Assembly: GCA_965206645.1 (NCBI GenBank)
Contig: CBDBKE010000004.1
Span: forward strand, 2,080,001-2,144,000
DNA length: 64,000 bases
Reading direction: 5' to 3'
Source: Terriglobia bacterium
Lineage (GTDB): Bacteria > Acidobacteriota > Terriglobia > JAJPHL01 > JAPKYU01
The translations under genes and the position numbers were made by a program. The notes under the pieces are model-generated. The model made no database searches and was not told the origin of the DNA. It worked only from the letters and a program-made list of their open reading frames with translations. This document shows positions 1 through 64,000 of the stretch, piece after piece (positions within the stretch are counted from its first letter, which is position 1; the number at the start of each line of letters is the position of its first letter).

Positions 1-10
1 GTCTACTGGA

Positions 11-364
11 ATGGCGTTTGTTGGTGGCAAAACGCAAGAAGACACAATGACGCCGCTGCAATTGGAAGATGTAGTAGTCCTTAAAAAAGGTCTTTCTAAA
101 ATCGTAGCTGTGGGCGAAGTGATTGAGCAAAACGGTATCTTCCAAGGGAATGGCAATAAGGAGTGGCTAAACCACTTCGACGGATGGCAGCTACCTGCCT
201 ATTGCTACGTTGCATGGCGCAAGCCTGACAAGCCGATGACAACAACGAGATTGACCATAGCGACAATTCAGCAGTTACCAAGGCCAAAACATCAAACGCT
301 AGCTGACGAACTTCTCCAGACTCCTATCCATCCTATCGACGGCGAACCGACCCGTCATCGTTGA
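11..364 (+). CDS. Hypothetical protein fragment, possibly an EVE/PUA-like domain of a restriction-type protein; may begin before the window
   Basis: DVVVLKKG..IVAVGEV..W pattern resembles EVE-like modified-DNA reader domains; lies in a defence island. Family call is inference. Confidence 0.3.
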   Translation: MAFVGGKTQEDTMTPLQLEDVVVLKKGLSKIVAVGEVIEQNGIFQGNGNKEWLNHFDGWQLPAYCYVAWRKPDKPMTTTRLTIATIQQLPRPKHQTLADELLQTPIHPIDGEPTRHR

Positions 365-439
365 CAACCCACCACGTCTCGGTGTTGCCGCTCTCGCTGC
401 TGAATATCTGGATCCCCATTCATCCTTCTTGTGGGTCGG

Positions 440-2380
440 TCAGGACATCTCCGTCCACTCAACCGGTACAAGCGCTACGTCCCCGCGCCATTCTTCGACG
501 ACGGAGGCATTGAACCAATCATCGTCAAGATGGGCGTGATCCAGGACGATAAGTTGAAAGCCGTCGCCGATGGCTTGGCTCTCTGAGTGCATGAATTCAA
601 AAAGATTGTGCACAGCCCGCCGATCCGCGTCCTGGAGCGCGTCAATGCGACCACTCTGATCGGCTTCGGGCGGATAATGTGCCTGAGACGGTTGATCGAA
701 CACGAGAATTCCGGGGACTGGACGGTTCTGCTCTCTGAACCAACGATGCAGAGCCAAGAGAGTTACCACGTGATACCCGACCCAATTTTCTCCGCTACCG
801 ATCCGGTTGAGGGGGATCGGGCCCGTAACCGTTTCAGCTACGACTGAGAGCTTCTTGAGATCGAGCCGTATGCGTCCTTCGGCGTGTTCCAGGTCAAGGC
901 CGGACGCATAGCTCGTCATATGATCGGCGATCAGGTTGAGAAAGGTATAGACTCTTTCCCCCACATCGTCGGCGCTCACGTGCTCAGCGAGCACTTCAAC
1001 CCGTCTCCGGGCTTCCTCGATGAGCGTGTCGAGATCATCCCTTTCGTCCGACAGGTTGGTTTGATCCAGGAATGCGCTGATTCGTCCGACAACGCGTGCC
1101 CGTTCAATGACCTGATCGCGTTGCAGGCGTGCCTTTTCGTCATTCGCATAAGCGTGTTCGAGATCGCGCTGCGTCGAAACAATCGCCTTCTCGATATCGC
1201 TGCGTTTCTTGCCGAACGCATCCAGGCGCTCCTGAAGGTGCGGACGTTCGGCCCCAACCGCCTCCAACTGTTTTTCAAGCACCCGAAGAGAACTGGAAAG
1301 GTCTGACACCGCCGGCGTCGGCGTCTTGAGATGTGCTTCGCAAAGTGGGCAGATGTTGTCTGCATTCGATGTCCCCGTATAGAGGTCGAGCGAAACGAGA
1401 CGCGCACGCTGTTCACTCACTTCCGTGGAATAGCTGGTCTGCTCTCGTATAAAGTGTGTCGTAGCGCGTATTCCGTTCTGAACGTCGTCCAATTGCCGAT
1501 GAAGGGTGCTGATCTCGTTCTCAAGCCGAGCGATCACCTCGCTAGAGCCGGAAACGATGGACGGCGAGTGAAGATCCATCGATATAACGCGTTCCAACTC
1601 CTGGAGCGCCAGCTCAACTTCGGTGGGTTCAAAGTCTTCGTTGACGAGGCCGGCACGGCGCGCGTCGAGAACGAAACGACGAATTCGCGCGTGGGCTCTA
1701 TTGTCGTCGCTCTTCATGGCTTCTCGACGCGCTTCCAGTTGGCGCAGTGACAGTTTTGCGTCATCCAGTTCGTTTTGGCGAAGAAAATGCTCTTCATCAA
1801 CAGCGCCGAGGAAGTAGGGGATCGTGTCCTTGATAGCCTGCGGAATGAATTGTTCGCCCTGGCGATGAAACAGTCGGTCCCGGCTAGCGATCTCATCCTG
1901 CTTCTGGAAGCATAGAAAAAGAGCGTGTCGGATCGTCGCCTGCAACGGCCCTCGGGTCCCTGTGAGCGGCCGATTCTCATTCTCGGCGATCCCAGTGAAT
2001 CGAGTCAGCAACCGGATCAGCGCCTCTTCGGTCGTATTCTTGTGCAAGTTGGTATATTCTGGCGGACCATCGTGCCGGCCGCGACGAACATGGATATCTG
2101 GTCTGGTGCGCTTGCCGAGATCCGGATTGCGCCGCCCTATGAACAGAACATCGTCCTTGTTCTCAATCTCCACACCAAACCAAGACACATGCTGTCGGAT
2201 GACGCCTTCGGCGACATAGCACTCGGAACGGCCGAAGCAATAGTCGAGAATATCTATGATGGAGGATTTGCCGGTCTTCGCTCGGCCAGTGAGAATATTG
2301 AGACCGGATCTTCGAAATGTAACTGTCCGGCACTCACCACGGATACTGTAGACGCTAACGGAGCGAAGTGTGAAGCTCAT
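440..2380 (-). CDS. lmuB: Lamassu/ABC-three-component SMC-like ATPase (DUF3732-type)
   Basis: Walker A GRAKTGKS, long coiled coil with central CPLC zinc-hook-like motif, signature IGSGEN, Walker B LVFDQPSQ, H-loop VLDH. The ATG at 2380 overlaps the upstream stop (ATGA). Confidence 0.85.
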   Translation of the reverse strand: MSFTLRSVSVYSIRGECRTVTFRRSGLNILTGRAKTGKSSIIDILDYCFGRSECYVAEGVIRQHVSWFGVEIENKDDVLFIGRRNPDLGKRTRPDIHVRRGRHDGPPEYTNLHKNTTEEALIRLLTRFTGIAENENRPLTGTRGPLQATIRHALFLCFQKQDEIASRDRLFHRQGEQFIPQAIKDTIPYFLGAVDEEHFLRQNELDDAKLSLRQLEARREAMKSDDNRAHARIRRFVLDARRAGLVNEDFEPTEVELALQELERVISMDLHSPSIVSGSSEVIARLENEISTLHRQLDDVQNGIRATTHFIREQTSYSTEVSEQRARLVSLDLYTGTSNADNICPLCEAHLKTPTPAVSDLSSSLRVLEKQLEAVGAERPHLQERLDAFGKKRSDIEKAIVSTQRDLEHAYANDEKARLQRDQVIERARVVGRISAFLDQTNLSDERDDLDTLIEEARRRVEVLAEHVSADDVGERVYTFLNLIADHMTSYASGLDLEHAEGRIRLDLKKLSVVAETVTGPIPLNRIGSGENWVGYHVVTLLALHRWFREQNRPVPGILVFDQPSQAHYPPEADQSGRIDALQDADRRAVHNLFEFMHSESQAIGDGFQLIVLDHAHLDDDWFNASVVEEWRGDVALVPVEWTEMS

Positions 2381-2886
2381 ACGCGTATTCCCCATGCCGC
2401 TAGGATAGTTGGCGTGTCTCCAGCCGCGGCGAACCAGCGGGCAATTGTTCGAATGGCATCGACGGTCTCGCGAATATCCGTCGTAGTGTCGTCAAGCGCC
2501 GATTGTGTGAATGAAGCCCGCGTAGACCCGGTGGTAACCACGCCGCCATCACCAAAGCGAATCGCGTGACGCACCGACGCGTAGCGAAGTGCTTCACGAA
2601 CATAGGGGCTTAGATTACGGGCACGGTCAGCAAACCCCACCCGGACATCGTGGTTCTCTTCGAGCCACGGCAATAGTCCTGTTACGGTGGATCTCGGTAG
2701 GCGGTTGCGGGTCGCAGGATGAAGAGCGATAGGAAGAGCGCAAAACACCAATGCGAATGATGCCGGCGCTTTCCTAGCCTTCTCATAGGCACGGACGAAT
2801 TCATAAATGAGCACACCGCAATAGGCCGGGTTGAAGTGGTTAGCCTCTTCGGGTACCCAGCGGTCGCGCCAAGGATTCAGACTCAT
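2377..2886 (-). CDS. lmuC: ABC-three-component middle component (LmuC-like)
   Basis: 169 aa with EEANHFNPAY and LPIALH..TR..LP motifs; ATGA-coupled between the effector and the ATPase. Confidence 0.8.
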   Translation of the reverse strand: MSLNPWRDRWVPEEANHFNPAYCGVLIYEFVRAYEKARKAPASFALVFCALPIALHPATRNRLPRSTVTGLLPWLEENHDVRVGFADRARNLSPYVREALRYASVRHAIRFGDGGVVTTGSTRASFTQSALDDTTTDIRETVDAIRTIARWFAAAGDTPTILAAWGIRV

Positions 2887-4085
2887 GATTCATCTTTCGG
2901 GGAATCAAGCAGGGTTTCATAATCGGGATGCCAACCGATTCTCACTTCATCGGCAAGCATCTGAAACGATCCTGAGGACAACCAGATTTCGTCCCGGTTG
3001 CGCAACGGCTTTTGATACTCGCGCGCCCAACGGAACACCCTTCTGCCTTGTGCTTCTCTTGTGGCATCATCACAACCCCCGGTGACATCAGCCGTACAGG
3101 CAAGGAAGCGGCGTTGCCACGCATCACGAAGGCCCCGGTCGTAGCGATCGGTTTCGCTGTCCAGCAACAAGTTTTCCCGTGCCCATCGAGAACGTTGCTC
3201 ATATGCACGATAGTAGTCGTGCACCGTTGCCCTTACTTCGTCTTCGGACACGTGGACGAAGTTCATTTGACGGATGAACGTTCTGTTATCCCTGGGCAGG
3301 TCTCTAACGGCCGGCATCGCCTCAATCGTCTCATCGAGAGGAAGATTGCCGAGTCGGAAGCTTTCCCGGAGCTCCGAGACTTTATTTTGAATAGAGGCTA
3401 GAGGTATTGCCGCAGAATTCGGGTCCCTCATGGCGATGACAACCCGGTTGAACCACCACCCTTCCAGATGGTCAGTCAAGTTGCCTACTTGGTTGGGCGC
3501 AGCCGAGTAATGAAGCACTGTTTCAATCTCGTCGCGCACATCGATTATGTTCGGTGCCTTGTCGAACACCCAGGTATTGCCAACCAGAACCTGTCTTGCG
3601 GCATCTGTGAGTCCCAGGAACGCATCGCGGGCCGCCGCAGTTGCCTGATTCCGCGAGTCGTTCGCTGCCGAAAGGAGTAACTCCACAGCGCGAGGCTCGT
3701 CACGACCATCACCGGCTTGGCGCAACATCGACAACGCTGAGCCGGCGGCGGCGGCACTGGTGGTCAGGAAAACAAGACGCGTTCTGGGCGCACCTGCGGG
3801 ATCTTCGATAATCCGCTTGATCCAGATGTTGAGCGTCTTCCAAAGATCGACGCTGCCGTCCGATACATCGCCGCGCTTTCCGTGATGTTTGGTCTGCATG
3901 AGTTCAACGGGGTGCCCAGCATCCTCGAAAGCCACATCATCAAACTTCTCGATGGAGAGCGCATAACCGGGATGGCGCCTGCCTTCTTCCAAGCCGCGTA
4001 GCAGGGCGTAGCGCGCCTGAAAGAGGTAGCCGGTCAGAGAAGCGGAGGCGTCATGCGATGCGCTCAAGGGGGGCGACGTCTTCAT
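2883..4085 (-). CDS. lmuA: Lamassu effector: Cap4-like (DUF4297) nuclease plus ABC-3C C-terminal domain
   Basis: N-terminal ASxxGYLFQ..E..DDV..LMQTKHH (PD-(D/E)xK-like, QxK); C-terminal YYRAYEQRSRW and GSFQMLADE..IGWHPDY. Confidence 0.8.
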   Translation of the reverse strand: MKTSPPLSASHDASASLTGYLFQARYALLRGLEEGRRHPGYALSIEKFDDVAFEDAGHPVELMQTKHHGKRGDVSDGSVDLWKTLNIWIKRIIEDPAGAPRTRLVFLTTSAAAAGSALSMLRQAGDGRDEPRAVELLLSAANDSRNQATAAARDAFLGLTDAARQVLVGNTWVFDKAPNIIDVRDEIETVLHYSAAPNQVGNLTDHLEGWWFNRVVIAMRDPNSAAIPLASIQNKVSELRESFRLGNLPLDETIEAMPAVRDLPRDNRTFIRQMNFVHVSEDEVRATVHDYYRAYEQRSRWARENLLLDSETDRYDRGLRDAWQRRFLACTADVTGGCDDATREAQGRRVFRWAREYQKPLRNRDEIWLSSGSFQMLADEVRIGWHPDYETLLDSPKDES

Positions 4086-4315
4086 CCTATTTCCCGCGGG
4101 CCCAGGAATCGCTCCCGTCGTAGTGGATCATGTGGTCGGGGGTGTCGCAGAGCCACACCTCGGTCTCCCAGGCGATGTTCTTCATATGCTTCCGGAACTC
4201 CTCGAAATCCGGAAATGCGCTGACATAGACGACACCCGCAGGACACGCCGCAAGCATGGCCTCCAAATCAACCATCCGCGTGGGTGACACCGATCCGTGA
4301 GACGTCGCCTTCTCT
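4082..4315 (-). pseudogene. C-terminal remnant of a BsuBI/PstI-family type II restriction endonuclease
   Basis: Reads TSHGSVSPTR..VYVSAFPD..IAWETEVW..PDHMIHYDG; adding one G restores the family ending GERFLGP. The N-terminal part is missing. Confidence 0.8.
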
Positions 4316-4354
4316 GGCGATGAGCTCCGTCGCGCGAAACGGCACCACGGGGCC

Positions 4355-4531
4355 GGTCGAGATGTTCCCCATCAGGTTTTGAAAGTACCCCGGATTCAGC
4401 CTGACGATGCTTGCCAACGCTTCCGACTGAGAAGAAGTCGAACCTAAGCGCGGGTTGTCTAGATCCAGAAGCAACTCATCAATGAATAGTTCTAGGTGTT
4501 CGATCATGCCTTTCAGTGCTCTTCGTTCCAT
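4355..4531 (-). pseudogene. N-terminal remnant of a ParB/Srx-like domain protein
   Basis: IDELLLDLDNPRL motif typical of ParB-N domains of defence-associated proteins; truncated and abutting the BsuBI fragment. Confidence 0.5.
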
Positions 4532-4772
4532 TTCATCGGCAACACTTGTCTCTCAGCCCACTTGCCGCCGGTCCTCGACGGCCAAATCGCGCTATCGCAG
4601 CACGCCCACATCTATCTGCCTCGCATAGCATAGCCAAGTCGGCACGATCAATGCCGATTTACTGTCAACCGCGGTTGCGCGTACGCCTCGGCAAGCCGCC
4701 TCTGCTGTAGCTCCCGCTTGGCGCCGGCCGCGGCAACGCGCCGGTTATCATGTGCAGGACAACCCATAGGCA

Positions 4773-5713
4773 TCACAGGTCGACGCTTTGCGTCTCCCGT
4801 TCCCGTTGCCACGACTCGCCCGCGACCACCTTCAGGCCGTCCGCGCGGAAACCTCCCTCTTCCAATGCGGGTCCGAGTTCCCGCGCCCGCAATCGGGCTG
4901 CGGCACAATCGGCGGCCAGAAGCAGCTTGAGGACCGCATCGTGAACCTCTATGTTGGTGTCCGTGGCAACGCGGGCGTCCTTCAGCCCGGCCGTGGTAAG
5001 TGCCAGCGCTGGCGCGTAGTAGTAGCGCCAGGCGTCTTCCGGCAGATTCACCTCGATCGGCTCTAGCGGCTCCGCGTCCTCTGGGTTGGGGTCGCGCCAG
5101 TGGAACTCCAGCGCGTCCTGTCGGAAGTAGGAAATCGCCCCGACGTGCAGTGAGCAGTCCGTCGAACCGACGCGCACCAGACGCTGCGCTTGTGTCTTTG
5201 CCTTCCGCCGTTCCTCCGCATTCGGAACGCTCGACCTGCCCTTGCATTCGAACGCGTGCCATGCGCCTTTGTCGTCCTGGCCGATCAGATCCCGGTCGGG
5301 AACGTCCGCCGAGGAGGGCAGAATCCAGCTGATCGCGGAACACATCGAGATGCAGAAGCCACATGGTGTGCAGGAACCTGCTCGCGAACAGCTTGCAGAA
5401 CACCATTCCGAGAAAGTAGCTGACCGCGCCTTTCTCCGTCGGGTCCAACGATCGGAAGGCGTCCGTCCGTTGCAGCGATCCGCTGAACGGACGCTGTTCC
5501 AATGCCATCCGCACGAGCGACAGCCTGAACAGGGCCTCGTGGTAGGAAGCGTCGCCGTGGGCTAGGACGTACGCAGTATTCGGTCTGCCCACCGTCCGGG
5601 CCGCCCACAGGAGATCGCCCACCCGGTTTGCAGATCTCCCCTACCGGCAATGGTTCCGCTCGGGAAGTCCCGGCTCGTGTAGGGAATCCAAAGTGTGTTT
5701 CCGTACCTAGCAT
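4773..5713 (-). pseudogene. Frameshifted PD-(D/E)xK-type nuclease-like gene
   Basis: Frame 5622-5290 (..DPTEKGAVSYFLGM..GRSRP) joins DLIGQDDKGAWHAFECKG after removing one G in CCGGG (~5292), giving PD..ExK. A second shift is likely near 5625. Confidence 0.6.
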
Positions 5714-5843
5714 TCAATTCCTAGATCCTCCAACCAGCTAGCGCGCGTGTCAGCGCCGAGCTGCTTGATCGCTCCGCCTTCCAGGCATCGCCGATGGCGC
5801 CGATGGTGGTGCTCTTGCATTCGATCACGGCGAGCGCTTGCCG

Positions 5844-5981
5844 TCACGGGAGTCGGCAGTCGGGATCGCCGGAAAATGTTGGAGTGTCCGAAGGCGTCGA
5901 TGCCGTTACGTTGGCATTGATTTCCTCCCCGGACTTGAGTCGATCCAGGTAGTCGGCCCATTCTTGCATCAGCTGCAATCG
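5844..5981 (-). pseudogene. C-terminal remnant of a P4-family tyrosine integrase
   Basis: Manual translation RLQLMQEWADYLDRLKSG matches the characteristic P4-integrase tail; not in the ORF track. Confidence 0.65.
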
Positions 5982-7203
5982 ATCAATTTTACTTCACTGA
6001 TAATAGAATACTTAATATTGATCATCCCGCTTCAATCCCCTCATTGAATCCCTCTTTGTGAACGGGAATCCATTGGATCTTCGAAGACGTTCCCGGACAA
6101 GTCGTCCCGAGTGATCAACCCTGGAGTCCCTGCGTCCGAGGCCTTGAGTGAGGTAGGCAACCTGCGCGTGCCGCGAAATCGGAGATCGCTGGTATCACCT
6201 CCCCGTTTACACGGAACCAGATCACAGGACACAGGTGCCGGACGTAATCTTCAGCCGTAGGGGACTGCTGAGCGGGTAGAAGGCTGTACCGCTAAGACGA
6301 TGGCAGATGCGAGCTTCTCCTACGATTACGATATCAACCAGGATGTCCGGTTGCATGTTTCCCGTCTTATGGCCGCCGATTATAAGGCTCGACCATGGAA
6401 ATGCTCGACGGTGCAATCAGGAATTCTGGGACCTGGTGCACGTTTTGGAACCCTTGGCCATCGGCACTTTCTCTTAATGTTCATGCTTCCTGCGTTGAAG
6501 TTCGGCGGCGATCCAGTCCGACATCTGACTCCGATGTAGGCCGCAAAAGACATTACGAACAGGAAGACTGCGGTCGAATTTCCGCCGGATCTCCGCATTC
6601 TTTATGCCCTGGTCGTCGGCCACAATCGTTTCCCATTCGACCTTCACGTGGAACTCTTCATCCTCATCGAAAACCGTATGGCCATGGATAACGCTACCGT
6701 CAACGATACGCCCACATGCCAGGATGCCCTTTACGTTGACATAGGCGAATACTCTCTGTCCTGCGATACTTCCTTCCAGATTTACCGGACCGTTGGGATA
6801 GCCATAAATGGCAATTACACCCTGATCAAACATCTTGGAGTATGCGCCCGGCGCGTAGGTTTCATTCGTATTGAAGAACCAATCGCCATGCCAATCGCCA
6901 TCGGCACTTTCTCTTGCTGTCTGAAGCTTTGGCAGTTGCTCTATTTCCAACAGAAATTCCCCAGCATCGTTGTCTCCATCGGTGTAAATCGCGAAGGGTA
7001 TGAAGCTGATCGGCACACCATACCCCCTTAGCCATTCTATAATCCGAGCCAGACCCTCGTCGGAGGCCGGTGCCACGATACAAATTCGATGACCTCTCGG
7101 ACGTTTCGGAATGTCTTTTGTTTCAACTGTTGGTGACCTGCCTGGCGATTTCCGGACCAGCTGAAGCCTGAGAGAATGGCGCCCTCGGAGAAACGAGGGA
7201 GCC

Positions 7204-7467
7204 ATGAAGAAGACCCGGTTTACCGAAGAGCAGATGGTGACGATCCTCCGCGAGGCCGATCAGCGGCCCGTTCCGGAGGTGGCCAAAAAGAACGGCGTCA
7301 GCGCCCAGACGCTCTACGCCTGGCGGAAACACTTCGGCACGTTGGAGCCCGCCGATGTGAAGCGGCTGCGGCAGCTCGAGCAGGAGAACGGCCGGCTGAA
7401 AAAGATGGTGGCCGATCGAGATCTGGAGATCGACGTGCTCAAGGAGATCACCCGAAAAAAATGGTAG
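7204..7467 (+). CDS. IS3 transposase OrfA
   Basis: MKKTRFTEEQMVTILRE HTH plus leucine zipper; ends just after an A7 run (-1 frameshift motif). Confidence 0.93.
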   Translation: MKKTRFTEEQMVTILREADQRPVPEVAKKNGVSAQTLYAWRKHFGTLEPADVKRLRQLEQENGRLKKMVADRDLEIDVLKEITRKKW

Positions 7468-8384
7468 GCGCACGCGTGCGCCGGCCGCAGGTCGCGTATG
7501 CACGTGCACGCGGTCTGTCGGGTCGCCGCGCGTGCGCCTTGCTCTCCGTCGCACGGTCCACGCTGGGCTACCAGTCGCGGCTGGTCGACCGGGATGCCCC
7601 GGCGCTGGCCGCGATGCGTCGTCTGGCGGCGCAGTATCCGCGGTACGGCTATCGCCGGATTCGGATTTTCCTAAAACGCGAAGGGCACACGATGAGCGCG
7701 GACCGGACCCATCGCCTCTGGCGCCAGGCGGGGTTGCAGGTGCCTCGGCGGCGGCCGCGGCGCCGGGTCGCCCTGAGCCGGCCCCGCCCGGTGCCCGCCA
7801 CTGCGGTCAATCACGTCTGGGCGTACGACTTCGTGTTCGACACCTGCGCGAATGGGCAGACGCTCAAGTGCCTCACCGTCGTCGACGAATGGACCCGCGA
7901 GTCACTCGCGATCGACGTGGCCGGCGGCATTCGGTCCGGGCGCGTTATCGAGGTGCTCACGCAGCTCGTGAGCGTCCACGGAGCCCCACGTTACCTCCGG
8001 TCCGACAACGGCCCCGAGTTTGTTGCGGGTGCGATTCTCCGGTGGCTGCTCCAGGCGCAGATCGAAACCGCGCTCATCAAGCCGGGGAAGCCGTGGCAGA
8101 ATGCGACCGACGAATCGTTCAACGGGAAGTTCCGCGACGAGTATCTGAGCCTGCAGTGGTTTCGGAACCGCGTGGACGCGAAGGTGGGGATCGAGCAATG
8201 GCGACGGCACTACAACGACGTGCGACCGCACTCGAGCCTTGGCTATCTGACGCCAGCCGAGTTCAAAGCGCAGCTCCGTGCTGGCTCGGATGACGGTGGG
8301 CGCTCGCCGGCGATGCCGGCTCACGCTGACCAAGAAGAACACGAGAGCGACTTAACCATGCCGACTGGCGCTGTTCTCCAGTAA
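7461..8384 (+). CDS. IS3 transposase OrfB (DDE integrase core)
   Basis: YGYRRI, WAYDFVFD, RSDNGPEF, ESFNGKFRDE, YNDVRPHSSLGY. Confidence 0.93.
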   Translation: MVGARVRRPQVAYARARGLSGRRACALLSVARSTLGYQSRLVDRDAPALAAMRRLAAQYPRYGYRRIRIFLKREGHTMSADRTHRLWRQAGLQVPRRRPRRRVALSRPRPVPATAVNHVWAYDFVFDTCANGQTLKCLTVVDEWTRESLAIDVAGGIRSGRVIEVLTQLVSVHGAPRYLRSDNGPEFVAGAILRWLLQAQIETALIKPGKPWQNATDESFNGKFRDEYLSLQWFRNRVDAKVGIEQWRRHYNDVRPHSSLGYLTPAEFKAQLRAGSDDGGRSPAMPAHADQEEHESDLTMPTGAVLQ

Positions 8385-9160
8385 TCGGTGGTCCGAAGAA
8401 AGCCGGCAGGTCATTGGGTCGTCGGTTAAATCTCGAAACCGATCAAGCAACGGGACGTATTGCTCTTCACTGTGGTTACGTGTCCAGTATTGTCGATACA
8501 GCTCTTCCAAATCCTCATACGCACTCTGGGTCTTGTCAGCTGCATATTCAAGTAACTGCCCGACTGTTGCCCTATCGGACCAGTCTCGTTTTATCTCGAC
8601 AATAACCAAACTCCCTTCAGCGTCCAGAGCCAATATATCAGCCATGCTGAGACCACTGACGGATTGAGCGATCACCAATACCTCCTCGCCTCCAAACAAC
8701 AACTTCGGGTGCCGGGACATCCAGTCCTCCAAGTCCTTCTCTGCGAAGCCCAACTCTGATGCTGAACTTTCCACAAATGCCTGAAATTCGATTTCGTCTC
8801 GCTCACGGATGCGTCGAAATAGCATCCGTGCCTCCTTCAGCAACGTTTACAACATTAGTCAAGGATGCTAGGGACAGAGACTCGTCGACCGCTTCACTTA
8901 ATTGCGTGCCGCGGTCCGTCAAAATCGTCGCCGACCGCACTCATCTCCATCACTTCGCGTTTCGGGATATACCGATTTGGCAGTCGCGCCTGCCTGTAGG
9001 TCTTATAATGGGAACGGAAGTAAGGCCGGCGGCAGCGGTAGATCAGGCCCACTCGCGTATCTTCGAGCTTCAGCAGGCAGAAGAGCCTCAGGCAGAATCC
9101 TAGTGCAACGCGCATCAGAGAGCGGCGGGGCAATCCCCGCCGCGATCCGATCCTTTCGAC

Positions 9161-9291
9161 GGTACTGTCAAGTTGAGCAGAATCCGCCCGTTTTGCGGAA
9201 GGATTCTGCTGGATCAGAGACTGAGAATCAATGACTTAGCGGTGGCGGCGGGCGGCGAGAATGCCGCCAAACTGCTTAACTTGACAGTACC
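9161..9291. mobile_element. 131-bp MITE with IS6-type terminal inverted repeats
   Basis: GGTACTGTCAAGTTGAGCAG (9161-9180) vs reverse complement of 9272-9291 GGTACTGTCAAGTTAAGCAG (19/20); no coding capacity; no TSD seen. Confidence 0.7.
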
Positions 9292-9579
9292 CGGGATTCC
9301 AACCGAGACGGAGTGGATCGAAGGAGGAACGGGGAGCGAACTGCGGGAGCAGGTGGGGACCATCAAGCGCTGCTATCGCAACGATTGGATCACGCTCGAC
9401 AACAAGCTGCGCGGCCAGTAGAGCATGGCGATGGCAGCAACTACCGTCAAGAAACCGTCAGAAAACTCGCCCATCAAGCGGGCTAGGCGTAGGCGTTGCG
9501 AGCGAAAGCAGACGCCCCAAAACCGTGTAAGAGCAACGAAAGGAAGGAAATAGGAGAAAACCGTGGAAGACGCCAGCCT

Positions 9580-10096
9580 GCTTCAGGAACAACTCATCGA
9601 TGCGCCGCATCAGCGCAAGGCTCTCCGCGCTTTCGCCCTTGGGCGTGTAATAGAGCCAGGATCGCCCGATCGATAGCAAACGGCATTGACGACTCAAGCT
9701 CAGTCCCGGGTGAGGGCGCCTCACTATCACCCGCCGCTCGGCCCGGCTCATCGACCGGACCCTGTGGACAAAAAATCCCGTTCAACCGTCAATTCGCCGA
9801 TCTTGGCGTGAAGCTCACGTACCTCGCTTTCATGATCTCGCCGGCCGCGATCCACACCGTTCGAGAACACCCCGCCAAGCCCTTCGATCGCTTGGCGCTT
9901 CCATGTGCTCACCTGGTTCGGATGCACCTGGTGCTTCGAGGCAATCTCCTGCAGCGTCCGGTAGCCCCGCAGCGCTTCCAGTGCCACCTTCGCTTTTAAA
10001 TCACCAGAAAACCTGCGCCTCCTCCTCATCGCATATCCCTCCTCAGTCGGTGGAATACACCTTAAAACGTCTGTCCGATTTTCCGGGGCCACCTCA
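9580..10096 (-). mobile_element. Truncated second IS3-family element (OrfA plus start of OrfB)
   Basis: Left IR TGAGGTGGCCCCGGAAAATCGGACA (10096-10072); OrfA RRFSGDLKAKVALEAL..VHPNQVSTWK; OrfB start LSLSRQCRLLSIGRS breaks off near 9580. Confidence 0.85.
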
Positions 10097-10152
10097 CTCT
10101 ACCGCTCTTTCCTAGAACTAGCTCGGAACCCCGTCCTGGACCTGAGCGCCTT

Positions 10153-10515
10153 TCACAATCCCCTGCTGTATACCGCAATTGAAGTCCGGTACGACTTGGC
10201 TCCGCCGTCAGCTCCTGAGCCTTCACCCACTCCTCCATTCTCACCGGCTGCGTCCCCGGCAAAATCGGGCGAATCTGCTTCGGAAAGCCCCTGCCATTCC
10301 TGATCGAAGAGCGCGTGCCATTCTCCGGAAAACTCATCGTCGGGACCGGCGAGACCTTCGCGTTCGTAATGGCGTGCGATCGCCCCTGCGATCCAGGCGG
10401 CTTGTTCCGACAAGGAGAGGAGTGTCAGCTCCTCCCCCTCGTCGGTTTCTTCATCGTCACCGAAGTCATCCGCGAGGTCTGGAAGTTCAGGTTCGTCGAA
10501 TAGGAACTCATCCAT
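10153..10515 (-). CDS. Highly acidic hypothetical protein
   Basis: 120-aa ORF with good RBS (AAGGAG), D/E-rich N-terminus, 4 bp after the upstream stop. Confidence 0.5.
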   Translation of the reverse strand: MDEFLFDEPELPDLADDFGDDEETDEGEELTLLSLSEQAAWIAGAIARHYEREGLAGPDDEFSGEWHALFDQEWQGLSEADSPDFAGDAAGENGGVGEGSGADGGAKSYRTSIAVYSRGL

Positions 10516-10519
10516 CTCC

Positions 10520-10693
10520 TTACTCCTTGGTTTGGGTCGCCTGATTGTTTTGGCCGCCGTTCAGAATTGCGAGCGCCTTCATGTGATTCCGGATTTTGGT
10601 CTTCTTGTTCTTTTCAGCAAGCTTCAGTTCATCAAGTTCGCGTTCGAGGCGTTCGATTGCCGACTGAATGTCGGCGGTGATTTCTTCTGGCAT
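10520..10693 (-). CDS. Small coiled-coil hypothetical protein
   Basis: MPEEITADIQSAIERLERELDELK.. preceded by AAAAGGAG RBS. Confidence 0.55.
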   Translation of the reverse strand: MPEEITADIQSAIERLERELDELKLAEKNKKTKIRNHMKALAILNGGQNNQATQTKE

Positions 10694-10960
10694 CGTTGGC
10701 TCCTTTTGTTGATAGATTTGCGATCGGACGGTGTTGGTCCCGAGCCGCAAACGGCCCAGGACCGCAATAGACGGAGATCTACAAACGGGCGGTCCCCGGA
10801 TCGGATGATGCCTGCGATATGGATCGGAAAGGTGAGGTAGTACGTGCTCCATTTGTGCTCCATTAAGAGGAGCCTTGGAGCAAGCTGCTGAAACTACAGG
10901 GCGTCAGATTGGCCGAAAGTGAGCGCCATGGACGCTATGTTTTTTATTTTCAATCTAAGC

Positions 10961-11010
<50 letters not shown>

Positions 11011-11099
11011 TCTTTCCAATAACTTAGGAAGCCCTGCCACAACGGCCTGCTCCAAAATGCTCCATTAAGTGTTTACATCACCTGAAGAGCCGCCTCCAG

Positions 11100-11300
11100 G
11101 GTGCTGTCAAGTTAGCGTGAATGGCGCGTGTCGGTCCCTCGAAGGCTGACTGTCCCCAGGGTTTAGCAGGCGCACGTCACCTCACGCCAAACCTCGAAGG
11201 AGCGAGTTCTCAGCAGGCGATGGTTGACGGCCCGCATCAGGTGACGTCCGACGCGGAAGAGATTGAGCGCGAGTCCGTGCACCGACAGGAAGCGTTGCTC
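11100..11300 (+). mobile_element. IS6-type terminal IR with adjacent relic sequence
   Basis: GGTGCTGTCAAGTT at 11100 resembles the MITE IR at 9161; no partner end or transposase seen. Confidence 0.4.
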
Positions 11301-11794
11301 AATCTGCATCATTAGTGTCCTCTTCTTAAGGACTGCCCGGTTTTAACGGCTGGCGTGCATTCCGAGTTCTCACGCCGGGAACCTGACAGTCCGGTTCTCC
11401 CTTCTAATAGCTAATGTGAAATCGAGATCAAAAACGGCTCAGGAAAATGAACCGATTCCGGGTGGCCCTCTGCCGCTTCGTCGGCCGGGTGGATATAGAC
11501 TCTAATTGTGATTTATCGACGTATGTTGTTGAGCGTAGCGGAGTGTTCGATACTCGCGATCATCTGTTCATGCAGGTCGGCACGCTGGGGGAAACATGGC
11601 GAGGCAGGGCGTTCGAGCTTTTCTATGCTAGTCGGGAAAGTGCTTAACCCCGAACTCCCTAACCCGTGCTTGCAAGGCCGGACGGGCTTCGGTTGTCTTG
11701 GTGATGACGCAAGTGATGAAGTTCGCCTTATTCCAGCCGTGGGCTTGATTGCGGTTGCAAGTCTCTGAGCAGAAGACGTTGCCTCAGATTCAGT

Positions 11795-11940
11795 GGATAG
11801 GTCCCCACTAGCCTCCGACTGACACAGGCCAGACAGCACCAAGGAGGAACGGGGTTAGTTAGTTCCTCAGGAGTCGGCTAGAGTTTACCTATGGTGCCAC
11901 GCAGGCCACTTGGATGTATAACGCCCTAACCGGACAAGTG
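11795..11940 (+). repeat. Twin-34-bp-site element, copy A (first subsite split by an insert)
   Basis: ATAGGTCCCCACTA|~60 bp|GTCGGCTAGAGTTTACCTAT, then CACTTGGATGTATAACGCCCTAACCGGACAAGTG. Confidence 0.75.
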
Positions 11941-12180
11941 CCTAGATTCCCTTCGGGGAAGTATGACCTGGCGCACAAGGCCGATAATCTCCACAAACTG
12001 TGGCAGTACTCACCTATGTTCCAGCCGGGCAAGCTAAAAGACCCTACTACCATGATTACCTCCCGCTTTGCCGGCGGGCCGCAGCGTTCGGGATTCGATT
12101 CAGTGACTACACCGAGGCCGACTGAGCTTGCCGGAGAACTTGCACGGCACCTCCTTGACCAACCCGGACACGGTCCCGTA

Positions 12181-12690
12181 TCAGCCTCTAAAGCTCGGGA
12201 TCTGCGATCCACACTGCCGCGCGTGCACTACCTGCCCGTACACATCGGCGGGCACGGACGGCCCCTTGCGAGTGCAATGCTGACGGTAAGCCTTCTCAAG
12301 CTCTCCGGCGATCTCATCAGGCGTCATGCGCTCGATGTGCCGACGCTCCAGCGCGTAGACAAACGCGCCGTCCTTGAACAGGGCGACGGACGGCGACGAT
12401 GGCGCAACCTCCGGCATGCGCTCGCGCGCGCGTTGGGTCGCCTCCATATCGACCCCCGCAAAAACCGTGGTCAAGTGATCCGGGATGACAGCGGCCTGCA
12501 GCGCCTGGGTGACCCCGGGTCGGGCGCCTCCAGCCGCACAGCCGCAGATGGAGTTTACGACAATGAGCGTGGTTCCAGGCTTGCCAAGAGCCTCATCAAC
12601 ATCGGCAGCGGTCTTAAGCGGTGTGACGCCACATTGCGCCAGCTCCTCCCACATCGGCCGCACTGCTTCCGGATCATACAAAGGCTGCAT
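12181..12690 (-). CDS. BrxA/BrxB (YphP/YqiW) family bacilliredoxin-like disulfide oxidoreductase
   Basis: VVNSICGCAAGGARP, TVFAGVD.EAT..AR and PSSPSVALFKDG family motifs. Confidence 0.9.
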   Translation of the reverse strand: MQPLYDPEAVRPMWEELAQCGVTPLKTAADVDEALGKPGTTLIVVNSICGCAAGGARPGVTQALQAAVIPDHLTTVFAGVDMEATQRARERMPEVAPSSPSVALFKDGAFVYALERRHIERMTPDEIAGELEKAYRQHCTRKGPSVPADVYGQVVHARQCGSQIPSFRG

Positions 12691-13169
12691 ACGAAACTCC
12701 CTCCATTTTGGTTTCTGCACTCTCTCGGGCGCTCGGGCTAAAACAGCGTCGAGCCCACCGCCATCACAAGAACCTATTAAGTATAACTCTTCGGTCACCG
12801 TTAAGATACTGCATATCGGGCAACTGCGCGATCACGAGGCTCAATGGGCTTCCGGCAGCTCGGGAATGGTGACAAGAGAGGAAGGCCATATTAGTGCAGA
12901 TGCACGCCAAAGCATGACCATAACAACTGCTGCAAGGACCCAACTCCGGCGAAACGGTCCCGGTAGAACGCTGCTTTGGATCACGACAGGCCCCCTTTGC
13001 AAAGAGCCACTGCCCGCACTCGTTTCTCAACTGAGGCCAATATCCGTCTGCGCTCTCTCGCCGAGGATCCGATATCGATCAACAGGCCCAAGTCCGCCGA
13101 ACCGGGGCGCTCAGCGGCGGCGTGACGTGCCGTCCGCTGCAGCGCGTTGTTGGACGGCGTCGTCCCTCA

Positions 13170-13360
13170 CTCCACAACCCTTCCTGCTCTTGCCGGGCAA
13201 GGACTAGCTCCCTCGGAAGGTCACTGGATTTATGCCTATGTAAGGCCGAAGCTGATGTTCCGAAACGGCGGGCAACGCTCCGCAAAGCTGTCCCGTTAAC
13301 CAGGGCAACCTCGATCTCCCTTCTAGCGGGGTGTTTACAGATGCTGCATTCCCTCGCCAA
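13170..13360 (-). pseudogene. Phage-type CxxC-HTH protein fragment (terminase small subunit-like)
   Basis: CSICKHPARREIEVALVNG.ALRSVARRFGTSASALHRHK pattern; degenerates afterwards. Confidence 0.45.
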
Positions 13361-13707
13361 CTTTGGACCTCCTCGTTTTGAAAATCTCAAACAATCGTTC
13401 AGACCTGTCGTCTAGGGGGTTTGATGCGCCTATCGGCGGGAAGGCTTCCATCCTACCAACAGGTTATAGGGGATTACCCGATAGGAAAATCAGGTGGGCA
13501 CGATTGGTGGGAACGGCCAGCGGTGAGGGGCCAGAATTTTCCTCTGAACGCTTCTCCATCGAAGGTGCAGTTTCGTGAGTTTCTATGAGGAATTACGAGG
13601 CTAGTCATCGTCACCTGGGCATGCACAACCCGCCCCCCTGGCCATTCCGACGCTCCTCAGGGGGAGATCCGCCCGAGTTTGAGTGACTGCTTTCGGCCAG
13701 AAGCGGA

Positions 13708-13771
13708 CATTAACGATTGAGCTCAGCCGCCCCGAGCGAAGCGAGGGGTCGGCTGGAGCGACTTGTTGTGC
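13708..13771 (-). mobile_element. Integron attC site (solo cassette, no intI in window)
   Basis: Minus strand GCACAAC-AAGTCGCTCCAGCCGAC..GCGGCTGAGCTCAATC-GTTAATG; R''/L''/L'/R' layout, 16 bp after the VOC gene stop. Confidence 0.8.
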
Positions 13772-13787
13772 TGCCCATAGGATCATG

Positions 13788-14156
13788 TCAATTCGAACTT
13801 TTCTTGACGTTGTCCACGACGTCCTCCATTGACTTTTGCTTATCAATGGGTTTCGTAAAGACGAGACGATAGCCATCCAGGTCGAACACAGTGATCTCAC
13901 GCGCGTTCCACGGCTGGTTAACTGGCCCACTAGCGATGCTTCCGCCCTTGCCGGCAATCTTAGCCGCAAGATTGTCCACTGAGCCTTGCGTCATGGCAAA
14001 GGTCAGACTCACTCCAACGCCCTTCGCTTCTGAAGTTTGACTGATGTCAGAAACGAGAAGCACGTCAGCATACTTGGCCCATCGCAGATGAATGAGAACC
14101 GGCGCACCAGTCGGGCCGGGCATCTCAAAGACAAGCTGAAAACCCAGCACGTCTTG
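13788..14156 (-). CDS. VOC/glyoxalase family protein (cassette gene, 5' end probably damaged)
   Basis: QDVLGF..PVNQPWNAREITVFDLDGYRLVF; the first ~23 residues of the ORF-track call do not look like the family. Confidence 0.75.
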   Translation of the reverse strand, partial: QDVLGFQLVFEMPGPTGAPVLIHLRWAKYADVLLVSDISQTSEAKGVGVSLTFAMTQGSVDNLAAKIAGKGGSIASGPVNQPWNAREITVFDLDGYRLVFTKPIDKQKSMEDVVDNVKKSSN

Positions 14157-14683
14157 ATTAGGAATTACCACCATTAGTGTGCTTTTGCTCAGTATTACGG
14201 CGAAAGACTGTTGCTGGGATAGCAACGATCAATCGCTCAGCGCCTCTCTCAGCCGACGACCGGACCGGGGAAGGCCCAGGGCTCGGCCTGGGCGAGTACG
14301 TGGCGCACACGGCGAATCTAGCCCGCGCCGAATGGCGCATCCACGGCGCGCCGCACGTCCTCCGAGCTCCTAGCCGTTCTCCAGCATGTATGGTTCAAGC
14401 TTCAGCCATTTGATGGATTCTAAGCACTTAAATGGGAATCTTCATTCTCATCATCTGGCACTTCCACGAGAAAACTCTACCAGCAGCAAGATAGAAATAC
14501 CTACTCGGCTTGGACTGAAAGCTCTGCGGGAGAGACAGTTCTGCCGAGTCCGGTGCAACTCATGCTCTTTCAGAGACTTGCATTACCGGCCCCTCTAGCG
14601 GGACAAGTGGAGAGTTTAACATCCCGATTCTGGGCCAGGCCTTGCACGAGGCGTGCTTAAGGCCCGTCAGCATTTCTCGGCCG

Positions 14684-15286
14684 TCACTTGGCTTCCGCTG
14701 CCAACAGGTTCTCGAACGCCACCTGCAGCTTTTCGTGACTGCCGATAATCGTGCGGCCCCAGGTGATCATGTGGGAGGGCGCATCTTCCGCTGGGTCGGG
14801 CCACCTGGCGGGCCGGCCGTAGAGAAAGAAGGCGTCCCACTCGACGCGATCGGAGCCGGGACGAGTCACGTGGGAGGCGTACCAGCGGCCCGCGACTTTT
14901 TGCGCGTCCCAGAAGTGGGTCACCCGGGAGTCGGCGAGCCTGTCGGTGGGCCACTCCGAACGGGCATCGGTGGGAATCATGTTGAACCACACGGCATACA
15001 CCGCAACGTCCAGCTTGGGATTTTTCTCCAGGATCTTTTTCTGCACCCACCGGGTGCCGGCCGTGCAGACGGGTCACGTGGGAGAAAGCAGCAGCACAAT
15101 GCGGATCTTCCCCTCGTCGCGGTTGAAGGTGGCCTGAAGATCCTCGACCCGCGCCAGGGTGTTCAGCCGCGTATCCTCCGCGGCCCAGAGGTCGCGAACC
15201 GGCGGCAACGAAGACAGAAGAGAGATGGCAACCAGCACGAAGGTCCAGGGACGGCCGTGGCGCATGTTTCGGGCTTTGTTCATCAT
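14684..15286 (-). CDS. Putative secreted thioredoxin-like selenoprotein (SPT-U-PVC)
   Basis: In-frame TGA at 15074-15076 inside LLSPT*PVC; both flanking ORFs share a frame; SECIS-like hairpin at 15040-15069; RBS GGAGAG before ATG 15286. Confidence 0.75.
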
Positions 15287-15499
15287 GGTTCTCTCCATCT
15301 TGGTTCTCTGCAACGCGTCCGATGCACGGTAAGAGTCCCCTTATCCCCTCTTCCGGGTAGTTTCCCACCTATCCAGGCGGGTCAGGCCGCCTCCTCAACC
15401 ATGCTCCGCAACTTCGTGCCCTTGTACTTGCCCCAGCACGTGGGACATGGCCCGTACTTCTCAGCCTGGGGTGGCGGCGATTCCCGCTACGATGAATGA

Positions 15500-17159
15500 G
15501 CCGGAATTTCCATTTTGAGCTTCCCCTTCACCCGAAAACCTATGCCTCTTACCCTGTCGTGTCAATCGCAAATCGCCCGGGCCTCTTTGAGGTGGTAGTG
15601 CGGCACATTTTGGCTGTTCTTCGGAGTCGCTGTGCGGGTTTCGCCTGCCCAGCCTGCCTCGCCGCTGACACTTGTCCGGCCCGACCACTTCTGAGCACCT
15701 AAAATTACCCTCTCTCCTGGGTCGCTAGCCGTCTGGCAGCGGCAGTGCCGAGATCGTTCGCAGCATGCTGCTGAACAGCCTCCGGCTCAAGTGCCCTTCG
15801 GCCAGCAAAAGCCAGTAATATCGCGCATGTTTCACCAGCCGTCCTCCCGTTTTCACCAGCCGCTGCTGCAAACTCGTCAGCGACCAGTTGTTGATCCTCT
15901 TCGGTAGCACCAGCCGCCGCCACAGGTTTCCCAAGTTGTAGGCGATCAGGCTCAGCCATAGGCGCACCTCGTTCGACCGAAACCGATGGCAACTCAGCCG
16001 GGTCATCTTTACCGCCTGCTTGCCTTCCTTGATCCATTGCTCTGCGGTGCCCCGCTTGTTGTAGAACCGGACCACCGCCCGGCTGTCGGTCTCCAGATTG
16101 GTGACGATGAACCCCACGCGAGGGAACAGTTCGCCAAAGTGGAACTCCACCTTCGCCACCACCCGCCGCGCCTTTTTCCAACTGGCTGCCTGGTAGAGAA
16201 AGCTCTTGTGCCAGACCACCGGCTTGTGGCTCGGTCGCCCCACTGACCGCGTCAACAACTCCGCGATGTCCCTCTCCAGACTGTCGTTGGCCGGGATGCG
16301 AATCGCATACTTCACGTCCCGCTCCTCCAGTGCGTCGTAGATCTCCGGCTTGGCGAAGGCGGCGTCGGCGCGAAACACCACTTCCTTGCCCAGCTTCTGC
16401 TGCCGTTCGATCTCTGGCAGGAGAAGTTCTTCCCAATCCTCGGCGCTGTGCACGTTGCCGGGTCGCAGCTTGGCCGCCAGACAGTCACCCTCGCGACTGA
16501 ACAGCAACAACGGGTGATAGCAACTCGACTCGAAATGCCCGTTGTAGGCGCTCTGCTCCTGTTCGCCGTAGACCGGGATCTCGGTGCTGTCCATGTCCAG
16601 CACCACCCGGCGCGGCCCATCCATAGCTTCCGCCCTGGCGATCAAATCCCGGTTGATCGCTGCCAAACCAGCAAGGTTCTCGTCTTGCGTCAGCAGTTCT
16701 GTCTCGAACGACTGTAACCGGGAAGTCAGGGCTGCGCCACGTTCCCAGATCTTCTCCGAACCGATCAGCCGGAACGTCGGATCTTGGGAAAGCCGCTCGG
16801 CGTCGTTGACGTCTTCGTATCCTGCCAAGCGGCTGTAGATGGACTGCCGCAGCAAGTCAGCGAGGGGCAACCGGGTGTTCTTCCCCCGAGAGTCGATCAA
16901 GTGCTGTTCGATAAGTTCGCCGAACCCCAAACGTTCGTCCAACTCGCGCACCACAATCAGACCGCCGTCGGAAGTGATTCGCGATCCCTGAAATGTGACC
17001 CGCAGAAACCGGTTGAATGACAGTTGAAACGCCTGTTTTTGGCTCTCACCCATTCGGTGTACACCTCCGGAAGGCAATGTTGATGCTGGAACCCGCATCA
17101 ATACTGACGTTGGAGTCATTCAGAAGGTTGCCGCCGATAGTTCATAAAGGAAATCCGGG
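15500..17159 (-). mobile_element. IS1380-family element
   Basis: Ends CCCGGATTTCC / GGAAATTCCGGC enclosing one transposase gene. Confidence 0.85.
15725..17053 (-). CDS. IS1380-family transposase
   Basis: ITSDGGL, GYEDVNDAERL..DP, LDMDSTE, YNGHF..YHPL, FRADAAF, YNKRGTAEQWIKEGK. Confidence 0.95.
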   Translation of the reverse strand: MGESQKQAFQLSFNRFLRVTFQGSRITSDGGLIVVRELDERLGFGELIEQHLIDSRGKNTRLPLADLLRQSIYSRLAGYEDVNDAERLSQDPTFRLIGSEKIWERGAALTSRLQSFETELLTQDENLAGLAAINRDLIARAEAMDGPRRVVLDMDSTEIPVYGEQEQSAYNGHFESSCYHPLLLFSREGDCLAAKLRPGNVHSAEDWEELLLPEIERQQKLGKEVVFRADAAFAKPEIYDALEERDVKYAIRIPANDSLERDIAELLTRSVGRPSHKPVVWHKSFLYQAASWKKARRVVAKVEFHFGELFPRVGFIVTNLETDSRAVVRFYNKRGTAEQWIKEGKQAVKMTRLSCHRFRSNEVRLWLSLIAYNLGNLWRRLVLPKRINNWSLTSLQQRLVKTGGRLVKHARYYWLLLAEGHLSRRLFSSMLRTISALPLPDG

Positions 17160-17534
17160 TTGATACCAACGCGAGGAGACAGCCAAATCTCGAACGGCCA
17201 GCATTGGAAAGGACGGCATCGGATAGAACTCAATTTCCATACTCATAATGATTCCTTGTATTGGCACCGCACGCAAGCAGCACAACGGATAAAGTTTTAT
17301 CCAGCATGCCTCGATCTATAGGAAAATCAAAAACCGATTTCTGATGCGAATCGGGCGCAGTCGGCCAGCATCCGGTAGCGAAGTGCCCGCGCGCTATGAG
17401 GGGGGTGCCGCCGTCACTCGCGCCTTGAAGATTGTCCGTAGCGGCCCGGAAGAGCCGGCAGCCTTGAGCCGAAATTTCCGATTTGAGCTTTCCCTCGCCC
17501 GAAAGCATACACCCGCCGCCCTGTCGCGACTGTT

Positions 17535-17970
17535 GCGGTTCAGCAACGTGTCCCCAGTTTTGTAGAGGACGCCCACGCCGCCGCCACCCAGCTTCTCCAG
17601 AATGGGGTAGTGGCCGACCGTGTGGCCGATCATGGGAAGAACCCCCGTCTTGGCAGCAATCCTACGCCCCACCCGCAGGCAAGTCAACGTGCCAACCTCG
17701 ACCCGAACAGTCCCGCTGGTGATCACCCAGGACGGCGTCCCCAGCAACACCTTCACCCTCACCGTGCAATAGCGGCAGGGCCTACGAGATATGCAAGGTT
17801 GCATAAGTCTGACCCTCCCTCTAGGCAGAGTCGCCGATTAAGGGACGGCGGGAAGTTCATGCGCCGCAGCAGTTCCTGGAAGCGGGGGTCGGAGGCCAGA
17901 CGACAGATCACTTTTGTCCGGTGGGGACGAGGCGCTTCAGCTTCACGAACCAGTTGAGCCCGATGTTGAT
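17535..17970 (-). pseudogene. Three disjoint scraps of Ser/Thr protein kinase genes
   Basis: INIGLNWFVKLKRLVPTGQK* (17908-17970), LASDPRFQELLRRMNFPP (~17840-17900) and MIGHTVGHYPILEKLGGGGVGVLYK (17633-17535). Confidence 0.7.
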
Positions 17971-17985
17971 TTGCAAAGCTAGTAG

Positions 17986-19353
17986 CTACTTCGCAACTCG
18001 CAATAACAATAGTCGCCGTAGAAAGACCAGGTATGATACTACGGCGGTGAAGGCTAGGGCTGGCAGCACAAACCCACTCACCCCACCCAACATCGCCACG
18101 AACAGGCGGCCATCGCGATTGGGCAGAAGATAACGAGACCATGCGTCGTCGGCTTGACTGGTAAAGGAGCAACCGAAGGCGATTCGGTAGCGATCTTTGA
18201 ACGCCATCGACAGAGGGACACCCAACAGGGCAGCCGCAGTCACTAAGAGCGGGGCCCAGCCGGGCGAGAGCGTGTAACTGTAGTAGCCCATCGCCAACAC
18301 GATGAGCCCATCAGCGTAGCGGTCAAGCAAAGAATCCAAAAGGGTGCCAAAGGCCGACGTTCTTAGTTTCAGCCGAGCCAGTTCGCCGTCCACGCCGTCC
18401 ACAATCGACGCCAGTTGCACGGTCAGTCCGGCCCATAGCGGTTCTCGGACTGCAAACAGTACAGCTCCCGCCAGCGCCATGAGGAAAGAAGCAATGGTTA
18501 CCTGATTTGGCGTGACCGCAGTTCGTGAGAACCAAGCGGTGATGGGGCGCGAGAATTTCCGGTTAATGTGGCGAGCGACCAGGCCGTCGCCGGGGCTGGC
18601 CAGAGACGTAAGAAGTCTCTTCTTGGCATTCTGGTAGTCGGCCGGGGTGTCGATGTCCTGCCAGGACCCTTCCCTGAGGGGGACGTTGGCTAAGCCGTGC
18701 TGCTCGGCGAGACAGCGGCAGCCGCCTGTAAGAGAATTGTCTCCCGCAGCAAAAGACGTTTCCAGAGCCGAAAAGATGGCTGGGGTGAAGACAAACAGGC
18801 CACAGTCGACACCGTGGTCTCTTTCCAGCCCCTTGCCGATGGCGCAAACTTCACCGTCATCCGAAACGCGGACGTAGGTGGCGTCTTCCTTATCCACTTC
18901 GACGTTAGGGGAGAAATCCACCAGCATATGTGCGTGACCATTGTCGGGGACCCGGAGCAAGAAATCACGCAGCGTGTTCACCTCAAACAGATGGTCAGCC
19001 ATCAACACAAGGAAGCGGGCTTCATCGCTCACTGCCGCCTGGGCCCGCATCAAGGAGACCCCATTGCCCAACCTCCAGTCGGGAGTTGGCAGGCAGCGGA
19101 CATTGAGGCCGTCGCAATCCAGCTGCCCCACCGCCTCTTCAATCGCATCGCCCTGGCAGCCCACCACCAAGAGGACATCCAAGATGCCCACTTCCTTCAA
19201 GGCACGCAGGTTGCGGGCGAGCAGGGTGAGTCCCAACAGGTTCACCAGGCACTTCGGCTTTCCGTTCGTCACCTGGCGCAAGCGGTGTCCACCACCGGCG
19301 CCCAGCATCACAGCGGTGCGGATGCTAGTGCCCTGCTTTTCGGCTAGTTTCAT
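17986..19353 (-). CDS. Bifunctional NTP transferase / CDP-alcohol phosphotransferase (IPCT/DIPPS-like)
   Basis: N-terminal LGAGGGHRL..PKCL and WQDIDTP; C-terminal DGVDGELARLK..FG.LLDSLLDRYAD with TM helices. Confidence 0.85.
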   Translation of the reverse strand: MKLAEKQGTSIRTAVMLGAGGGHRLRQVTNGKPKCLVNLLGLTLLARNLRALKEVGILDVLLVVGCQGDAIEEAVGQLDCDGLNVRCLPTPDWRLGNGVSLMRAQAAVSDEARFLVLMADHLFEVNTLRDFLLRVPDNGHAHMLVDFSPNVEVDKEDATYVRVSDDGEVCAIGKGLERDHGVDCGLFVFTPAIFSALETSFAAGDNSLTGGCRCLAEQHGLANVPLREGSWQDIDTPADYQNAKKRLLTSLASPGDGLVARHINRKFSRPITAWFSRTAVTPNQVTIASFLMALAGAVLFAVREPLWAGLTVQLASIVDGVDGELARLKLRTSAFGTLLDSLLDRYADGLIVLAMGYYSYTLSPGWAPLLVTAAALLGVPLSMAFKDRYRIAFGCSFTSQADDAWSRYLLPNRDGRLFVAMLGGVSGFVLPALAFTAVVSYLVFLRRLLLLRVAK

Positions 19354-19791
19354 ACACAAAGATGAACCGCCCCGGCCGTAATTCAGCAAGTCGAGGTTGA
19401 AAGACAACACTGAACATCTTGATTCGCGTGTGTCATGGGGACTATAGGGGATGAGGGTGAGGGAGTGGGTCGAGAGGGGGCTATGGTGCGACTCTCTTCT
19501 CTCCGCAACAGATCGCGTCCTCCGACAGCAACGCCGACCCACCAATGGAGAGGAATTTCCAGGGGCTGCTCGGAATTCAAGTGGCGCGAACAACTGCGCC
19601 AACCTCGGTGGGAGGCGCGCGGCCCATCCTGGCCGCGGAGCAATTTTGTCATCAACTCAGGCGCTAACTCTACTTTCCGTATAGGGATGGCTGCAACGGG
19701 CGCAGCCCAACAGGCCGAACTTTACCTTACCTTGGCGAAACAGCGAGCAAGAATACCATCGCCTCGCGGCCGGTGTAAAGGAAAAGGTGAG

Positions 19792-19890
19792 TTAGCGGTT
19801 GATATCTCTGTGCACCACCTTGGTGCTGAGGCTGGCTTCCGACAGGCGCTTACGGATGGTTTCTGCCAGTGTCACCGAGCGGTGCTGCCC
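19792..19890 (-). pseudogene. C-terminal scrap of RNase adapter RapZ/YvcJ
   Basis: Manual translation GQHRSVTLAETIRKRL..VVHRDINR*. Confidence 0.7.
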
Positions 19891-20054
19891 GGCGTGCCCC
19901 CGAGCGTAGCTTGCGGAACATGGCGGGAAGCTGCCCCAAGGCTCCTCGCTCCCGGATGTCCATCACTAGGGCCGCTTAGTCAAGAGGATGGAGTTCGGCC
20001 TAGGATAAATTCAGGTGGATTTATAGGGAAGTGGGTGTCGTACCGACTTGTCGG

Positions 20055-21299
20055 CTATCGAAGCTGCTCCATCAAATCGCAGGCCTGTTCAAGGGATCTG
20101 CTGTCGGCGACGTCGCCGACTCGCCGTATGCAGTTCTCCTTCACTGCCGGCGACCTGAGCAGGCGGTCCAAATATTTGAGAACTGTAGCCGTCTTGTAAT
20201 CCCTCGGTAGAAGAAAATCTCCGACCCCAAGATGCCGGATGCGAACAGCGTTGTCCGGCTGGTCGTGAGCTGAGGGAACGACGATCTGCGGGACGCCCGC
20301 GGCGAGTGCTTGCGCGGTTGTCCCAATGCCGCCGTGATGCACAAAGGCGGCCGCTCGCGGCAATACCGTACTGAACGGTATGTAGTTGAAGTGACGAACC
20401 CCGTTGGGGAGTCGTGCGGGGAGTTGCTCAGGATACTGGGTCAGAAACAAACCTCGCCGCCCACTGGCGCGGCAGACTTCCGCCGAAATCCGGAAGAACT
20501 CTCTGCCCTGGACCATAGCCGAGCCCGCAGTGAAGACGACTGGTGCATCGCCGGCATCGAGGAACTCTTCCGCCTCGGGAGTACGTTGCCGCAGGTCTCC
20601 TTCGTCCCAGAGTGGAAAGCCAGTGAGACGAACATTGGGGGGCCAGTCGGGAGGGGGCGTCGCGAACCATTCCGGGAAAAGTCCGATGATGAGCTGGGGC
20701 GAGTGAAACCAGCGATCGAACAGCCGGCGAACTGGGGGCAGCCCGAGTTCGGCGCGAAACGCGTTTGTATCCGGTGCCAGCAGACGGTCAATGAGAAACC
20801 GGTCCACCGCTCGTAGGTAAGCACTCCTCAGCGGGCGCGGCAAGTGACCGATGATGTCCGGAAAGCCAAAGCAACCAGGCTCGAGTGTGCTGCGCAGCAT
20901 GATCGGTTGCAGGTGCACGGTTGCCAGCGGCACGCCGAGCTTCTCTTGTGCAATGCGGGCGCCGAGCGCTGTGCCCGGGGCGGCAACGACGGTTTGGCCG
21001 GGCTCATTAAGCCTGGCAATGAGATCGTAGATTCGGGGCACCGAAGGCAGGATCAAGCGTCGAGCCAACACAAAAAAGGACCGGAGAGGATGCCACATGT
21101 CCGGATCGCGAATGGCCTCATAGTACTCGTCGTCGGTGCCGAGTCCGGCGAACTCCAGACCGGCGCGCTGCGCCAATGAATGGAAGATCGAGGCAGCGAC
21201 AAGGAGGACCTGGTGGCCACGCCGGCGTAGGGCCAGGGCAAGGCCCACGTTGGGGTGAACGTCACCGGCGCTGCCGAGGCCGATTACGATGACTTTCAT
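20055..21299 (-). CDS. GT1 glycosyltransferase (RhlB rhamnosyltransferase-like)
   Basis: GSAGDVHP, HHGGIGTTAQALAAGVPQ..P.AHDQPDNA. Confidence 0.9.
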   Translation of the reverse strand: MKVIVIGLGSAGDVHPNVGLALALRRRGHQVLLVAASIFHSLAQRAGLEFAGLGTDDEYYEAIRDPDMWHPLRSFFVLARRLILPSVPRIYDLIARLNEPGQTVVAAPGTALGARIAQEKLGVPLATVHLQPIMLRSTLEPGCFGFPDIIGHLPRPLRSAYLRAVDRFLIDRLLAPDTNAFRAELGLPPVRRLFDRWFHSPQLIIGLFPEWFATPPPDWPPNVRLTGFPLWDEGDLRQRTPEAEEFLDAGDAPVVFTAGSAMVQGREFFRISAEVCRASGRRGLFLTQYPEQLPARLPNGVRHFNYIPFSTVLPRAAAFVHHGGIGTTAQALAAGVPQIVVPSAHDQPDNAVRIRHLGVGDFLLPRDYKTATVLKYLDRLLRSPAVKENCIRRVGDVADSRSLEQACDLMEQLR

Positions 21300-21393
21300 T
21301 GTCCTGTGGACAGTCTAACAGCACGGCAGCTTGGGGGACTGATGCCCTCCACCGGCGGCTAGCGCTCCGGCTGGCAAATTTTCGCTGCTCCGC

Positions 21394-21481
21394 CAGTTTC
21401 TGGTAATCCGACTATACGCCCATGTGAAACCGGGATTGGTAAACACTAGCCCGTTAGTAAGGACCTATCCGGCATCGCTGG
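21394..21481 (-). repeat. Twin-34-bp-site element, copy E
   Basis: Minus strand ATAGGTCCTTACTAACGGGCTAGTGTTTACCAAT-N8-CACATGGGCGTATAGTCGGATTACCAGAAACTGG. Confidence 0.75.
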
Positions 21482-21536
21482 ACATGCAACCCCTCCGGTT
21501 GTAGTCTTGGGCAATCGTTTCCGAGGGGGAACAGCC

Positions 21537-21830
21537 ATGCGCAGGCCCTTGATTCGTCAAATAGGACCGGGAATGGCGCTGCTAGCGCTCGGGCTGCTCG
21601 CTAGCGACGTGGTGGAGGTGGGTTCCGGCCCTGTCCTTGCCGACAAGCCATACTCCGTAGCGAAAGCTCCAGAGGCCGACAAGCTGCAGGTGGTGGAGAG
21701 TTTCGGAAAACTGCCTCTTTATTTCATTGAGAACCAGGAGCAGCTCGCCCCTCGCGTCGCCTACTACATCCATGGTGGCGACAAGAGCAATCTACTTCAC
21801 TGGCCGCGGTGTCACATTCGCGCCAACGGC
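21537..21830 (+). pseudogene. N-terminal fragment of a secreted SBBP/beta-propeller-type surface protein
   Basis: Signal peptide then FGKLPLYFIENQ..RVAYYI.GGDK; frameshift to IYFTGRGVTF, then truncated. Confidence 0.6.
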
Positions 21831-22056
21831 CTTGCTGTGGGAGAGGGGTTGGCCGCCAAGGCCAAGAAACAATCGGGGCGCGATTAGAAGTACCCCGGAT
21901 GCAGGGACGCTCAAGCTTACGGCTGGAAGTTCAGGCGGCGCAGCAAGGTCTTGGAAGCGGGCGTCGGAACGCAGTTGGTTCCAGAGTCAGCTCATCCTTC
22001 TTTCCGGCTTGCTTCCCGCGGCCCAGGCGGGTGTTCTTAACGTGGACTCGCAGATT

Positions 22057-22410
22057 CACTTCCAGCCGACCCTCGGGTTGAACTTGAGGTTAAAGGTGTA
22101 GGCGCGTCTCCACCATCACGTTGTACCTCACGGAAATGTTCACCCTGTAGGTGCTCTTGACCACCCGTACTTGGTCCGGTTTGACGGGCAGACCCAGGTC
22201 CTTGGCCCTCCTCAGGACCTCTTCTCGAATATTTCCCTCGGTTCTACTCTGAGCATAGCTGGCAAAGCGGGCCACCGTGTTGATGTCGTCCTGGAACTGG
22301 TAGTTGTTTACTAGGGGAGGGCCAAGCTTGATTCCCAGGTAGACGAGGACCCCAAACAGCGCGACCGCAAGCAGGGCCTTGAAGCTGATCATTCCAGATT
22401 GCCTGCTCAT
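22057..22410 (-). pseudogene. DUF4845-like small membrane protein, frameshifted near the C-terminus
   Basis: Pilin-like N-terminal TM; tail AYTFNLKFNPRVGWK* is in another frame. Confidence 0.5.
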
Positions 22411-22567
22411 AGATTGACCCCTCGGTCGTGCACTTATGAACGCCGGAGCAATAATAGACCAGGGAGCGCCGCGTAAGCGGCGATTTCTGGCGGTGCAAAA
22501 TTAGACCAGCGCAGTTCGATTCCATCAAACATTGTGATTCTGATGTGTTTTGTGAAACACCGGAGGT

Positions 22568-24067
22568 GTGCACACAGTGGAACTCTATGCGCGTGTTCGA
22601 CGAGCAGTTCAGGCTGAGGGGATCAGTGAACGGGAGGCGGCGCGGCAGTTCGGGCTAGCCCGCGAGACGGTCCGCAAGATGCTGCGGTACTCGATCCCTC
22701 CGGGCTATCGGCGGCAGCAGCCGGCGCGGCGGCCGAAGCTGGATGCCTGGGTGGGGATCATCGACCAGATCCTGGAGCAAGATAAGGCCCAGAGCAAGAA
22801 GCAACGCCACACGGCCAAGCGGGTTTTTGAGCGGCTGCGGGAGGAGCACGGATTCCCGGGCGGCTACACCATCGTGAAGGACTACGTGCGGCTGCGGAAG
22901 CTGAGCCAGCGGGAGATGTTCGTGCCGCTGGAGCATCCACCGGGGGAGGCCCAGGCCGACTTTGGCGAAGCGCAAGTGGTGATCGGCGGGGTGGAGCGCA
23001 AGGCGCACTATTTCGTGATGGAGCTGCCGCAATCGGACGACTGCTTCGTGATGGCGTTTCCGGCTGAGACGACCGAAGCGTTCTTAGAAGGGCACAACCA
23101 GGCGTTCGGCTACTTCGGCGGAGTGCCTCGCACGATCCTGTACGACAACACCAAGCTGGCGGTGAGGCAGATCCTGGGTGACGGAACACGGAACAAGACG
23201 CGGGCGTTCTCCGAACTGCAGAGTCACTACCTGTTTGCGGAGAAGTTCGGACGACCGGGCAAGGGCAATGACAAAGGGAAAGTGGAAGGACTAGTGGGTT
23301 ACGTGCGGCGGAACTTCCTGGTGCCGGTGCCGCGGTGTGCCAGCTGGGAGGAGTTGCACGCGAAGCTGCGGGAACAGTGCACCCGGCGGCGAGAGCGGCG
23401 TCTGCGAGGACATCAAGAGACGATCGGCGAGCGGTTCGCGAAGGATCAACAGAGGCTGCTGCCCCTGCCGGCGACGCCCTATGAGGCCTGCGACAAACGG
23501 ACCACACGGGTGACGTCACTGTCGCTGGTGCGGTATCGATCCAACGACTATTCGGTGCCGGTGGCTTGGGGGCACCGGGAGGTGCTGGTGAAGGGATTCG
23601 TCGAGGAAGTGGTGATCTGTGCAGCGAGCGAAGTGATCGCACGCCATGTCCGGAGCTAGGAACGGGAAGAGATGATCTTCGATCCGTTGCACTATCTGGC
23701 GCTGCTGGAGCAGAAGCCGAACGCGTTGAACCAGGCCGCCCCCCTGGCCGGCTGGGAGTTGCCGGAAGGCTTCGCGCAACTGCGGCGGCTGATGGAGGCG
23801 CGGTTAGGCAAGAAGGGCAAGCGGGAGTATGTGCAGGTCCTGCGACGGCTGGAGACGTTCCGTTGGACGGAAGTGTCGCTGGCCGTCGAGGACGCCTTGC
23901 GGCTGGGGGCGATCTGGTCTGACGCGGTCAAGCATCTGCTGCTGGGCCGGATCGAGCAGCGGCCGGCGCGGCTGGACCTGGAGCACTATCCGCACCTGCC
24001 GGCGACGCAGGTGGCCACCACAGCCGCCGCCGACTATCTGACCCTGCTCCGGGAAGGAGTCTGCTGA
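22568..24067 (+). pseudogene. istA: IS21 transposase IstA with one in-frame TAG (23657-23659)
   Basis: AQADFGEA, ILYDNTK, KGKVEGLVGYVRRNF; the 23672-24067 ORF continues in the same frame. Confidence 0.9.
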
Positions 24068-24831
24068 TGGACACGCCCCAGGTGTTGCTGGAACACCATC
24101 TGAAGGCCCTGCAATTACCCACCTTTTTGCGTGAGTACGACAAGGTGGCGCAGCAGTGCGCTGCCGAGGGCGTGGACTTCCCGCGCTACCTGCTGCGGTT
24201 GACGGAGCTGGAGCTGCTGGACCGGGAACGGCGCGCCACCGAGCGGCGCATTCACCAAGCCAGGTTCGACGTGGTGAAGAGCCTCGACAGTTTCGATTTC
24301 CTGGCCCTTCCGTCGCTGAATAAGGCCTTGGTGCTCGAGCTGGCCCGAGGCGAGTTCATCGAACGCAAGGAGAACATCCTGGCTTTAGGGAACTCGGGCA
24401 CGGGAAAAACCCACATTGCGTTGGCGCTGGGACTGGCCGCCTGTCAGAAAGGGTTCCGGGTCCGGTTCACTACGGCGGCCTCCCTGGCGCATGAGCTGAT
24501 CGAGGCCAAGGACGAGCGGCGCCTGATGCGGTTCCAGAAGATGCTCTCCAGTTTCGAGCTGTTGATCATTGACGAGCTGGGTTTCGTGCCGCTATCCAAG
24601 ACTGGGGCGGAGTTGCTGTTTGAGGTCTTCAGCCGGCGCTACGAACGCAGCGCCACCGTGGTGACCAGCAACCTGCCGTTCAACGAATGGACGGAGGCCT
24701 TCGGATCGGAGCGGCTGACCGGAGCCCTGCTGGATCGTCTCACCCACCATGTCCACATCCTGGAGATGAACGGGGAAAGTTGCCGGCTCAAGGACAGCAA
24801 ACGAAGGCGTTCCGGAAAGCCTCGCGCCTGA
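24067..24831 (+). CDS. istB: IS21 helper ATPase IstB
   Basis: GNSGTGKTH, LLIIDELGF, TSNLPF..W, ALLDRLTHH. Confidence 0.95.
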   Translation: MDTPQVLLEHHLKALQLPTFLREYDKVAQQCAAEGVDFPRYLLRLTELELLDRERRATERRIHQARFDVVKSLDSFDFLALPSLNKALVLELARGEFIERKENILALGNSGTGKTHIALALGLAACQKGFRVRFTTAASLAHELIEAKDERRLMRFQKMLSSFELLIIDELGFVPLSKTGAELLFEVFSRRYERSATVVTSNLPFNEWTEAFGSERLTGALLDRLTHHVHILEMNGESCRLKDSKRRRSGKPRA

Positions 24832-25071
24832 TCTCACCCAATACTGGGCGACGAGTTGCGAGGGCGGCTTCCACTCCGGCCTAACCGCGCCGCCCTGCGG
24901 GCGTCGCAGGCCTCCGCTCCAACCGCCCCCGCAACTCCCTCTCAAATCAAAGCTTCCACCACCCCTGAACTGGTCTACTTTCTCTCCGCCGGAGTGGTCT
25001 AGTTTTACTCCGCCCTTGACACGCGTACCGATTCCAGACCGCGGCCAGCCCCAATTGCCTCAAGAAGACGC

Positions 25072-26133
25072 CTAGGTTGGGAACATAGGCCCCCGAACGA
25101 AACGCGTTCTGATAAGGATTGCAGCGACGGCAGCAGGGGTGTCATGGACGTGGCGCCAATGGTGGGCTTGGGTCACGTAAGCAATTTCGTCGCTGAGGAT
25201 GAAAGCCAGTTGAGCCTCGTTCTTGAGCGCGGCTAGGAGCCCCGTGTTGACCAATATTGTTCCATCCGGAAACGCTGACGCATTGATGTCTGCCTTCTCG
25301 ATTACGTAGAACCGAAATTCAATTCCGCTGTTGGAAGGTAGGCGGATAACGCTGGGCGGAATCAATTCTTCGCCTAGGCGCGCGATGTAGTTCTGCACTT
25401 CTTTTACCGGGAAAAGCTTGAGTCTTCCCAAAACCTTTTTCTTTTTTCGGAACTCTAGAATATCAATATCTGTCTGCAGGTCTCTGGCGCGAACCACCTT
25501 CACACCGCCCATTTCGTAGGCTTCGGCGGGAGACCGCTCTCCAAACTCCACGTTTTTGGCCGTCACGAGTCCGTCCTCGCGCCGCACCCCACGATAACGT
25601 ACAAATCGGCCGGCCAAGTCTGGTCTTGTGTGATCCGTTCCAACTGCGCCGGGTTGGATTTTGTCGTCCTGCGACAAGACAACCCTGGTGTTCTCGTCGA
25701 GCAACAGCACCTCTCCATTGACTGCGACTTGGGATGGCGCACCGTTCGCCACCTTCTGCAGCTTTCCAGGGTTGTCTTCCAGGAAGTATCCGCTTCCTTT
25801 GATCTCTGCTCTAAACTGGTCCCACCGGCAGGCTGCCTTCCGGGCCTTTAACCTGTGCCTCCCCGCCCAGATTCCATCCACCTGGACCAGCATTCCCACT
25901 GTCAACTCACTCGGTCCGAACTTCCGTCCCGGCGGCGCTCCCAGCATTTTGAACTTAGTCGAGCGATCGTAGGCGATGACGTCCTCCAAGATTTCGAATG
26001 TTCCTTTCTGGCTCACGGCGGTGATATATCCCTGGAACTTCCCCCGCACTTTCACCGCAGGCGAGGACAGGCTGGGTGTCGCGGGCTTCGGCGTCTTGAT
26101 GGTGGCTTCGGCTATCCTGGGGATCGTCAACAA
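25072..26133 (-). pseudogene. M48-family metallopeptidase (with DUF5666-like repeats), truncated at both ends
   Basis: INASAFPDGTILVNTGLL..NEAQLAFIL; the HExxH position reads DEIAY; C-terminus lost next to IS21. Confidence 0.7.
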
Positions 26134-26151
26134 AATTTGATTCTTGGCCCA

Positions 26152-26473
26152 CTACTTCAGTTCGTAGACCGGTTCCATGAGGGCCCGCAATTCGCCTGGC
26201 TTGGCCTCCGGGACCACTTCCTGGAACGTGCGCATCAGTTGATCCCACTGCGCGCATTTAGGGTTCTCGAGATACTTGTCGAAGTCGCGCGCCAGGTCGA
26301 AGTCGCCCCGCGCTCCATGTACATGAACATTCGTCGGCCGAGCAGGAAGATCTTTATCCCCGTGATACCCACCCGGCGGATGCTCCACTCCACCTCCGGC
26401 CATACCTGCCGGTGGTGCTCCTTGTAAGCAGCGATGCCTTTGGGATCATCAGGGTCAGGCCAAAATATTTCAC
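26152..26473 (-). pseudogene. L-rhamnose/L-fucose mutarotase (DUF718), two frameshifts
   Basis: MKYFGLTL / DDPKGIAAYKEHHRQVWPEV..MFMYME / WDQLMRTFQ..MEPVYELK; RBS GAGGAGG. Confidence 0.75.
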
Positions 26474-26503
26474 CGTTGTCCTCCTCGAGGAGCTTCGCTT
26501 CTT

Positions 26504-27343
26504 CTATGCAAGCTGGTAGAAGCGGCGGGCATTACCACCCCAAATCTTGGCCGCCTCCGCCTCACCCAGCGGCCCCAGGGCGTGCCGCAGCGCGTCCACA
26601 ACCTGCTGATAAGATCCGGCCAGCGTGCACACCGGCCAATCACTCCCGAAAAGCAGGCGATCAGTGCCGAACTGCTTGACCACATGCTCCACGTAAGGCT
26701 TAAGGTCGTCGGGAGTCCAGGTTTGCCAGTTGGCTTCCGTAATCATGCCTGAAAGTTTGCACCACAGCTGGGGCAGGCGCGCCACAGTTTCCAAGTCGCG
26801 GTCCCACCCGTCCATCTTCGCTTGCGCAATAGGCGGCTTGGCAATGTGGTCCACCACCAACTTCAAACCCGGGCAGCGGTCTCGGAGCCTGGGAATATAG
26901 TTCAGGTGCCTGGGCTGCACCAGAAGATCATAGGGGATGCCGCGGCGTTCGAGCTCCCCCAGTCCCGCGAGCACAACTTCGCGGACCACCCAGGCGTCGT
27001 CGGGTTCGTCCTCAATGATGTGCCGCACACCTTTGAACTTGGGGTGGCGCTGGAACTCATCCAGATCTCTTCCCAGGTTGGGGCTGGTCAGGTCCACCCA
27101 TACCACCGCTCCGGCGATGAAATCGTTAGCCCCCGCCATCTCCAGAAACCAGCGCGACTCCTCCAGCGAGTGCTGCGCCTGCACCAGGATGGTGCGGTCC
27201 ACTCCCGCCTGAGCCAGGAGCGGCTTCAGGTCTCGAGGAAGAAAATTGCGGCGCAGGGGATCGACCTGAGGCGTCATCCAGGGATACTGGAAGCGACCGA
27301 CGTCCCAGAAGTGTTGATGGGCATCTACGACCAGCTCGCTCAC
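26504..27343 (-). CDS. Amidohydrolase, L-fuconolactonase-like
   Basis: VDAHQHFW, KGVRH, VVDHIAKP, CKLSGM.TEA, FGSDWPVC. Confidence 0.9.
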   Translation of the reverse strand: MSELVVDAHQHFWDVGRFQYPWMTPQVDPLRRNFLPRDLKPLLAQAGVDRTILVQAQHSLEESRWFLEMAGANDFIAGAVVWVDLTSPNLGRDLDEFQRHPKFKGVRHIIEDEPDDAWVVREVVLAGLGELERRGIPYDLLVQPRHLNYIPRLRDRCPGLKLVVDHIAKPPIAQAKMDGWDRDLETVARLPQLWCKLSGMITEANWQTWTPDDLKPYVEHVVKQFGTDRLLFGSDWPVCTLAGSYQQVVDALRHALGPLGEAEAAKIWGGNARRFYQLA

Positions 27344-27363
27344 GCTGCCACCTCTTCAGCTTC

Positions 27364-28365
27364 TCAGTGGGATTTCTCCCCCGGCAGCGGCGCTTCGGGG
27401 GGAAGGTGCTTTTTCGAGCGCAGTTCGGCCCAGAACTCGGGCGGGATGGGATGACTCATCAAACGGAAGTTTTCTTCCACTTCCGCCACCGCCCGGGCTC
27501 CGGGGATGACCGTGGCCACGGCGGGATGCGCCAAGGGAAACTGCAAGGCCGTCGCCCGCAACGGCACCGCATAGCGGGCGCAGATGCCCTCGATCTGCCG
27601 CACTTTCTCAAGCAGCTCAGGCGGCGCCTCCGCGTAGTTGAACTTGGCCCCGGGCTGAGCTCCGGTGGCCAGAATGCCGCTGTTGTAAGGCCCGCCGATG
27701 CTGATGCTGATGCCCTTCTTCAGGCAGAGCGGCAGCAGCTCCTCGTGGCTCGTGTGGTCAATCAGGGTGTAACGGCCAGGCAGCAGAAAACAGTCAAAGT
27801 TGGCTTCGCGGGCAAAACGCGCTGGCATCTCCCTTTGGTTCATGCCCGCTCCCACGGCGCCAATCACGCCCTGGCTGCGCAGCCTATCGAGGGCACGGTA
27901 GGCGCCTTGGAGAGCCTCGTCGTAAGCATCATCAGGGTCATGGATGTGCAGCACGTCAACGCGGTCCAGATTCAACCGCTTCAAACTCTCTTCGAACGAC
28001 CGCATCACGCCGTCATAGCTGAAATCAAAGACAGGTATGAAGGGAGGAAGGTTTTCAAACCAGATGCTTTCCACCTTGCTGGGATCTTCCGACTCCAGCA
28101 CCCTTCCCACCTTGGTGGCTAGCACGTAGGAGTGCCGCGGGCAGCCAGCCAGCGCTCGGCCCAGGCGCAACTCGCTCTTTCCATGACCATAGAGCGGCGC
28201 CGTGTCGATGAAGTTGATGCCCAGCTCAAGAGCGCGCCGTACCGTGGTCGTGGCCGTCTCTTCCGCAATGTCCTTGTAAAGCCCGCCCAGCGGGGCTCCT
28301 CCCAGGCCCAGGCGTGTCACCTGCACTTTGGTCTTTCCGAGTTGAACTTTTCCCAGTGGGTTCAT
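27364..28365 (-). CDS. Aldo/keto reductase, D-threo-aldose (L-fucose) 1-dehydrogenase-like
   Basis: DTAPLYGHGKSE.RLG, TKVGR, FDFSYDGV.RS, IHDPD, GRYTL, YNSGILA. Confidence 0.88.
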   Translation of the reverse strand: MNPLGKVQLGKTKVQVTRLGLGGAPLGGLYKDIAEETATTTVRRALELGINFIDTAPLYGHGKSELRLGRALAGCPRHSYVLATKVGRVLESEDPSKVESIWFENLPPFIPVFDFSYDGVMRSFEESLKRLNLDRVDVLHIHDPDDAYDEALQGAYRALDRLRSQGVIGAVGAGMNQREMPARFAREANFDCFLLPGRYTLIDHTSHEELLPLCLKKGISISIGGPYNSGILATGAQPGAKFNYAEAPPELLEKVRQIEGICARYAVPLRATALQFPLAHPAVATVIPGARAVAEVEENFRLMSHPIPPEFWAELRSKKHLPPEAPLPGEKSH

Positions 28366-28653
28366 GACGTCCTCCCCCGTGCCAATGAGTCCGATACGCT
28401 TACATTGAAAGGACGCGCCAATTTCGGTAGTGCGCTAAGAGTGCGTTGCCCTAGAGTCAGATAGTAACCTCTTGTCAACGCGGGCGCTAAGGAGTTTCGA
28501 CTCCGTCCATGCGGGTGGGCGTTGAACACTTAGGGGAAGAGTCTGGCCGGTCATGCGAATCCCCCTCTTGCTCGGCCATCCTACTCTTGGCTTCCATGAC
28601 CGAGGGTGGGCACTGCGTAGTTTGATGATACAATCGCGAGGAAGAAGGCCTGA

Positions 28654-29547
28654 ATGATTTGCTTGGTGCTTGCGCTCTTCTTGGTTCTGTTTTCGGCTGG
28701 ATCCAGTTTCGGGCAGACCAACCCGACCCAGACAGATCCGTCCCGCTTGAAAGAAACCACCCAGCATACCTATGGGCCGTTCACCTTGAAGGGCCAGTCC
28801 CTGCAACAGATGGCGGAGCCCAAGGAGGTGATCTTCCCGGATGACGACGTGTGGCTGGTGGGCTACCACACCGAAATAGTTGATGGCTTGGGCAACCGGC
28901 TTCCCCGGGAACTGCAGTGTCATTCCTTTCTAGGAAGCAGCAATCCGCACAACCTTCCCGACGACTTCGCCTTGGGCCTGTTCTCGGATGGCTACACGGA
29001 AAGCATCCAATTGCCCCCAGGTTTCGGCATTTTCTTCAAAGCCGGCGAGCGTCTCACGTGGACCCCGCTGTTTAACAACCGGAATCCGCTGCCCGTGACT
29101 GCTTCCATGCGGGTTCGGTTGGATTTGATTCGCGCCCGCGACCTGCCCCAAGGGCTGAAGCCTCTCACCACGACGGTCCGCAGCGTGCACAAGGACAAGG
29201 GGAGCAACATGTATATGGTTCCGCCGGGTAGAGACGTGCGGGAAAACACGTCCCACTTGCCTTTCGTTGGGAAAATCCATGTGATGGGAGCTCATCTCCA
29301 TCCCTACGGAGTGTCGGTGGAACTGGTGAACCTGACGCGCGGCCACTCGGTTTGGAAAGCCGTGGGCACCAAGGATGGAAGCGGAAAACTGGTGAAGATG
29401 CCGGTCTACGTGAACCCGGAAGGCTATGACGTGGAAGCAGAAGAGCAGTTCAAGGTAGTGGCCGTCTACGAGAATCCAACCGAGCAGCCGGTGGATGCCA
29501 TGGCCGGGGTCTTCATTCTGTACTCGCAGGCCGAAACCGCTCCCTGA
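28654..29547 (+). CDS. Secreted hypothetical protein with copper-monooxygenase-like HxH..M motif
   Basis: Signal peptide; GAHLHPYG and C-terminal YEN...DAMAG. Fold call is inference. Confidence 0.55.
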   Translation: MICLVLALFLVLFSAGSSFGQTNPTQTDPSRLKETTQHTYGPFTLKGQSLQQMAEPKEVIFPDDDVWLVGYHTEIVDGLGNRLPRELQCHSFLGSSNPHNLPDDFALGLFSDGYTESIQLPPGFGIFFKAGERLTWTPLFNNRNPLPVTASMRVRLDLIRARDLPQGLKPLTTTVRSVHKDKGSNMYMVPPGRDVRENTSHLPFVGKIHVMGAHLHPYGVSVELVNLTRGHSVWKAVGTKDGSGKLVKMPVYVNPEGYDVEAEEQFKVVAVYENPTEQPVDAMAGVFILYSQAETAP

Positions 29548-29905
29548 CGGGTCGTCTCCCTTCGCCCCGCCCGTAAGCAACCCACCAAAGCCCAGGGGTA
29601 TAGCGCAGGAACAAGACTGGCGAGAAAAGCCGGTAGTGGGCTACCTTGATTCCCGTGGGAGCTGTCGTGGTCGTAGCGGCGGCCTTTAGGCCGCCATGGT
29701 TTTGGCAGGCCGAAGCCTGCCGCTACGCCAACAACCCGTGGCAGGCTAAAAGCGTCCAAAAGGGTCAAAACAGCCCACTACCCCCAAGCCTCAGTACTTC
29801 ACGGCTGAGTGCCTCGTCAGAGCCACCAGAACGCACCTGGCGCGCCCCAGCCGCGTTGTCACGACTAGCTTAGACTCATCTGGTGATTATGATGGGAGAA
29901 AGCAA

Positions 29906-29937
29906 GTCCGCCTCCAGACTTGCGTCTGGAGGCGGAC
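29906..29937. terminator. Perfect 14-bp hairpin downstream of the TonB-dependent receptor
   Basis: GTCCGCCTCCAGAC-TTGC-GTCTGGAGGCGGAC; followed on the minus strand by TTGCTTTC. Confidence 0.7.
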
Positions 29938-29955
29938 CATGTGTGTGGATAGGAG

Positions 29956-32900
29956 TTAGAAGTTGATCTTCAATGCCATCTGCCCATTTCGAGGCGAGTT
30001 CCCCAGGCCGCCAACCAGGCCAAAGGCAGCAGAGGTGACATCAGCATTAGAACCACCGAACCGCGTGCGGTTGAGGACGTTGTAAAACTCCATCCGCCAT
30101 TCGATGTTGATGGTTTCGGTGATAAACGTCCGCTTCATCAAGCTGAAGTTCTCGTTGTAGAAGGGGAATTGCCGGGCATTCCCAAAGCCACCAGGCGCGT
30201 TTCCGATGGTAAACGGGTCGGGAACCGTAAAAGCAGATTTGTCGTAGTAGCGGTCGCCGTTACCGGGGTCGAAACCGCTGGTGACTCCTAGCGGACTCGC
30301 TCCCGAAACCACGTTGGGAACGCTGCGGCGAGTAAACAAGCCCACGAGGTTGGGGGTAACAAACGCACTCGGATTTCCCGACTGGTAGTGGACAACCGTG
30401 TTGATTGACCAGCCGCTCAGCACCTTGGCCGTAACGCCGGTGGTGCCGCCGCCTACCAGCTTTCCGGGACCGAACGGCAATTCATACATCAACGCCGTGA
30501 CAAATCGGTGCGGAATGTCGGCAGGCGAAAGCGACTTTTCCAGTTGGCGGTTAAAGAAGTCGCGCGAATTGTGCCCAAAGAAGCCGCCCCAATTCGAATC
30601 CGAGTCGGTAATCATCTTGGACCAGGTGAACGAACTCAGCAGGTAAAAGCCCTGCGTGAGCCGTTTCTCGAGCTTCAATTGGAATGAGTGGTAGGTTGAG
30701 TTTCCGATGGGGACCGCGTCAAGTGTGCCCCCCCCGACTCCCGAATCAACGGTCCCGACATCGCTGAACTGCGGGAAAGGCCGCAAGGACTGGGCCAGGG
30801 AGCCCTCGAAGCTTGGGTAGGGACGCCCGAAACCAGCGGCCGCAACCAAAGGGTCGTCAATGTTGCGTTGGAGCAGGGTCCCCAGCGAGAGGAAGCTGGG
30901 ATTGACCTGGTTCTGATTAAATATTCCGCTCATCAGCCGCGTTCCCTTACTGCCCACATAGCCGGCGTCGATGAGCCAGCTGCCGGGCAACTGATGCTGA
31001 ATATTGAAGCTCCATTCCTGCCTGTAAGGTATCGTGGTGGACTCGTGGAAATTGTTGGCTTGGCTGCCATTGGCGAACGCAGGATCGATAAGCGGAGGCC
31101 GTAGATAGGTTGGAAATCCCACGGCATCCCAGTTGAAAGCAGGCGTGAGGCCGTCATCGGGCGATCTGGGAGTGGGAAGGGCCTGAAAGCCTAACGCCGA
31201 GCGCCGCATGTTTCCGCCCAGTTGATAGGTACTCCCAAAGAAGTGAATGCCGTATCCGATCCGAAGCACCGTGTTCGGCGCAAACCTATAGGCCAGACCG
31301 AGGCGCGGAGAAAAGTTTGTCTTCTCGGTCCCTACATTGCCGAGCAATTGACTGGTGCCGGTGCGGCCCGGGCCTTGCCCAGCAAAGATCAGCGCGCCAG
31401 GCCGTCCGCCGGCGCCGGGATTGGCCAGGTTCAGATCCAGGGTGGACCAGCTATCACCGGCCTCCCCCATGGGAGTGAACATATCCCACCTCAAACCCAG
31501 GTTCATAGTGAACTTCGGAGTGATCTTCAAGTCATCCTGGAAGTAGAATCCCAGCCAGGTGGACCGAGCCCGCGATGTATCGCCCACAAAGGACGGGTCA
31601 AACATTGTGGCGTTGTCCACCGCGCCTAACAAGTAGCTCCCAAACGCGTAGCCCGTTGAGCCCAACCCAGGAAACCCAGTCTCGGTGTTCTCGAACACGT
31701 AGGTGGGGTTGGATGGTTTTGAAAACTGGTCCGCTCGCACATAGCGAACGTCTATACCGAACTTCATGTTGTGCTTGCCACGAATCGCAGACAAAGTGTT
31801 CTGAAACATGAAGGTGTCTGCAATGAAGTCAGTGAAGGTACCGAAGTCGCCCCCTGCAGCGCTAACGTTGACATAGGGAGCCATTTGGATCACGGGAAAC
31901 GCGCCGTCAAGGATGCCTGCGAAGGGCGCCTGCCCCTGCGGACCCCGGGTCCCGAGGCCCAGAATGTCAGCCCACCCGTCTCCATGGCCCGTGATAAAGA
32001 ACCCGTCAAACCCGTCATTGTAGCCGGCCTGCAGGTGATTGGTCACCGTCGGCGAGATGATATAGTCCCAAGCGTACCGGTGGTTGGTCTGGTTGGAATC
32101 GTTAGTTACCGTGGCGCCGTGCGGGAAGGGTAGGGCCCGTTGGCTTGACTGGGGGGTGGGTTTCCGTTGATACGAAGCAAAGACGCTGTGGCTGTCGTTA
32201 ATCCGATGATCCAATCTCAGGATAAGTTTATAAAACGACCGTTGCGGGTTGTTTTGCTCCAGGAAATTGTTGAAATCGCCCGGACGGTTAGGAGTTGCCA
32301 GAAAACCATTGATGTTCCTCGATACGGCACTGATCCGGTCGGCCGGGATTATGTTTCCCGGGAACGGGTCGCGCGTGAACCCACCTTGCCCGTCGTCCCG
32401 GGTAGTTGCCGGGTCGAAGACCTGGTTCGCAAAGTAGGGAGTCCCCGCGATCGGATCACCCAGTATCGAAGAAAGATCGCCGCTTTTGATGGCGGCAGTC
32501 GGAATCGAAACCGTACTGGTTCCTCCGGCATCCCTTTGTTTCAAGAAGTTCAGATTGACGAAGCCGAAGGTCCTGTCCTTTATGATAGGGCCCCCCAGAC
32601 TAAATCCAAACTCGTGCCAGCGGCGTACCGGGGGTTCTGGTGAGAAGTGACCGCTCGCCTCAAAGTAGTCGTTGCGCCAGAATTCATACAGGTTCCCGTG
32701 AATCTCATTGGTTCCGCCGCGTGTGATAAAACGTACGGTGCCAGAGGCGGAGAAGGTCTCCACTGAGGCGGTGGACGAAGAGACCGAAGCTTCCTGAACC
32801 GATTCCGGCGTGGAGACCAATTCTAGGGTGGTTTGCATGACCCCGGGCCCGGTGTGCAAACTCATGCCGTCCAGGTGCATTTCCAATCCCATGGCCTGGC

Positions 32901-33483
32901 CACCATTGATTCTTTGGGAGAATGTCGATGAAACGTTGCTGGTGTTCCCGGAGGCTCCATCGGGACGAGCTCTGCCGCCCGAAGTGGTGCCCGGCGTCAG
33001 GAAAATGACAGAAAGCGGCGCCCGGCCCTGGGATCCTAGCTGAATCGGGAGATCGGTCATAATTATGGGAGGAAGGGTGGTCCCGACCTCGGTGGTTTCG
33101 GTTTTCAGGAGTGGCGCCTCCGCCGTCACCTCCACGCTTTCGGCCACCGCGCCAAGTTCCAGCGTGAAGTTTAGGCCCACCACAGCAGCCACATCCACTC
33201 GGACGTCTTGAATGGCGCGCTTGAAGCCGGCCAGCGCCACCGCTACCCGGTAGCTTCCCGCCCCCAGGTTAGGAGCGTTGTACAGGCCGGAGCTGGTGCT
33301 CGAGGTTGTGAATGCGACGCCTGTGGCAATGTTGGTGACTGTGACTGCGGCTCCGGGGACTGCCGCTCCGGTGGGATCCAGAACCGTTCCCCGAATCACT
33401 CCGCTCAAACCAGTCTGCGCTACCGAGTTCAGCGCGAATGCCAACACGAAAACCAAAACACTGATGGCGAGTTTCTTCGTCAT
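29956..33483 (-). CDS. TonB-dependent receptor (carboxypeptidase-regulatory-like N-terminus plus Oar-like barrel)
   Basis: GTVLDPTGAAVPGA, GGTNEIHG.LYE..RN, YFQDD.K.TPK.T.NLGLRWD, C-terminal PRNGQMALKINF. Confidence 0.92.
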   Translation of the reverse strand: MTKKLAISVLVFVLAFALNSVAQTGLSGVIRGTVLDPTGAAVPGAAVTVTNIATGVAFTTSSTSSGLYNAPNLGAGSYRVAVALAGFKRAIQDVRVDVAAVVGLNFTLELGAVAESVEVTAEAPLLKTETTEVGTTLPPIIMTDLPIQLGSQGRAPLSVIFLTPGTTSGGRARPDGASGNTSNVSSTFSQRINGGQAMGLEMHLDGMSLHTGPGVMQTTLELVSTPESVQEASVSSSTASVETFSASGTVRFITRGGTNEIHGNLYEFWRNDYFEASGHFSPEPPVRRWHEFGFSLGGPIIKDRTFGFVNLNFLKQRDAGGTSTVSIPTAAIKSGDLSSILGDPIAGTPYFANQVFDPATTRDDGQGGFTRDPFPGNIIPADRISAVSRNINGFLATPNRPGDFNNFLEQNNPQRSFYKLILRLDHRINDSHSVFASYQRKPTPQSSQRALPFPHGATVTNDSNQTNHRYAWDYIISPTVTNHLQAGYNDGFDGFFITGHGDGWADILGLGTRGPQGQAPFAGILDGAFPVIQMAPYVNVSAAGGDFGTFTDFIADTFMFQNTLSAIRGKHNMKFGIDVRYVRADQFSKPSNPTYVFENTETGFPGLGSTGYAFGSYLLGAVDNATMFDPSFVGDTSRARSTWLGFYFQDDLKITPKFTMNLGLRWDMFTPMGEAGDSWSTLDLNLANPGAGGRPGALIFAGQGPGRTGTSQLLGNVGTEKTNFSPRLGLAYRFAPNTVLRIGYGIHFFGSTYQLGGNMRRSALGFQALPTPRSPDDGLTPAFNWDAVGFPTYLRPPLIDPAFANGSQANNFHESTTIPYRQEWSFNIQHQLPGSWLIDAGYVGSKGTRLMSGIFNQNQVNPSFLSLGTLLQRNIDDPLVAAAGFGRPYPSFEGSLAQSLRPFPQFSDVGTVDSGVGGGTLDAVPIGNSTYHSFQLKLEKRLTQGFYLLSSFTWSKMITDSDSNWGGFFGHNSRDFFNRQLEKSLSPADIPHRFVTALMYELPFGPGKLVGGGTTGVTAKVLSGWSINTVVHYQSGNPSAFVTPNLVGLFTRRSVPNVVSGASPLGVTSGFDPGNGDRYYDKSAFTVPDPFTIGNAPGGFGNARQFPFYNENFSLMKRTFITETINIEWRMEFYNVLNRTRFGGSNADVTSAAFGLVGGLGNSPRNGQMALKINF

Positions 33484-33821
33484 GACCTTCTTCCCATCCT
33501 CTTTGGCGTTAAGTTCAAGTATTGCTATACCACCCGACCGCGCACATATGGTAGGGGAGGCATGTTTTCTCTGTCAAGTGTTTTTTGCTGAATGTTCTTA
33601 AGCCTTCAGTACCACCGTCTGGCAATGCCCTCCTGGTGCCCCCCCCCACACACACACATGCAAGGTGTTCATTTTCAGTAGCTTGGCTTTCTAGATGCCA
33701 TCGCCTTGTCCAGGCGCAAGGTGCAAGTGCTTCAAGAACAACCGGTTAATCGGTACCCGGCTGTGGAGGGGCAGATTCTGTGCGCTCCGGCTCGCGGATT
33801 GCCAGCAAACGCTTGTAGAGC

Positions 33822-33914
33822 GCTCTGGGGCCGGAGCATCCCGACCTGGCCACGAGCCTCAATAACCTGGCGGAGCATTACCACATCCAAGGCAACTACG
33901 CGGCAGCCGAACCG
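33822..33914 (+). pseudogene. Single TPR (kinesin-light-chain type) scrap
   Basis: ALGPEHPDLATSLNNLAEHYHIQGNYAAAEP. Confidence 0.7.
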
Positions 33915-34042
33915 GAGACGTTCCTAAACCTTTGGCGACAAGAGAGGACCGATCTACCAACGCCCGCGTCATCGGCCGTATGCGGGCTTTTTGCGCGTCG
34001 GCTGCATTCGATTGTTATCTTTCGACAACAGCCACTAAACTC

Positions 34043-34588
34043 CTAATTTAATATTTCTCGAGGAAAGTGCGGATGCAAAGCCTCATATAACCTTGCACTT
34101 CGAATCCTGAGAAGTTCCGGATGTCGAACGCCTGAATCATCCATAGCAGAGCATCCTATGTAGAACATGGATCTGCCGGTCAATGAAATTACAAATCGGT
34201 CCGCGGTGCCGTGGCAAACCTGTGGAAGCTCAAACTCGAACGACACCATTGTTACGGCTAAATTATGTTGATTAATAACTTTGAATTCGTGTTCTTCCAA
34301 AATGGCTGCCGCTGGTTTGAGGATATGAAGAATCTCCGAGGAATCCGTATGGAATTGCTGAACACTCACAACCCGCGCTGGCGCTTTCTTATGCGTTGAG
34401 GCGTTAATCTTCAGCGTAGCTATGGAACCTCGTTCGAGAGATTCCTGTACGTTCTTTCCCCACACCGAAATTCTGTCGATCCGAGCATCGATATCCTGGG
34501 ACCAGGCAATGGGACACAAACCGGGAAAGACAACCAAGAGCATTGCAAAGGCGACGAATGACGTTCTTCCAAGCAGACCAGCCATGTT
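34043..34588 (-). CDS. Hypothetical secreted protein, lower GC than surroundings
   Basis: ORF with an N-terminal hydrophobic segment; no recognisable family. Confidence 0.45.
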   Translation of the reverse strand, partial: NMAGLLGRTSFVAFAMLLVVFPGLCPIAWSQDIDARIDRISVWGKNVQESLERGSIATLKINASTHKKAPARVVSVQQFHTDSSEILHILKPAAAILEEHEFKVINQHNLAVTMVSFEFELPQVCHGTADRFVISLTGRSMFYIGCSAMDDSGVRHPELLRIRSARLYEALHPHFPREILN

Positions 34589-34780
34589 GTTAAACCTCCT
34601 GTTCGTGGTCACCATTTTCCACGGTTAAATGATCGGGTGTAACTTGGTGGGTACGCAGCTCCCGGAGCCGACCCGTACCGCATTCTAGCAGAACCTGACG
34701 CGATCCAAGAGGACCAGGACTAAGAGGGTGGGCTTCGGCGTGTACGCTCTGAAACGAAAGAATTCGCTTCGCATTTGACA

Positions 34781-34815
34781 GATAAGTCCCCACTAGTCGG
34801 TTAGCGTTTACTTAT
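34781..34815 (+). repeat. Twin-site element, copy F (first subsite only)
   Basis: ATAAGTCCCCACTAGTCGGTTAGCGTTTACTTAT. Confidence 0.7.
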
Positions 34816-35133
34816 CCTTAATCAGGCAGGAACCCCAATCAGGCAGGAACCCCCGAAAACTGCAGGTGTCAGGACCTGCCGCCTGCTCCTCCTCGAGGGA
34901 AGCGGCGGCAGCCACTGCCTGTCGCTCGCTCCTTCTGGTGCACAGAAAGTAAAAGGGCCGCTTCGTCGAGAAACGAGGCGCGCGGAAAGCAACCAACGTT
35001 CATCTTGGTGGACAAACTGGTGCACAAAACTGCGCCGAATGCGGGATTTCTTTCCCGAATAGCGGTAGGCTTTCCCGAACTACGTTGCTGAATCCAAACA
35101 GGAGAACAGGGGCGAGTATGGTTTATGCATGCA

Positions 35134-35178
35134 CTCCGGAACCAAAGGCCGCAGGTTCGAATCCTGCCGGGCGTACCA
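35134..35178 (+). mobile_element. att site: 3' half of tRNA-Arg(CCG)
   Basis: CTCCGGAACCAAAGGCCGCAGGTTCGAATCCTGCCGGGCGTACCA; 5' half absent; repeats TGGTG(G/C)ACAAA at 35006-35028. Confidence 0.8.
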
Positions 35179-35653
35179 TTTAACCCCCCTAAACGCCATT
35201 CACTTAGGCGTTAACCGCCGAGCTACTCAAGCTCCTGGGACACACGCGGCCAGACAAGATCGAGCTGGGAAAGGGATTGAGATCCTCGATGTCTTCTGGC
35301 TCCAGAGTCACAGCCGCGACGTCGGCGAGACGCGGGGGATCGCTAAACCTTCCGATAGAAAGTACTGCCCTCCCATTCCCCATGCCGCAGAAAGACATTC
35401 GTAGTGAGAAGCGCTGCACAGTATGGCTTAGTTCGGTTACAGTGTGTGCCGGATATGCGCCCCTGCTCAACCTCTCCATAGGCGAAAGCGGTTCTTGCCC
35501 ACTCGGGTAAGCCGGGGCTTGCGAGATTTGCGAATGTGTATGTCGAACTTCTTAGTTGATTCTTGGGTATTTTGCTATCGGGCTAGTCCTCCTGGCAGCG
35601 GTGGTGCTGGCCCAGTCGATTAGAGCTCCCAAGCCGAAACAACAAAACGAAGA

Positions 35654-37402
35654 GTGACGGTGACATCCTCAAGCAATAATAAAGTCGAACCACCGACCAG
35701 CCAACCGCCCGGTCTGTTCGAGCGCCTCGACAAGTTGAATGAGTTCGACCGGGAGCCCGTCACTCCGGACCGGCTCGAAAGCCGGCGGCATTTCGCGGCC
35801 GTTTTTGCGGGCGAACACGTCGCCGGTACGGAGTTCGTGATCGGCGCCCTCTTCGTCTCCTGGGGCGTTGGAACCCGGGATCTTGTTCTCGGTTTGTTGA
35901 TCGGCAATCTCCTGGCCGTTCTCGCCTGGACGTTCATCTGCGCCCCCATCGCCGTGCAGACACGGCTCACGCTCTATTGGTATTTGCGGCGCATCGCCGG
36001 GCCGGTGGTGACCACGATCTACAACGTAGTGAACGCCATTCTGTTCTGCGCGCTGGCGGGAGCCATGATCACGGTATCGGCCTCGGCCGTGCGCATCCCC
36101 TTCGGCATTCCGCCGCAAACCCAGTGGTACCCGACTGATCTTCGCTTCGTGTTGGTTGCCATGGCCGTCGGCGCGGTGGTGGTCACGATCGCGATCCTGG
36201 GTTTCAGACGGCTGGCCCAGTTTTCGACGATCTGCGTGCCCTGGATCTTCGTGGTATTTTTTGCCGGTGCCTTGGCCGTGCTGCCGCAATTGACGGCGGG
36301 CACCCCCGAGGTCGGTTCCATCGAAGGTCTCGATGACCTGCGGCGCCTTGCCGACGCGAGCATCTGGGTCGGCCGCGAGGACTCTGATTTCACCCTTTGG
36401 CATGTCGCCGCGTTTGCCTTGCTGGCCAACCTGGCGTTCCACGTGGGACTGTCAGATATGGCCCTGCTGCGCTACGCACCGCGAGCCAGCTACGGCTTGT
36501 TTTCCGCCTGCGGAATGTATATGGGCCACTTCTTGGTGTGGATGGCCTCGGGGGTGATGGGCGCCGGGACGGCGTTGATGCTCAAAACTCCTCTCAGCAG
36601 CCTGGACTCGGGGGAGATAGCGCATCAAGCGTTAGGTCTGGGCGGCGCACTGTGTGTGATCGTCTCCGGTTGGGCGACGTCGAACCCGACTCTGTATCGC
36701 GCCGGGCTTGCCTTGCAAGTGGTCACACCGGGGTGGCCCAGATGGCTGGTCACCTTGCTGGCCGGGATAGCGACGGTCACGCTTGCTTGTTTTCCCTACA
36801 TCTTTCGATACTTGCTCGAGTACGTTGGCACCTTCGCCATTCTCATGGCGCCGATCGCAGCGGTCGTATTCGTTGAGCATTGGGTTTTCCCGCGGATCGG
36901 CTTTCGCCGCTACTGGTTCGGCCAGTCGAAGAAGGTTGTCAACTGGGCGGCGCTGGCTGCCTGGGTAATCGCCGTCGTTTTCTGCTTTGCAGCTTGGAGA
37001 TGGGATCTGATGCATGTGGTGTTCATCGCCATCCCAGGCTGGGGGCTCGCTGCGATCTTGTACACGGCGTTTGCGGCCGTTGCTGGTGCGCGCGGGGAGA
37101 CCTTAGGAGAACTCCACCCATCTGAATCGGTAAGCGCTCCCATACCGGTGGCCGCCGCATCTCCCGCCCACGATCGAGCTGTCAAGTCAGCACGCTCCGC
37201 TTTGCAGATGGTGTCGGGAGTGATCGCCGCCTTGTCATTAGCGGCATGCTTTGCGCTCGCGCTCTGGGTTGGCCTGGCGGGTGAGGAGGAATATCAGCGG
37301 AACCTGGCAACTTTCAAAACATACCTGGCTGTGGCCAGCGTTGTACACCTGACTGCGGCTGCGATTTGGGTCTTGCGCTCCGAACAGTCGGGAGGAAATT
37401 AG
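35654..37402 (+). CDS. NCS1 / purine-cytosine permease family transporter
   Basis: FAGEHVAGTEFVIG, RLTLYWYL, GWATSNPTLYRAG; many TM helices. Confidence 0.85.
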   Translation: MTVTSSSNNKVEPPTSQPPGLFERLDKLNEFDREPVTPDRLESRRHFAAVFAGEHVAGTEFVIGALFVSWGVGTRDLVLGLLIGNLLAVLAWTFICAPIAVQTRLTLYWYLRRIAGPVVTTIYNVVNAILFCALAGAMITVSASAVRIPFGIPPQTQWYPTDLRFVLVAMAVGAVVVTIAILGFRRLAQFSTICVPWIFVVFFAGALAVLPQLTAGTPEVGSIEGLDDLRRLADASIWVGREDSDFTLWHVAAFALLANLAFHVGLSDMALLRYAPRASYGLFSACGMYMGHFLVWMASGVMGAGTALMLKTPLSSLDSGEIAHQALGLGGALCVIVSGWATSNPTLYRAGLALQVVTPGWPRWLVTLLAGIATVTLACFPYIFRYLLEYVGTFAILMAPIAAVVFVEHWVFPRIGFRRYWFGQSKKVVNWAALAAWVIAVVFCFAAWRWDLMHVVFIAIPGWGLAAILYTAFAAVAGARGETLGELHPSESVSAPIPVAAASPAHDRAVKSARSALQMVSGVIAALSLAACFALALWVGLAGEEEYQRNLATFKTYLAVASVVHLTAAAIWVLRSEQSGGN

Positions 37403-37410
37403 CGAATGCC

Positions 37411-38205
37411 ATGGCCAACTCACGATTAACGAACCAGGTAGCGTGGATCAGCGGCGGCGCGTCGGGGATGGGTGAAGCTACGGCGCGACTGTTTGCCAGC
37501 GAGGGAGCGCGCGTGGCCATTGCTGACGTCAATCTGAAAGGCGCCCGGGAGGTGGCCGGCCGGATCGACTCTGGCGGTGAAAACCGGGCCGTTGCGATCG
37601 AGTGTGATGTGTCCCGTCAGGACGACGTGAGGCGTTCCATCGAGCAGACCGTTGACCTCTTCAACGGGCTGCACATCCTCGTCAATAACGCGGCGGTTGG
37701 CCAGTTCACGCCGCTCCACAAGTGTGAAGAAAACGAGTGGGACCGCGTCATGGCAGTGAACTTAAAGGCGGCCTACTTCTCCTTCAAGTTCTCCTATCCT
37801 CATTTGTGCAAGCTCGACCGCAGCTACGTCGTGAACGTCGCCTCCGTTAGCAGCTTTGTCGCGCAAGCCGGTACGCCTGTTTACACGGTTTCAAAGCACG
37901 CGCTGCTAGGGCTCACGCGGACCATCGCTCTCGACTACGCCGCGGACGGAATCCGCTGCAACTGCGTTTGCCCTGGTATTACCGATACCCCGGGGCTGCG
38001 CAAGCACCTGGAACAATACCCGGACGCCGACAAGAAGCTGGCCGAGCGACTCCGCCGCGTCCCCTCGGGAGAAATCATGACGCCCGATCAGATCGCCCGC
38101 GCGATCCTCTATTTCTCGTGTGAAGATTCAGCCGGCATTACCGCCACTTCGCTGGTCGCCGACGGCGGTTATTTGGCCGCCGCCGAGTGGGGCAGTGGAC
38201 AGTAA
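37411..38205 (+). CDS. SDR family oxidoreductase
   Basis: GGASGMG, LVNNA, NVAS, YTVSK, PG.TDTP. Confidence 0.92.
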   Translation: MANSRLTNQVAWISGGASGMGEATARLFASEGARVAIADVNLKGAREVAGRIDSGGENRAVAIECDVSRQDDVRRSIEQTVDLFNGLHILVNNAAVGQFTPLHKCEENEWDRVMAVNLKAAYFSFKFSYPHLCKLDRSYVVNVASVSSFVAQAGTPVYTVSKHALLGLTRTIALDYAADGIRCNCVCPGITDTPGLRKHLEQYPDADKKLAERLRRVPSGEIMTPDQIARAILYFSCEDSAGITATSLVADGGYLAAAEWGSGQ

Positions 38206-38267
38206 CGGAGCACAAAAAAGAAGACTCTCCTTAATCTTGCACTTTTTAATCATTCTCAGGGTTGCCC

Positions 38268-39095
38268 ATGAAGCTTAAGCTCTCCTGCGCCGATTGCACA
38301 TTCCCACTTGTAACCCACAAGCAGTCATTGGATCTGGTCTCCATGCTTGGATTCGAGGGAATCGATATTGGGCTGTTTGAGGGCCGGTCGCACCTTCAGC
38401 CTTCCCGGGAGTTCCGGTCACTGGCACGCTCGGCACGTACACTCGCCAGGAAAGTAGAGGATCGCGGACTGAAAGTGGCCGACGTGTTCCTGCAAACGGA
38501 CGTAGCGCCTGAGCGTTACACACTCAATCACCCGCAGCCCCGCCGGCGCGCAAAGGCGCGGGATTGGTTCCTTAGAACGCTGGAGTATGCCAATCGCTGC
38601 AACTCAAAGCATGTCACCTTCATTGCCGGAGTGCCGTTTAAGAATGAGTCCAGATCTGCATCTTACGGGCGCAGTGTGGACGAACTTCCGTGGTATCTCG
38701 AGCAGGCGCAAGCTCACAGCATCGTCGCTGGTGTCGAACCTGGAATTGGCTCGATCGCGGCACGTCCCTTGCAGGCGGAGGAGTTGGTCCGAGATGTTCC
38801 TGGGCTGACCTTAACGCTCGACTACACCCACTTCACACGGGCCGGGCTACCGGACAAGCAGGTGGAGCCTCTGCTCGCCCATGCCAGTCACTTCCACGTG
38901 CGTGGCGCATGTAAAGGAAGACTCCAAGTGAACTTCAACGACAACGTCATCGACTACCGGCGCGTGCTTAGACGGATGAAGGAAATCGGTTATTCCGGTT
39001 GGCTCTGCATCGAGTATGTACACACCGAATGGGAGCGGTGCACCGAAAGCGATAATCTTTCAGAAACCATCCTCTTCCGCGACTTCATCAAGTAA
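38268..39095 (+). CDS. Sugar phosphate isomerase/epimerase (AP2Ec TIM barrel)
   Basis: VEP, LTLDYTHF, HFHVR, IGYSGWLCIEY. Confidence 0.85.
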   Translation: MKLKLSCADCTFPLVTHKQSLDLVSMLGFEGIDIGLFEGRSHLQPSREFRSLARSARTLARKVEDRGLKVADVFLQTDVAPERYTLNHPQPRRRAKARDWFLRTLEYANRCNSKHVTFIAGVPFKNESRSASYGRSVDELPWYLEQAQAHSIVAGVEPGIGSIAARPLQAEELVRDVPGLTLTLDYTHFTRAGLPDKQVEPLLAHASHFHVRGACKGRLQVNFNDNVIDYRRVLRRMKEIGYSGWLCIEYVHTEWERCTESDNLSETILFRDFIK

Positions 39096-39239
39096 GCGAT
39101 GGGAGAAATGTCATGAGACGATCATCCGCGAAAATCCGACGGGGTCTGGCCTAGACGTTTCTGAGCTAGCGACCGGGCCGCACCTAATAGTCTTCCGACT
39201 CGCCGCGCTCTCCGGTTTAAACGTTTCATCGAAAAGCCC

Positions 39240-40136
39240 TCAACTGGCGAGTCCAACGGATCGCAAATGCTCGAGATTGGCACGAGCGTCATCACGCGGA
39301 AGTGTGGCTCCTGCCGGATCGCAATCCTGCTCGACCGTGCCCCAGCCTGAGAAGCCGGCATGGATCAGCGCGGCCTTGAACGCTGCGAAATCAACCTCGC
39401 CCTTGCCCAGTATGCAGAACAGGCCCTGACCGCAGGCGTCATAAAAGCCGATCTGCTTGGCCACGACATGCGCCCGAACCGCGGGGTCGATGTCCTTGAA
39501 ATGCAGATATTCAACACGCGCGCTGTGGCGTGTGTAGAATGCGATCGGATCAAATCCGGCGTAAATACAGTGGCCGGTGTCGAGACAGATTTTCAGAAGC
39601 GAAGCGTCGATCGCATCGAGCATCCGCTCCAACTCGTCCGCGAATTCGACAAACCCGGCGGCGTGGGCGTGTAGCGAAACGGTTAAGCCGAATTCTTCCG
39701 CGCCGATCTTGGCGGCGCTGCGCAGACGATCTTGGAAAGAACTCAGCTCTGCGCCCTTCATGCGCCTCGCTTCAGCAGACCGCCCTGCAGTCGGCGCGCG
39801 CTCGGCTGCAATCGAATCGATCAGCACCATTCGTGGCGCTCCATGAGCGGCGAGCGACTTGCCGGTGCGGCGCACGGCATTCTGCACTTGGTCCCATGCC
39901 GCAGGATCGTGGAACGGCCGGAACACGACGCCGCCTATCAGCGCCAACCCGCGCGATTTCAGGGCATCACCCAATTGCGCAGGATTCTCGGGCATGAAGC
40001 CGATCGGCCCGAGTTCGGTACCCTCGTAGCCTGCCTGCAGGGTTTCATCGAGCACCAGCTCCCACGGCGGATTGCGCGGATCGTCAGCGAATTCCACGCC
40101 CCAGGAGCATGGAGCATTCCCTATGCGAAGTTTCAT
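39240..40136 (-). CDS. Inosose dehydratase-like (IolE/MocC) TIM-barrel protein
   Basis: IGNAPCSWGVEF, GTELGP.GF, HAHA, CLDTGH, HFKD, VEQD. Confidence 0.85.
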   Translation of the reverse strand: MKLRIGNAPCSWGVEFADDPRNPPWELVLDETLQAGYEGTELGPIGFMPENPAQLGDALKSRGLALIGGVVFRPFHDPAAWDQVQNAVRRTGKSLAAHGAPRMVLIDSIAAERAPTAGRSAEARRMKGAELSSFQDRLRSAAKIGAEEFGLTVSLHAHAAGFVEFADELERMLDAIDASLLKICLDTGHCIYAGFDPIAFYTRHSARVEYLHFKDIDPAVRAHVVAKQIGFYDACGQGLFCILGKGEVDFAAFKAALIHAGFSGWGTVEQDCDPAGATLPRDDARANLEHLRSVGLAS

Positions 40137-40293
40137 TTTGGTCTCTCGTTATGATCCAGTCCTCTAACGAACGTAGGCAGTGACGCGGGAGGGGTTAACC
40201 CACCTCTAACATAATCTTCAAGTACATGTAATCATTAGGACCTTCGACGATCAGCGCCGGTGTAGAGGCGCATCGCCTTGGTATGCACTGGAG

Positions 40294-41013
40294 CTACTTC
40301 ACCTTTTGCCACACGAAGAACTTTTCGGTATCAGTCATTCCCAAGGGTGAGAAACCAGCATCAGCAAGCATTTCTGGAAACACTGTGTGTTTGTAGAATC
40401 CCAAGGTCAGCTTGTCTTCTGCAAGGAGTTTTCCGTTCCGCTTGAAGGAATAGTCCTTCTCGATGAAATAGTGGTCGGAGGTGCCGTTGCGACCCTCAAC
40501 TTTTTGGGAATAGACAATCCCATCGACCAAGTCGATGTCACGGTCTTCGTGGGGCTTCTGGACGCTTAACAACAGGAGCCCAGCGGCATCAAGATGCTCA
40601 GCAACGTTTTGCAATCCTTTGAAGTCCTTTTCACGGCTGAGCAGATGTGTTCCCAGCAGCAACTCTTTGTCCGACCGGATTATGACCCACGTACCGCCGC
40701 TCGATAAGGCAACATCAAATGTGCGGTCAAGGTTCATTTCGGCAACATCGCATTCTATGAGTGAAACTCGACTGGGTAGACGCTCCTTAGCAATCTCCAG
40801 CATCGAGGGACTGAAATCTACGCCGGTAAAATGGTAGGACGAATCGAGTTTACATAGCTCTCGTGCCAATAGCCCCGTCCCCACGCCAAGTTCAAGCATC
40901 CTTCTGCGTTCGCCGATCGTAGCTTGAACGACTCTGGCCAGCGATTCGTGATCATAGTAGCCGGCATCCATCAATAGATCGTAGTATCGGGCGATGCTTT
41001 TGTACTGATTCAT
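40294..41013 (-). CDS. Class I SAM-dependent methyltransferase
   Basis: MLELGVGTG, GVDFSPSMLEIA. Confidence 0.88.
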   Translation of the reverse strand: MNQYKSIARYYDLLMDAGYYDHESLARVVQATIGERRRMLELGVGTGLLARELCKLDSSYHFTGVDFSPSMLEIAKERLPSRVSLIECDVAEMNLDRTFDVALSSGGTWVIIRSDKELLLGTHLLSREKDFKGLQNVAEHLDAAGLLLLSVQKPHEDRDIDLVDGIVYSQKVEGRNGTSDHYFIEKDYSFKRNGKLLAEDKLTLGFYKHTVFPEMLADAGFSPLGMTDTEKFFVWQKVK

Positions 41014-41748
41014 GTTGCTCGCTTCCTCCCGTGCATACGCCTGTAACTGCCTGCAACTTCAAAGACTTCCGTTCCATTCGGCGAAATGCGCCCGGAATCT
41101 TGTTCGGACCGGCTGATCCGCATAATTCCCCGCATCTCCCTCAGCTCTCCATTGAAGGATCCTGCCCCATCTGGTCAGGAGGGCTTTGAACCCCTCGTCT
41201 ACCACGGATCAACACGTGTGTATAGTCCCTCGTGATCTTAACGTCCTTGTGCCTCAGCAGCTCGTGCAGTGGCCAAGGCACCGTCTATCCTCCTCCTCCC
41301 CACTTCGCGAGTCAAGGGGCCCGCGCCGTTCTCCGCTCCTTGGCTGTCGCCGAGATACCGCCTTGTTCTTGCACTGCCCGTTTTCTCTCCAAAACCTTCA
41401 CGCAGGTTCGCCCGTATCTGTGAGGCGGAAGTGGGCTACGAAGTCACGAAGAGCTAATGATGGGGAAGCCCTCGGCGTGGCAATTCCTCCCAGAGCCCCG
41501 ATGGTTTCCGGTTTGTCGGCGGCCCAGACAAAGGAGCAATCACCGTTCCCCTACCAGCAGAGGTAAAGGGGCGTGACGCAGTTCTCCGGCCCGATAGTAT
41601 TCCTCTCTCCCAGGGGTCTGGCGAGCAGGGTGGGAAAGTACCCCTGATGGGACTCAAGGAGGGGCTTACGACTGTTCCGTGTGGACGTTCGTGTGGACAG
41701 AGGGAGTGTTAGGCCAACTGTCGAATTGCTAAGCAAAAGAAAGGAATT

Positions 41749-41800
41749 GTGGACCTGGCCGGGTTCGAACCGGCGAATCGGCGACCTCCTGACTGCCAGT
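41749..41800 (-). mobile_element. att site: degenerate 3' half of tRNA-Ala(GGC)
   Basis: Minus strand ACTGGCAGTCAGGAGGTCGCCGA-TTCGCCGGTTCGAACCCGGCCAGGTCCAC, with an ~8-nt internal duplication. Confidence 0.7.
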
Positions 41801-42408
41801 TCACTTGGCTCATGAATACGGACTGCTACCGAGTGTGCTGGAGGGCCTGTCTGTTGCGGGTTTCCTGCGACACCGCAAACTTCGTGACGCTCCGTAGCAG
41901 TCCGTAATCTGTCGTATTCCAGCGCCGCTCAGAGCCCCCAGAGAGAAGAACTGTGCTGGAAGGGCTCAGTTGGAGGCCAATGGGCGTATTTACTCACGAG
42001 TCCCGGAGGGCCAAAAAACTAATTCCGGATATAACCGAACAAGACACCGGAGCAGGCAAAGCGAGCCATGATGTCACCCAAAGGAGGCCATGGCGATCTG
42101 AACTGGATCGACAGACCGGCTTGCAAATGTTTGGGGGAGAGGGAAAGTCAAATCGGAAACTCTCGCTTCGGGAGGCGCTACGGGATGGGGAAACTCAACT
42201 TCACTGACATCAGCCCTGAGGTGGCGCGGCGCATCGTGGTGTTCCTCAATTGCGCGAAGAACGCCGGAGACATCGCGGGATTCGAGCCGGCAGCTAGGAA
42301 TTGTTCAGCATTCTATAGGGAAGTACAAGAGGGGAGCTTACCTCAGTGCCGAGGATATTCAAATCGATTTGAACGGGGCGTACAAATCGAGTCTCTAGAT
42401 CAAGCCGA

Positions 42409-44098
42409 TTATTCTTTCAAGTGATGCCGGGCGTCTACCGGGCGAACGCATGCATTGGCGAGGAGGGCCACAACGAGTAAGCCGGCCATCAGAAACATCG
42501 TCGAGTTATAGAGTGTGCTCGAAGGGTCCAAGGTTCCCGGTGCAGCAATTTCCATCAATTTCGCGATGGTCACGGTTTTTTGAGCCACCAGCTCATCGAG
42601 TTATTCCAGAGGCGCGCCGGATTTTGCCGCAAAGGCGGCCGGATCCACCGAGCGCGCGAGTTTTTCCAGGGCGCGGTCGAGAGCCGTTTCCCGCAGGGAC
42701 GTGATGGCCAGCGGGCCCAACACCCCGGCGGTGCTCCAGGCGGTAAGCAGTCGCCCGTGAATCCCTCCCACGAACCGAGCGCCGAACAAGTCGGCTAGAT
42801 AGGCGGGAACCGTGGCAAATCCTCCTCCGTACATCGTAAAGATGAGCAGAGTGGATCCGTAGAAAAAGACCAGCCAGACGGCGGACGGGGAGACGGCGGC
42901 CTGCCGGGCCGTATAAGGGATGGATAGATAAAGAAGCGTTCCCAGCACAAAGAAGATGGTGTAGGTGGTCTTGCGTCCGAGATAGTCCGATACGCTGGCC
43001 CAGAAAAACCGCCCCCCCATGTTGAAGACGCTGATCATCAGAACACTAGGTTGCGGCAAAAGTGCCGTCCACGATTCCCGGCGAGGTGGTGCCGAAGATT
43101 TCCGTCATCATCGTCTTGGCCACGCCCAAGACCCCGATGCCCGCCGTTACGTTGAAGCAGAGGACAATCCAGAGCAGGTAGAATTGGGGTGTTTTCAAAG
43201 CTTGGTCGATCCCCACGTCATTCCGGCTGATCATTTTCCGCGCTGCATCCCGTTCCTCGGGAGGCCTCCATCCTTCCGGTTTCCATCCCGGCGCAGGAAT
43301 ACGATAGGAAAAAGAGGCCAGCAACATGACAGCGAGATAAATCGCACCCAGGGCCAGAAAGGTTGCCGCTACACCCGTCGTTCCCGTACCAACAAGGCAG
43401 ACTCCCTCCGGGCCGGGCATCAACATTTGGGAGACATCATTCGCTCCGACGACCACCACTTCCCGTAATTCGCCGGCCAGGGAAGCAAACCGCTTTCCTC
43501 CTTCCGTCACCAGGGAAACCTCCTCCACGCGCCCCAGAAAATCCGGACTGCGGTAGAAGAGTCGGATCAGAAATTCCTTTAGCGGGGCCCCGATCATTGC
43601 GCCCCCGCCGAATCCCATGATGGCCATGCCGGCCGCCATCCCGCGCCGGTCGGGAAACCAGCGAATGAGCGTGCTGACGGGCGAAACGTAGCCCAGCCCC
43701 AGGCCGCATCCTCCCAGGACTCCGTAGCCGAGATAAAGGAGCCAGAGCTGATGAAGCTGGATGCCTGCGCCTCCGAGCATGAATCCCCCGCCCCAGCAGA
43801 TTGCCGCCACCGTTCCCACCAAGCGGGGTCCCACCTTCTCCAGCCATTTCCCCGCAAAAGCGGCTGCGAGACCCAGAAATACGATCGCCACCGTGAAGAC
43901 CCAGACCACCTGCTTGAGCGTCCAGTTCCCCGCGGCGCTTACGACCACCCCCTGGACTTTCACCAGCGCAGGGTTGAAAATGCTCCAGGCATAGACGGAA
44001 CCGATGCAGAGATGGATTGCCACCGAAGCAGGCGGAACCTTCCAACGATTGAAGCCGGATGGTGCAATAATCCGTTCTTTCGAAAAAATATCCGCCAT
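42409..44098 (-). pseudogene. OFA-family MFS transporter with a 1-bp insertion (~43046) and a nonsense codon (42601-42603)
   Basis: IHLCIGSVYAWS, GLGYVSPVSTLIRWFPDRRGMA.G, YGGGFAT.PAYLADLFG; frame continues past the TAA to RHHLKE* at 42409. Confidence 0.85.
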
Positions 44099-44471
44099 GA
44101 TCCCAGATTATGAAACCGGAAATCTGCCCTTCAAATTTCACGAAGCAGGCGATTATACACGGGACACCTGCGCCTCCGGCTGCCGTGCTTTCTTGAGTCG
44201 GTTCTTTTGAATTCTGCTGCGAAAGGGTCTAACAGGGTGCTGAAAAACGCAGCAAAAATAAAAGTGCTTCGTTCTGGAGAAGCTGTGCGAGTCGTTTCCA
44301 GGGGCGTTCATGGGCCTTTGGGGCCTTGCTCGGATCCCCGATTCGCCTGGGGCCCATGTCCACCTCGCCGGGGAACGGCAATGCCGGATAGCCGTCCGGC
44401 CTTGAGAATCGGAGTATCATTGCCCCCAAGGGGAGAATCGGCCGCCCTGCCGTTTGCCGTAGGAGTCCTAG

Positions 44472-45176
44472 ATGACGAAAGCCAAAACCGGCTGGCTGCT
44501 GCTGGGAATCTTGTGTCTGGCCTCCTTTGCCGTGGCCCAAGCCGCGGCCTGGGCGAAGTACATAAAGGCAGGCACAGAAGCCTACCAGCGGGGCCAGTAC
44601 TCCGGGGCTGAGAAACAATTCGTGGCTGCCCTCAAGGAGGCTGAAAAGTTTAGAGAGCAGGACCCTCGGCTAGCCACCAGCCTCAACAACCTAGCGGAGC
44701 TTTACCGCGCCCAGGGTAAGTCCGCTGAGGCCGAGCCGCTCTACCGGCGGGCGCTGGCGATCGTGGAGAAAGCCCTGGGTCCGGAGCATCCGAATATGGC
44801 CACCAGCCTCAACAACCTGGCGTTGCTCTACGACGCCCGGGGGAAGTACGCCGAGGCCGAGCGGTTTTACAAACGCTCGCTGGCAATCCGAGAGAAGGCC
44901 CTGGGACCGCAACATCCTCACGTTGCCCAAAGCCTCAACAACCTAGCGTCGCTCTACCAAGCCCAGGCCAAGTACGCCGAGGCCGTGCCGCTCTACCAGT
45001 GGGCGCTGGTGGTTTGGGAGAAAGCCCTGGGGCCAGAGCATCCCAGCGTGGTCACGGCCCTAGAGAATTATGCTGAGCTTCTACGGAAGACGAACCGGAA
45101 GGCCGAGGCCGCCAAACTGGAGGCCCGCGCCCAGGCCATTCGCGCCAAGCACGCTGGAAAGAACCCACCGAAGTGA
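44472..45176 (+). CDS. Secreted TPR-repeat protein
   Basis: Signal peptide; repeated ATSLNNLA.LY..QGKYAEAE.LY.RALAI.EKALGP.HP units. Confidence 0.9.
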   Translation: MTKAKTGWLLLGILCLASFAVAQAAAWAKYIKAGTEAYQRGQYSGAEKQFVAALKEAEKFREQDPRLATSLNNLAELYRAQGKSAEAEPLYRRALAIVEKALGPEHPNMATSLNNLALLYDARGKYAEAERFYKRSLAIREKALGPQHPHVAQSLNNLASLYQAQAKYAEAVPLYQWALVVWEKALGPEHPSVVTALENYAELLRKTNRKAEAAKLEARAQAIRAKHAGKNPPK

Positions 45177-45191
45177 CCTACCTCGTGGTCA

Positions 45192-45265
45192 CCAGCAATG
45201 CCGAACAGGTCCCCACAAACGGGCTAGTGTTTACCTATGTTCCAGCCTGGATGGTCCACGTGTGT
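45192..45265 (+). repeat. Twin-site element, copy D (second subsite truncated)
   Basis: CCAGCAATGCCGA-ACAGGTCCCCACAAACGGGCTAGTGTTTACCTAT..CACGTGTGTG, 15 bp after the TPR gene stop. Confidence 0.75.
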
Positions 45266-45904
45266 GTGCCTCGGGGCTGGAAAATCTTCGGTGTTGAGCG
45301 CCCTGGAGGACTGTAGCGATCCCCCGAGCGCAAGATTAGAGGGGGGTATCTAAAGTGGGCTAAGTACACGGCGCGTAGCCTCCAAGGACAGGGACGACGT
45401 TAGCGTTGCTGCCTATGGTGGTGCGAAGCGCCTGGCCCGACGATCTCGTTGGCGCCGATCGCCTCTCTGGCGCCGGTCAACGAATATGGGTTGCTGTTCC
45501 CGGCGACGGTCTCGGCGCCGGCGCCGCTGGAAGTTGCGCTCGTCCAGCAAGTTCCTTTCCCTTTCGCTCAGGTTAGGAATCCGTCGTGGAAGTAGTGTCG
45601 TTGTACGCCGCGAAACGGTCAAGCAGAGTCATGGACTTGGTTACATCCAAGACAATTCTTGAGCTCAGTGCTCGAAGCAAGCGAATGCTGAATCTGCTGC
45701 TTCAAGACCGATCCTTTCAGAGATTGCCGGAAGCGGGCGAACGACCGCAGTGAAGGAGTAAGGAGCCCGTAGATGGGCACATCTGCCGAGGCGTGAGCGC
45801 GTAGTTCGCCTGTAATATTGGGAACGCCCCCAATCGCCCAGAATCGCCCGCTAGGGCGCCTGACAGGGCTGGACTACCCCGCCGGACTGACAACCGGAAT
45901 TGCA

Positions 45905-46056
45905 GGCGATCGGATCGAGTTACGTGGCTTTGGGGTCTCCAACGTAAAGCCGCGCAAACAGGCATCGACCGCAATCCCCGCACCGGCAACGTCGTCAACA
46001 TCCCTCCAGGCAAGTCTGTTCGTTTCAAGCCGGGCAAGGAGCTGCAGAGTCTCTAG
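45905..46056 (+). pseudogene. C-terminal half of an HU/IHF family gene, frameshifted
   Basis: GDRIELRGFGV..KPRK / TGIDRNPRTG..VNIPPGKSVRFKPGKELQSL*. Confidence 0.8.
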
Positions 46057-46160
46057 TCCTGTTCTTGCGCACCGTCCCCCACCGGCCCCAAAGAATTGAA
46101 CACCCCAGGCACGGCATGAGCGATCATCCCCTGACTTTATCGTGGGCCTTGAGAACCGGC

Positions 46161-46382
46161 TCACTTGACCAGTTGCATCGTCTCTGACGCGGCCGGCACC
46201 TTAACTTGCAAACCTGCGATTAGCTCCAGAGTGGCTTTGTTGACTGTTTCAGCTTCCTGTAGTCGTTGCTCCATGCGGTTGAACTCGACTCGAAGCTTGC
46301 GATTGCTTTCGTAAGTGGCCATTGTGAAGAACGTCAGAATCAGGATCGCTAGCGCAAAGATGACTCGCTCTGAAGTGCGCAT
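46161..46382 (-). CDS. Small single-TM coiled-coil hypothetical protein
   Basis: AAAGGAGG RBS, N-terminal TM, heptad-like tail. Confidence 0.55.
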   Translation of the reverse strand: MRTSERVIFALAILILTFFTMATYESNRKLRVEFNRMEQRLQEAETVNKATLELIAGLQVKVPAASETMQLVK

Positions 46383-46769
46383 CTTGGGCGTGACCTCCTT
46401 TCCGCTTTGGTTGTATTGGTGAGCAGGTCATGCGAAACTGCCGCCGTGGGACTTGTCACGTGTCAACCGAAATGCCCGATTGGAGGCTAGAAGCATACGC
46501 CGTCCCCCCTCTTGTTGCAAGCTCAGCACCATGGCCTCTCCTGGGTGGTATCGCGGACTAACGGTTGGGCTTATTAGGAAGGAAGCGGGAGTCCCACCTG
46601 AAAGCACCCTAGGTAACCCCCCTGGTGTGAGGTGCTGCCCAGGTCCGGACCCCTTTGTGCTGCGCCAAGCGTGAAACGCTGCTATTATGGCAGGTAGCCC
46701 CACCTCGAAAATGTGGGACCATGCCCGATAAGCCCAAATACGAGAGAGCAGCTAAAGGGAAGCGAACGC

Positions 46770-47070
46770 GCCCAGTGGCCTTCATCCTGGTCGTCGGACG
46801 GCCAAACCCTGGCCTTTCTTGAAGTCCATCCCAACACGGGCGCTGACATCTCGGTTCTTCCGTTGCAGGGCGAGCGCAAGCCGCGCCCATTCCTCCAAAC
46901 CCAATTTAATGAAGTCCTGGCGGTGTTCTCCCCGGACGGTCAGTGGCTAACGTATCTCTCCGATGAGTCCGGACGGTTTGAAGTCTACGTACGGCCGTTT
47001 CCCGGCCCCGGCGGCAAGTGGCAGATCTCCACCCAAGGCGGCCATCGGCCGTTCTGGGCGAAGAACGGTT
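46770..47070 (+). pseudogene. PD40/TolB-like beta-propeller scrap of a Ser/Thr kinase
   Basis: PSSWSSDG..FSPDGQWLTYLSDESGRFEVYVRPFPGPGGKWQIST.GG. Confidence 0.8.
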
Positions 47071-47211
47071 TCCTAGTACCAAGACCGGTTTCACGGCTCC
47101 AGGCTGCGATGTAAACTCTCACGACGTGTGGTACAAAAAGTCGGTCTGGTCACCAGAGTTTTCCGGAATGGAAAGGTTTACTTCCAAACAGCGGATTGAG
47201 GGAGGCTACCC

Positions 47212-47697
47212 ATGCCGTGGAAAGTTTCATTCGTTGAGGGAATCGACGGTGTAATTCGTTGGGCGGTTCGGGCTTTGGCTCTCCTGATGACCTTTGTGGT
47301 GATCATGGGTGTCGTGGAAGTTGTGTGGGAACTATACGACCGCCTCCGTCAGCCACCCATTATGAAGCTGGGGATTACGGAACTCGAGGCTACGTTCGGC
47401 ACGTTCATGGCGGTTCTGGTGGCAATCGCAATCCTCGCAAATATCACCTTACGTCTGCGAGAAGGCGTCGTCCGCGCCGAGGTGGTGATGGGCACGGCGC
47501 TCATTGCCACGGCACGAACAGTTATCATTCTCGACCTGAGAGAGTATTCGGCGCCGCAAGTGTGGGGAGTTGCGGTGCTGGTTCTGGCGACGGCTATCGG
47601 ATACTGGCTGGTGCGCGGAGGTAGTCCGAAGAGTGCCCTCCTCTCTCGGGAAAGCGCGGACGTTCCGAGCGGTCGAAGTCCGGCGGAGAAAAATTAG
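47212..47697 (+). CDS. Phosphate-starvation-inducible PsiE family membrane protein
   Basis: Four TM helices, FG.FMAVL.AI..NIT..L, TALIA.AR.VIILD. Confidence 0.8.
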   Translation: MPWKVSFVEGIDGVIRWAVRALALLMTFVVIMGVVEVVWELYDRLRQPPIMKLGITELEATFGTFMAVLVAIAILANITLRLREGVVRAEVVMGTALIATARTVIILDLREYSAPQVWGVAVLVLATAIGYWLVRGGSPKSALLSRESADVPSGRSPAEKN

Positions 47698-48079
47698 TCA
47701 CATCTTCTCTCATGCTCTTTGGAAATGAATGTCATGTAGGGCGCCGTGCTCAGGGCGGGAGGAGATCAAGAAAAACGTCGTACCTGTAGGAGAGCAGGTT
47801 ATAAAGCTCGATACAAAATGACCCGCAGCCACTCTATGAGACACACGAAGTTGAGCGAGTTGGATTGTTGCGTGCCGACTACGACTCGCTTATCGCCGAA
47901 ATCGAGCAACTCACCAAAACGACAATCAGTGCCACTTCGGGCAAGTTGAGATGGTAAAGCGAGCCATCTTGCCTGGGCCAGAGAACAAGCGGCTGCGGGA
48001 GGTGCTGGGCAATTATTGGAAGCCTGCCTTCGGGCAGATGCGGCTGAAGACTTGGCCGAAGAGGTGGACGGCTCACTGC

Positions 48080-48236
48080 TAGATGCAGCTCGCGCCACGC
48101 TGGACCGGCTCTCGCTCCAGAGCCGCGTGATAGATCTCCTCGACCTTTTGCCAACGTTCGGGCGTCATCCCGCTACACCCCTGCCACCACCCAACTTCTC
48201 CAGGATGCGGTATCGCCCGAGCGGCCGGCCGACCAT
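48080..48236 (-). pseudogene. Scraps of Ser/Thr kinase N-termini
   Basis: MVGRPLGRYRILEKLGGG and VEEIYHAALEREP. Confidence 0.6.
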
Positions 48237-48367
48237 GAGCAAGAAGCCTCCCTCTTGGGGGCCAAGCTACGCCCCGGCCACAGGCAAGTCAAGGCGAATG
48301 GCCTACTCCGGGAAGGGGTTGCTGACGGCAGTATCTCGCTCTAAAGCGGGTTCCCTCAATCTTCTTT

Positions 48368-48450
48368 GATAGCTTCCCACTAGTCGGTTCGTGTTTACCC
48401 ATGCTGCCACACCGCCACTTGGATGTATAACGCGCTTATCGGAAACTGAC
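48368..48450 (+). repeat. Twin-34-bp-site element, copy B
   Basis: ATAGCTTCCCACTAGTCGGTTCGTGTTTACCCAT-N13-CACTTGGATGTATAACGCGCTTATCGGAAACTGA. Confidence 0.8.
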
Positions 48451-48476
48451 CCACTACCCTGGCGGGCCTAGAGGGT

Positions 48477-48559
48477 CACTTGTCCGGTAAGCCGACTATG
48501 CGGCCAAGTGGAACTTGGTCGGTAAACGCTAGCCCGTTTGTGGGGACCTGGCATTGCTG
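48477..48559 (-). repeat. Twin-34-bp-site element, copy C (inverted, adjacent to B)
   Basis: Minus strand CCAGGTCCCCACAAACGGGCTAGCGTTTACCGAC-N7-CACTTGGCCGCATAGTCGGCTTACCGGACAAGTG. Confidence 0.8.
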
Positions 48560-48709
48560 TTGACAAGGGGGTATCGCGTGCCGCTTGCACTGTGGCAGGC
48601 GCAAGACCGCCGGCGCAACTAGCCGAGTCGCCGCGTTGACTTGGCTGAGGGTGCAGACTAAGGAGCCAGCCCACCGCTGGCTCTTTTTCATTCTCATTTG
48701 GCTAAGTAC

Positions 48710-48890
48710 CTACGCCGTTGCCAGCGCCTTCCGCCGTTCGCGGTGGTATTCCGACAACTTGGCGTTAGCCGCCGCGATCGTTTTGCCCTCATCGGCAACC
48801 CTGGCCAAGTCATTCCCAGGAACCGCTACGTAAAGCTCGTCTTCCCCGAGGTCTGTGTAGACGCGGTTACCGATACAGCCCGTGCTCGTG
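48710..48890 (-). pseudogene. C-terminal scrap of a DUF169 family gene
   Basis: STGCIGNRVYTDLGEDELYVAVPG..AN..L..YH..RR. Confidence 0.6.
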
Positions 48891-48995
48891 TCGACCTCAA
48901 TGGGGAATCCCAGGCAAGGTTGGATTTCCATCGGAAATCCGCAGCCCTGGGTTTTTCTTTCAAGAAGAATTTACCTGGCGGAATAAGGGAAAAGA

Positions 48996-50204
48996 TCAGG
49001 TCGCTTCCCAGTCGATTTCCTTGACCTCGTTCTGGGCGGGGGGAATCGCCGGCACGGGTTGCCTGCGAAACAGCAAGACCGCCACCGGGAATCCCACGAA
49101 ACCGGTCAGCCCCAGAACCCAAAGGGTCGAGTAAAGCCCGAATCTTTCGGCGAACATTCCCGCCGGGGTAATGCCGATTGCCGCCATCCCCCAGCTCACG
49201 CCCATCACGAAGCTCGAAATCGTCCCCACTCGCCGGGGAAAGCTGCGCTGGCTGATGGCGATCAGAATGGGCACTCCGGTGAAGATGGAATACCCCGCCA
49301 GTCCGAAGCACGCGATGCCCGCAATGGAAGTCCCCAAAAGGAGATATCCGAGCAAGAGCGGGATGGGAATCAGGAAGGATGCAAACAGGACTCCCTTTTC
49401 GCCGATGCGCTCGGCCCAGGTACCGCCCGTCAAGCCGCCGATTCCTCCCGCAATCCCGAACACAAAGAACGTCAGGCCCACGGTAGGGAGCGGGGTGCCG
49501 AGTTCGGTCAGGTAGAGCGGCACAAAGGTCTGAAAGCCCAGGATTACAAATGCGCGAAGCATGGAGAGAATTCCCAGGCCAAACAGTAATCCGTAGCCCG
49601 CTGGCAGGGTTCCCGCCCCCCGAGATTTTCCCTCCTGAGGCACGGGCCTTTCGTTGATGTTGCGGCGAATCAGGAAGGCAACCAGACATCCGAAAACGAC
49701 GGCATAAACCGTCGCGGACAATCCTCCCCAGTCGACCAGCGCCGCGGCCACCAGGGCTCCCACGGCCACGCCCATCACCCCGCCGGTGACGAAGATGGAC
49801 ATTCCGACACTATGCCGGGGCCCGCTTTCGAGCGCCGCCAGGGATGCGCCGTAGGGATGAAATGCGGCAATGCTCAGACCGCCGGCGATGACCAGGAAAA
49901 TCAGACTGGTGTAGGAAGGCATGATCCCGATACAACTCAGTGTGACTGCGGCGAGCATGGGAGCGAAGGCCACCAGGCGCACACTGCGCCAGCGGTCGAA
50001 CAACACCCCGAAAAGTGCCTGCGAGAATGTGACCGAAAGCGAAAAGGCCGAAACCAGGATGGCCGCCTCGGTAAGCGTAAAACCCACGGCCCGCTGCAAC
50101 ACCGGCACCAGCACGGGAATAAACCCGGCATAGAAGTCCACCGTAAAATGGCCAACCGTAAGCAGGAGGAGCTTGGATAATCTGAACTCAGCCTTTGAAA
50201 TCAT
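48996..50204 (-). CDS. MFS transporter (Fsr fosmidomycin-resistance-like)
   Basis: GHFTVDFY, AAFHP.G, GMSIFVTGG..G.A.G; about 12 TM segments. Confidence 0.85.
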   Translation of the reverse strand: MISKAEFRLSKLLLLTVGHFTVDFYAGFIPVLVPVLQRAVGFTLTEAAILVSAFSLSVTFSQALFGVLFDRWRSVRLVAFAPMLAAVTLSCIGIMPSYTSLIFLVIAGGLSIAAFHPYGASLAALESGPRHSVGMSIFVTGGVMGVAVGALVAAALVDWGGLSATVYAVVFGCLVAFLIRRNINERPVPQEGKSRGAGTLPAGYGLLFGLGILSMLRAFVILGFQTFVPLYLTELGTPLPTVGLTFFVFGIAGGIGGLTGGTWAERIGEKGVLFASFLIPIPLLLGYLLLGTSIAGIACFGLAGYSIFTGVPILIAISQRSFPRRVGTISSFVMGVSWGMAAIGITPAGMFAERFGLYSTLWVLGLTGFVGFPVAVLLFRRQPVPAIPPAQNEVKEIDWEAT

Positions 50205-50214
50205 AAAGTTATGT

Positions 50215-50415
50215 CCCGCGATTGAATCCATTCGGACATGCCCTGCGGTGCTGGTGGATCATAGAACCGGAACCACTCCCGTTTGACGATGCCACCCTCA
50301 AGCGGAGCTGGACGCTGCTGGTACAGGCCAGCGAACATGTGCTTTCCCATCTCCGATTCCTTCTGGTGGAGTTCCGTCTTGCTATAGCGGGACTCCCAGA
50401 GCGCCTCACCGTCCC
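50215..50415 (-). pseudogene. Phage terminase large subunit scrap
   Basis: GEALWESRY..FAGLYQQRPAPLEGGIVKREWFRFY..IQSxD. Confidence 0.75.
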
Positions 50416-50799
50416 AGAACTCTCCCTTGCCTACCTTAACGCCGCAGAATATCGTCCTCATCCTCAGCGATCGCTGGCAGCTTCACGCCGCTGACCCCGT
50501 TCAGCAGGTGAGGGGCTTACGTCCGTGGGAAGCCAGCTTCGCAAGGCTCCTAGAATTTCAATAGCGAACAACCGCTTGTGGATCACCTGCCCCAGGCCGT
50601 CCACCACCCGCGGCGCGGTAGAAATCGAGGCGTGCGCGATGCTCGTTCGCCCTCCCTCGCGGCCCTTGCGGACGGCGGAAATATCTTCCAGGAAGCTGGC
50701 GAGCCAGTAGGGAGAGGGCGGCTCGCCCCCCTTTTGTTACCTAACTGTTACCTTTACCGACAGAGCGAAGCCTTATTTCCACACAACTGATTGAAAATA

Positions 50800-50846
50800 T
50801 GGAGCCGACGGGGGGACTTGAACCCCCAACCCCCTGATTACGAATC
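50800..50846 (-). mobile_element. att site: 3' half of tRNA-Thr(CGT)
   Basis: Minus strand GATTCGTAATCAGGGGGTTGGGGGTTCAAGTCCCCCCGTCGGCTCCA; 5' half absent. Confidence 0.85.
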
Positions 50847-51287
50847 CGGGGGCAGTATGTCCACCACGTTCACGGGCGTCTATTCTCTAGCAACTTACAA
50901 GCGACTTCATTCCATTTCGTCCAGGGCGTTTGGCTGTCGTCTATCCTGTTGGCTGTCAACCATATCTCGACGGGTAACCCACCCAGGGAACGCCCGCATG
51001 CGAGGCTTCCGTCCCGCGGGGCAGGCGACGGTCCCGATGGTACCAGCCCGAGCCAGAATCTTGTAATTCGGAATGACGTTTATGAATATAAATGACGCCC
51101 GCCACACCCGCTGACGTGGCTGGACCGCACCGGTGCTGACAATCGGCACTGTAGGGAAGCGGAGAGAGAAAGTGGGAGTCCCACTTGACACCCCCTGGGA
51201 TCACCCCCCAGGGCCCGTGCTGTCACGGACGGTACCAGGCGGTGGGCTGGTTCTTCGAGCGAGCGTCGCCCGCTCGGCCCTTGCCTC

Positions 51288-51415
51288 TCAGGCGGGCCCA
51301 TACAGGTGGTAGAGCATCCAGTACACGATCACCCCGGTCACCGACACGTAGAGCCAAAGCGGGAGCGTCCAGCGGGCAATCCTCATGTGCTTCTCAAACT
51401 GTTCAGTCCAGGCAC
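51288..51415 (-). pseudogene. C-terminal scrap of a DUF420 membrane protein
   Basis: FEKHMRIARWTLPLWLYVSVTGVIVYWMLY. Confidence 0.75.
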
Positions 51416-51444
51416 GGTAGATTGTCATCAAGGCCTGGCGCTAA

Positions 51445-52464
51445 ATCTCCACCAAGACCACCAACTATCAGGGAGCCAAGCGTCTTCGGCGGAAAGCCCT
51501 GGAGGAACAAGAACAAGGGAGACTACCGGAGGGCGAGGTAGCGCGCTGGCCCTTCCAAAGGACGGCACAGGAATACCTAAAGGCAGCGGCTATCCGCCTA
51601 CGGCCTAGCAGCTTACGGAAGGAATCCTTTTTCCTGGTCCGCCCGCTGAAGCTTTTCGGGGCCGTTCCATGTGACCGGCTCACGGGTATACACATCCGGC
51701 GGCTGCAGTCCGACATGAAAGCAGCTCAGCGCCAGAACACCTACATCAACCTGGTCATGGGGGCGACGGCGCGAGTCCTGAAGTTCGCGAAGGTCTGGCG
51801 GCGCATTGAGGACGACGTGTCCCGTCTGCCGGAACGGAAGTCTCCCGTAGCTCGCGTCTTAAGCCCAGAGCAAAAGAAAAAGCTATTCGATGTAGCAGCG
51901 ACAAACCTCAATTGGACCTCAGCCTACGCAGCGACGCTGATTTCGGCCAACACCACCGCCCGAGGCTGTGACCTGCGGACCCTGCGGTGGCCTGATGTGG
52001 ATTGGTTCGAGCAAACCGTGTCCATTACCGACAGCAAGACAGAGGCCGGTGTGCGGCGGGTGCCTCTGAACAGAGATGCACTCGTTGGGTTCCGCATCTT
52101 GAAGGAGCGTGCCGCCAAACTGGGGATTGACGGCCCAGATTGCCATGTCTTTCCCGCCTGCGAACACTGGCATTATGACCCAAACCGTCCTCAGAAGACC
52201 TGGCGAAGTGCATGGCGCGCACTAACAAAGGCTGCGGGGCTCAAGGGGCTCAGATTCCATAACCTGCGGCACCAATGTGTAACTGAACTCCTGGAGAAGG
52301 GCGCCCCAGAGCAGACCGTCATGGCTCTTGCCGGCCACGTGTCTAAGCGGATGCTGGAACACTACAGCCACATTCGGATGGAGGCCAAGCGCAAGGCCGT
52401 CCAATTGCTGGCACCCGTGGCCGCAGACGAGGCAGAAAAGGCCGCTATTCCGAGGCCCAACTGA
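51445..52464 (+). pseudogene. Tyrosine integrase next to tRNA-Val; catalytic domain intact, N-terminus broken
   Basis: R (TTARGCDL), RFHNLRH, AGHVS, EHYSH. The frame stays open upstream of ATG 51715 to a TAA at 51442-51444, with no earlier start. Confidence 0.8.
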
Positions 52465-52538
52465 AGGTCTATGTGGAACTTTGTGTGGAACTCAGCCCTG
52501 CGAATGGAGGGCCGCTCCTGGCAAGCTACTGAAAAATA

Positions 52539-52615
52539 TGGTAGGCCCGAGCGGGCTCGAACCGCTGACCTCTACCGTGTCAAGGTAGCGCTCTAACCAA
52601 CTGAGCTACGGGCCT
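52539..52615 (-). tRNA. tRNA-Val(GAC)
   Basis: AGGCCCGTAGCTCAGTTGGTTAGAGCGCTACCTTGACACGGTAGAGGTCAGCGGTTCGAGCCCGCTCGGGCCTACCA; full cloverleaf. Confidence 0.97.
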
Positions 52616-52788
52616 ATTGTTGATGGTTTAATCAACTAGGCTTCGGAAGATTCTACCACGGTTCGTCTCGCCTCCGAGTTTGCTGCACAGGTCTGGCAAG
52701 ATGGAGAGAAGCCAGAGTCTAAGTGGTGGAAAAGAATCTGTGAAAAAAAGGAATGCTCCGCTGAGGGTCCGCGTCAACTCCTGGAATC

Positions 52789-53784
52789 TTACAGCAAGCG
52801 AAAGGTCACTTCGATCTGGGCGGACACGGGAACCGGCCGTCCGTCCTTCATGCCGGGCTTGAACTTCCACTGGAGCACGGCTTCCACGGCTTTTTCGTCC
52901 AGGCCCAAGCCAAGGCTGCGTTTCACGCGGATATTGCGGACCGCGCCGTGAATGTCCACCACGCAATAGATCAACACCGTTCCCTGGTACTTAGCCTTGC
53001 GGGCCTCTTCGGTGTACTCGGGCTCGACACGGTAAATCAACTGGGGCGCACTGACGCCGCCACCCGCTCGGAACACTCCGCCGCCGATGCCGCCACCCTC
53101 CCCCGGTCCAACGCCGCCGCCTCGTCCGGACCCGACACCGCCACCGTACCCAGAACCGATCCCGCCGCCACCCCCGGGACCACTGGAAGGCGGACCCAGC
53201 GCGCCTAGCGGATCGCCAAACTGCGCAATGTTGGTCTGTGGCAGCTTAATGTCGGGCGGGACCAGCAGCGTGGGGTCCACCGCCAGTTCCGGGTCTTCGT
53301 TGCGGATGATCACGGTGGGGGGCGTTAACTGTTCCATGGCAAATCGAGGCAGGCGCCCCTTGGAAGCCGGTTCGGGCGAGCGGTCGCCTCCGCCCCCACC
53401 GCCGCCGGACTCTTTCGCTGAGGCGGGCAATTGCGACAGGTACGGAGATATGTCAAGCACCTGGGCGAGTTTGTCCTTGGCGTCGACCACCACCTCACCC
53501 ACCTTGGGAGCGAAGATCACCAAAGCCGCAATCATGATCCCATGAAGCAACACCGACATCGGCCCGGAGATCTTTCCGTAGCGATACTGCCCCCAGATGT
53601 CTTTCACGGCAACCGGCCGGGACGTCACCCGCAGGGGCGGTGGCTTCTTGGCAAACAGCCATTGGATGTTGCTCTTCAGGGAGAGGTACCAGGGCTCGTC
53701 GGTCTCCACCAGCAGGCGTCGCAGGTGCAGGTTAGGGTCATCCGGCGAAAGCCGGGTGCGACGAGGAGTGGCCATATTGTCCAT
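52789..53784 (-). CDS. tonB: Energy transducer TonB
   Basis: TM, Gly/Pro-rich linker, C-terminal PEYTEEARKAKYQG.V..GLDEKAVEAV.QWKFKPG. Confidence 0.9.
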   Translation of the reverse strand: MDNMATPRRTRLSPDDPNLHLRRLLVETDEPWYLSLKSNIQWLFAKKPPPLRVTSRPVAVKDIWGQYRYGKISGPMSVLLHGIMIAALVIFAPKVGEVVVDAKDKLAQVLDISPYLSQLPASAKESGGGGGGGDRSPEPASKGRLPRFAMEQLTPPTVIIRNEDPELAVDPTLLVPPDIKLPQTNIAQFGDPLGALGPPSSGPGGGGGIGSGYGGGVGSGRGGGVGPGEGGGIGGGVFRAGGGVSAPQLIYRVEPEYTEEARKAKYQGTVLIYCVVDIHGAVRNIRVKRSLGLGLDEKAVEAVLQWKFKPGMKDGRPVPVSAQIEVTFRLL

Positions 53785-54113
53785 CAGAACGAATCGCCTC
53801 TGGCGGCCGTTAGCCGCCCACGGCTCCTTCCGGAACCGATCTAGCCGAGCAGCGCGATCTAACTTGCGCGCCGCTCAAGATGTACCAAACTCCCGCGTAC
53901 TTGTCCAGGGGGCCCGTCTCACATACTCTCATTGTACACCGGCCTGCGCCCCCCACAAATCCAAGGGGGGACCCACTAGGTTAGACGCGGCTTTCGCCAC
54001 AAGAGTTTCGCAACCTGTGACTCCGGCTGGATTGCCGGTCCGCCGATGCCACAGTCGCCCGATGCTATAATCGAGCATTGCGCTCCGCGTAACCGGAGCA
54101 GCCCGGAGCAGCT

Positions 54114-56999
54114 ATGAAAGCCCCAGTGGACCTGAAGCTCACCATCAACCTGCCGCGAACCAACTTTCCTATGAAAGCCAACCTGCCCCAGCGTGAGCCC
54201 GGGGTCCTGGAGCGCTGGGAACGCGACCGGCTCTACGAACGCATCCGGCAACGACGCCAGGGCGCGCCGCTTTTCATCTTGCACGACGGGCCGCCCTACG
54301 CCAATGGCAAGATCCACCTGGGCACGGCGCAGAACAAGATCGTCAAGGACCTGATCGTGAAGTCGCGCACGATGGCCGGTTTCGATGCTCCCTTCGTGCC
54401 CGGCTGGGATTGCCACGGCTTGCCCATCGAGATCAAGGTGGATCAGGAACTGGGCGAACAAAAAGCGCAGATGTCGGCTTATGAGATTCGCCAGCACTGC
54501 CGCCGCTACGCCGAGAAACACGTCGATCTGCAGCGCGAGGACTTCAAGCGGCTCGGCGCCTTCGGCCAGTGGAGCAATCCCTACCTAACGATGAGCGCCG
54601 AATACCAAGCCACCATTGCCGGGGCTTTCCTGACGTTCTTGGAGAAGGGATACGTCTACAAGGGCCTGAAATCAGTGCATTGGTGCATCCATGACGTGAC
54701 GGCACTGGCCGAGGCCGAAGTGGAGTATGAGGAGCACGAAAGCCTGTCGGTATGGGTGGTATTCCCCCAGGCCGAAGGCGATCCGCAACGCTTTGGCCCC
54801 AATCTGCGCGCCATCATTTGGACGACCACGCCCTGGACGCTGCCGGCCAACATGGCCCTGACGGTTCACGCCGACTACGTCTACGTCATCCGGGAGGCCA
54901 GTGACGGCCACACCTACCTGCTGGCCCGTGAGCTGGCCGGTCCTGTGGCCGAAAAGACCGGCCTCCAGTGGGGCGTCGTCCGAGCAGAAGTGCGCGGCGG
55001 GGAACTGGAAGGCATGCGGTTCCGCCATCCTTTCGTCGAGCGCGAGGTGCCGGTAATCCTGGGGCCGCACGTCACGTTGGACCAAGGAAGCGGCATCGTG
55101 CACACTGCTCCCGGGCACGGCTACGAAGACTACGTGGTCGGGCAGCGGTACGGCATCCCGATCTATTGCCCGGTAGATGAGCACGGTCGCTTCACTCCCG
55201 AGGCCGGAGAATTGGCCGGCCGCCAGGTCTTTGAGGCCAACCCGGAAGTCGTCCAGTTGCTGCGCGCGCGCGGCATGCTGCTGGCCGCCGAGCAGATACG
55301 CCACTCCTACCCGCACTGCTGGCGCTGCCACAACCCCACCATCTTTCGAGCGACCAACCAGTGGTTTATCGGTATGGAACACAACGAGCTGCGTCGGCGG
55401 GCGATGGAGGAAGCGGGGAAAGTGAAATGGTCCCCGGCCTGGGGCGCCGAGCGCATGTCGCAGATGCTGGCCACTCGGCCCGACTGGTGCATTTCCCGCC
55501 AGCGCGTCTGGGGCGTGCCCATCGTGGCCTTCTACTGCGAGGGTTGCAGCGAGCGGCTCGCCGACTTGGCCGCGCTCCGGCACACAGTGGCCATCTTCGC
55601 CCGGGAGAGCGCCGACGCCTGGTACTTACGGCCGGCGCGCGAATTGCTGCCTGAAGGCACCCACTGCGCCCGCTGCGGCCACGGCGAATTCCGCAAAGAG
55701 AGCGACATCCTGGATGTGTGGTTTGACTCCGGCTCCAGCCACCTGGCCGTGCTGGGACACAGCGACGAGCTCCCCTGGCCAGCCGACCAGTATGTGGAAG
55801 GTGCTGACCAGTATCGGGGTTGGTTCCATAGTTCGCTGCTGGTCGGGCTGGGAGTGCACAACGCAGCACCCTACCGGCAGGTAACCACCACCGGCTGGGT
55901 GCTGGATGCACAAGGGCATGCCATGTCCAAGTCGCTCGGCAACGTAATCCTGCCCCAGGAAGTCTGGCAAAAGTACGGGGCCGAGATCCTCCGCCTTTGG
56001 GTGGCCTCGGTGGACTTTCGCGAGGACATGCGCATCTCCGAAGAGGCGCTGAGCCGCCTAGCCGAGGCCTACCGGAAAATCCGCAACACCTTCCGGTTCG
56101 CCCTCAGCAACCTCTCCGATTTTTCGCCGGAGCGCGACGCGGTGCCCGCCGCCGAGCTACGCGACCTGGACCGCTGGGCCCTGGTCCGGGCGGCTGAGCT
56201 GGTGGAACGCTGCCACGTCTGGTACCGTGAGCAGGCTTTCCATAAGGTCTATCACGCCGCCTACGACTTCTGCACCGTCCAGCTCAGCTCCTTCTACTTC
56301 GATGTGCTGAAGGACCGCCTGTACACCTCGCCGTCCGCCTCCCACGCCCGGCGCAGCGCCCAGACCGCCTTCTACCTGCTCGCCGAAGCCCTGTTGCGCG
56401 TGCTGGCGCCTGTGCTCTGCTTTACAAGCGAGGAGGCCTGGAGTTTCCTGCCCAAGCGGGCCGGCGCGCCTGCCGGCGCGCCTGATAGCGTGCACCTGAC
56501 CGATTTGCCTCGCGGCGAAGAACTCACCCAGGGCATCACCGCGGAGCAGCTGGAACGACTCCAGGATTGGGACCGTCTCCTGGTCGTGCGCTCCGAGGTC
56601 CTGAAAGCGCTGGAAGCCGCGCGCAACGAGAAGCAGATTGGCTCATCGCTGGAAGCGCGAGTGATCCTGGCCGCCGATGGCGAGTGGAGCGGGCTGCTGG
56701 AGCAGTACCGCGCCGAGCTCCCGATGCTGTTCATCGTCTCGCAGGTGGACCTGGTTCAGGACGGGCTGCCAGCAACGCAGCCCTCGCCGGTGCCTGGCGT
56801 GTTGCCGGGCACCGCGCAGGACGTGCTGCTGCGCGCCTTGGCGCCGGTGCGCGTAGTCATCCAGCGCGCCACCGGGGAGAAGTGCCAGCGCTGCTGGAAT
56901 TATTCGGTGCATGTGGGCGAAAATGAAGAGTACCCCACGGTGTGCGAACGGTGCGCGGCGGCGCTTCAGGAAATCACGGCTTCAGGAAATGACGAATGA
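54114..56999 (+). CDS. ileS: Isoleucine--tRNA ligase
   Basis: HDGPPYANG.IHLG, PGWDCHGLPIE, WTTTPWTLP, DWCISRQR.WGVP, AMSKSLGN, C-terminal zinc finger. Confidence 0.98.
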   Translation: MKAPVDLKLTINLPRTNFPMKANLPQREPGVLERWERDRLYERIRQRRQGAPLFILHDGPPYANGKIHLGTAQNKIVKDLIVKSRTMAGFDAPFVPGWDCHGLPIEIKVDQELGEQKAQMSAYEIRQHCRRYAEKHVDLQREDFKRLGAFGQWSNPYLTMSAEYQATIAGAFLTFLEKGYVYKGLKSVHWCIHDVTALAEAEVEYEEHESLSVWVVFPQAEGDPQRFGPNLRAIIWTTTPWTLPANMALTVHADYVYVIREASDGHTYLLARELAGPVAEKTGLQWGVVRAEVRGGELEGMRFRHPFVEREVPVILGPHVTLDQGSGIVHTAPGHGYEDYVVGQRYGIPIYCPVDEHGRFTPEAGELAGRQVFEANPEVVQLLRARGMLLAAEQIRHSYPHCWRCHNPTIFRATNQWFIGMEHNELRRRAMEEAGKVKWSPAWGAERMSQMLATRPDWCISRQRVWGVPIVAFYCEGCSERLADLAALRHTVAIFARESADAWYLRPARELLPEGTHCARCGHGEFRKESDILDVWFDSGSSHLAVLGHSDELPWPADQYVEGADQYRGWFHSSLLVGLGVHNAAPYRQVTTTGWVLDAQGHAMSKSLGNVILPQEVWQKYGAEILRLWVASVDFREDMRISEEALSRLAEAYRKIRNTFRFALSNLSDFSPERDAVPAAELRDLDRWALVRAAELVERCHVWYREQAFHKVYHAAYDFCTVQLSSFYFDVLKDRLYTSPSASHARRSAQTAFYLLAEALLRVLAPVLCFTSEEAWSFLPKRAGAPAGAPDSVHLTDLPRGEELTQGITAEQLERLQDWDRLLVVRSEVLKALEAARNEKQIGSSLEARVILAADGEWSGLLEQYRAELPMLFIVSQVDLVQDGLPATQPSPVPGVLPGTAQDVLLRALAPVRVVIQRATGEKCQRCWNYSVHVGENEEYPTVCERCAAALQEITASGNDE

Positions 57000-57080
57000 A
57001 GAGTGATGAGTCCCTCAGGAACATCGCTCTTAACACCCGGAATGCCTGACGTTTCATTCCTGACTCTGCACTCTTAACCA

Positions 57081-57635
57081 ATGCGCGGGCTCCACTTACT
57101 AATTGCGCTGGCGGTGTTCACGCTGGACCAGGCCACCAAGGCCGTCGTCGAAGCCCGGATTCCTCTGCATGACGTCCGTCCGGTCATCCCCGGGCTGTTT
57201 CAGCTCACCCACGTGAAAAACCGCGGCGCTGCCTTCGGCCTCTTTGCTGACTCCCCGTCCGAGCTGAAGATCGTACTGCTGATTGCGGTTTCCGTGCTGG
57301 CGCTGGGCCTGGTGCTGGTGCTGCTGTGGCGCCACCAACCCGGAGCTTGGCCCGGAGCTTGGCGCACCGGGGTGGGACTGGCGCTGATTTTGGGCGGCGC
57401 CACTGGCAATTTGTTTGACCGGCTGCTGCATGGCAGCGTGGTGGACTTCCTGGACTTTTACCTGCGGAGTTATCACTGGCCTGCTTTCAACGTGGCTGAC
57501 AGCGCGATTGTTGTCGGAGCCGGATTGCTGGTCCTGGACATGCTTCTCAGTCCGACCGCCAGGGTCGAGCCCGTCTTAAGCGAGAGCCAAGCGAGGGCTA
57601 AGCGAGGGCCAAGCGAAGGCCAAGCGAGGGTTTAA
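57081..57635 (+). CDS. lspA: Signal peptidase II
   Basis: DQATK, NRGAAFG, GNLFDR..G.VVDF, WPAFNVADS. Confidence 0.96.
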   Translation: MRGLHLLIALAVFTLDQATKAVVEARIPLHDVRPVIPGLFQLTHVKNRGAAFGLFADSPSELKIVLLIAVSVLALGLVLVLLWRHQPGAWPGAWRTGVGLALILGGATGNLFDRLLHGSVVDFLDFYLRSYHWPAFNVADSAIVVGAGLLVLDMLLSPTARVEPVLSESQARAKRGPSEGQARV

Positions 57636-58448
57636 TTGTACCCCAAGCTATTCACCATCGGCGATTTTGTCCAACACACCTACGGCCTGCTGGTGGCTTT
57701 GGGTTTCGTGGTGGCTTTGTGGCTCGTCACGAGGTTGGCGCGGCGGGACGGCCTGGATGCAGACCGCGTCTTCAACCTCGCCGTTTACTCGGCTCTGGCG
57801 GGGTTCCTGGGGGCCAAGCTCCTATTCTTGGTGACCGACTGGGAATATTACATGCTGAATCCTCGACAGGCGCTCTCTTTGCAGTCCCTGCAGGCGGGCG
57901 GTGTGTTCTACGGGGGGTTTCTGGGCGCAGTGATTTTTGCAGCCTGGTACACCAGGCGCGCCCGGCTTCCGTTTTGGAAAACCGGTGATGCCGTCGTGCC
58001 GGCTGTGGCGTTGGGTCACGCAGTGGGCCGGCTTGGCTGCTTTTCGGCCGGCTGCTGTTGGGGGACGCCTTCCACTTTACCCTGGGCCGTTACCTTCACC
58101 GACCCCTATGCCCACCAAACGTTCGGCGTGCCTCTGGGCATCCCGCTGCACCCGACCCAATTGTACGAAGCCGCTGCCGAGGCGCTGATCTTCCTTTTCC
58201 TGCTGTGGCAACGCAAGCACAAGAGCTTCGACGGGCAGGTTTTCGCGTTGTATCTGGCGCTCTATGGCGCGGCGCGTTTTGGGCTGGAGTTTCTTCGCGA
58301 TGACCCTGAGCGCGGCTTCTTGTTCGGCGGCTTGCTTTCCACGTCCCAGTTCATCGCCCTACTCTTGATCGCGGCCAGCGCCGTCCTGTGGTACTGGAAG
58401 CGGCCAGCGCGGGCGGCCGCCCCGGCCAGCCGCCCCACGCGTGGCTAA
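57636..58448 (+). CDS. lgt: Prolipoprotein diacylglyceryl transferase
   Basis: GGVFYGG, GRLGCF..GCC.G, HPTQLYE, RF.LEFLR. Confidence 0.95.
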   Translation: MYPKLFTIGDFVQHTYGLLVALGFVVALWLVTRLARRDGLDADRVFNLAVYSALAGFLGAKLLFLVTDWEYYMLNPRQALSLQSLQAGGVFYGGFLGAVIFAAWYTRRARLPFWKTGDAVVPAVALGHAVGRLGCFSAGCCWGTPSTLPWAVTFTDPYAHQTFGVPLGIPLHPTQLYEAAAEALIFLFLLWQRKHKSFDGQVFALYLALYGAARFGLEFLRDDPERGFLFGGLLSTSQFIALLLIAASAVLWYWKRPARAAAPASRPTRG

Positions 58449-58544
58449 CGCGCTTGCTATCAATAACTTGCTTTGGGGCTTTCTTTGGGTTCTGAACAGG
58501 GGGTTCTGGACGGGCGGGCCTCGCTGTTCCACACTAAGTTTGTG

Positions 58545-59450
58545 ATGCGAGATTTTGTCGCCCAACCGACAGACGCAGGCAAACGCCTCGATCAGTTCCT
58601 GGTCGAACAACTGGTGGACGTGAGCCGCGTTCGCGCTCAGCGCCTGCTGCGTGCGGGCCGGGTGCAGATGAACGGCAAAGCAGCCAAAGTCAGCTACCGG
58701 CTCCGGGGCGGTGAGCAGATTTCGCTGGATTGGGAACCTTCTGGCCCCCTCCGCGCCTTGCCCGAAGATATCCCTCTGAAAGTCATTTACGAGGACGACG
58801 AGCTGGTGGCGGTGGACAAGCCGGCGGGGATGGTGGTGCATCCTGGAGCGGGCCGCCTCTCGGGCACGTTAATCAACGCGCTGCTGCACCGGTTTGAGGC
58901 CCTGTCCCAACTAGGCGGTGAGTCCCGCCCCGGCATCGTTCACCGCCTGGATCGCCAGACCAGCGGCGTGCTCCTGGTTGCCAAGAACGACGTCGCCCAC
59001 CGCCGCATGGCCGATCAGTTCCGCACCCGCGCCGTCGTAAAAACCTACCTGGCTCTGGTGCACGGCGTGGTCGAGCCGGAGCAGGACCAGATCACCGCTC
59101 CCATTGCCCGCGACCTATGGAGGCGGCGCCGTATGACCGCTCGTCGCAAAGGGACTAAAGCCCGCGAGGCTCTCACCGAATACAAGGTGCTTCGCCGCCT
59201 GCCCCGGTTCACTCTGCTGAAAGTCACCCTGCATACGGGCCGCACGCATCAGGCTCGGGTGCACTTGGCCAGCCGGGGACACCCCGTTGTGGGCGACACG
59301 CTCTACGGGGCCCCAGGCGGGCTGCTGGACCGCAACTTTCTCCACGCCGCCTCGATCGCTTTCCAGCACCCGCGCACCGGCCAGACGTTGGAAATCTCCG
59401 CGCCCCTGCCGCCCGAGCTGGAGAGGTTTCTCGCATCCAACGCGGAATAA
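58545..59450 (+). CDS. rluD: RluA-family 23S rRNA pseudouridine synthase with S4 domain
   Basis: RLDQFL S4 domain, DKPAGMVVHP, RPGIVHRLDRQTSG, TGRTHQ.RVH, GDTLYG. Confidence 0.9.
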   Translation: MRDFVAQPTDAGKRLDQFLVEQLVDVSRVRAQRLLRAGRVQMNGKAAKVSYRLRGGEQISLDWEPSGPLRALPEDIPLKVIYEDDELVAVDKPAGMVVHPGAGRLSGTLINALLHRFEALSQLGGESRPGIVHRLDRQTSGVLLVAKNDVAHRRMADQFRTRAVVKTYLALVHGVVEPEQDQITAPIARDLWRRRRMTARRKGTKAREALTEYKVLRRLPRFTLLKVTLHTGRTHQARVHLASRGHPVVGDTLYGAPGGLLDRNFLHAASIAFQHPRTGQTLEISAPLPPELERFLASNAE

Positions 59451-59636
59451 CATTGCGGCTCCTCTGTGTTGCCGCGGCACTGCTTGCGTCGTTGGGAGCC
59501 AGTCCGGCGTGAGGGGCCCACCGCGTATAATGCTACCTGCCGAAGTGTGGATTCAGCCGAGGCTGGCAAGCTTTGCTATAATCGAGCAAGGAGTTTTTGC
59601 CCGGTGTTGGGTCCTATGACCCCGGTGTTGCGTCCT

Positions 59637-60569
59637 ATGACAAAGTCACTCGCCCTTGTCTTCATTCTCAATGCGATTTGCCTTGCAGCCCAAAATCGGG
59701 CGGTACAGCCGCAAGGTTCCGAGCGCTCCGGAGGTGGCGATGCCAACATTCGCATCCGTGTGGATCGCGTGCCGGTGCTGTTCAGCGCTTTGGACCGCAA
59801 GGACCGCTACATCACCGATCTGACCCGCGATGAGATCGCGGTGTACGACAGCAAGAAGAAGCAGGAAATCATCGAGTTCACCAGGGAGACCGACCTGCCT
59901 CTGCGTATCGCATTGTTGATTGACACCAGCAACAGCATCCGGAACCGTTTCCGGTTCGAGCAGGCAGCGGCTATCGAGTTCCTGCAGGCGGTGCTGCGCC
60001 CCGAAATGGACCGCGCATTCCTGGTGGCCTTCGACACGAACGTCGAAGTGGTCCAGGATTTCACCGACGACATTAATAAACTCCGCACCGGAATCGAGTC
60101 GCTTCGCGCCGGTGGAGGCACCGCTCTCTATGACGCCATCTACCATGCTGTCCTCGAAAAACTGATGAAGGCAGAACCGGAGGGCAGTGTGCGACGCACG
60201 ATTGTTCTGCTCAGTGACGGCGAAGACAACCAGAGCCGGGTCACCCGGGAGGAGACCCTGGAGATGGCCCAGCGGGGCGAGGTCACCATCTACGTCATCG
60301 GAACCAACATCACTCGCATCCAGCGGCGAGGCGACAAGGTCTTGCGGCGGTTCGCGGAACAAACCGGCGGACGTATCTTTTTCCCCTTCAAGTTGACCGA
60401 CTTAACCAGTTCCTTCCGGCAGATTGGCCACGAGCTTCGGAGCCAGTACGTACTGCTGTTCCGACCCAGTACGCCGCGTGACGGCGCCTTCCATACCATC
60501 AAGGTGGTGGCCCGGCGCAAGGGTGTCACCGTACGCGCTCGCAAAGGCTATTATGCGCTGGAGGAGTAG
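59637..60569 (+). CDS. VWA domain protein (acidobacterial type)
   Basis: MIDAS DTSNS, GGTALYDAI, LLSDGEDNQS, ELRSQY.L, ARKGYY. Confidence 0.88.
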   Translation: MTKSLALVFILNAICLAAQNRAVQPQGSERSGGGDANIRIRVDRVPVLFSALDRKDRYITDLTRDEIAVYDSKKKQEIIEFTRETDLPLRIALLIDTSNSIRNRFRFEQAAAIEFLQAVLRPEMDRAFLVAFDTNVEVVQDFTDDINKLRTGIESLRAGGGTALYDAIYHAVLEKLMKAEPEGSVRRTIVLLSDGEDNQSRVTREETLEMAQRGEVTIYVIGTNITRIQRRGDKVLRRFAEQTGGRIFFPFKLTDLTSSFRQIGHELRSQYVLLFRPSTPRDGAFHTIKVVARRKGVTVRARKGYYALEE

Positions 60570-60745
60570 GTCTGCCGGCGGACCCCGCCGACGGACCCTG
60601 GAGGTGAAGATTGGCCCGCGCCTCGGCCGGTCACCCGCGCCCCAGTAGCATTCCAGGCGGGCCTGTAGTATAACCGCAAGGAACATTCCACCCAGGGAAT
60701 ACCCTGACCGCCGTGGCTGGCGCGGCAGAAACGTAGCAGGGCAGT

Positions 60746-61837
60746 ATGGCAGACGAGCGGCAAGAGAAGACCCGGGCCCTGGAGCTGGCGCTCTCGCAGA
60801 TCGAGAAGCAGTTCGGCAAGGGCTCCATCATGCGGTTGGGAGCCCGGGAAGCTCTGGTCCCGGTCGCGGTCATTCCCACCGGCTCGCTGGCGCTAGACGC
60901 GGCGCTGGGCGTGGGTGGCGTGCCGCGGGGTCGCGTCATCGAGATCTTCGGTCCGGAGGCGAGCGGCAAGACTACGCTCGCCCTCCAAGTGGTCGCCCAG
61001 GCACAAAAGCAGGGGGGAATGGCCGCTTTCGTGGATGCCGAGCATGCACTGGATCCGGCCTATTCCCGCCGGCTGGGCGTGGACGTGGACAACCTGCTGG
61101 TCTCGCAACCGGATTACGGCGAGCAGGCACTGGAGATTGCTGAAGCCCTGGTGCGCTCTAGCGCCATTGACGTGGTGGTGGTGGACTCGGTGGCGGCTCT
61201 GGTGCCAAAGGCGGAGCTGGACGGCGAGATGGGCGAGCCGACCATGGGCTTGCAGGCCCGGCTGATGTCGCAGGCTCTGCGCAAGCTCACCGCCATCGTT
61301 TCCAAGTCCAGGACCAGCCTGGTCTTTATCAACCAGGTCCGGGAAAAAATTGGAGTCATGTTCGGCAACCCGGAGACCACCACCGGCGGGCGCGCGCTGA
61401 AGTTTTATTCCTCAATGCGCGTGGACATCCGCCGCATCGCCGCATTGAAGGACGGCGACGTGATCATCGGCAACCGGACCAAATGCAAGGTGGTAAAAAA
61501 CAAGCTGGCCGCCCCGTTCCGCAACGCGGAATTTGACATCCTCTACGGCGAAGGGATTTCCCGCGAGGGCGACCTGCTGGATTTGGGTGTGGAGAAGGGA
61601 CTGGTTGAGAAGAGTGGCTCCTGGTTCTCCTTCCGCAGCGAACGCATCGGGCAGGGGCGCGAGAACGCCCGGTTATTCCTCAAAGAAAACAAGGATATCT
61701 GCGAGCAACTGGAACGGGAAGTGCGCAAGGTGCTGGGGCTTCCCGAACCCGCCGCCGCTGCGGCTGGCCCTGTGCCGGCAAGCCCTCCCTCCGCGACCCC
61801 GCCTACTCCGCCGCGCGGCAAAGCAGTGACGCGGTAA
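60746..61837 (+). CDS. recA: Recombinase RecA
   Basis: [48 protein letters not shown]. Confidence 0.99.
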
Positions 61838-61898
61838 GGCCAACAAGACCAGCAAAAAGCGGCTCTCCTCCCGGTTTCCGTTACCCCCGTTTCCACCT

Positions 61899-62594
61899 TC
61901 ACCAATCCAGCGTTTTTCCCGGTTCGAGTTCCAGTACTTCCACTTCGGGCATGTCCGCGAGAAGCTGGCGCAGTTGCGCCGGGCGCCCGACCAGCGGCGG
62001 AAAGGTGCCGTAGTGCATACCCAGCACCTTCTTTGGGCGCAGCAGCCGGCAGGCATAGGCAGCCTCGACCGGGCTCATGGTGAACAGGTCTCCAATGGGC
62101 AAAATGGCTAGCTCGGGCGCGTATAGGTCGTGGATGATCTTCATGTCGCCAAAGACGTTAGTGTCGCCGGCGTGGTAGAAGCGGCGATCGCCCACCTGAA
62201 TGACGTAACCGACGGCCTCGCCCCCGTAGACAATCTTGCCGTCGTCCAGGATGCCGCAACTGTGGTCGGCGTGCACCATTGTCACCCGCAGTTCGCCTAC
62301 TTGCTGCGACCCGCCCTTGTTCATGGGCAGCGTTTTGGAAACGCCCTTGCTCTCCAGCCAGGCGCACACCTCGTAGACGCCCACCACCTGCGGCTGGTGC
62401 TGCCGGGCCAGCGCCACCGCGTCGCTGATGTGGTCAAAGTGCCCGTGCGTGATCAGCATCAGGTCCAGGCGGTCGAACTTCTTCAGCGCCGCCGGACAGA
62501 CCGGGTTGCCTTCCACCCAGGGGTCCACCAGCACGACGCTACCCCCGGGCGTGTTCATTCGGAACGTTGAATGGCCGAGCCAGGTAATCTTCAT
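61899..62594 (-). CDS. Metal-dependent hydrolase (UPF0173, metallo-beta-lactamase fold)
   Basis: MKITWLGHS, THGHFDH, MNKGG, HADHS, YHAGDT..F.DM, LPIGD.FTM.P, MHYGTFP. Confidence 0.92.
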   Translation of the reverse strand: MKITWLGHSTFRMNTPGGSVVLVDPWVEGNPVCPAALKKFDRLDLMLITHGHFDHISDAVALARQHQPQVVGVYEVCAWLESKGVSKTLPMNKGGSQQVGELRVTMVHADHSCGILDDGKIVYGGEAVGYVIQVGDRRFYHAGDTNVFGDMKIIHDLYAPELAILPIGDLFTMSPVEAAYACRLLRPKKVLGMHYGTFPPLVGRPAQLRQLLADMPEVEVLELEPGKTLDW

Positions 62595-62718
62595 CGTCGG
62601 TATGCTCTCCTCCGCGGGCGAGTATAGTCCAGTGCTCGTTTTTCCACCCCTCGACTCCGTGGAGTTCAGAAAGGTCCGTGAAGTTCGGAGACTGGGCGAC
62701 CAATCGTCCCGAGCGAAC

Positions 62719-64000
62719 ATGCTAGAATCGGGCGTGCCGATGGAGTCCGCTGTCGAAATGCTGGGGCAGGGCCGCCACCCGACGCCGTTCTCCTGCACTC
62801 GCTACGTCAACGACGAGGATCGTGTCATCTTCCACTCGGAAACGAAGCTGCTTCGCGCCGCCTTCGAGCAGCACAAGAAGCCGCCGTCGTTCGAAATGGC
62901 CGGGCCGCGGGAGAGCCTGTTTTTTGACCTGCGCCAGCTGAGCTGCGCCATCGTCACCTGCGGCGGGCTCTGCCCGGGGTTGAATGACGTCATCCGGTCC
63001 ATCGTCATGAGCCTGCACCACCTCTACGGCGTGAGACGCGTGCTGGGCATTCCTTACGGCTACCAGGGCTTGACGCCGCCATTTGAGAAAACCTGGCGCG
63101 AGCTGGCCCCCGCGGTGGTCGCCGACGTTCACCACATGGGGGGCACTATGCTGGGCTCCTCCCGAGGGCCGCAGGACATCGGCGTGATGGTGGAGACCCT
63201 GGAGCGGAATCGCATCGGCGTGTTGTTTGTCGTCGGCGGCGACGGAACGCTGCGCGGAGCGCACCAGATTACTAAGGAGATTGCCCGCCGCAACTTGCCC
63301 ATCGCCGTCATCGGCCTGCCCAAGACCATTGACAACGACATCGCCTACATTCAGCGCTCGTTCGGCTTTCAGACCGCGGTCGGAGCGGCCCGCCACCCCG
63401 TTTCGGCCGCCCACGCCGAAGCGCTCGGCGCCCCCAACGGCACGGGCCTAGTCAAGCTGATGGGTCGCCATTCCGGCTTCCTGGCCGCCCAGGCGGCGCT
63501 CTCCAGCGGCGACGTCAATTTCTGCCTGGTTCCCGAGGTGCCTTTCGTTCTGGAAGAGGGCGAGTCCGGGTTCCTTCCCGCGCTCAAGCGGCGTCTGGTG
63601 GCCCGCCACCACGCCGTCATCGTGGTGGCGGAGGGAGCAGGACAGGAATTGTTGGCCGCGCAGTCGGAGTCCGCCCACGACCCCTCGGGGAACGTGGCCC
63701 TGGGCGATATCGGAACCTTCTTGCGCGAGCGGATTCAGGAGTATTTTCGGCGGATTGGCTTGCCATTCGGGCTGAAGTACATTGATCCCAGCTACATGAT
63801 TCGCAGCCTGCCTGCCGACCCCGACGATTCCGCCTTCTGTTTGCTGCTTGGTCAGAACGCGGTCCATGCGGCTTTGGCCGGCCGCACCGACGCGGTGGTC
63901 GGCTACTGGAATCAGCACTTCACCCTGGTGCCCATCCCGCTGGCTGTCTCCCGTCGCAAGCGGATCGACCCGGAGGGAATGCTCTGGCAAAGCGTGTTGC
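62719..64000 (+). CDS. pfkA: ATP-dependent 6-phosphofructokinase (runs off the window end)
   Basis: Manual translation FEMAGPRE..IVTCGGLCPGLNDVIRSIV, GGTMLGSSRG, GGDGTLRGA, PKTIDNDI, LVKLMGR.SGF, KYIDPSYMIRS; absent from the ORF track because no stop is reached. Confidence 0.93.
   Translation, partial: MLESGVPMESAVEMLGQGRHPTPFSCTRYVNDEDRVIFHSETKLLRAAFEQHKKPPSFEMAGPRESLFFDLRQLSCAIVTCGGLCPGLNDVIRSIVMSLHHLYGVRRVLGIPYGYQGLTPPFEKTWRELAPAVVADVHHMGGTMLGSSRGPQDIGVMVETLERNRIGVLFVVGGDGTLRGAHQITKEIARRNLPIAVIGLPKTIDNDIAYIQRSFGFQTAVGAARHPVSAAHAEALGAPNGTGLVKLMGRHSGFLAAQAALSSGDVNFCLVPEVPFVLEEGESGFLPALKRRLVARHHAVIVVAEGAGQELLAAQSESAHDPSGNVALGDIGTFLRERIQEYFRRIGLPFGLKYIDPSYMIRSLPADPDDSAFCLLLGQNAVHAALAGRTDAVVGYWNQHFTLVPIPLAVSRRKRIDPEGMLWQSVL

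Follow-up and report, generated by a model that had tools for sequence, protein, structure and literature searches.

The 64,000-nucleotide stretch of DNA analysed here (the window) carries six dispersed copies, A to F, of a repeat composed of two dyad sub-sites, S1 and S2, and the question raised by this locus is whether these are paired recombinase crossover sites of an undescribed cassette-shuffling system, as the original prediction had it, or the ends of another kind of mobile DNA. All six copies were recovered by profile scans where they had been placed, with somewhat longer spans because conserved flanks outside the two sub-sites form part of the unit in both sub-families, F1 (A, B and F) and F2 (C, D and E). 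Genome-wide, the S1/S2 family comprised 109 non-overlapping matches in the profile scan, and nhmmer returned 111 matches at E ≤ 10, 36 of them full length. An S1 16-mer was matched five times at ≤3 mismatches (0.63 expected), and an S2 18-mer twice exactly (0.02 expected). The repeats are not a product of chance.

The 34-bp arm geometry, ATAGGT-N22-ACCTAT for S1 and CACTTG-N22-CAAGTG for S2, held for the consensus, though not for every single copy: the S1 arms of copy B read ATAGCT..ACCCAT, and AAACTG replaces the consensus ending at many S2 sites. The rule that only two types of 6-bp centre occur was kept in a larger sample of 81 S1 and 96 S2 pattern matches, the latter allowing 7 mismatches and including chance matches. 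The S1 centres were ACGGGC (28), GTCGGT (21) and GTCGGC (8), the remainder being one-off variants or opposite-strand readings; the S2 centres were GTCGGC (28), ACGCCC (15), ACGCGC (9) and GCCGAC (11), the last being the opposite-strand reading of GTCGGC-type sites. The exchange of centres between copies was likewise real and followed the division into F1 and F2. The compensatory change in copy F (ATAAGT..ACTTAT) was genuine as well and recurs elsewhere in the genome, for example as ACAAGT..ACTTGT at C3:310412; positions 4 and 31 of the S1 outer arm covary (37 G-C, 4 A-T), the observed value being reached in 15 of 1000 shuffles.

Table 1. Features of the repeat family in the window, and cassettes elsewhere in the genome whose paired terminal inverted repeats (IRs) have 8-bp flanks matching at 7 or 8 positions
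Feature	Position	Strand	Composition	Basis
Copy A, F1-type right-end module	11751-11949	+	Inner hairpin flank; S1 centre GTCGGC; S2 centre ACGCCC at 11907-11940	Profile scan
Insertion, 63-64 bp	11811-11874	+	Inside S1 centre of copy A (CACTAG^TCGG)	
Degenerate S1-like unit	11983-12051	+	GATAATCTCCAC...CACCTAT	Read by eye; no profile support (E 0.52)
IR-like terminus	about 12040-12051		GACCCTACTACC, after the degenerate S1-like unit	Read by eye
Copy E, F2-type left-end module	21391-21491	-	S1 centre ACGGGC; S2 centre GTCGGA	
Copy F, F1-type	34744-34815	+	Inner flank and S1 only (centre GTCGGT)	
Copy D, F2-type	45182-45242	+	Flank and S1 only (centre ACGGGC)	
Copy B, complete F1-type right end	48324-48459	+	Inner flank; S1 (GTCGGT); linker; S2 (ACGCGC); terminal IR	
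Terminal IR of copy B	48443-48458	-	GGTAGTGGGTCAGTTT	
Spacer between the abutting IRs of B and C, 8 bp	48459-48466		CTGGCGGG	
Copy C, complete F2-type left end	48467-48574	-	Variant IR; S2 (GTCGGC); linker; S1 (ACGGGC); inner flank CAGCAATGCC	
Variant IR of copy C	48467-48482	+	CCTAGAGGGTCACTTG	
F2...F1 cassette	C1:52447-54040			
F2...F1 cassette	C2:192568-195447			
F2...F1 cassette	C2:777120-778525			
F2...F1 cassette	C3:194357-197663			
F2...F1 cassette	C3:758129-761272			
F2...F1 cassette	C4:758246-766860			

As shown in Table 1, the copies in the window differ in completeness, and a clear IR was present in B and C only, where the spacer has the length of a target duplication. Directly past S2, copy A has no terminal IR, CAAGTGCC and a GC hairpin standing there instead; inserts like the one in its S1 occur in the same context at three further distinct genomic loci, one of them duplicated. 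Copy E, in which the IR is degenerate or absent, lies upstream of the start of a truncated DUF7948-like gene (21507-21887, +). Copy F continues into CCTTAATCAGGCAGGAAC repeats resembling the spacer of S1-S1 pairs, without S2 or IR, and copy D comes immediately after a TPR gene fragment (44472-45176), an arrangement of TPR fragment and S1 that recurs at C4:3454-4942 and C1:265268. Sub-sites were also found alone and in other pairings, including S1X-spacer-S1Y pairs without S2 or IR. These single and alternative pairings, the insertion in copy A, the joined IRs of B and C and the conserved flanks had gone unstated in the original prediction.

Across the genome, the units end in a terminal IR of 16-18 bp, GGTAGTGGGTCAGTTT(CC), and their sub-terminal regions, F2 on the left and F1 on the right, measure about 115-145 bp. 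The IR (≤3 mismatches in 16) terminated 42 of the 68 S2-bearing copies, and a variant terminus, GACCCTCTACG, was read from the printed sequences in seven more; about 19 of the 68 were without an IR and ran on into other conserved modules. Among 18 adjacent inward-facing IR pairs, the 8-bp flanks agreed at 8/8 positions in four, 7/8 in six, 6/8 in one and ≤5/8 in seven, these last seven showing no target duplication; the 10 pairs reaching ≥7/8 compare with 86 of 5000 random pairings (1.7%). Six of these 10 are F2...F1 cassettes (Table 1), and a further one, C2:436250-441258, sits between two doublets with a common spacer and is therefore not independent evidence for duplication. Such IR-8 bp-IR doublets are frequent among the ends, and their spacer was nearly identical across the four full doublets aligned, which is not expected from independent insertions. 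An outer IR together with an 8-bp target duplication is characteristic of DDE transposases, and the apparently swapped cores simply distinguish left from right ends.

As had been predicted, the elements bracket unrelated genes that move as cassettes: whole units, both ends together with the cargo genes between them, were missing at the orthologous sites of congeners, with the break exactly at the outer repeat. The cassette C2:192568-195447 was absent in the congener G003, in which the flanks are contiguous and the 8-9 bp duplicated around the cassette occur once. C3:758129-761272 was absent in G001 (junction read at base level) and in G003 (coordinates only), and C2:777120-778525 was absent in G003 (coordinates only). 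The cargo genes of two of the cassettes absent from G003 were found there at other loci, and the same site may carry different cargo in different species. The cargo is diverse, including kinase-TPR, DUF7948-SBBP and Soli_cterm proteins, a cupin, an alpha/beta hydrolase, HbpS+TIG and proteins of unknown function, with transposases only as passenger IS copies. In the contigs of public runs, neither excision nor new insertion was seen.

Transposases enclosed by matching ends are encoded in the same genome. The element C4:1596644-1600092, bounded by IRs GGTAGTGTCTCAGTTT that differ from the cassette IR at 2/16 positions and flanked by sequences agreeing at 7/8, encodes an intact 347-aa DDE protein. 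This protein matched PF03400 (DDE_Tnp_IS1) with 35 bits (cut-off 24.1), and its best match was NF033558 (IS1) with 73 bits, below the model cut-off of 100; its homologues carry the source name IS1 family transposase. In a second element, C2:14856-19501, the first 16 nt of the IRs are the same as in the cassette IR, the flanks match at 2/8, and an IS1380-like insertion interrupts a homologous transposase gene; no intact transposase bounded by exactly the cassette IR was found. A related 2076-bp IS and its 144-bp MITE each have an 8/8 duplication. In G001 and G003, which gave at least 20 matches each to a repeat query, only distant transposases (49-60% identity) were detected, none of them near a matching IR. 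An unrelated Acidobacteriota MAG carries an IS1-family transposase directly inside the IR GGTAGTGTCTCAGTTT, and G008, from the same order but a different family, has an 824-bp element with IR-S2 ends, one per centre type, and flanks agreeing at 7/8. At least 116 public contigs, the majority from Acidobacteriota, contain the exact 20-nt terminus.

These observations suggested that the repeats are probably the sub-terminal regions of IS1-family non-autonomous DDE transposons (MITEs or mobile insertion cassettes, MICs). In addition to the transposase matches, the terminus GGTAGTG fits GGnnnTG, which is listed together with direct repeats of 8-9 bp among the IS1 hallmarks (PMC10425158, Table 8; PMC6807381), and the target duplication here is 8 bp. 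Unlike IS1, however, the cassettes studied here are without a transposase, and the autonomous elements associated with them span 2.1-4.6 kb, with a single ORF of 277-347 aa and passenger genes, whereas classical IS1 elements measure 740-1180 bp and have two frames; the long ends with their two dyad modules and the sub-threshold NCBIfam score are further differences. With MICs, such as MIC231 of Bacillus cereus, and MITEs the units share IS-type terminal inverted repeats, target duplications, the lack of a transposase of their own and, presumably, dependence on one acting in trans, and with MICs also the carriage of unrelated passenger genes. MIC231 is associated with IS231, a member of the IS4 family, and in this respect differs from the IS1-like units here. 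The sub-terminal regions are, moreover, much longer and modular compared with those of MICs and MITEs, the ends are told apart by their exchanged 6-bp centres, and the doublets are frequent. ISs, MICs, Tns and MITEs are described as relying on an active transposase in PMC6542083, which cites Chen et al. 1999 for MIC231.

The proposed unit would consist, from the outside in, of the 8-bp target duplication, the IR GGTAGTGGGTCAGTTT(CC), the S2 dyad overlapping the inner part of this terminal repeat, a linker, the S1 dyad and the inner flank, followed by 0.6-8 kb of cargo and the mirror-image end. Not all copies fit this scheme, the exceptions including the S2-bearing copies that lack an IR, the S1X-spacer-S1Y pairs and the window copies other than B and C. 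The left end (F2) would be marked by the centres GTCGGC in S2 and ACGGGC in S1, and the right end (F1) by ACGC(C/G)C in S2 and GTCGGY in S1. The enzyme responsible would be an IS1-family transposase whose gene lies elsewhere in the genome, in elements sharing these termini; it would bind the IRs, cleave the DNA and integrate the unit at a target with an 8-bp staggered cut. The most likely role of S1 and S2 is that of dyad-symmetric protein-binding sites in duplex DNA, which could bind the DNA-binding domain of the transposase or a host factor and thereby mark end identity or help transpososome assembly; functions as hairpins or crossover sites are unlikely. Inverted pairs like B-C would be places where one unit's right end meets its neighbour's left end across an 8-bp gap.

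That the ends are mainly expression signals travelling with the cargo, F2 a promoter or operator upstream of the gene and F1 a terminator or stabiliser downstream of it, spread by duplication and homologous recombination and not by active transposition, appears improbable. The small covarying hairpin formed by the F1 inner flank after stop codons, the location of some F2 copies upstream of conserved gene starts and the swapping of cargo within fixed ends would all fit, as would the F2-to-F1 direction of cargo genes in 7 of the 10 cassettes with an assignable ORF, although this bias, based on crude ORF calls, is not significant. The terminal IR, the 8-bp duplications and the clean empty sites, however, are left unexplained. 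As an added function, an expression-signal role is compatible with the IS1-type explanation.

Somewhat harder still to sustain is the idea that S1/S2 modules are REP/BIME-like palindromes spread by an HUH tyrosine transposase (RAYT), the IS1-type ends being secondary. Like E. coli REP/BIME and REPINs with RAYT, the sub-sites are imperfect palindromes of about 34 bp and few types, arranged with set linkers in a mosaic of single modules, common inverted pairs and tandems with 24-30 bp spacers at mostly intergenic locations. The terminus beside S2 contains a GTAG tetranucleotide, and GTAG-tagged REPs and TIR-flanked RAYT-like genes are described in Acidobacteria (PMC3733652). On the other hand, the two Y1_Tnp genes of this genome stand between unrelated repeats of their own (GGCACGGCTTCAGCCGTGCC and CCGAGCCGCGAGCGTGAGCGAGCGGT), with no S1/S2 matches near either. 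As single-stranded DNA the sub-sites are weak hairpins (z-scores of 0.06, 1.25 and -0.18, only S2 of copy C reaching -2.8). HUH transposition (IS200/IS605) is not known to make either 8-bp duplications or terminal inverted repeats, both of which the units carry.

Very improbable, and the weakest of these explanations, is that a tyrosine (Xer/Cre/IntI-like) recombinase uses S1 and S2 as paired crossover sites, with strand exchange in the 6-bp centres excising, integrating and shuffling cassettes. The 14-6-14 geometry with just two centre types is real, the compensated arm changes and the different cargo inside the same ends at one site would suit it, and a few truncated ends do break at the centre, namely C2:777120 (GCCGA|G), C4:428150 and the G002 variant of the C2:192568 site (GCCGA|T). 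As in pdif (XerC/D) modules and integron attC cassettes, diverse genes stand between conserved sites built as a dyad with 6 bp at its centre, one of whose arms (GTTTCCGATAA) is XerC-like by eye. Unlike in those systems, no arm is XerD-like, no recombinase gene of the PF00589 set is associated, and the orientation and spacing rules differ. The mobile-unit boundaries, moreover, lie at the outer IR with its duplications rather than at the centre in two cassettes, one read base by base against the empty site and the other from printed junctions, and conservative site-specific recombination does not make 8-bp duplications. Only 10 of 101 truncation boundaries fell at the core ±1, against a uniform expectation of about 12%, most lying at module edges; of 33 tyrosine recombinase (PF00589) genes, 4 had a copy within 5 kb, where 4.3 would be expected at random; and the S1 and S2 centres differ within one unit, with no hybrid S1/S2 sites noticed.

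The IS1-type explanation thus remains the preferred one. The repeats have termini in common with IS1-family elements of this genome, and being the ends of an IS or MITE was an outcome that the original prediction had itself listed as contradicting it, so the proposal of an undescribed cassette-shuffling system was not upheld. The repeats are best labelled as an IS1-family MITE or mobile insertion cassette family widespread in Acidobacteriota, which would make them fairly ordinary, though modular, bacterial mobile DNA that involves no new site-specific recombinase.

All six copies (A–F) that the original prediction had located in the window were confirmed in its sequence, where the 16-mer of S1 was found 5 times against 0.63 expected by chance and the 18-mer of S2 had 2 exact matches against 0.02 expected, S1 and S2 being the two 34-bp dyad sub-sites (14-6-14) of the repeat, each with a 6-bp centre. 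A profile built from copies B, C and E gave 111 matches in the 4.4-Mb source genome, 36 of which were full length, and separate profiles of the two kinds of copy gave 76 and 68 matches, which merged to 109 non-overlapping places in two sub-families. These places were concentrated in a few regions, one of which was the island filling window positions 1–52.6 kb, with a tRNA and a phage-type integrase gene beside it (see the table). At the left end of this island, three adjacent genes carrying DUF3732, ABC-3C middle component 3 (MC3) and ABC-3C CTD7 domains constitute a candidate ABC-three-component conflict system. When the copies were aligned with their flanks, the right-end sub-family F1 (A, B, F) was shown to have a small covarying hairpin and TCAGATTCGG preceding S1 (centre GTCGGY), then the linker ATGCTGCCACGCAGCC and S2 (centre ACGC(C/G)C), and the left-end sub-family F2 (C, D, E) to have CCTTGTCACCAGCAATGCC preceding S1 (centre ACGGGC), then the linker CCCGGTTTCAG and S2 (centre GTCGGC). 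The predicted pattern of two core types was retained in this larger sample, the 14-6-14 geometry holding and the two centre types dominating genome-wide.

Among related Acidobacteriota, the scan bore out the family in all three congeners (G001–G003); of 37 relatives at a greater distance, 6 had matches, which were weaker and shorter. Counting the source genome (G000), the total was 10 of 41 genomes. Exact matches to the 20-nt terminus of the element occurred in at least 116 public contigs, most of them from Acidobacteriota, other phylum names being attached to 4 of 80 among the matches listed. A scan of the window against Rfam at gathering thresholds returned no family, and at E ≤ 10 over the B–C region only a chance-level Mg riboswitch match (15.7 bits against 40).

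Past S2, most copies run into GACCCACTACC, which reads inward as GGTAGTGGGTCAGTTT(CC). This terminal inverted repeat (IR) was present with at most 3 mismatches in 42 of the 68 S2-bearing copies, and the variant GACCCTCTACG in 7 more. A recurrent layout was observed, namely F2(−), 0.7–3 kb of cargo and F1(+), with the terminal repeats facing outward, which we term a cassette. Target duplication was assessed on all 18 adjacent pairs of inward-facing repeats by comparing the 8 bp outside each end: identity was 8/8 in 4 pairs, 7/8 in 6, 6/8 in 1 and at most 5/8 in 7, while random pairing of ends that are not partners reached 7/8 or better in only 86 of 5000 cases. Six of the ten pairs at this level were F2...F1 cassettes, and three more were same-kind elements (an element of 3449 bp with a transposase gene, an IS of 2076 bp and the 144-bp MITE belonging to it); the tenth was not independent, because it was flanked by two doublets, that is, pairs of abutting ends, with a common spacer.

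Insertion polymorphism was also demonstrated, as empty sites were recognized for three cassettes. One junction was read base by base and a second from the printed junctions, and match coordinates served for the others. The cassette at C2:192568-195447, whose cargo is a 672-aa unknown protein, was absent in G003, where its flanks were contiguous and 8–9 bp were present once; the filled site reads GCGCTCGG up to and AGTAGTAGGTCAG from the left junction, and CTGACCTACCACC up to and GCGCGCGG from the right one, and G002 kept the left junction with other content. The kinase-TPR cassette at C3:758129-761272, flanked by CAACCCAA and CAACCCGA, was absent in G001, where the empty site has CAACCC just once, and, from coordinates only, in G003, which carries a related kinase gene at a different locus (89% identical in one part of the match and 70% in the other). 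The cassette at C2:777120-778525 has an 8/8 duplication, AAAGCGAG; by coordinates it was absent from this site in G003, its cargo lying at another place there, and in G001 the same duplication enclosed full F2 and F1 ends with a different interior (1.9 kb against 1.3 kb). Logan contigs of public runs included none bridging the empty site of this last cassette, and the joints found among them, those with 22–28 nt sides as well as a joint of right end to left end separated by 9 letters (X4), were as other repeat copies and doublets would give, and thus speak neither for nor against excision or circles.

Among the cargo in G000 were a kinase, an alpha/beta hydrolase, secreted proteins with repeats and several proteins of unknown function, and the only transposases inside cassettes were those of multi-copy passenger ISs (IS1380-like, IS256-like and IS21-like). 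Crude longest-ORF calls of neighbouring genes were too noisy for any rule of orientation. Beside one cassette (locus L029), 447-bp and ~260-bp stretches were multi-copy in G003 (85–99% identity; at least 15 places for the first stretch and at least 6 for the second) and are probably other MITE or IS fragments.

Among the outcomes that the original prediction had named as speaking against it was that profile matches be the ends of a known IS or MITE, and ends of this kind are what the terminal repeats, the 8-bp duplications and the presence or absence of cassettes as whole units indicate. We thus consider that the repeats are probably transposon ends. Like MITEs and mobile insertion cassettes (MICs; definition in an excerpt of PMC6542083), the cassettes have terminal inverted repeats and a target duplication and no transposase of their own, and the element is best filed as an IS1-family-associated MITE/MIC family whose ends are unusually long and modular. 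A limited literature search on MICs, the IS1 family, ISMhu11 and Acidobacteria MITEs or insertion sequences returned no description of it, and passages of PMC10017437 gave no help with IS1 ends.

The proposed assignment to IS1 draws on the termini, the target duplication and a candidate transposase. The IR begins with GGTAGTG on cassettes and on transposase-bearing elements alike, in accordance with GGnnnTG. Table 8 of PMC10425158 lists GGnnnTG ends and direct repeats of 8–9 bp for IS1 in ISfinder, and an excerpt of PMC6807381 gives the same ends; GGTAGTG and the 8-bp duplications fit both features. Two transposase-bearing elements (see the table) encode a DDE protein beside one end, which scored 35.3 bits against PF03400 (IS1 transposase; cut-off 24.1) and had NF033558 (IS1) as its best NCBIfam match at 73 bits, short of that model's cut-off of 100. 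The 8000 database homologues that were scored all had E ≤ 1e-10 and were mostly ~277 aa, many of the best 120 being named IS1 family transposase; solved structures gave no sequence match. Classical IS1 members measure 740–1180 bp and have two frames joined by a frameshift, whereas the transposase-bearing elements here were 2076, 3449 and 4646 bp with a single ORF of ~277–347 aa. The IS1 family includes a long single-ORF subgroup.

An IS1380-like insertion interrupts the transposase gene in one of the two elements. The IR GGTAGTGTCTCAGTTT also adjoins an IS1-family gene (66% identity, one in-frame TGA) in a further MAG of the Acidobacteriota. Searched with the transposase query, G001–G003 gave no cognate autonomous element, G001 and G003 yielding only distant transposases without a matching IR, and the cognate enzyme is therefore a candidate only. 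Two other mobilisers were rejected: the IS1380-like element (window ~15.5–17.2 kb) is a multi-copy IS (~1661 bp) that has ends of its own and occupies dozens of sites, and the IS256-like transposase inside C4:428150-430435 is a passenger, with identical copies at other places. The former (PF13701) has more than 20 near-identical copies and many 77–85% relatives across the genome, and it is one of its copies that splits the IS1-family transposase gene at C2:14856-19501. Another family of IS1 type, related to the first and ending in GGTAGTGGGCTAC, was also encountered.

Coordinates of the features (contigs C1–C4 are those of the source genome G000 unless another genome is named)
Feature	Location	Remarks
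ABC-3C-type genes	window 440-4085 (−)	
IS1380-like IS	window 15499-17161	~1661 bp; transposase 15725-17119 (−)
MFS segment	window 48724-50215; G001 C2:222688-224180; G002 C234:6567-7944	sharp ends; MFS transporter gene 48996-50231 (−)
Phage-type integrase gene	window 51715-52464	beside island
tRNA	window 52542-52615	beside island
Transposase-bearing element	C4:1596644-1600092	IRs GGTAGTGTCTCAGTTT, differing from cassette IR at 2/16; flanks 7/8; transposase intact
Transposase-bearing element	C2:14856-19501	IRs = cassette repeat over 16 nt; flanks 2/8, no duplication; transposase split
GGTAGTGGGCTAC family, 2076-bp IS	C4:1910685-1912760	duplication 8/8, GCCCGCCT
GGTAGTGGGCTAC family, 144-bp MITE	C3:862537-862680	duplication 8/8, CAGAATCA
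GGTAGTGGGCTAC family, 151-bp copy	window 29632-29782	flanks match only 5/8
Mini-element copies	window 11811-11874; C2:468323-468389; C2:100684-100751; C3:902023-902072 (= C3:194446-194495)	
RAYT-like Y1_Tnp genes	C4:710078-710383 (L001); C4:115872-116072 (L002)	open frames ~205 aa
Stretches beside L029 cassette	L029:2091-2537, 2744-3004 (C4:68021-68467, 68674-68934)	447 bp and ~260 bp
Locus L119	public contig CAVPEZ010000022.1, 76766-76985	20-nt terminus, then directly GGTAGTGCCTCAGTTTGA

Abutting ends were typified by copies B and C: 48458 is the last position of B's IR and 48467 the first of C's variant IR, so that exactly 8 bp (CTGGCGGG) separate them. This spacer was nearly identical in the four full doublets (CTGGCGGG, CTAGCGGG, CAGGCGGG), which thus have the look of one unit's right end set beside another unit's left end, an arrangement that would have arisen once and then been copied or homogenised. 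It could have come about when a unit inserted beside an end already present, or when a circle junction integrated via homologous ends. That doublets are discrete mobile units found no support on alignment of the four, in which the outer boundaries were fuzzy; short S2-IR-8bp-IR-S2 units had sharp inner edges but continued into other shared modules. At the public locus L119, where the 20-nt terminus is directly followed by a second IS1-type terminus, one element is inserted flush against another's end, an arrangement that may bear on the origin of abutting ends.

Part of the family lies outside the transposon-end model. About 19 of the 68 S2-bearing copies had no IR and ran into other shared modules, either CAAGTGCC and a GC hairpin followed by S1, or CAAGTGCC and a 28–34 bp spacer followed by an inverted S2. 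Pairs of the form S1X-spacer-S1Y with a conserved CCATCCAGGCAGAAC spacer had neither S2 nor IR, and copy F is of this type. Among the six window copies, a clear terminal repeat was present in B and C only, with none in E, D and F; copy A had an IR-like GACCCTACTACC ~100 bp further on, as read by eye, and its S1 is split by a 63–64 bp insertion. A mini-element of 57–64 bp with an internal GAGGAAC/GTTCCTC stem always lay between CTAG and TCGG (the S1X centre or its remnant) and could represent a targeted insertion or a single event copied later; blastn returned no parent element.

An integron-like second layer, in which the S1/S2 dyads, through their two alternative 6-bp centres, would swap cargo inside fixed transposon ends atop IS1-type transposition, was also considered. 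Consistent with such exchange, cargo differed at a common insertion site and duplication between G000 and G001 and between G000 and G002; a 1.49-kb MFS segment beside copy C was 99% identical in G001 and G002, with adjacent ends at only 88%; three truncated ends broke at an S2 centre; the doublets have one 8-bp spacer in common; and G008, of the same order but a different family, retains the left/right centre asymmetry. Most of these observations could be explained by ordinary homologous recombination among ~100 similar ends, and we regard an exchange layer as improbable. On sequence comparison, the MFS segment itself looks like the recent transfer of a discrete segment. DNA neighbouring it was ~85–90% identical or unrelated, and F-type ends adjoined it in both genomes.

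The reading of the six copies as paired tyrosine-recombinase crossover sites fared poorly. They do share with dif/pdif and lox/FRT sites inverted arms around an asymmetric 6–8 bp centre, but the data point neither to exchange in the centre nor to an associated recombinase gene. A survey of 125 distinct copies (G000 and fetched loci of G001–G003) gave 101 truncated boundaries, which fell mostly at module edges (the first S2 base, for instance, is the starting point of 11 in F1 and of 6 in F2); only 10 lay at a centre ±1, approximately the uniform expectation, which does not agree with breaks inside the 6-bp cores. Cassette boundaries lay instead at the outer IR in the two junctions read. As to a tyrosine recombinase gene beside a copy, 1 of 33 PF00589 matches was within 2 kb of a copy and 4 were within 5 kb, against 2.2 and 4.3 at random. 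A REP/BIME-like link was dismissed, as both RAYT-like Y1_Tnp genes were flanked by other repeats and no profile match occurred there. Inverted repeats of CGTCAGGGCACGGCTTCAGCCGTGCC (26 nt, arms 100% complementary) flank one of these genes and arms of the CCGAGCCGCGAGCGTGAGCGAGCGGT type the other, and neither repeat is related to the element.

Folded as single strands, three of four single sub-sites were no better than shuffles (z = 0.06, 1.25, −0.18), S2 of copy C alone being stable (−7.3 kcal/mol, z = −2.8), and the whole doublet folded as a long hairpin (z = −2.0), as any inverted pair would. At pair 4-31 of the S1 outer arm, 37 G-C and 4 A-T pairs were counted, a value reached by 15 of 1000 shuffles; this is modest evidence that the arm is kept symmetric, and a dimeric protein site and a stem fit it equally well. 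The outer arm of S2 overlaps the inner portion of the terminal repeat, and the GTAG tetranucleotide, which in a REP-type stem-loop would tag the foot, is inside the IR at a distance of 5 nt from the S2 foot. In 80 public loci where the 20-nt terminus is exact, the 15–25 nt beyond it were mostly ...TTAGCGCGTTA... or ...TAAGCCGACTA..., the full S2 pattern being present in 7 and S1 in 2, and an 824-bp element of G008 had one end of each centre type. The prevalence of two readings past the terminus makes the two centre types look like an old left/right difference of an extended IS terminus, and S1 with the long flanks looks like a lineage-specific elaboration.

If the copies are transposon ends, the conspicuous repeat family of these Acidobacteriota genomes is accounted for as the ends of mobile cassettes that lack a transposase, in a phylum with few descriptions of mobile elements, and a candidate "new recombination system" is struck off. 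For annotation, the 20-nt terminus together with the F1 and F2 profiles can delimit such cassettes directly. Species of a single genus differ in which cassettes they have, where these lie and what they carry, and the family thus adds to island mosaicism and gene flux.
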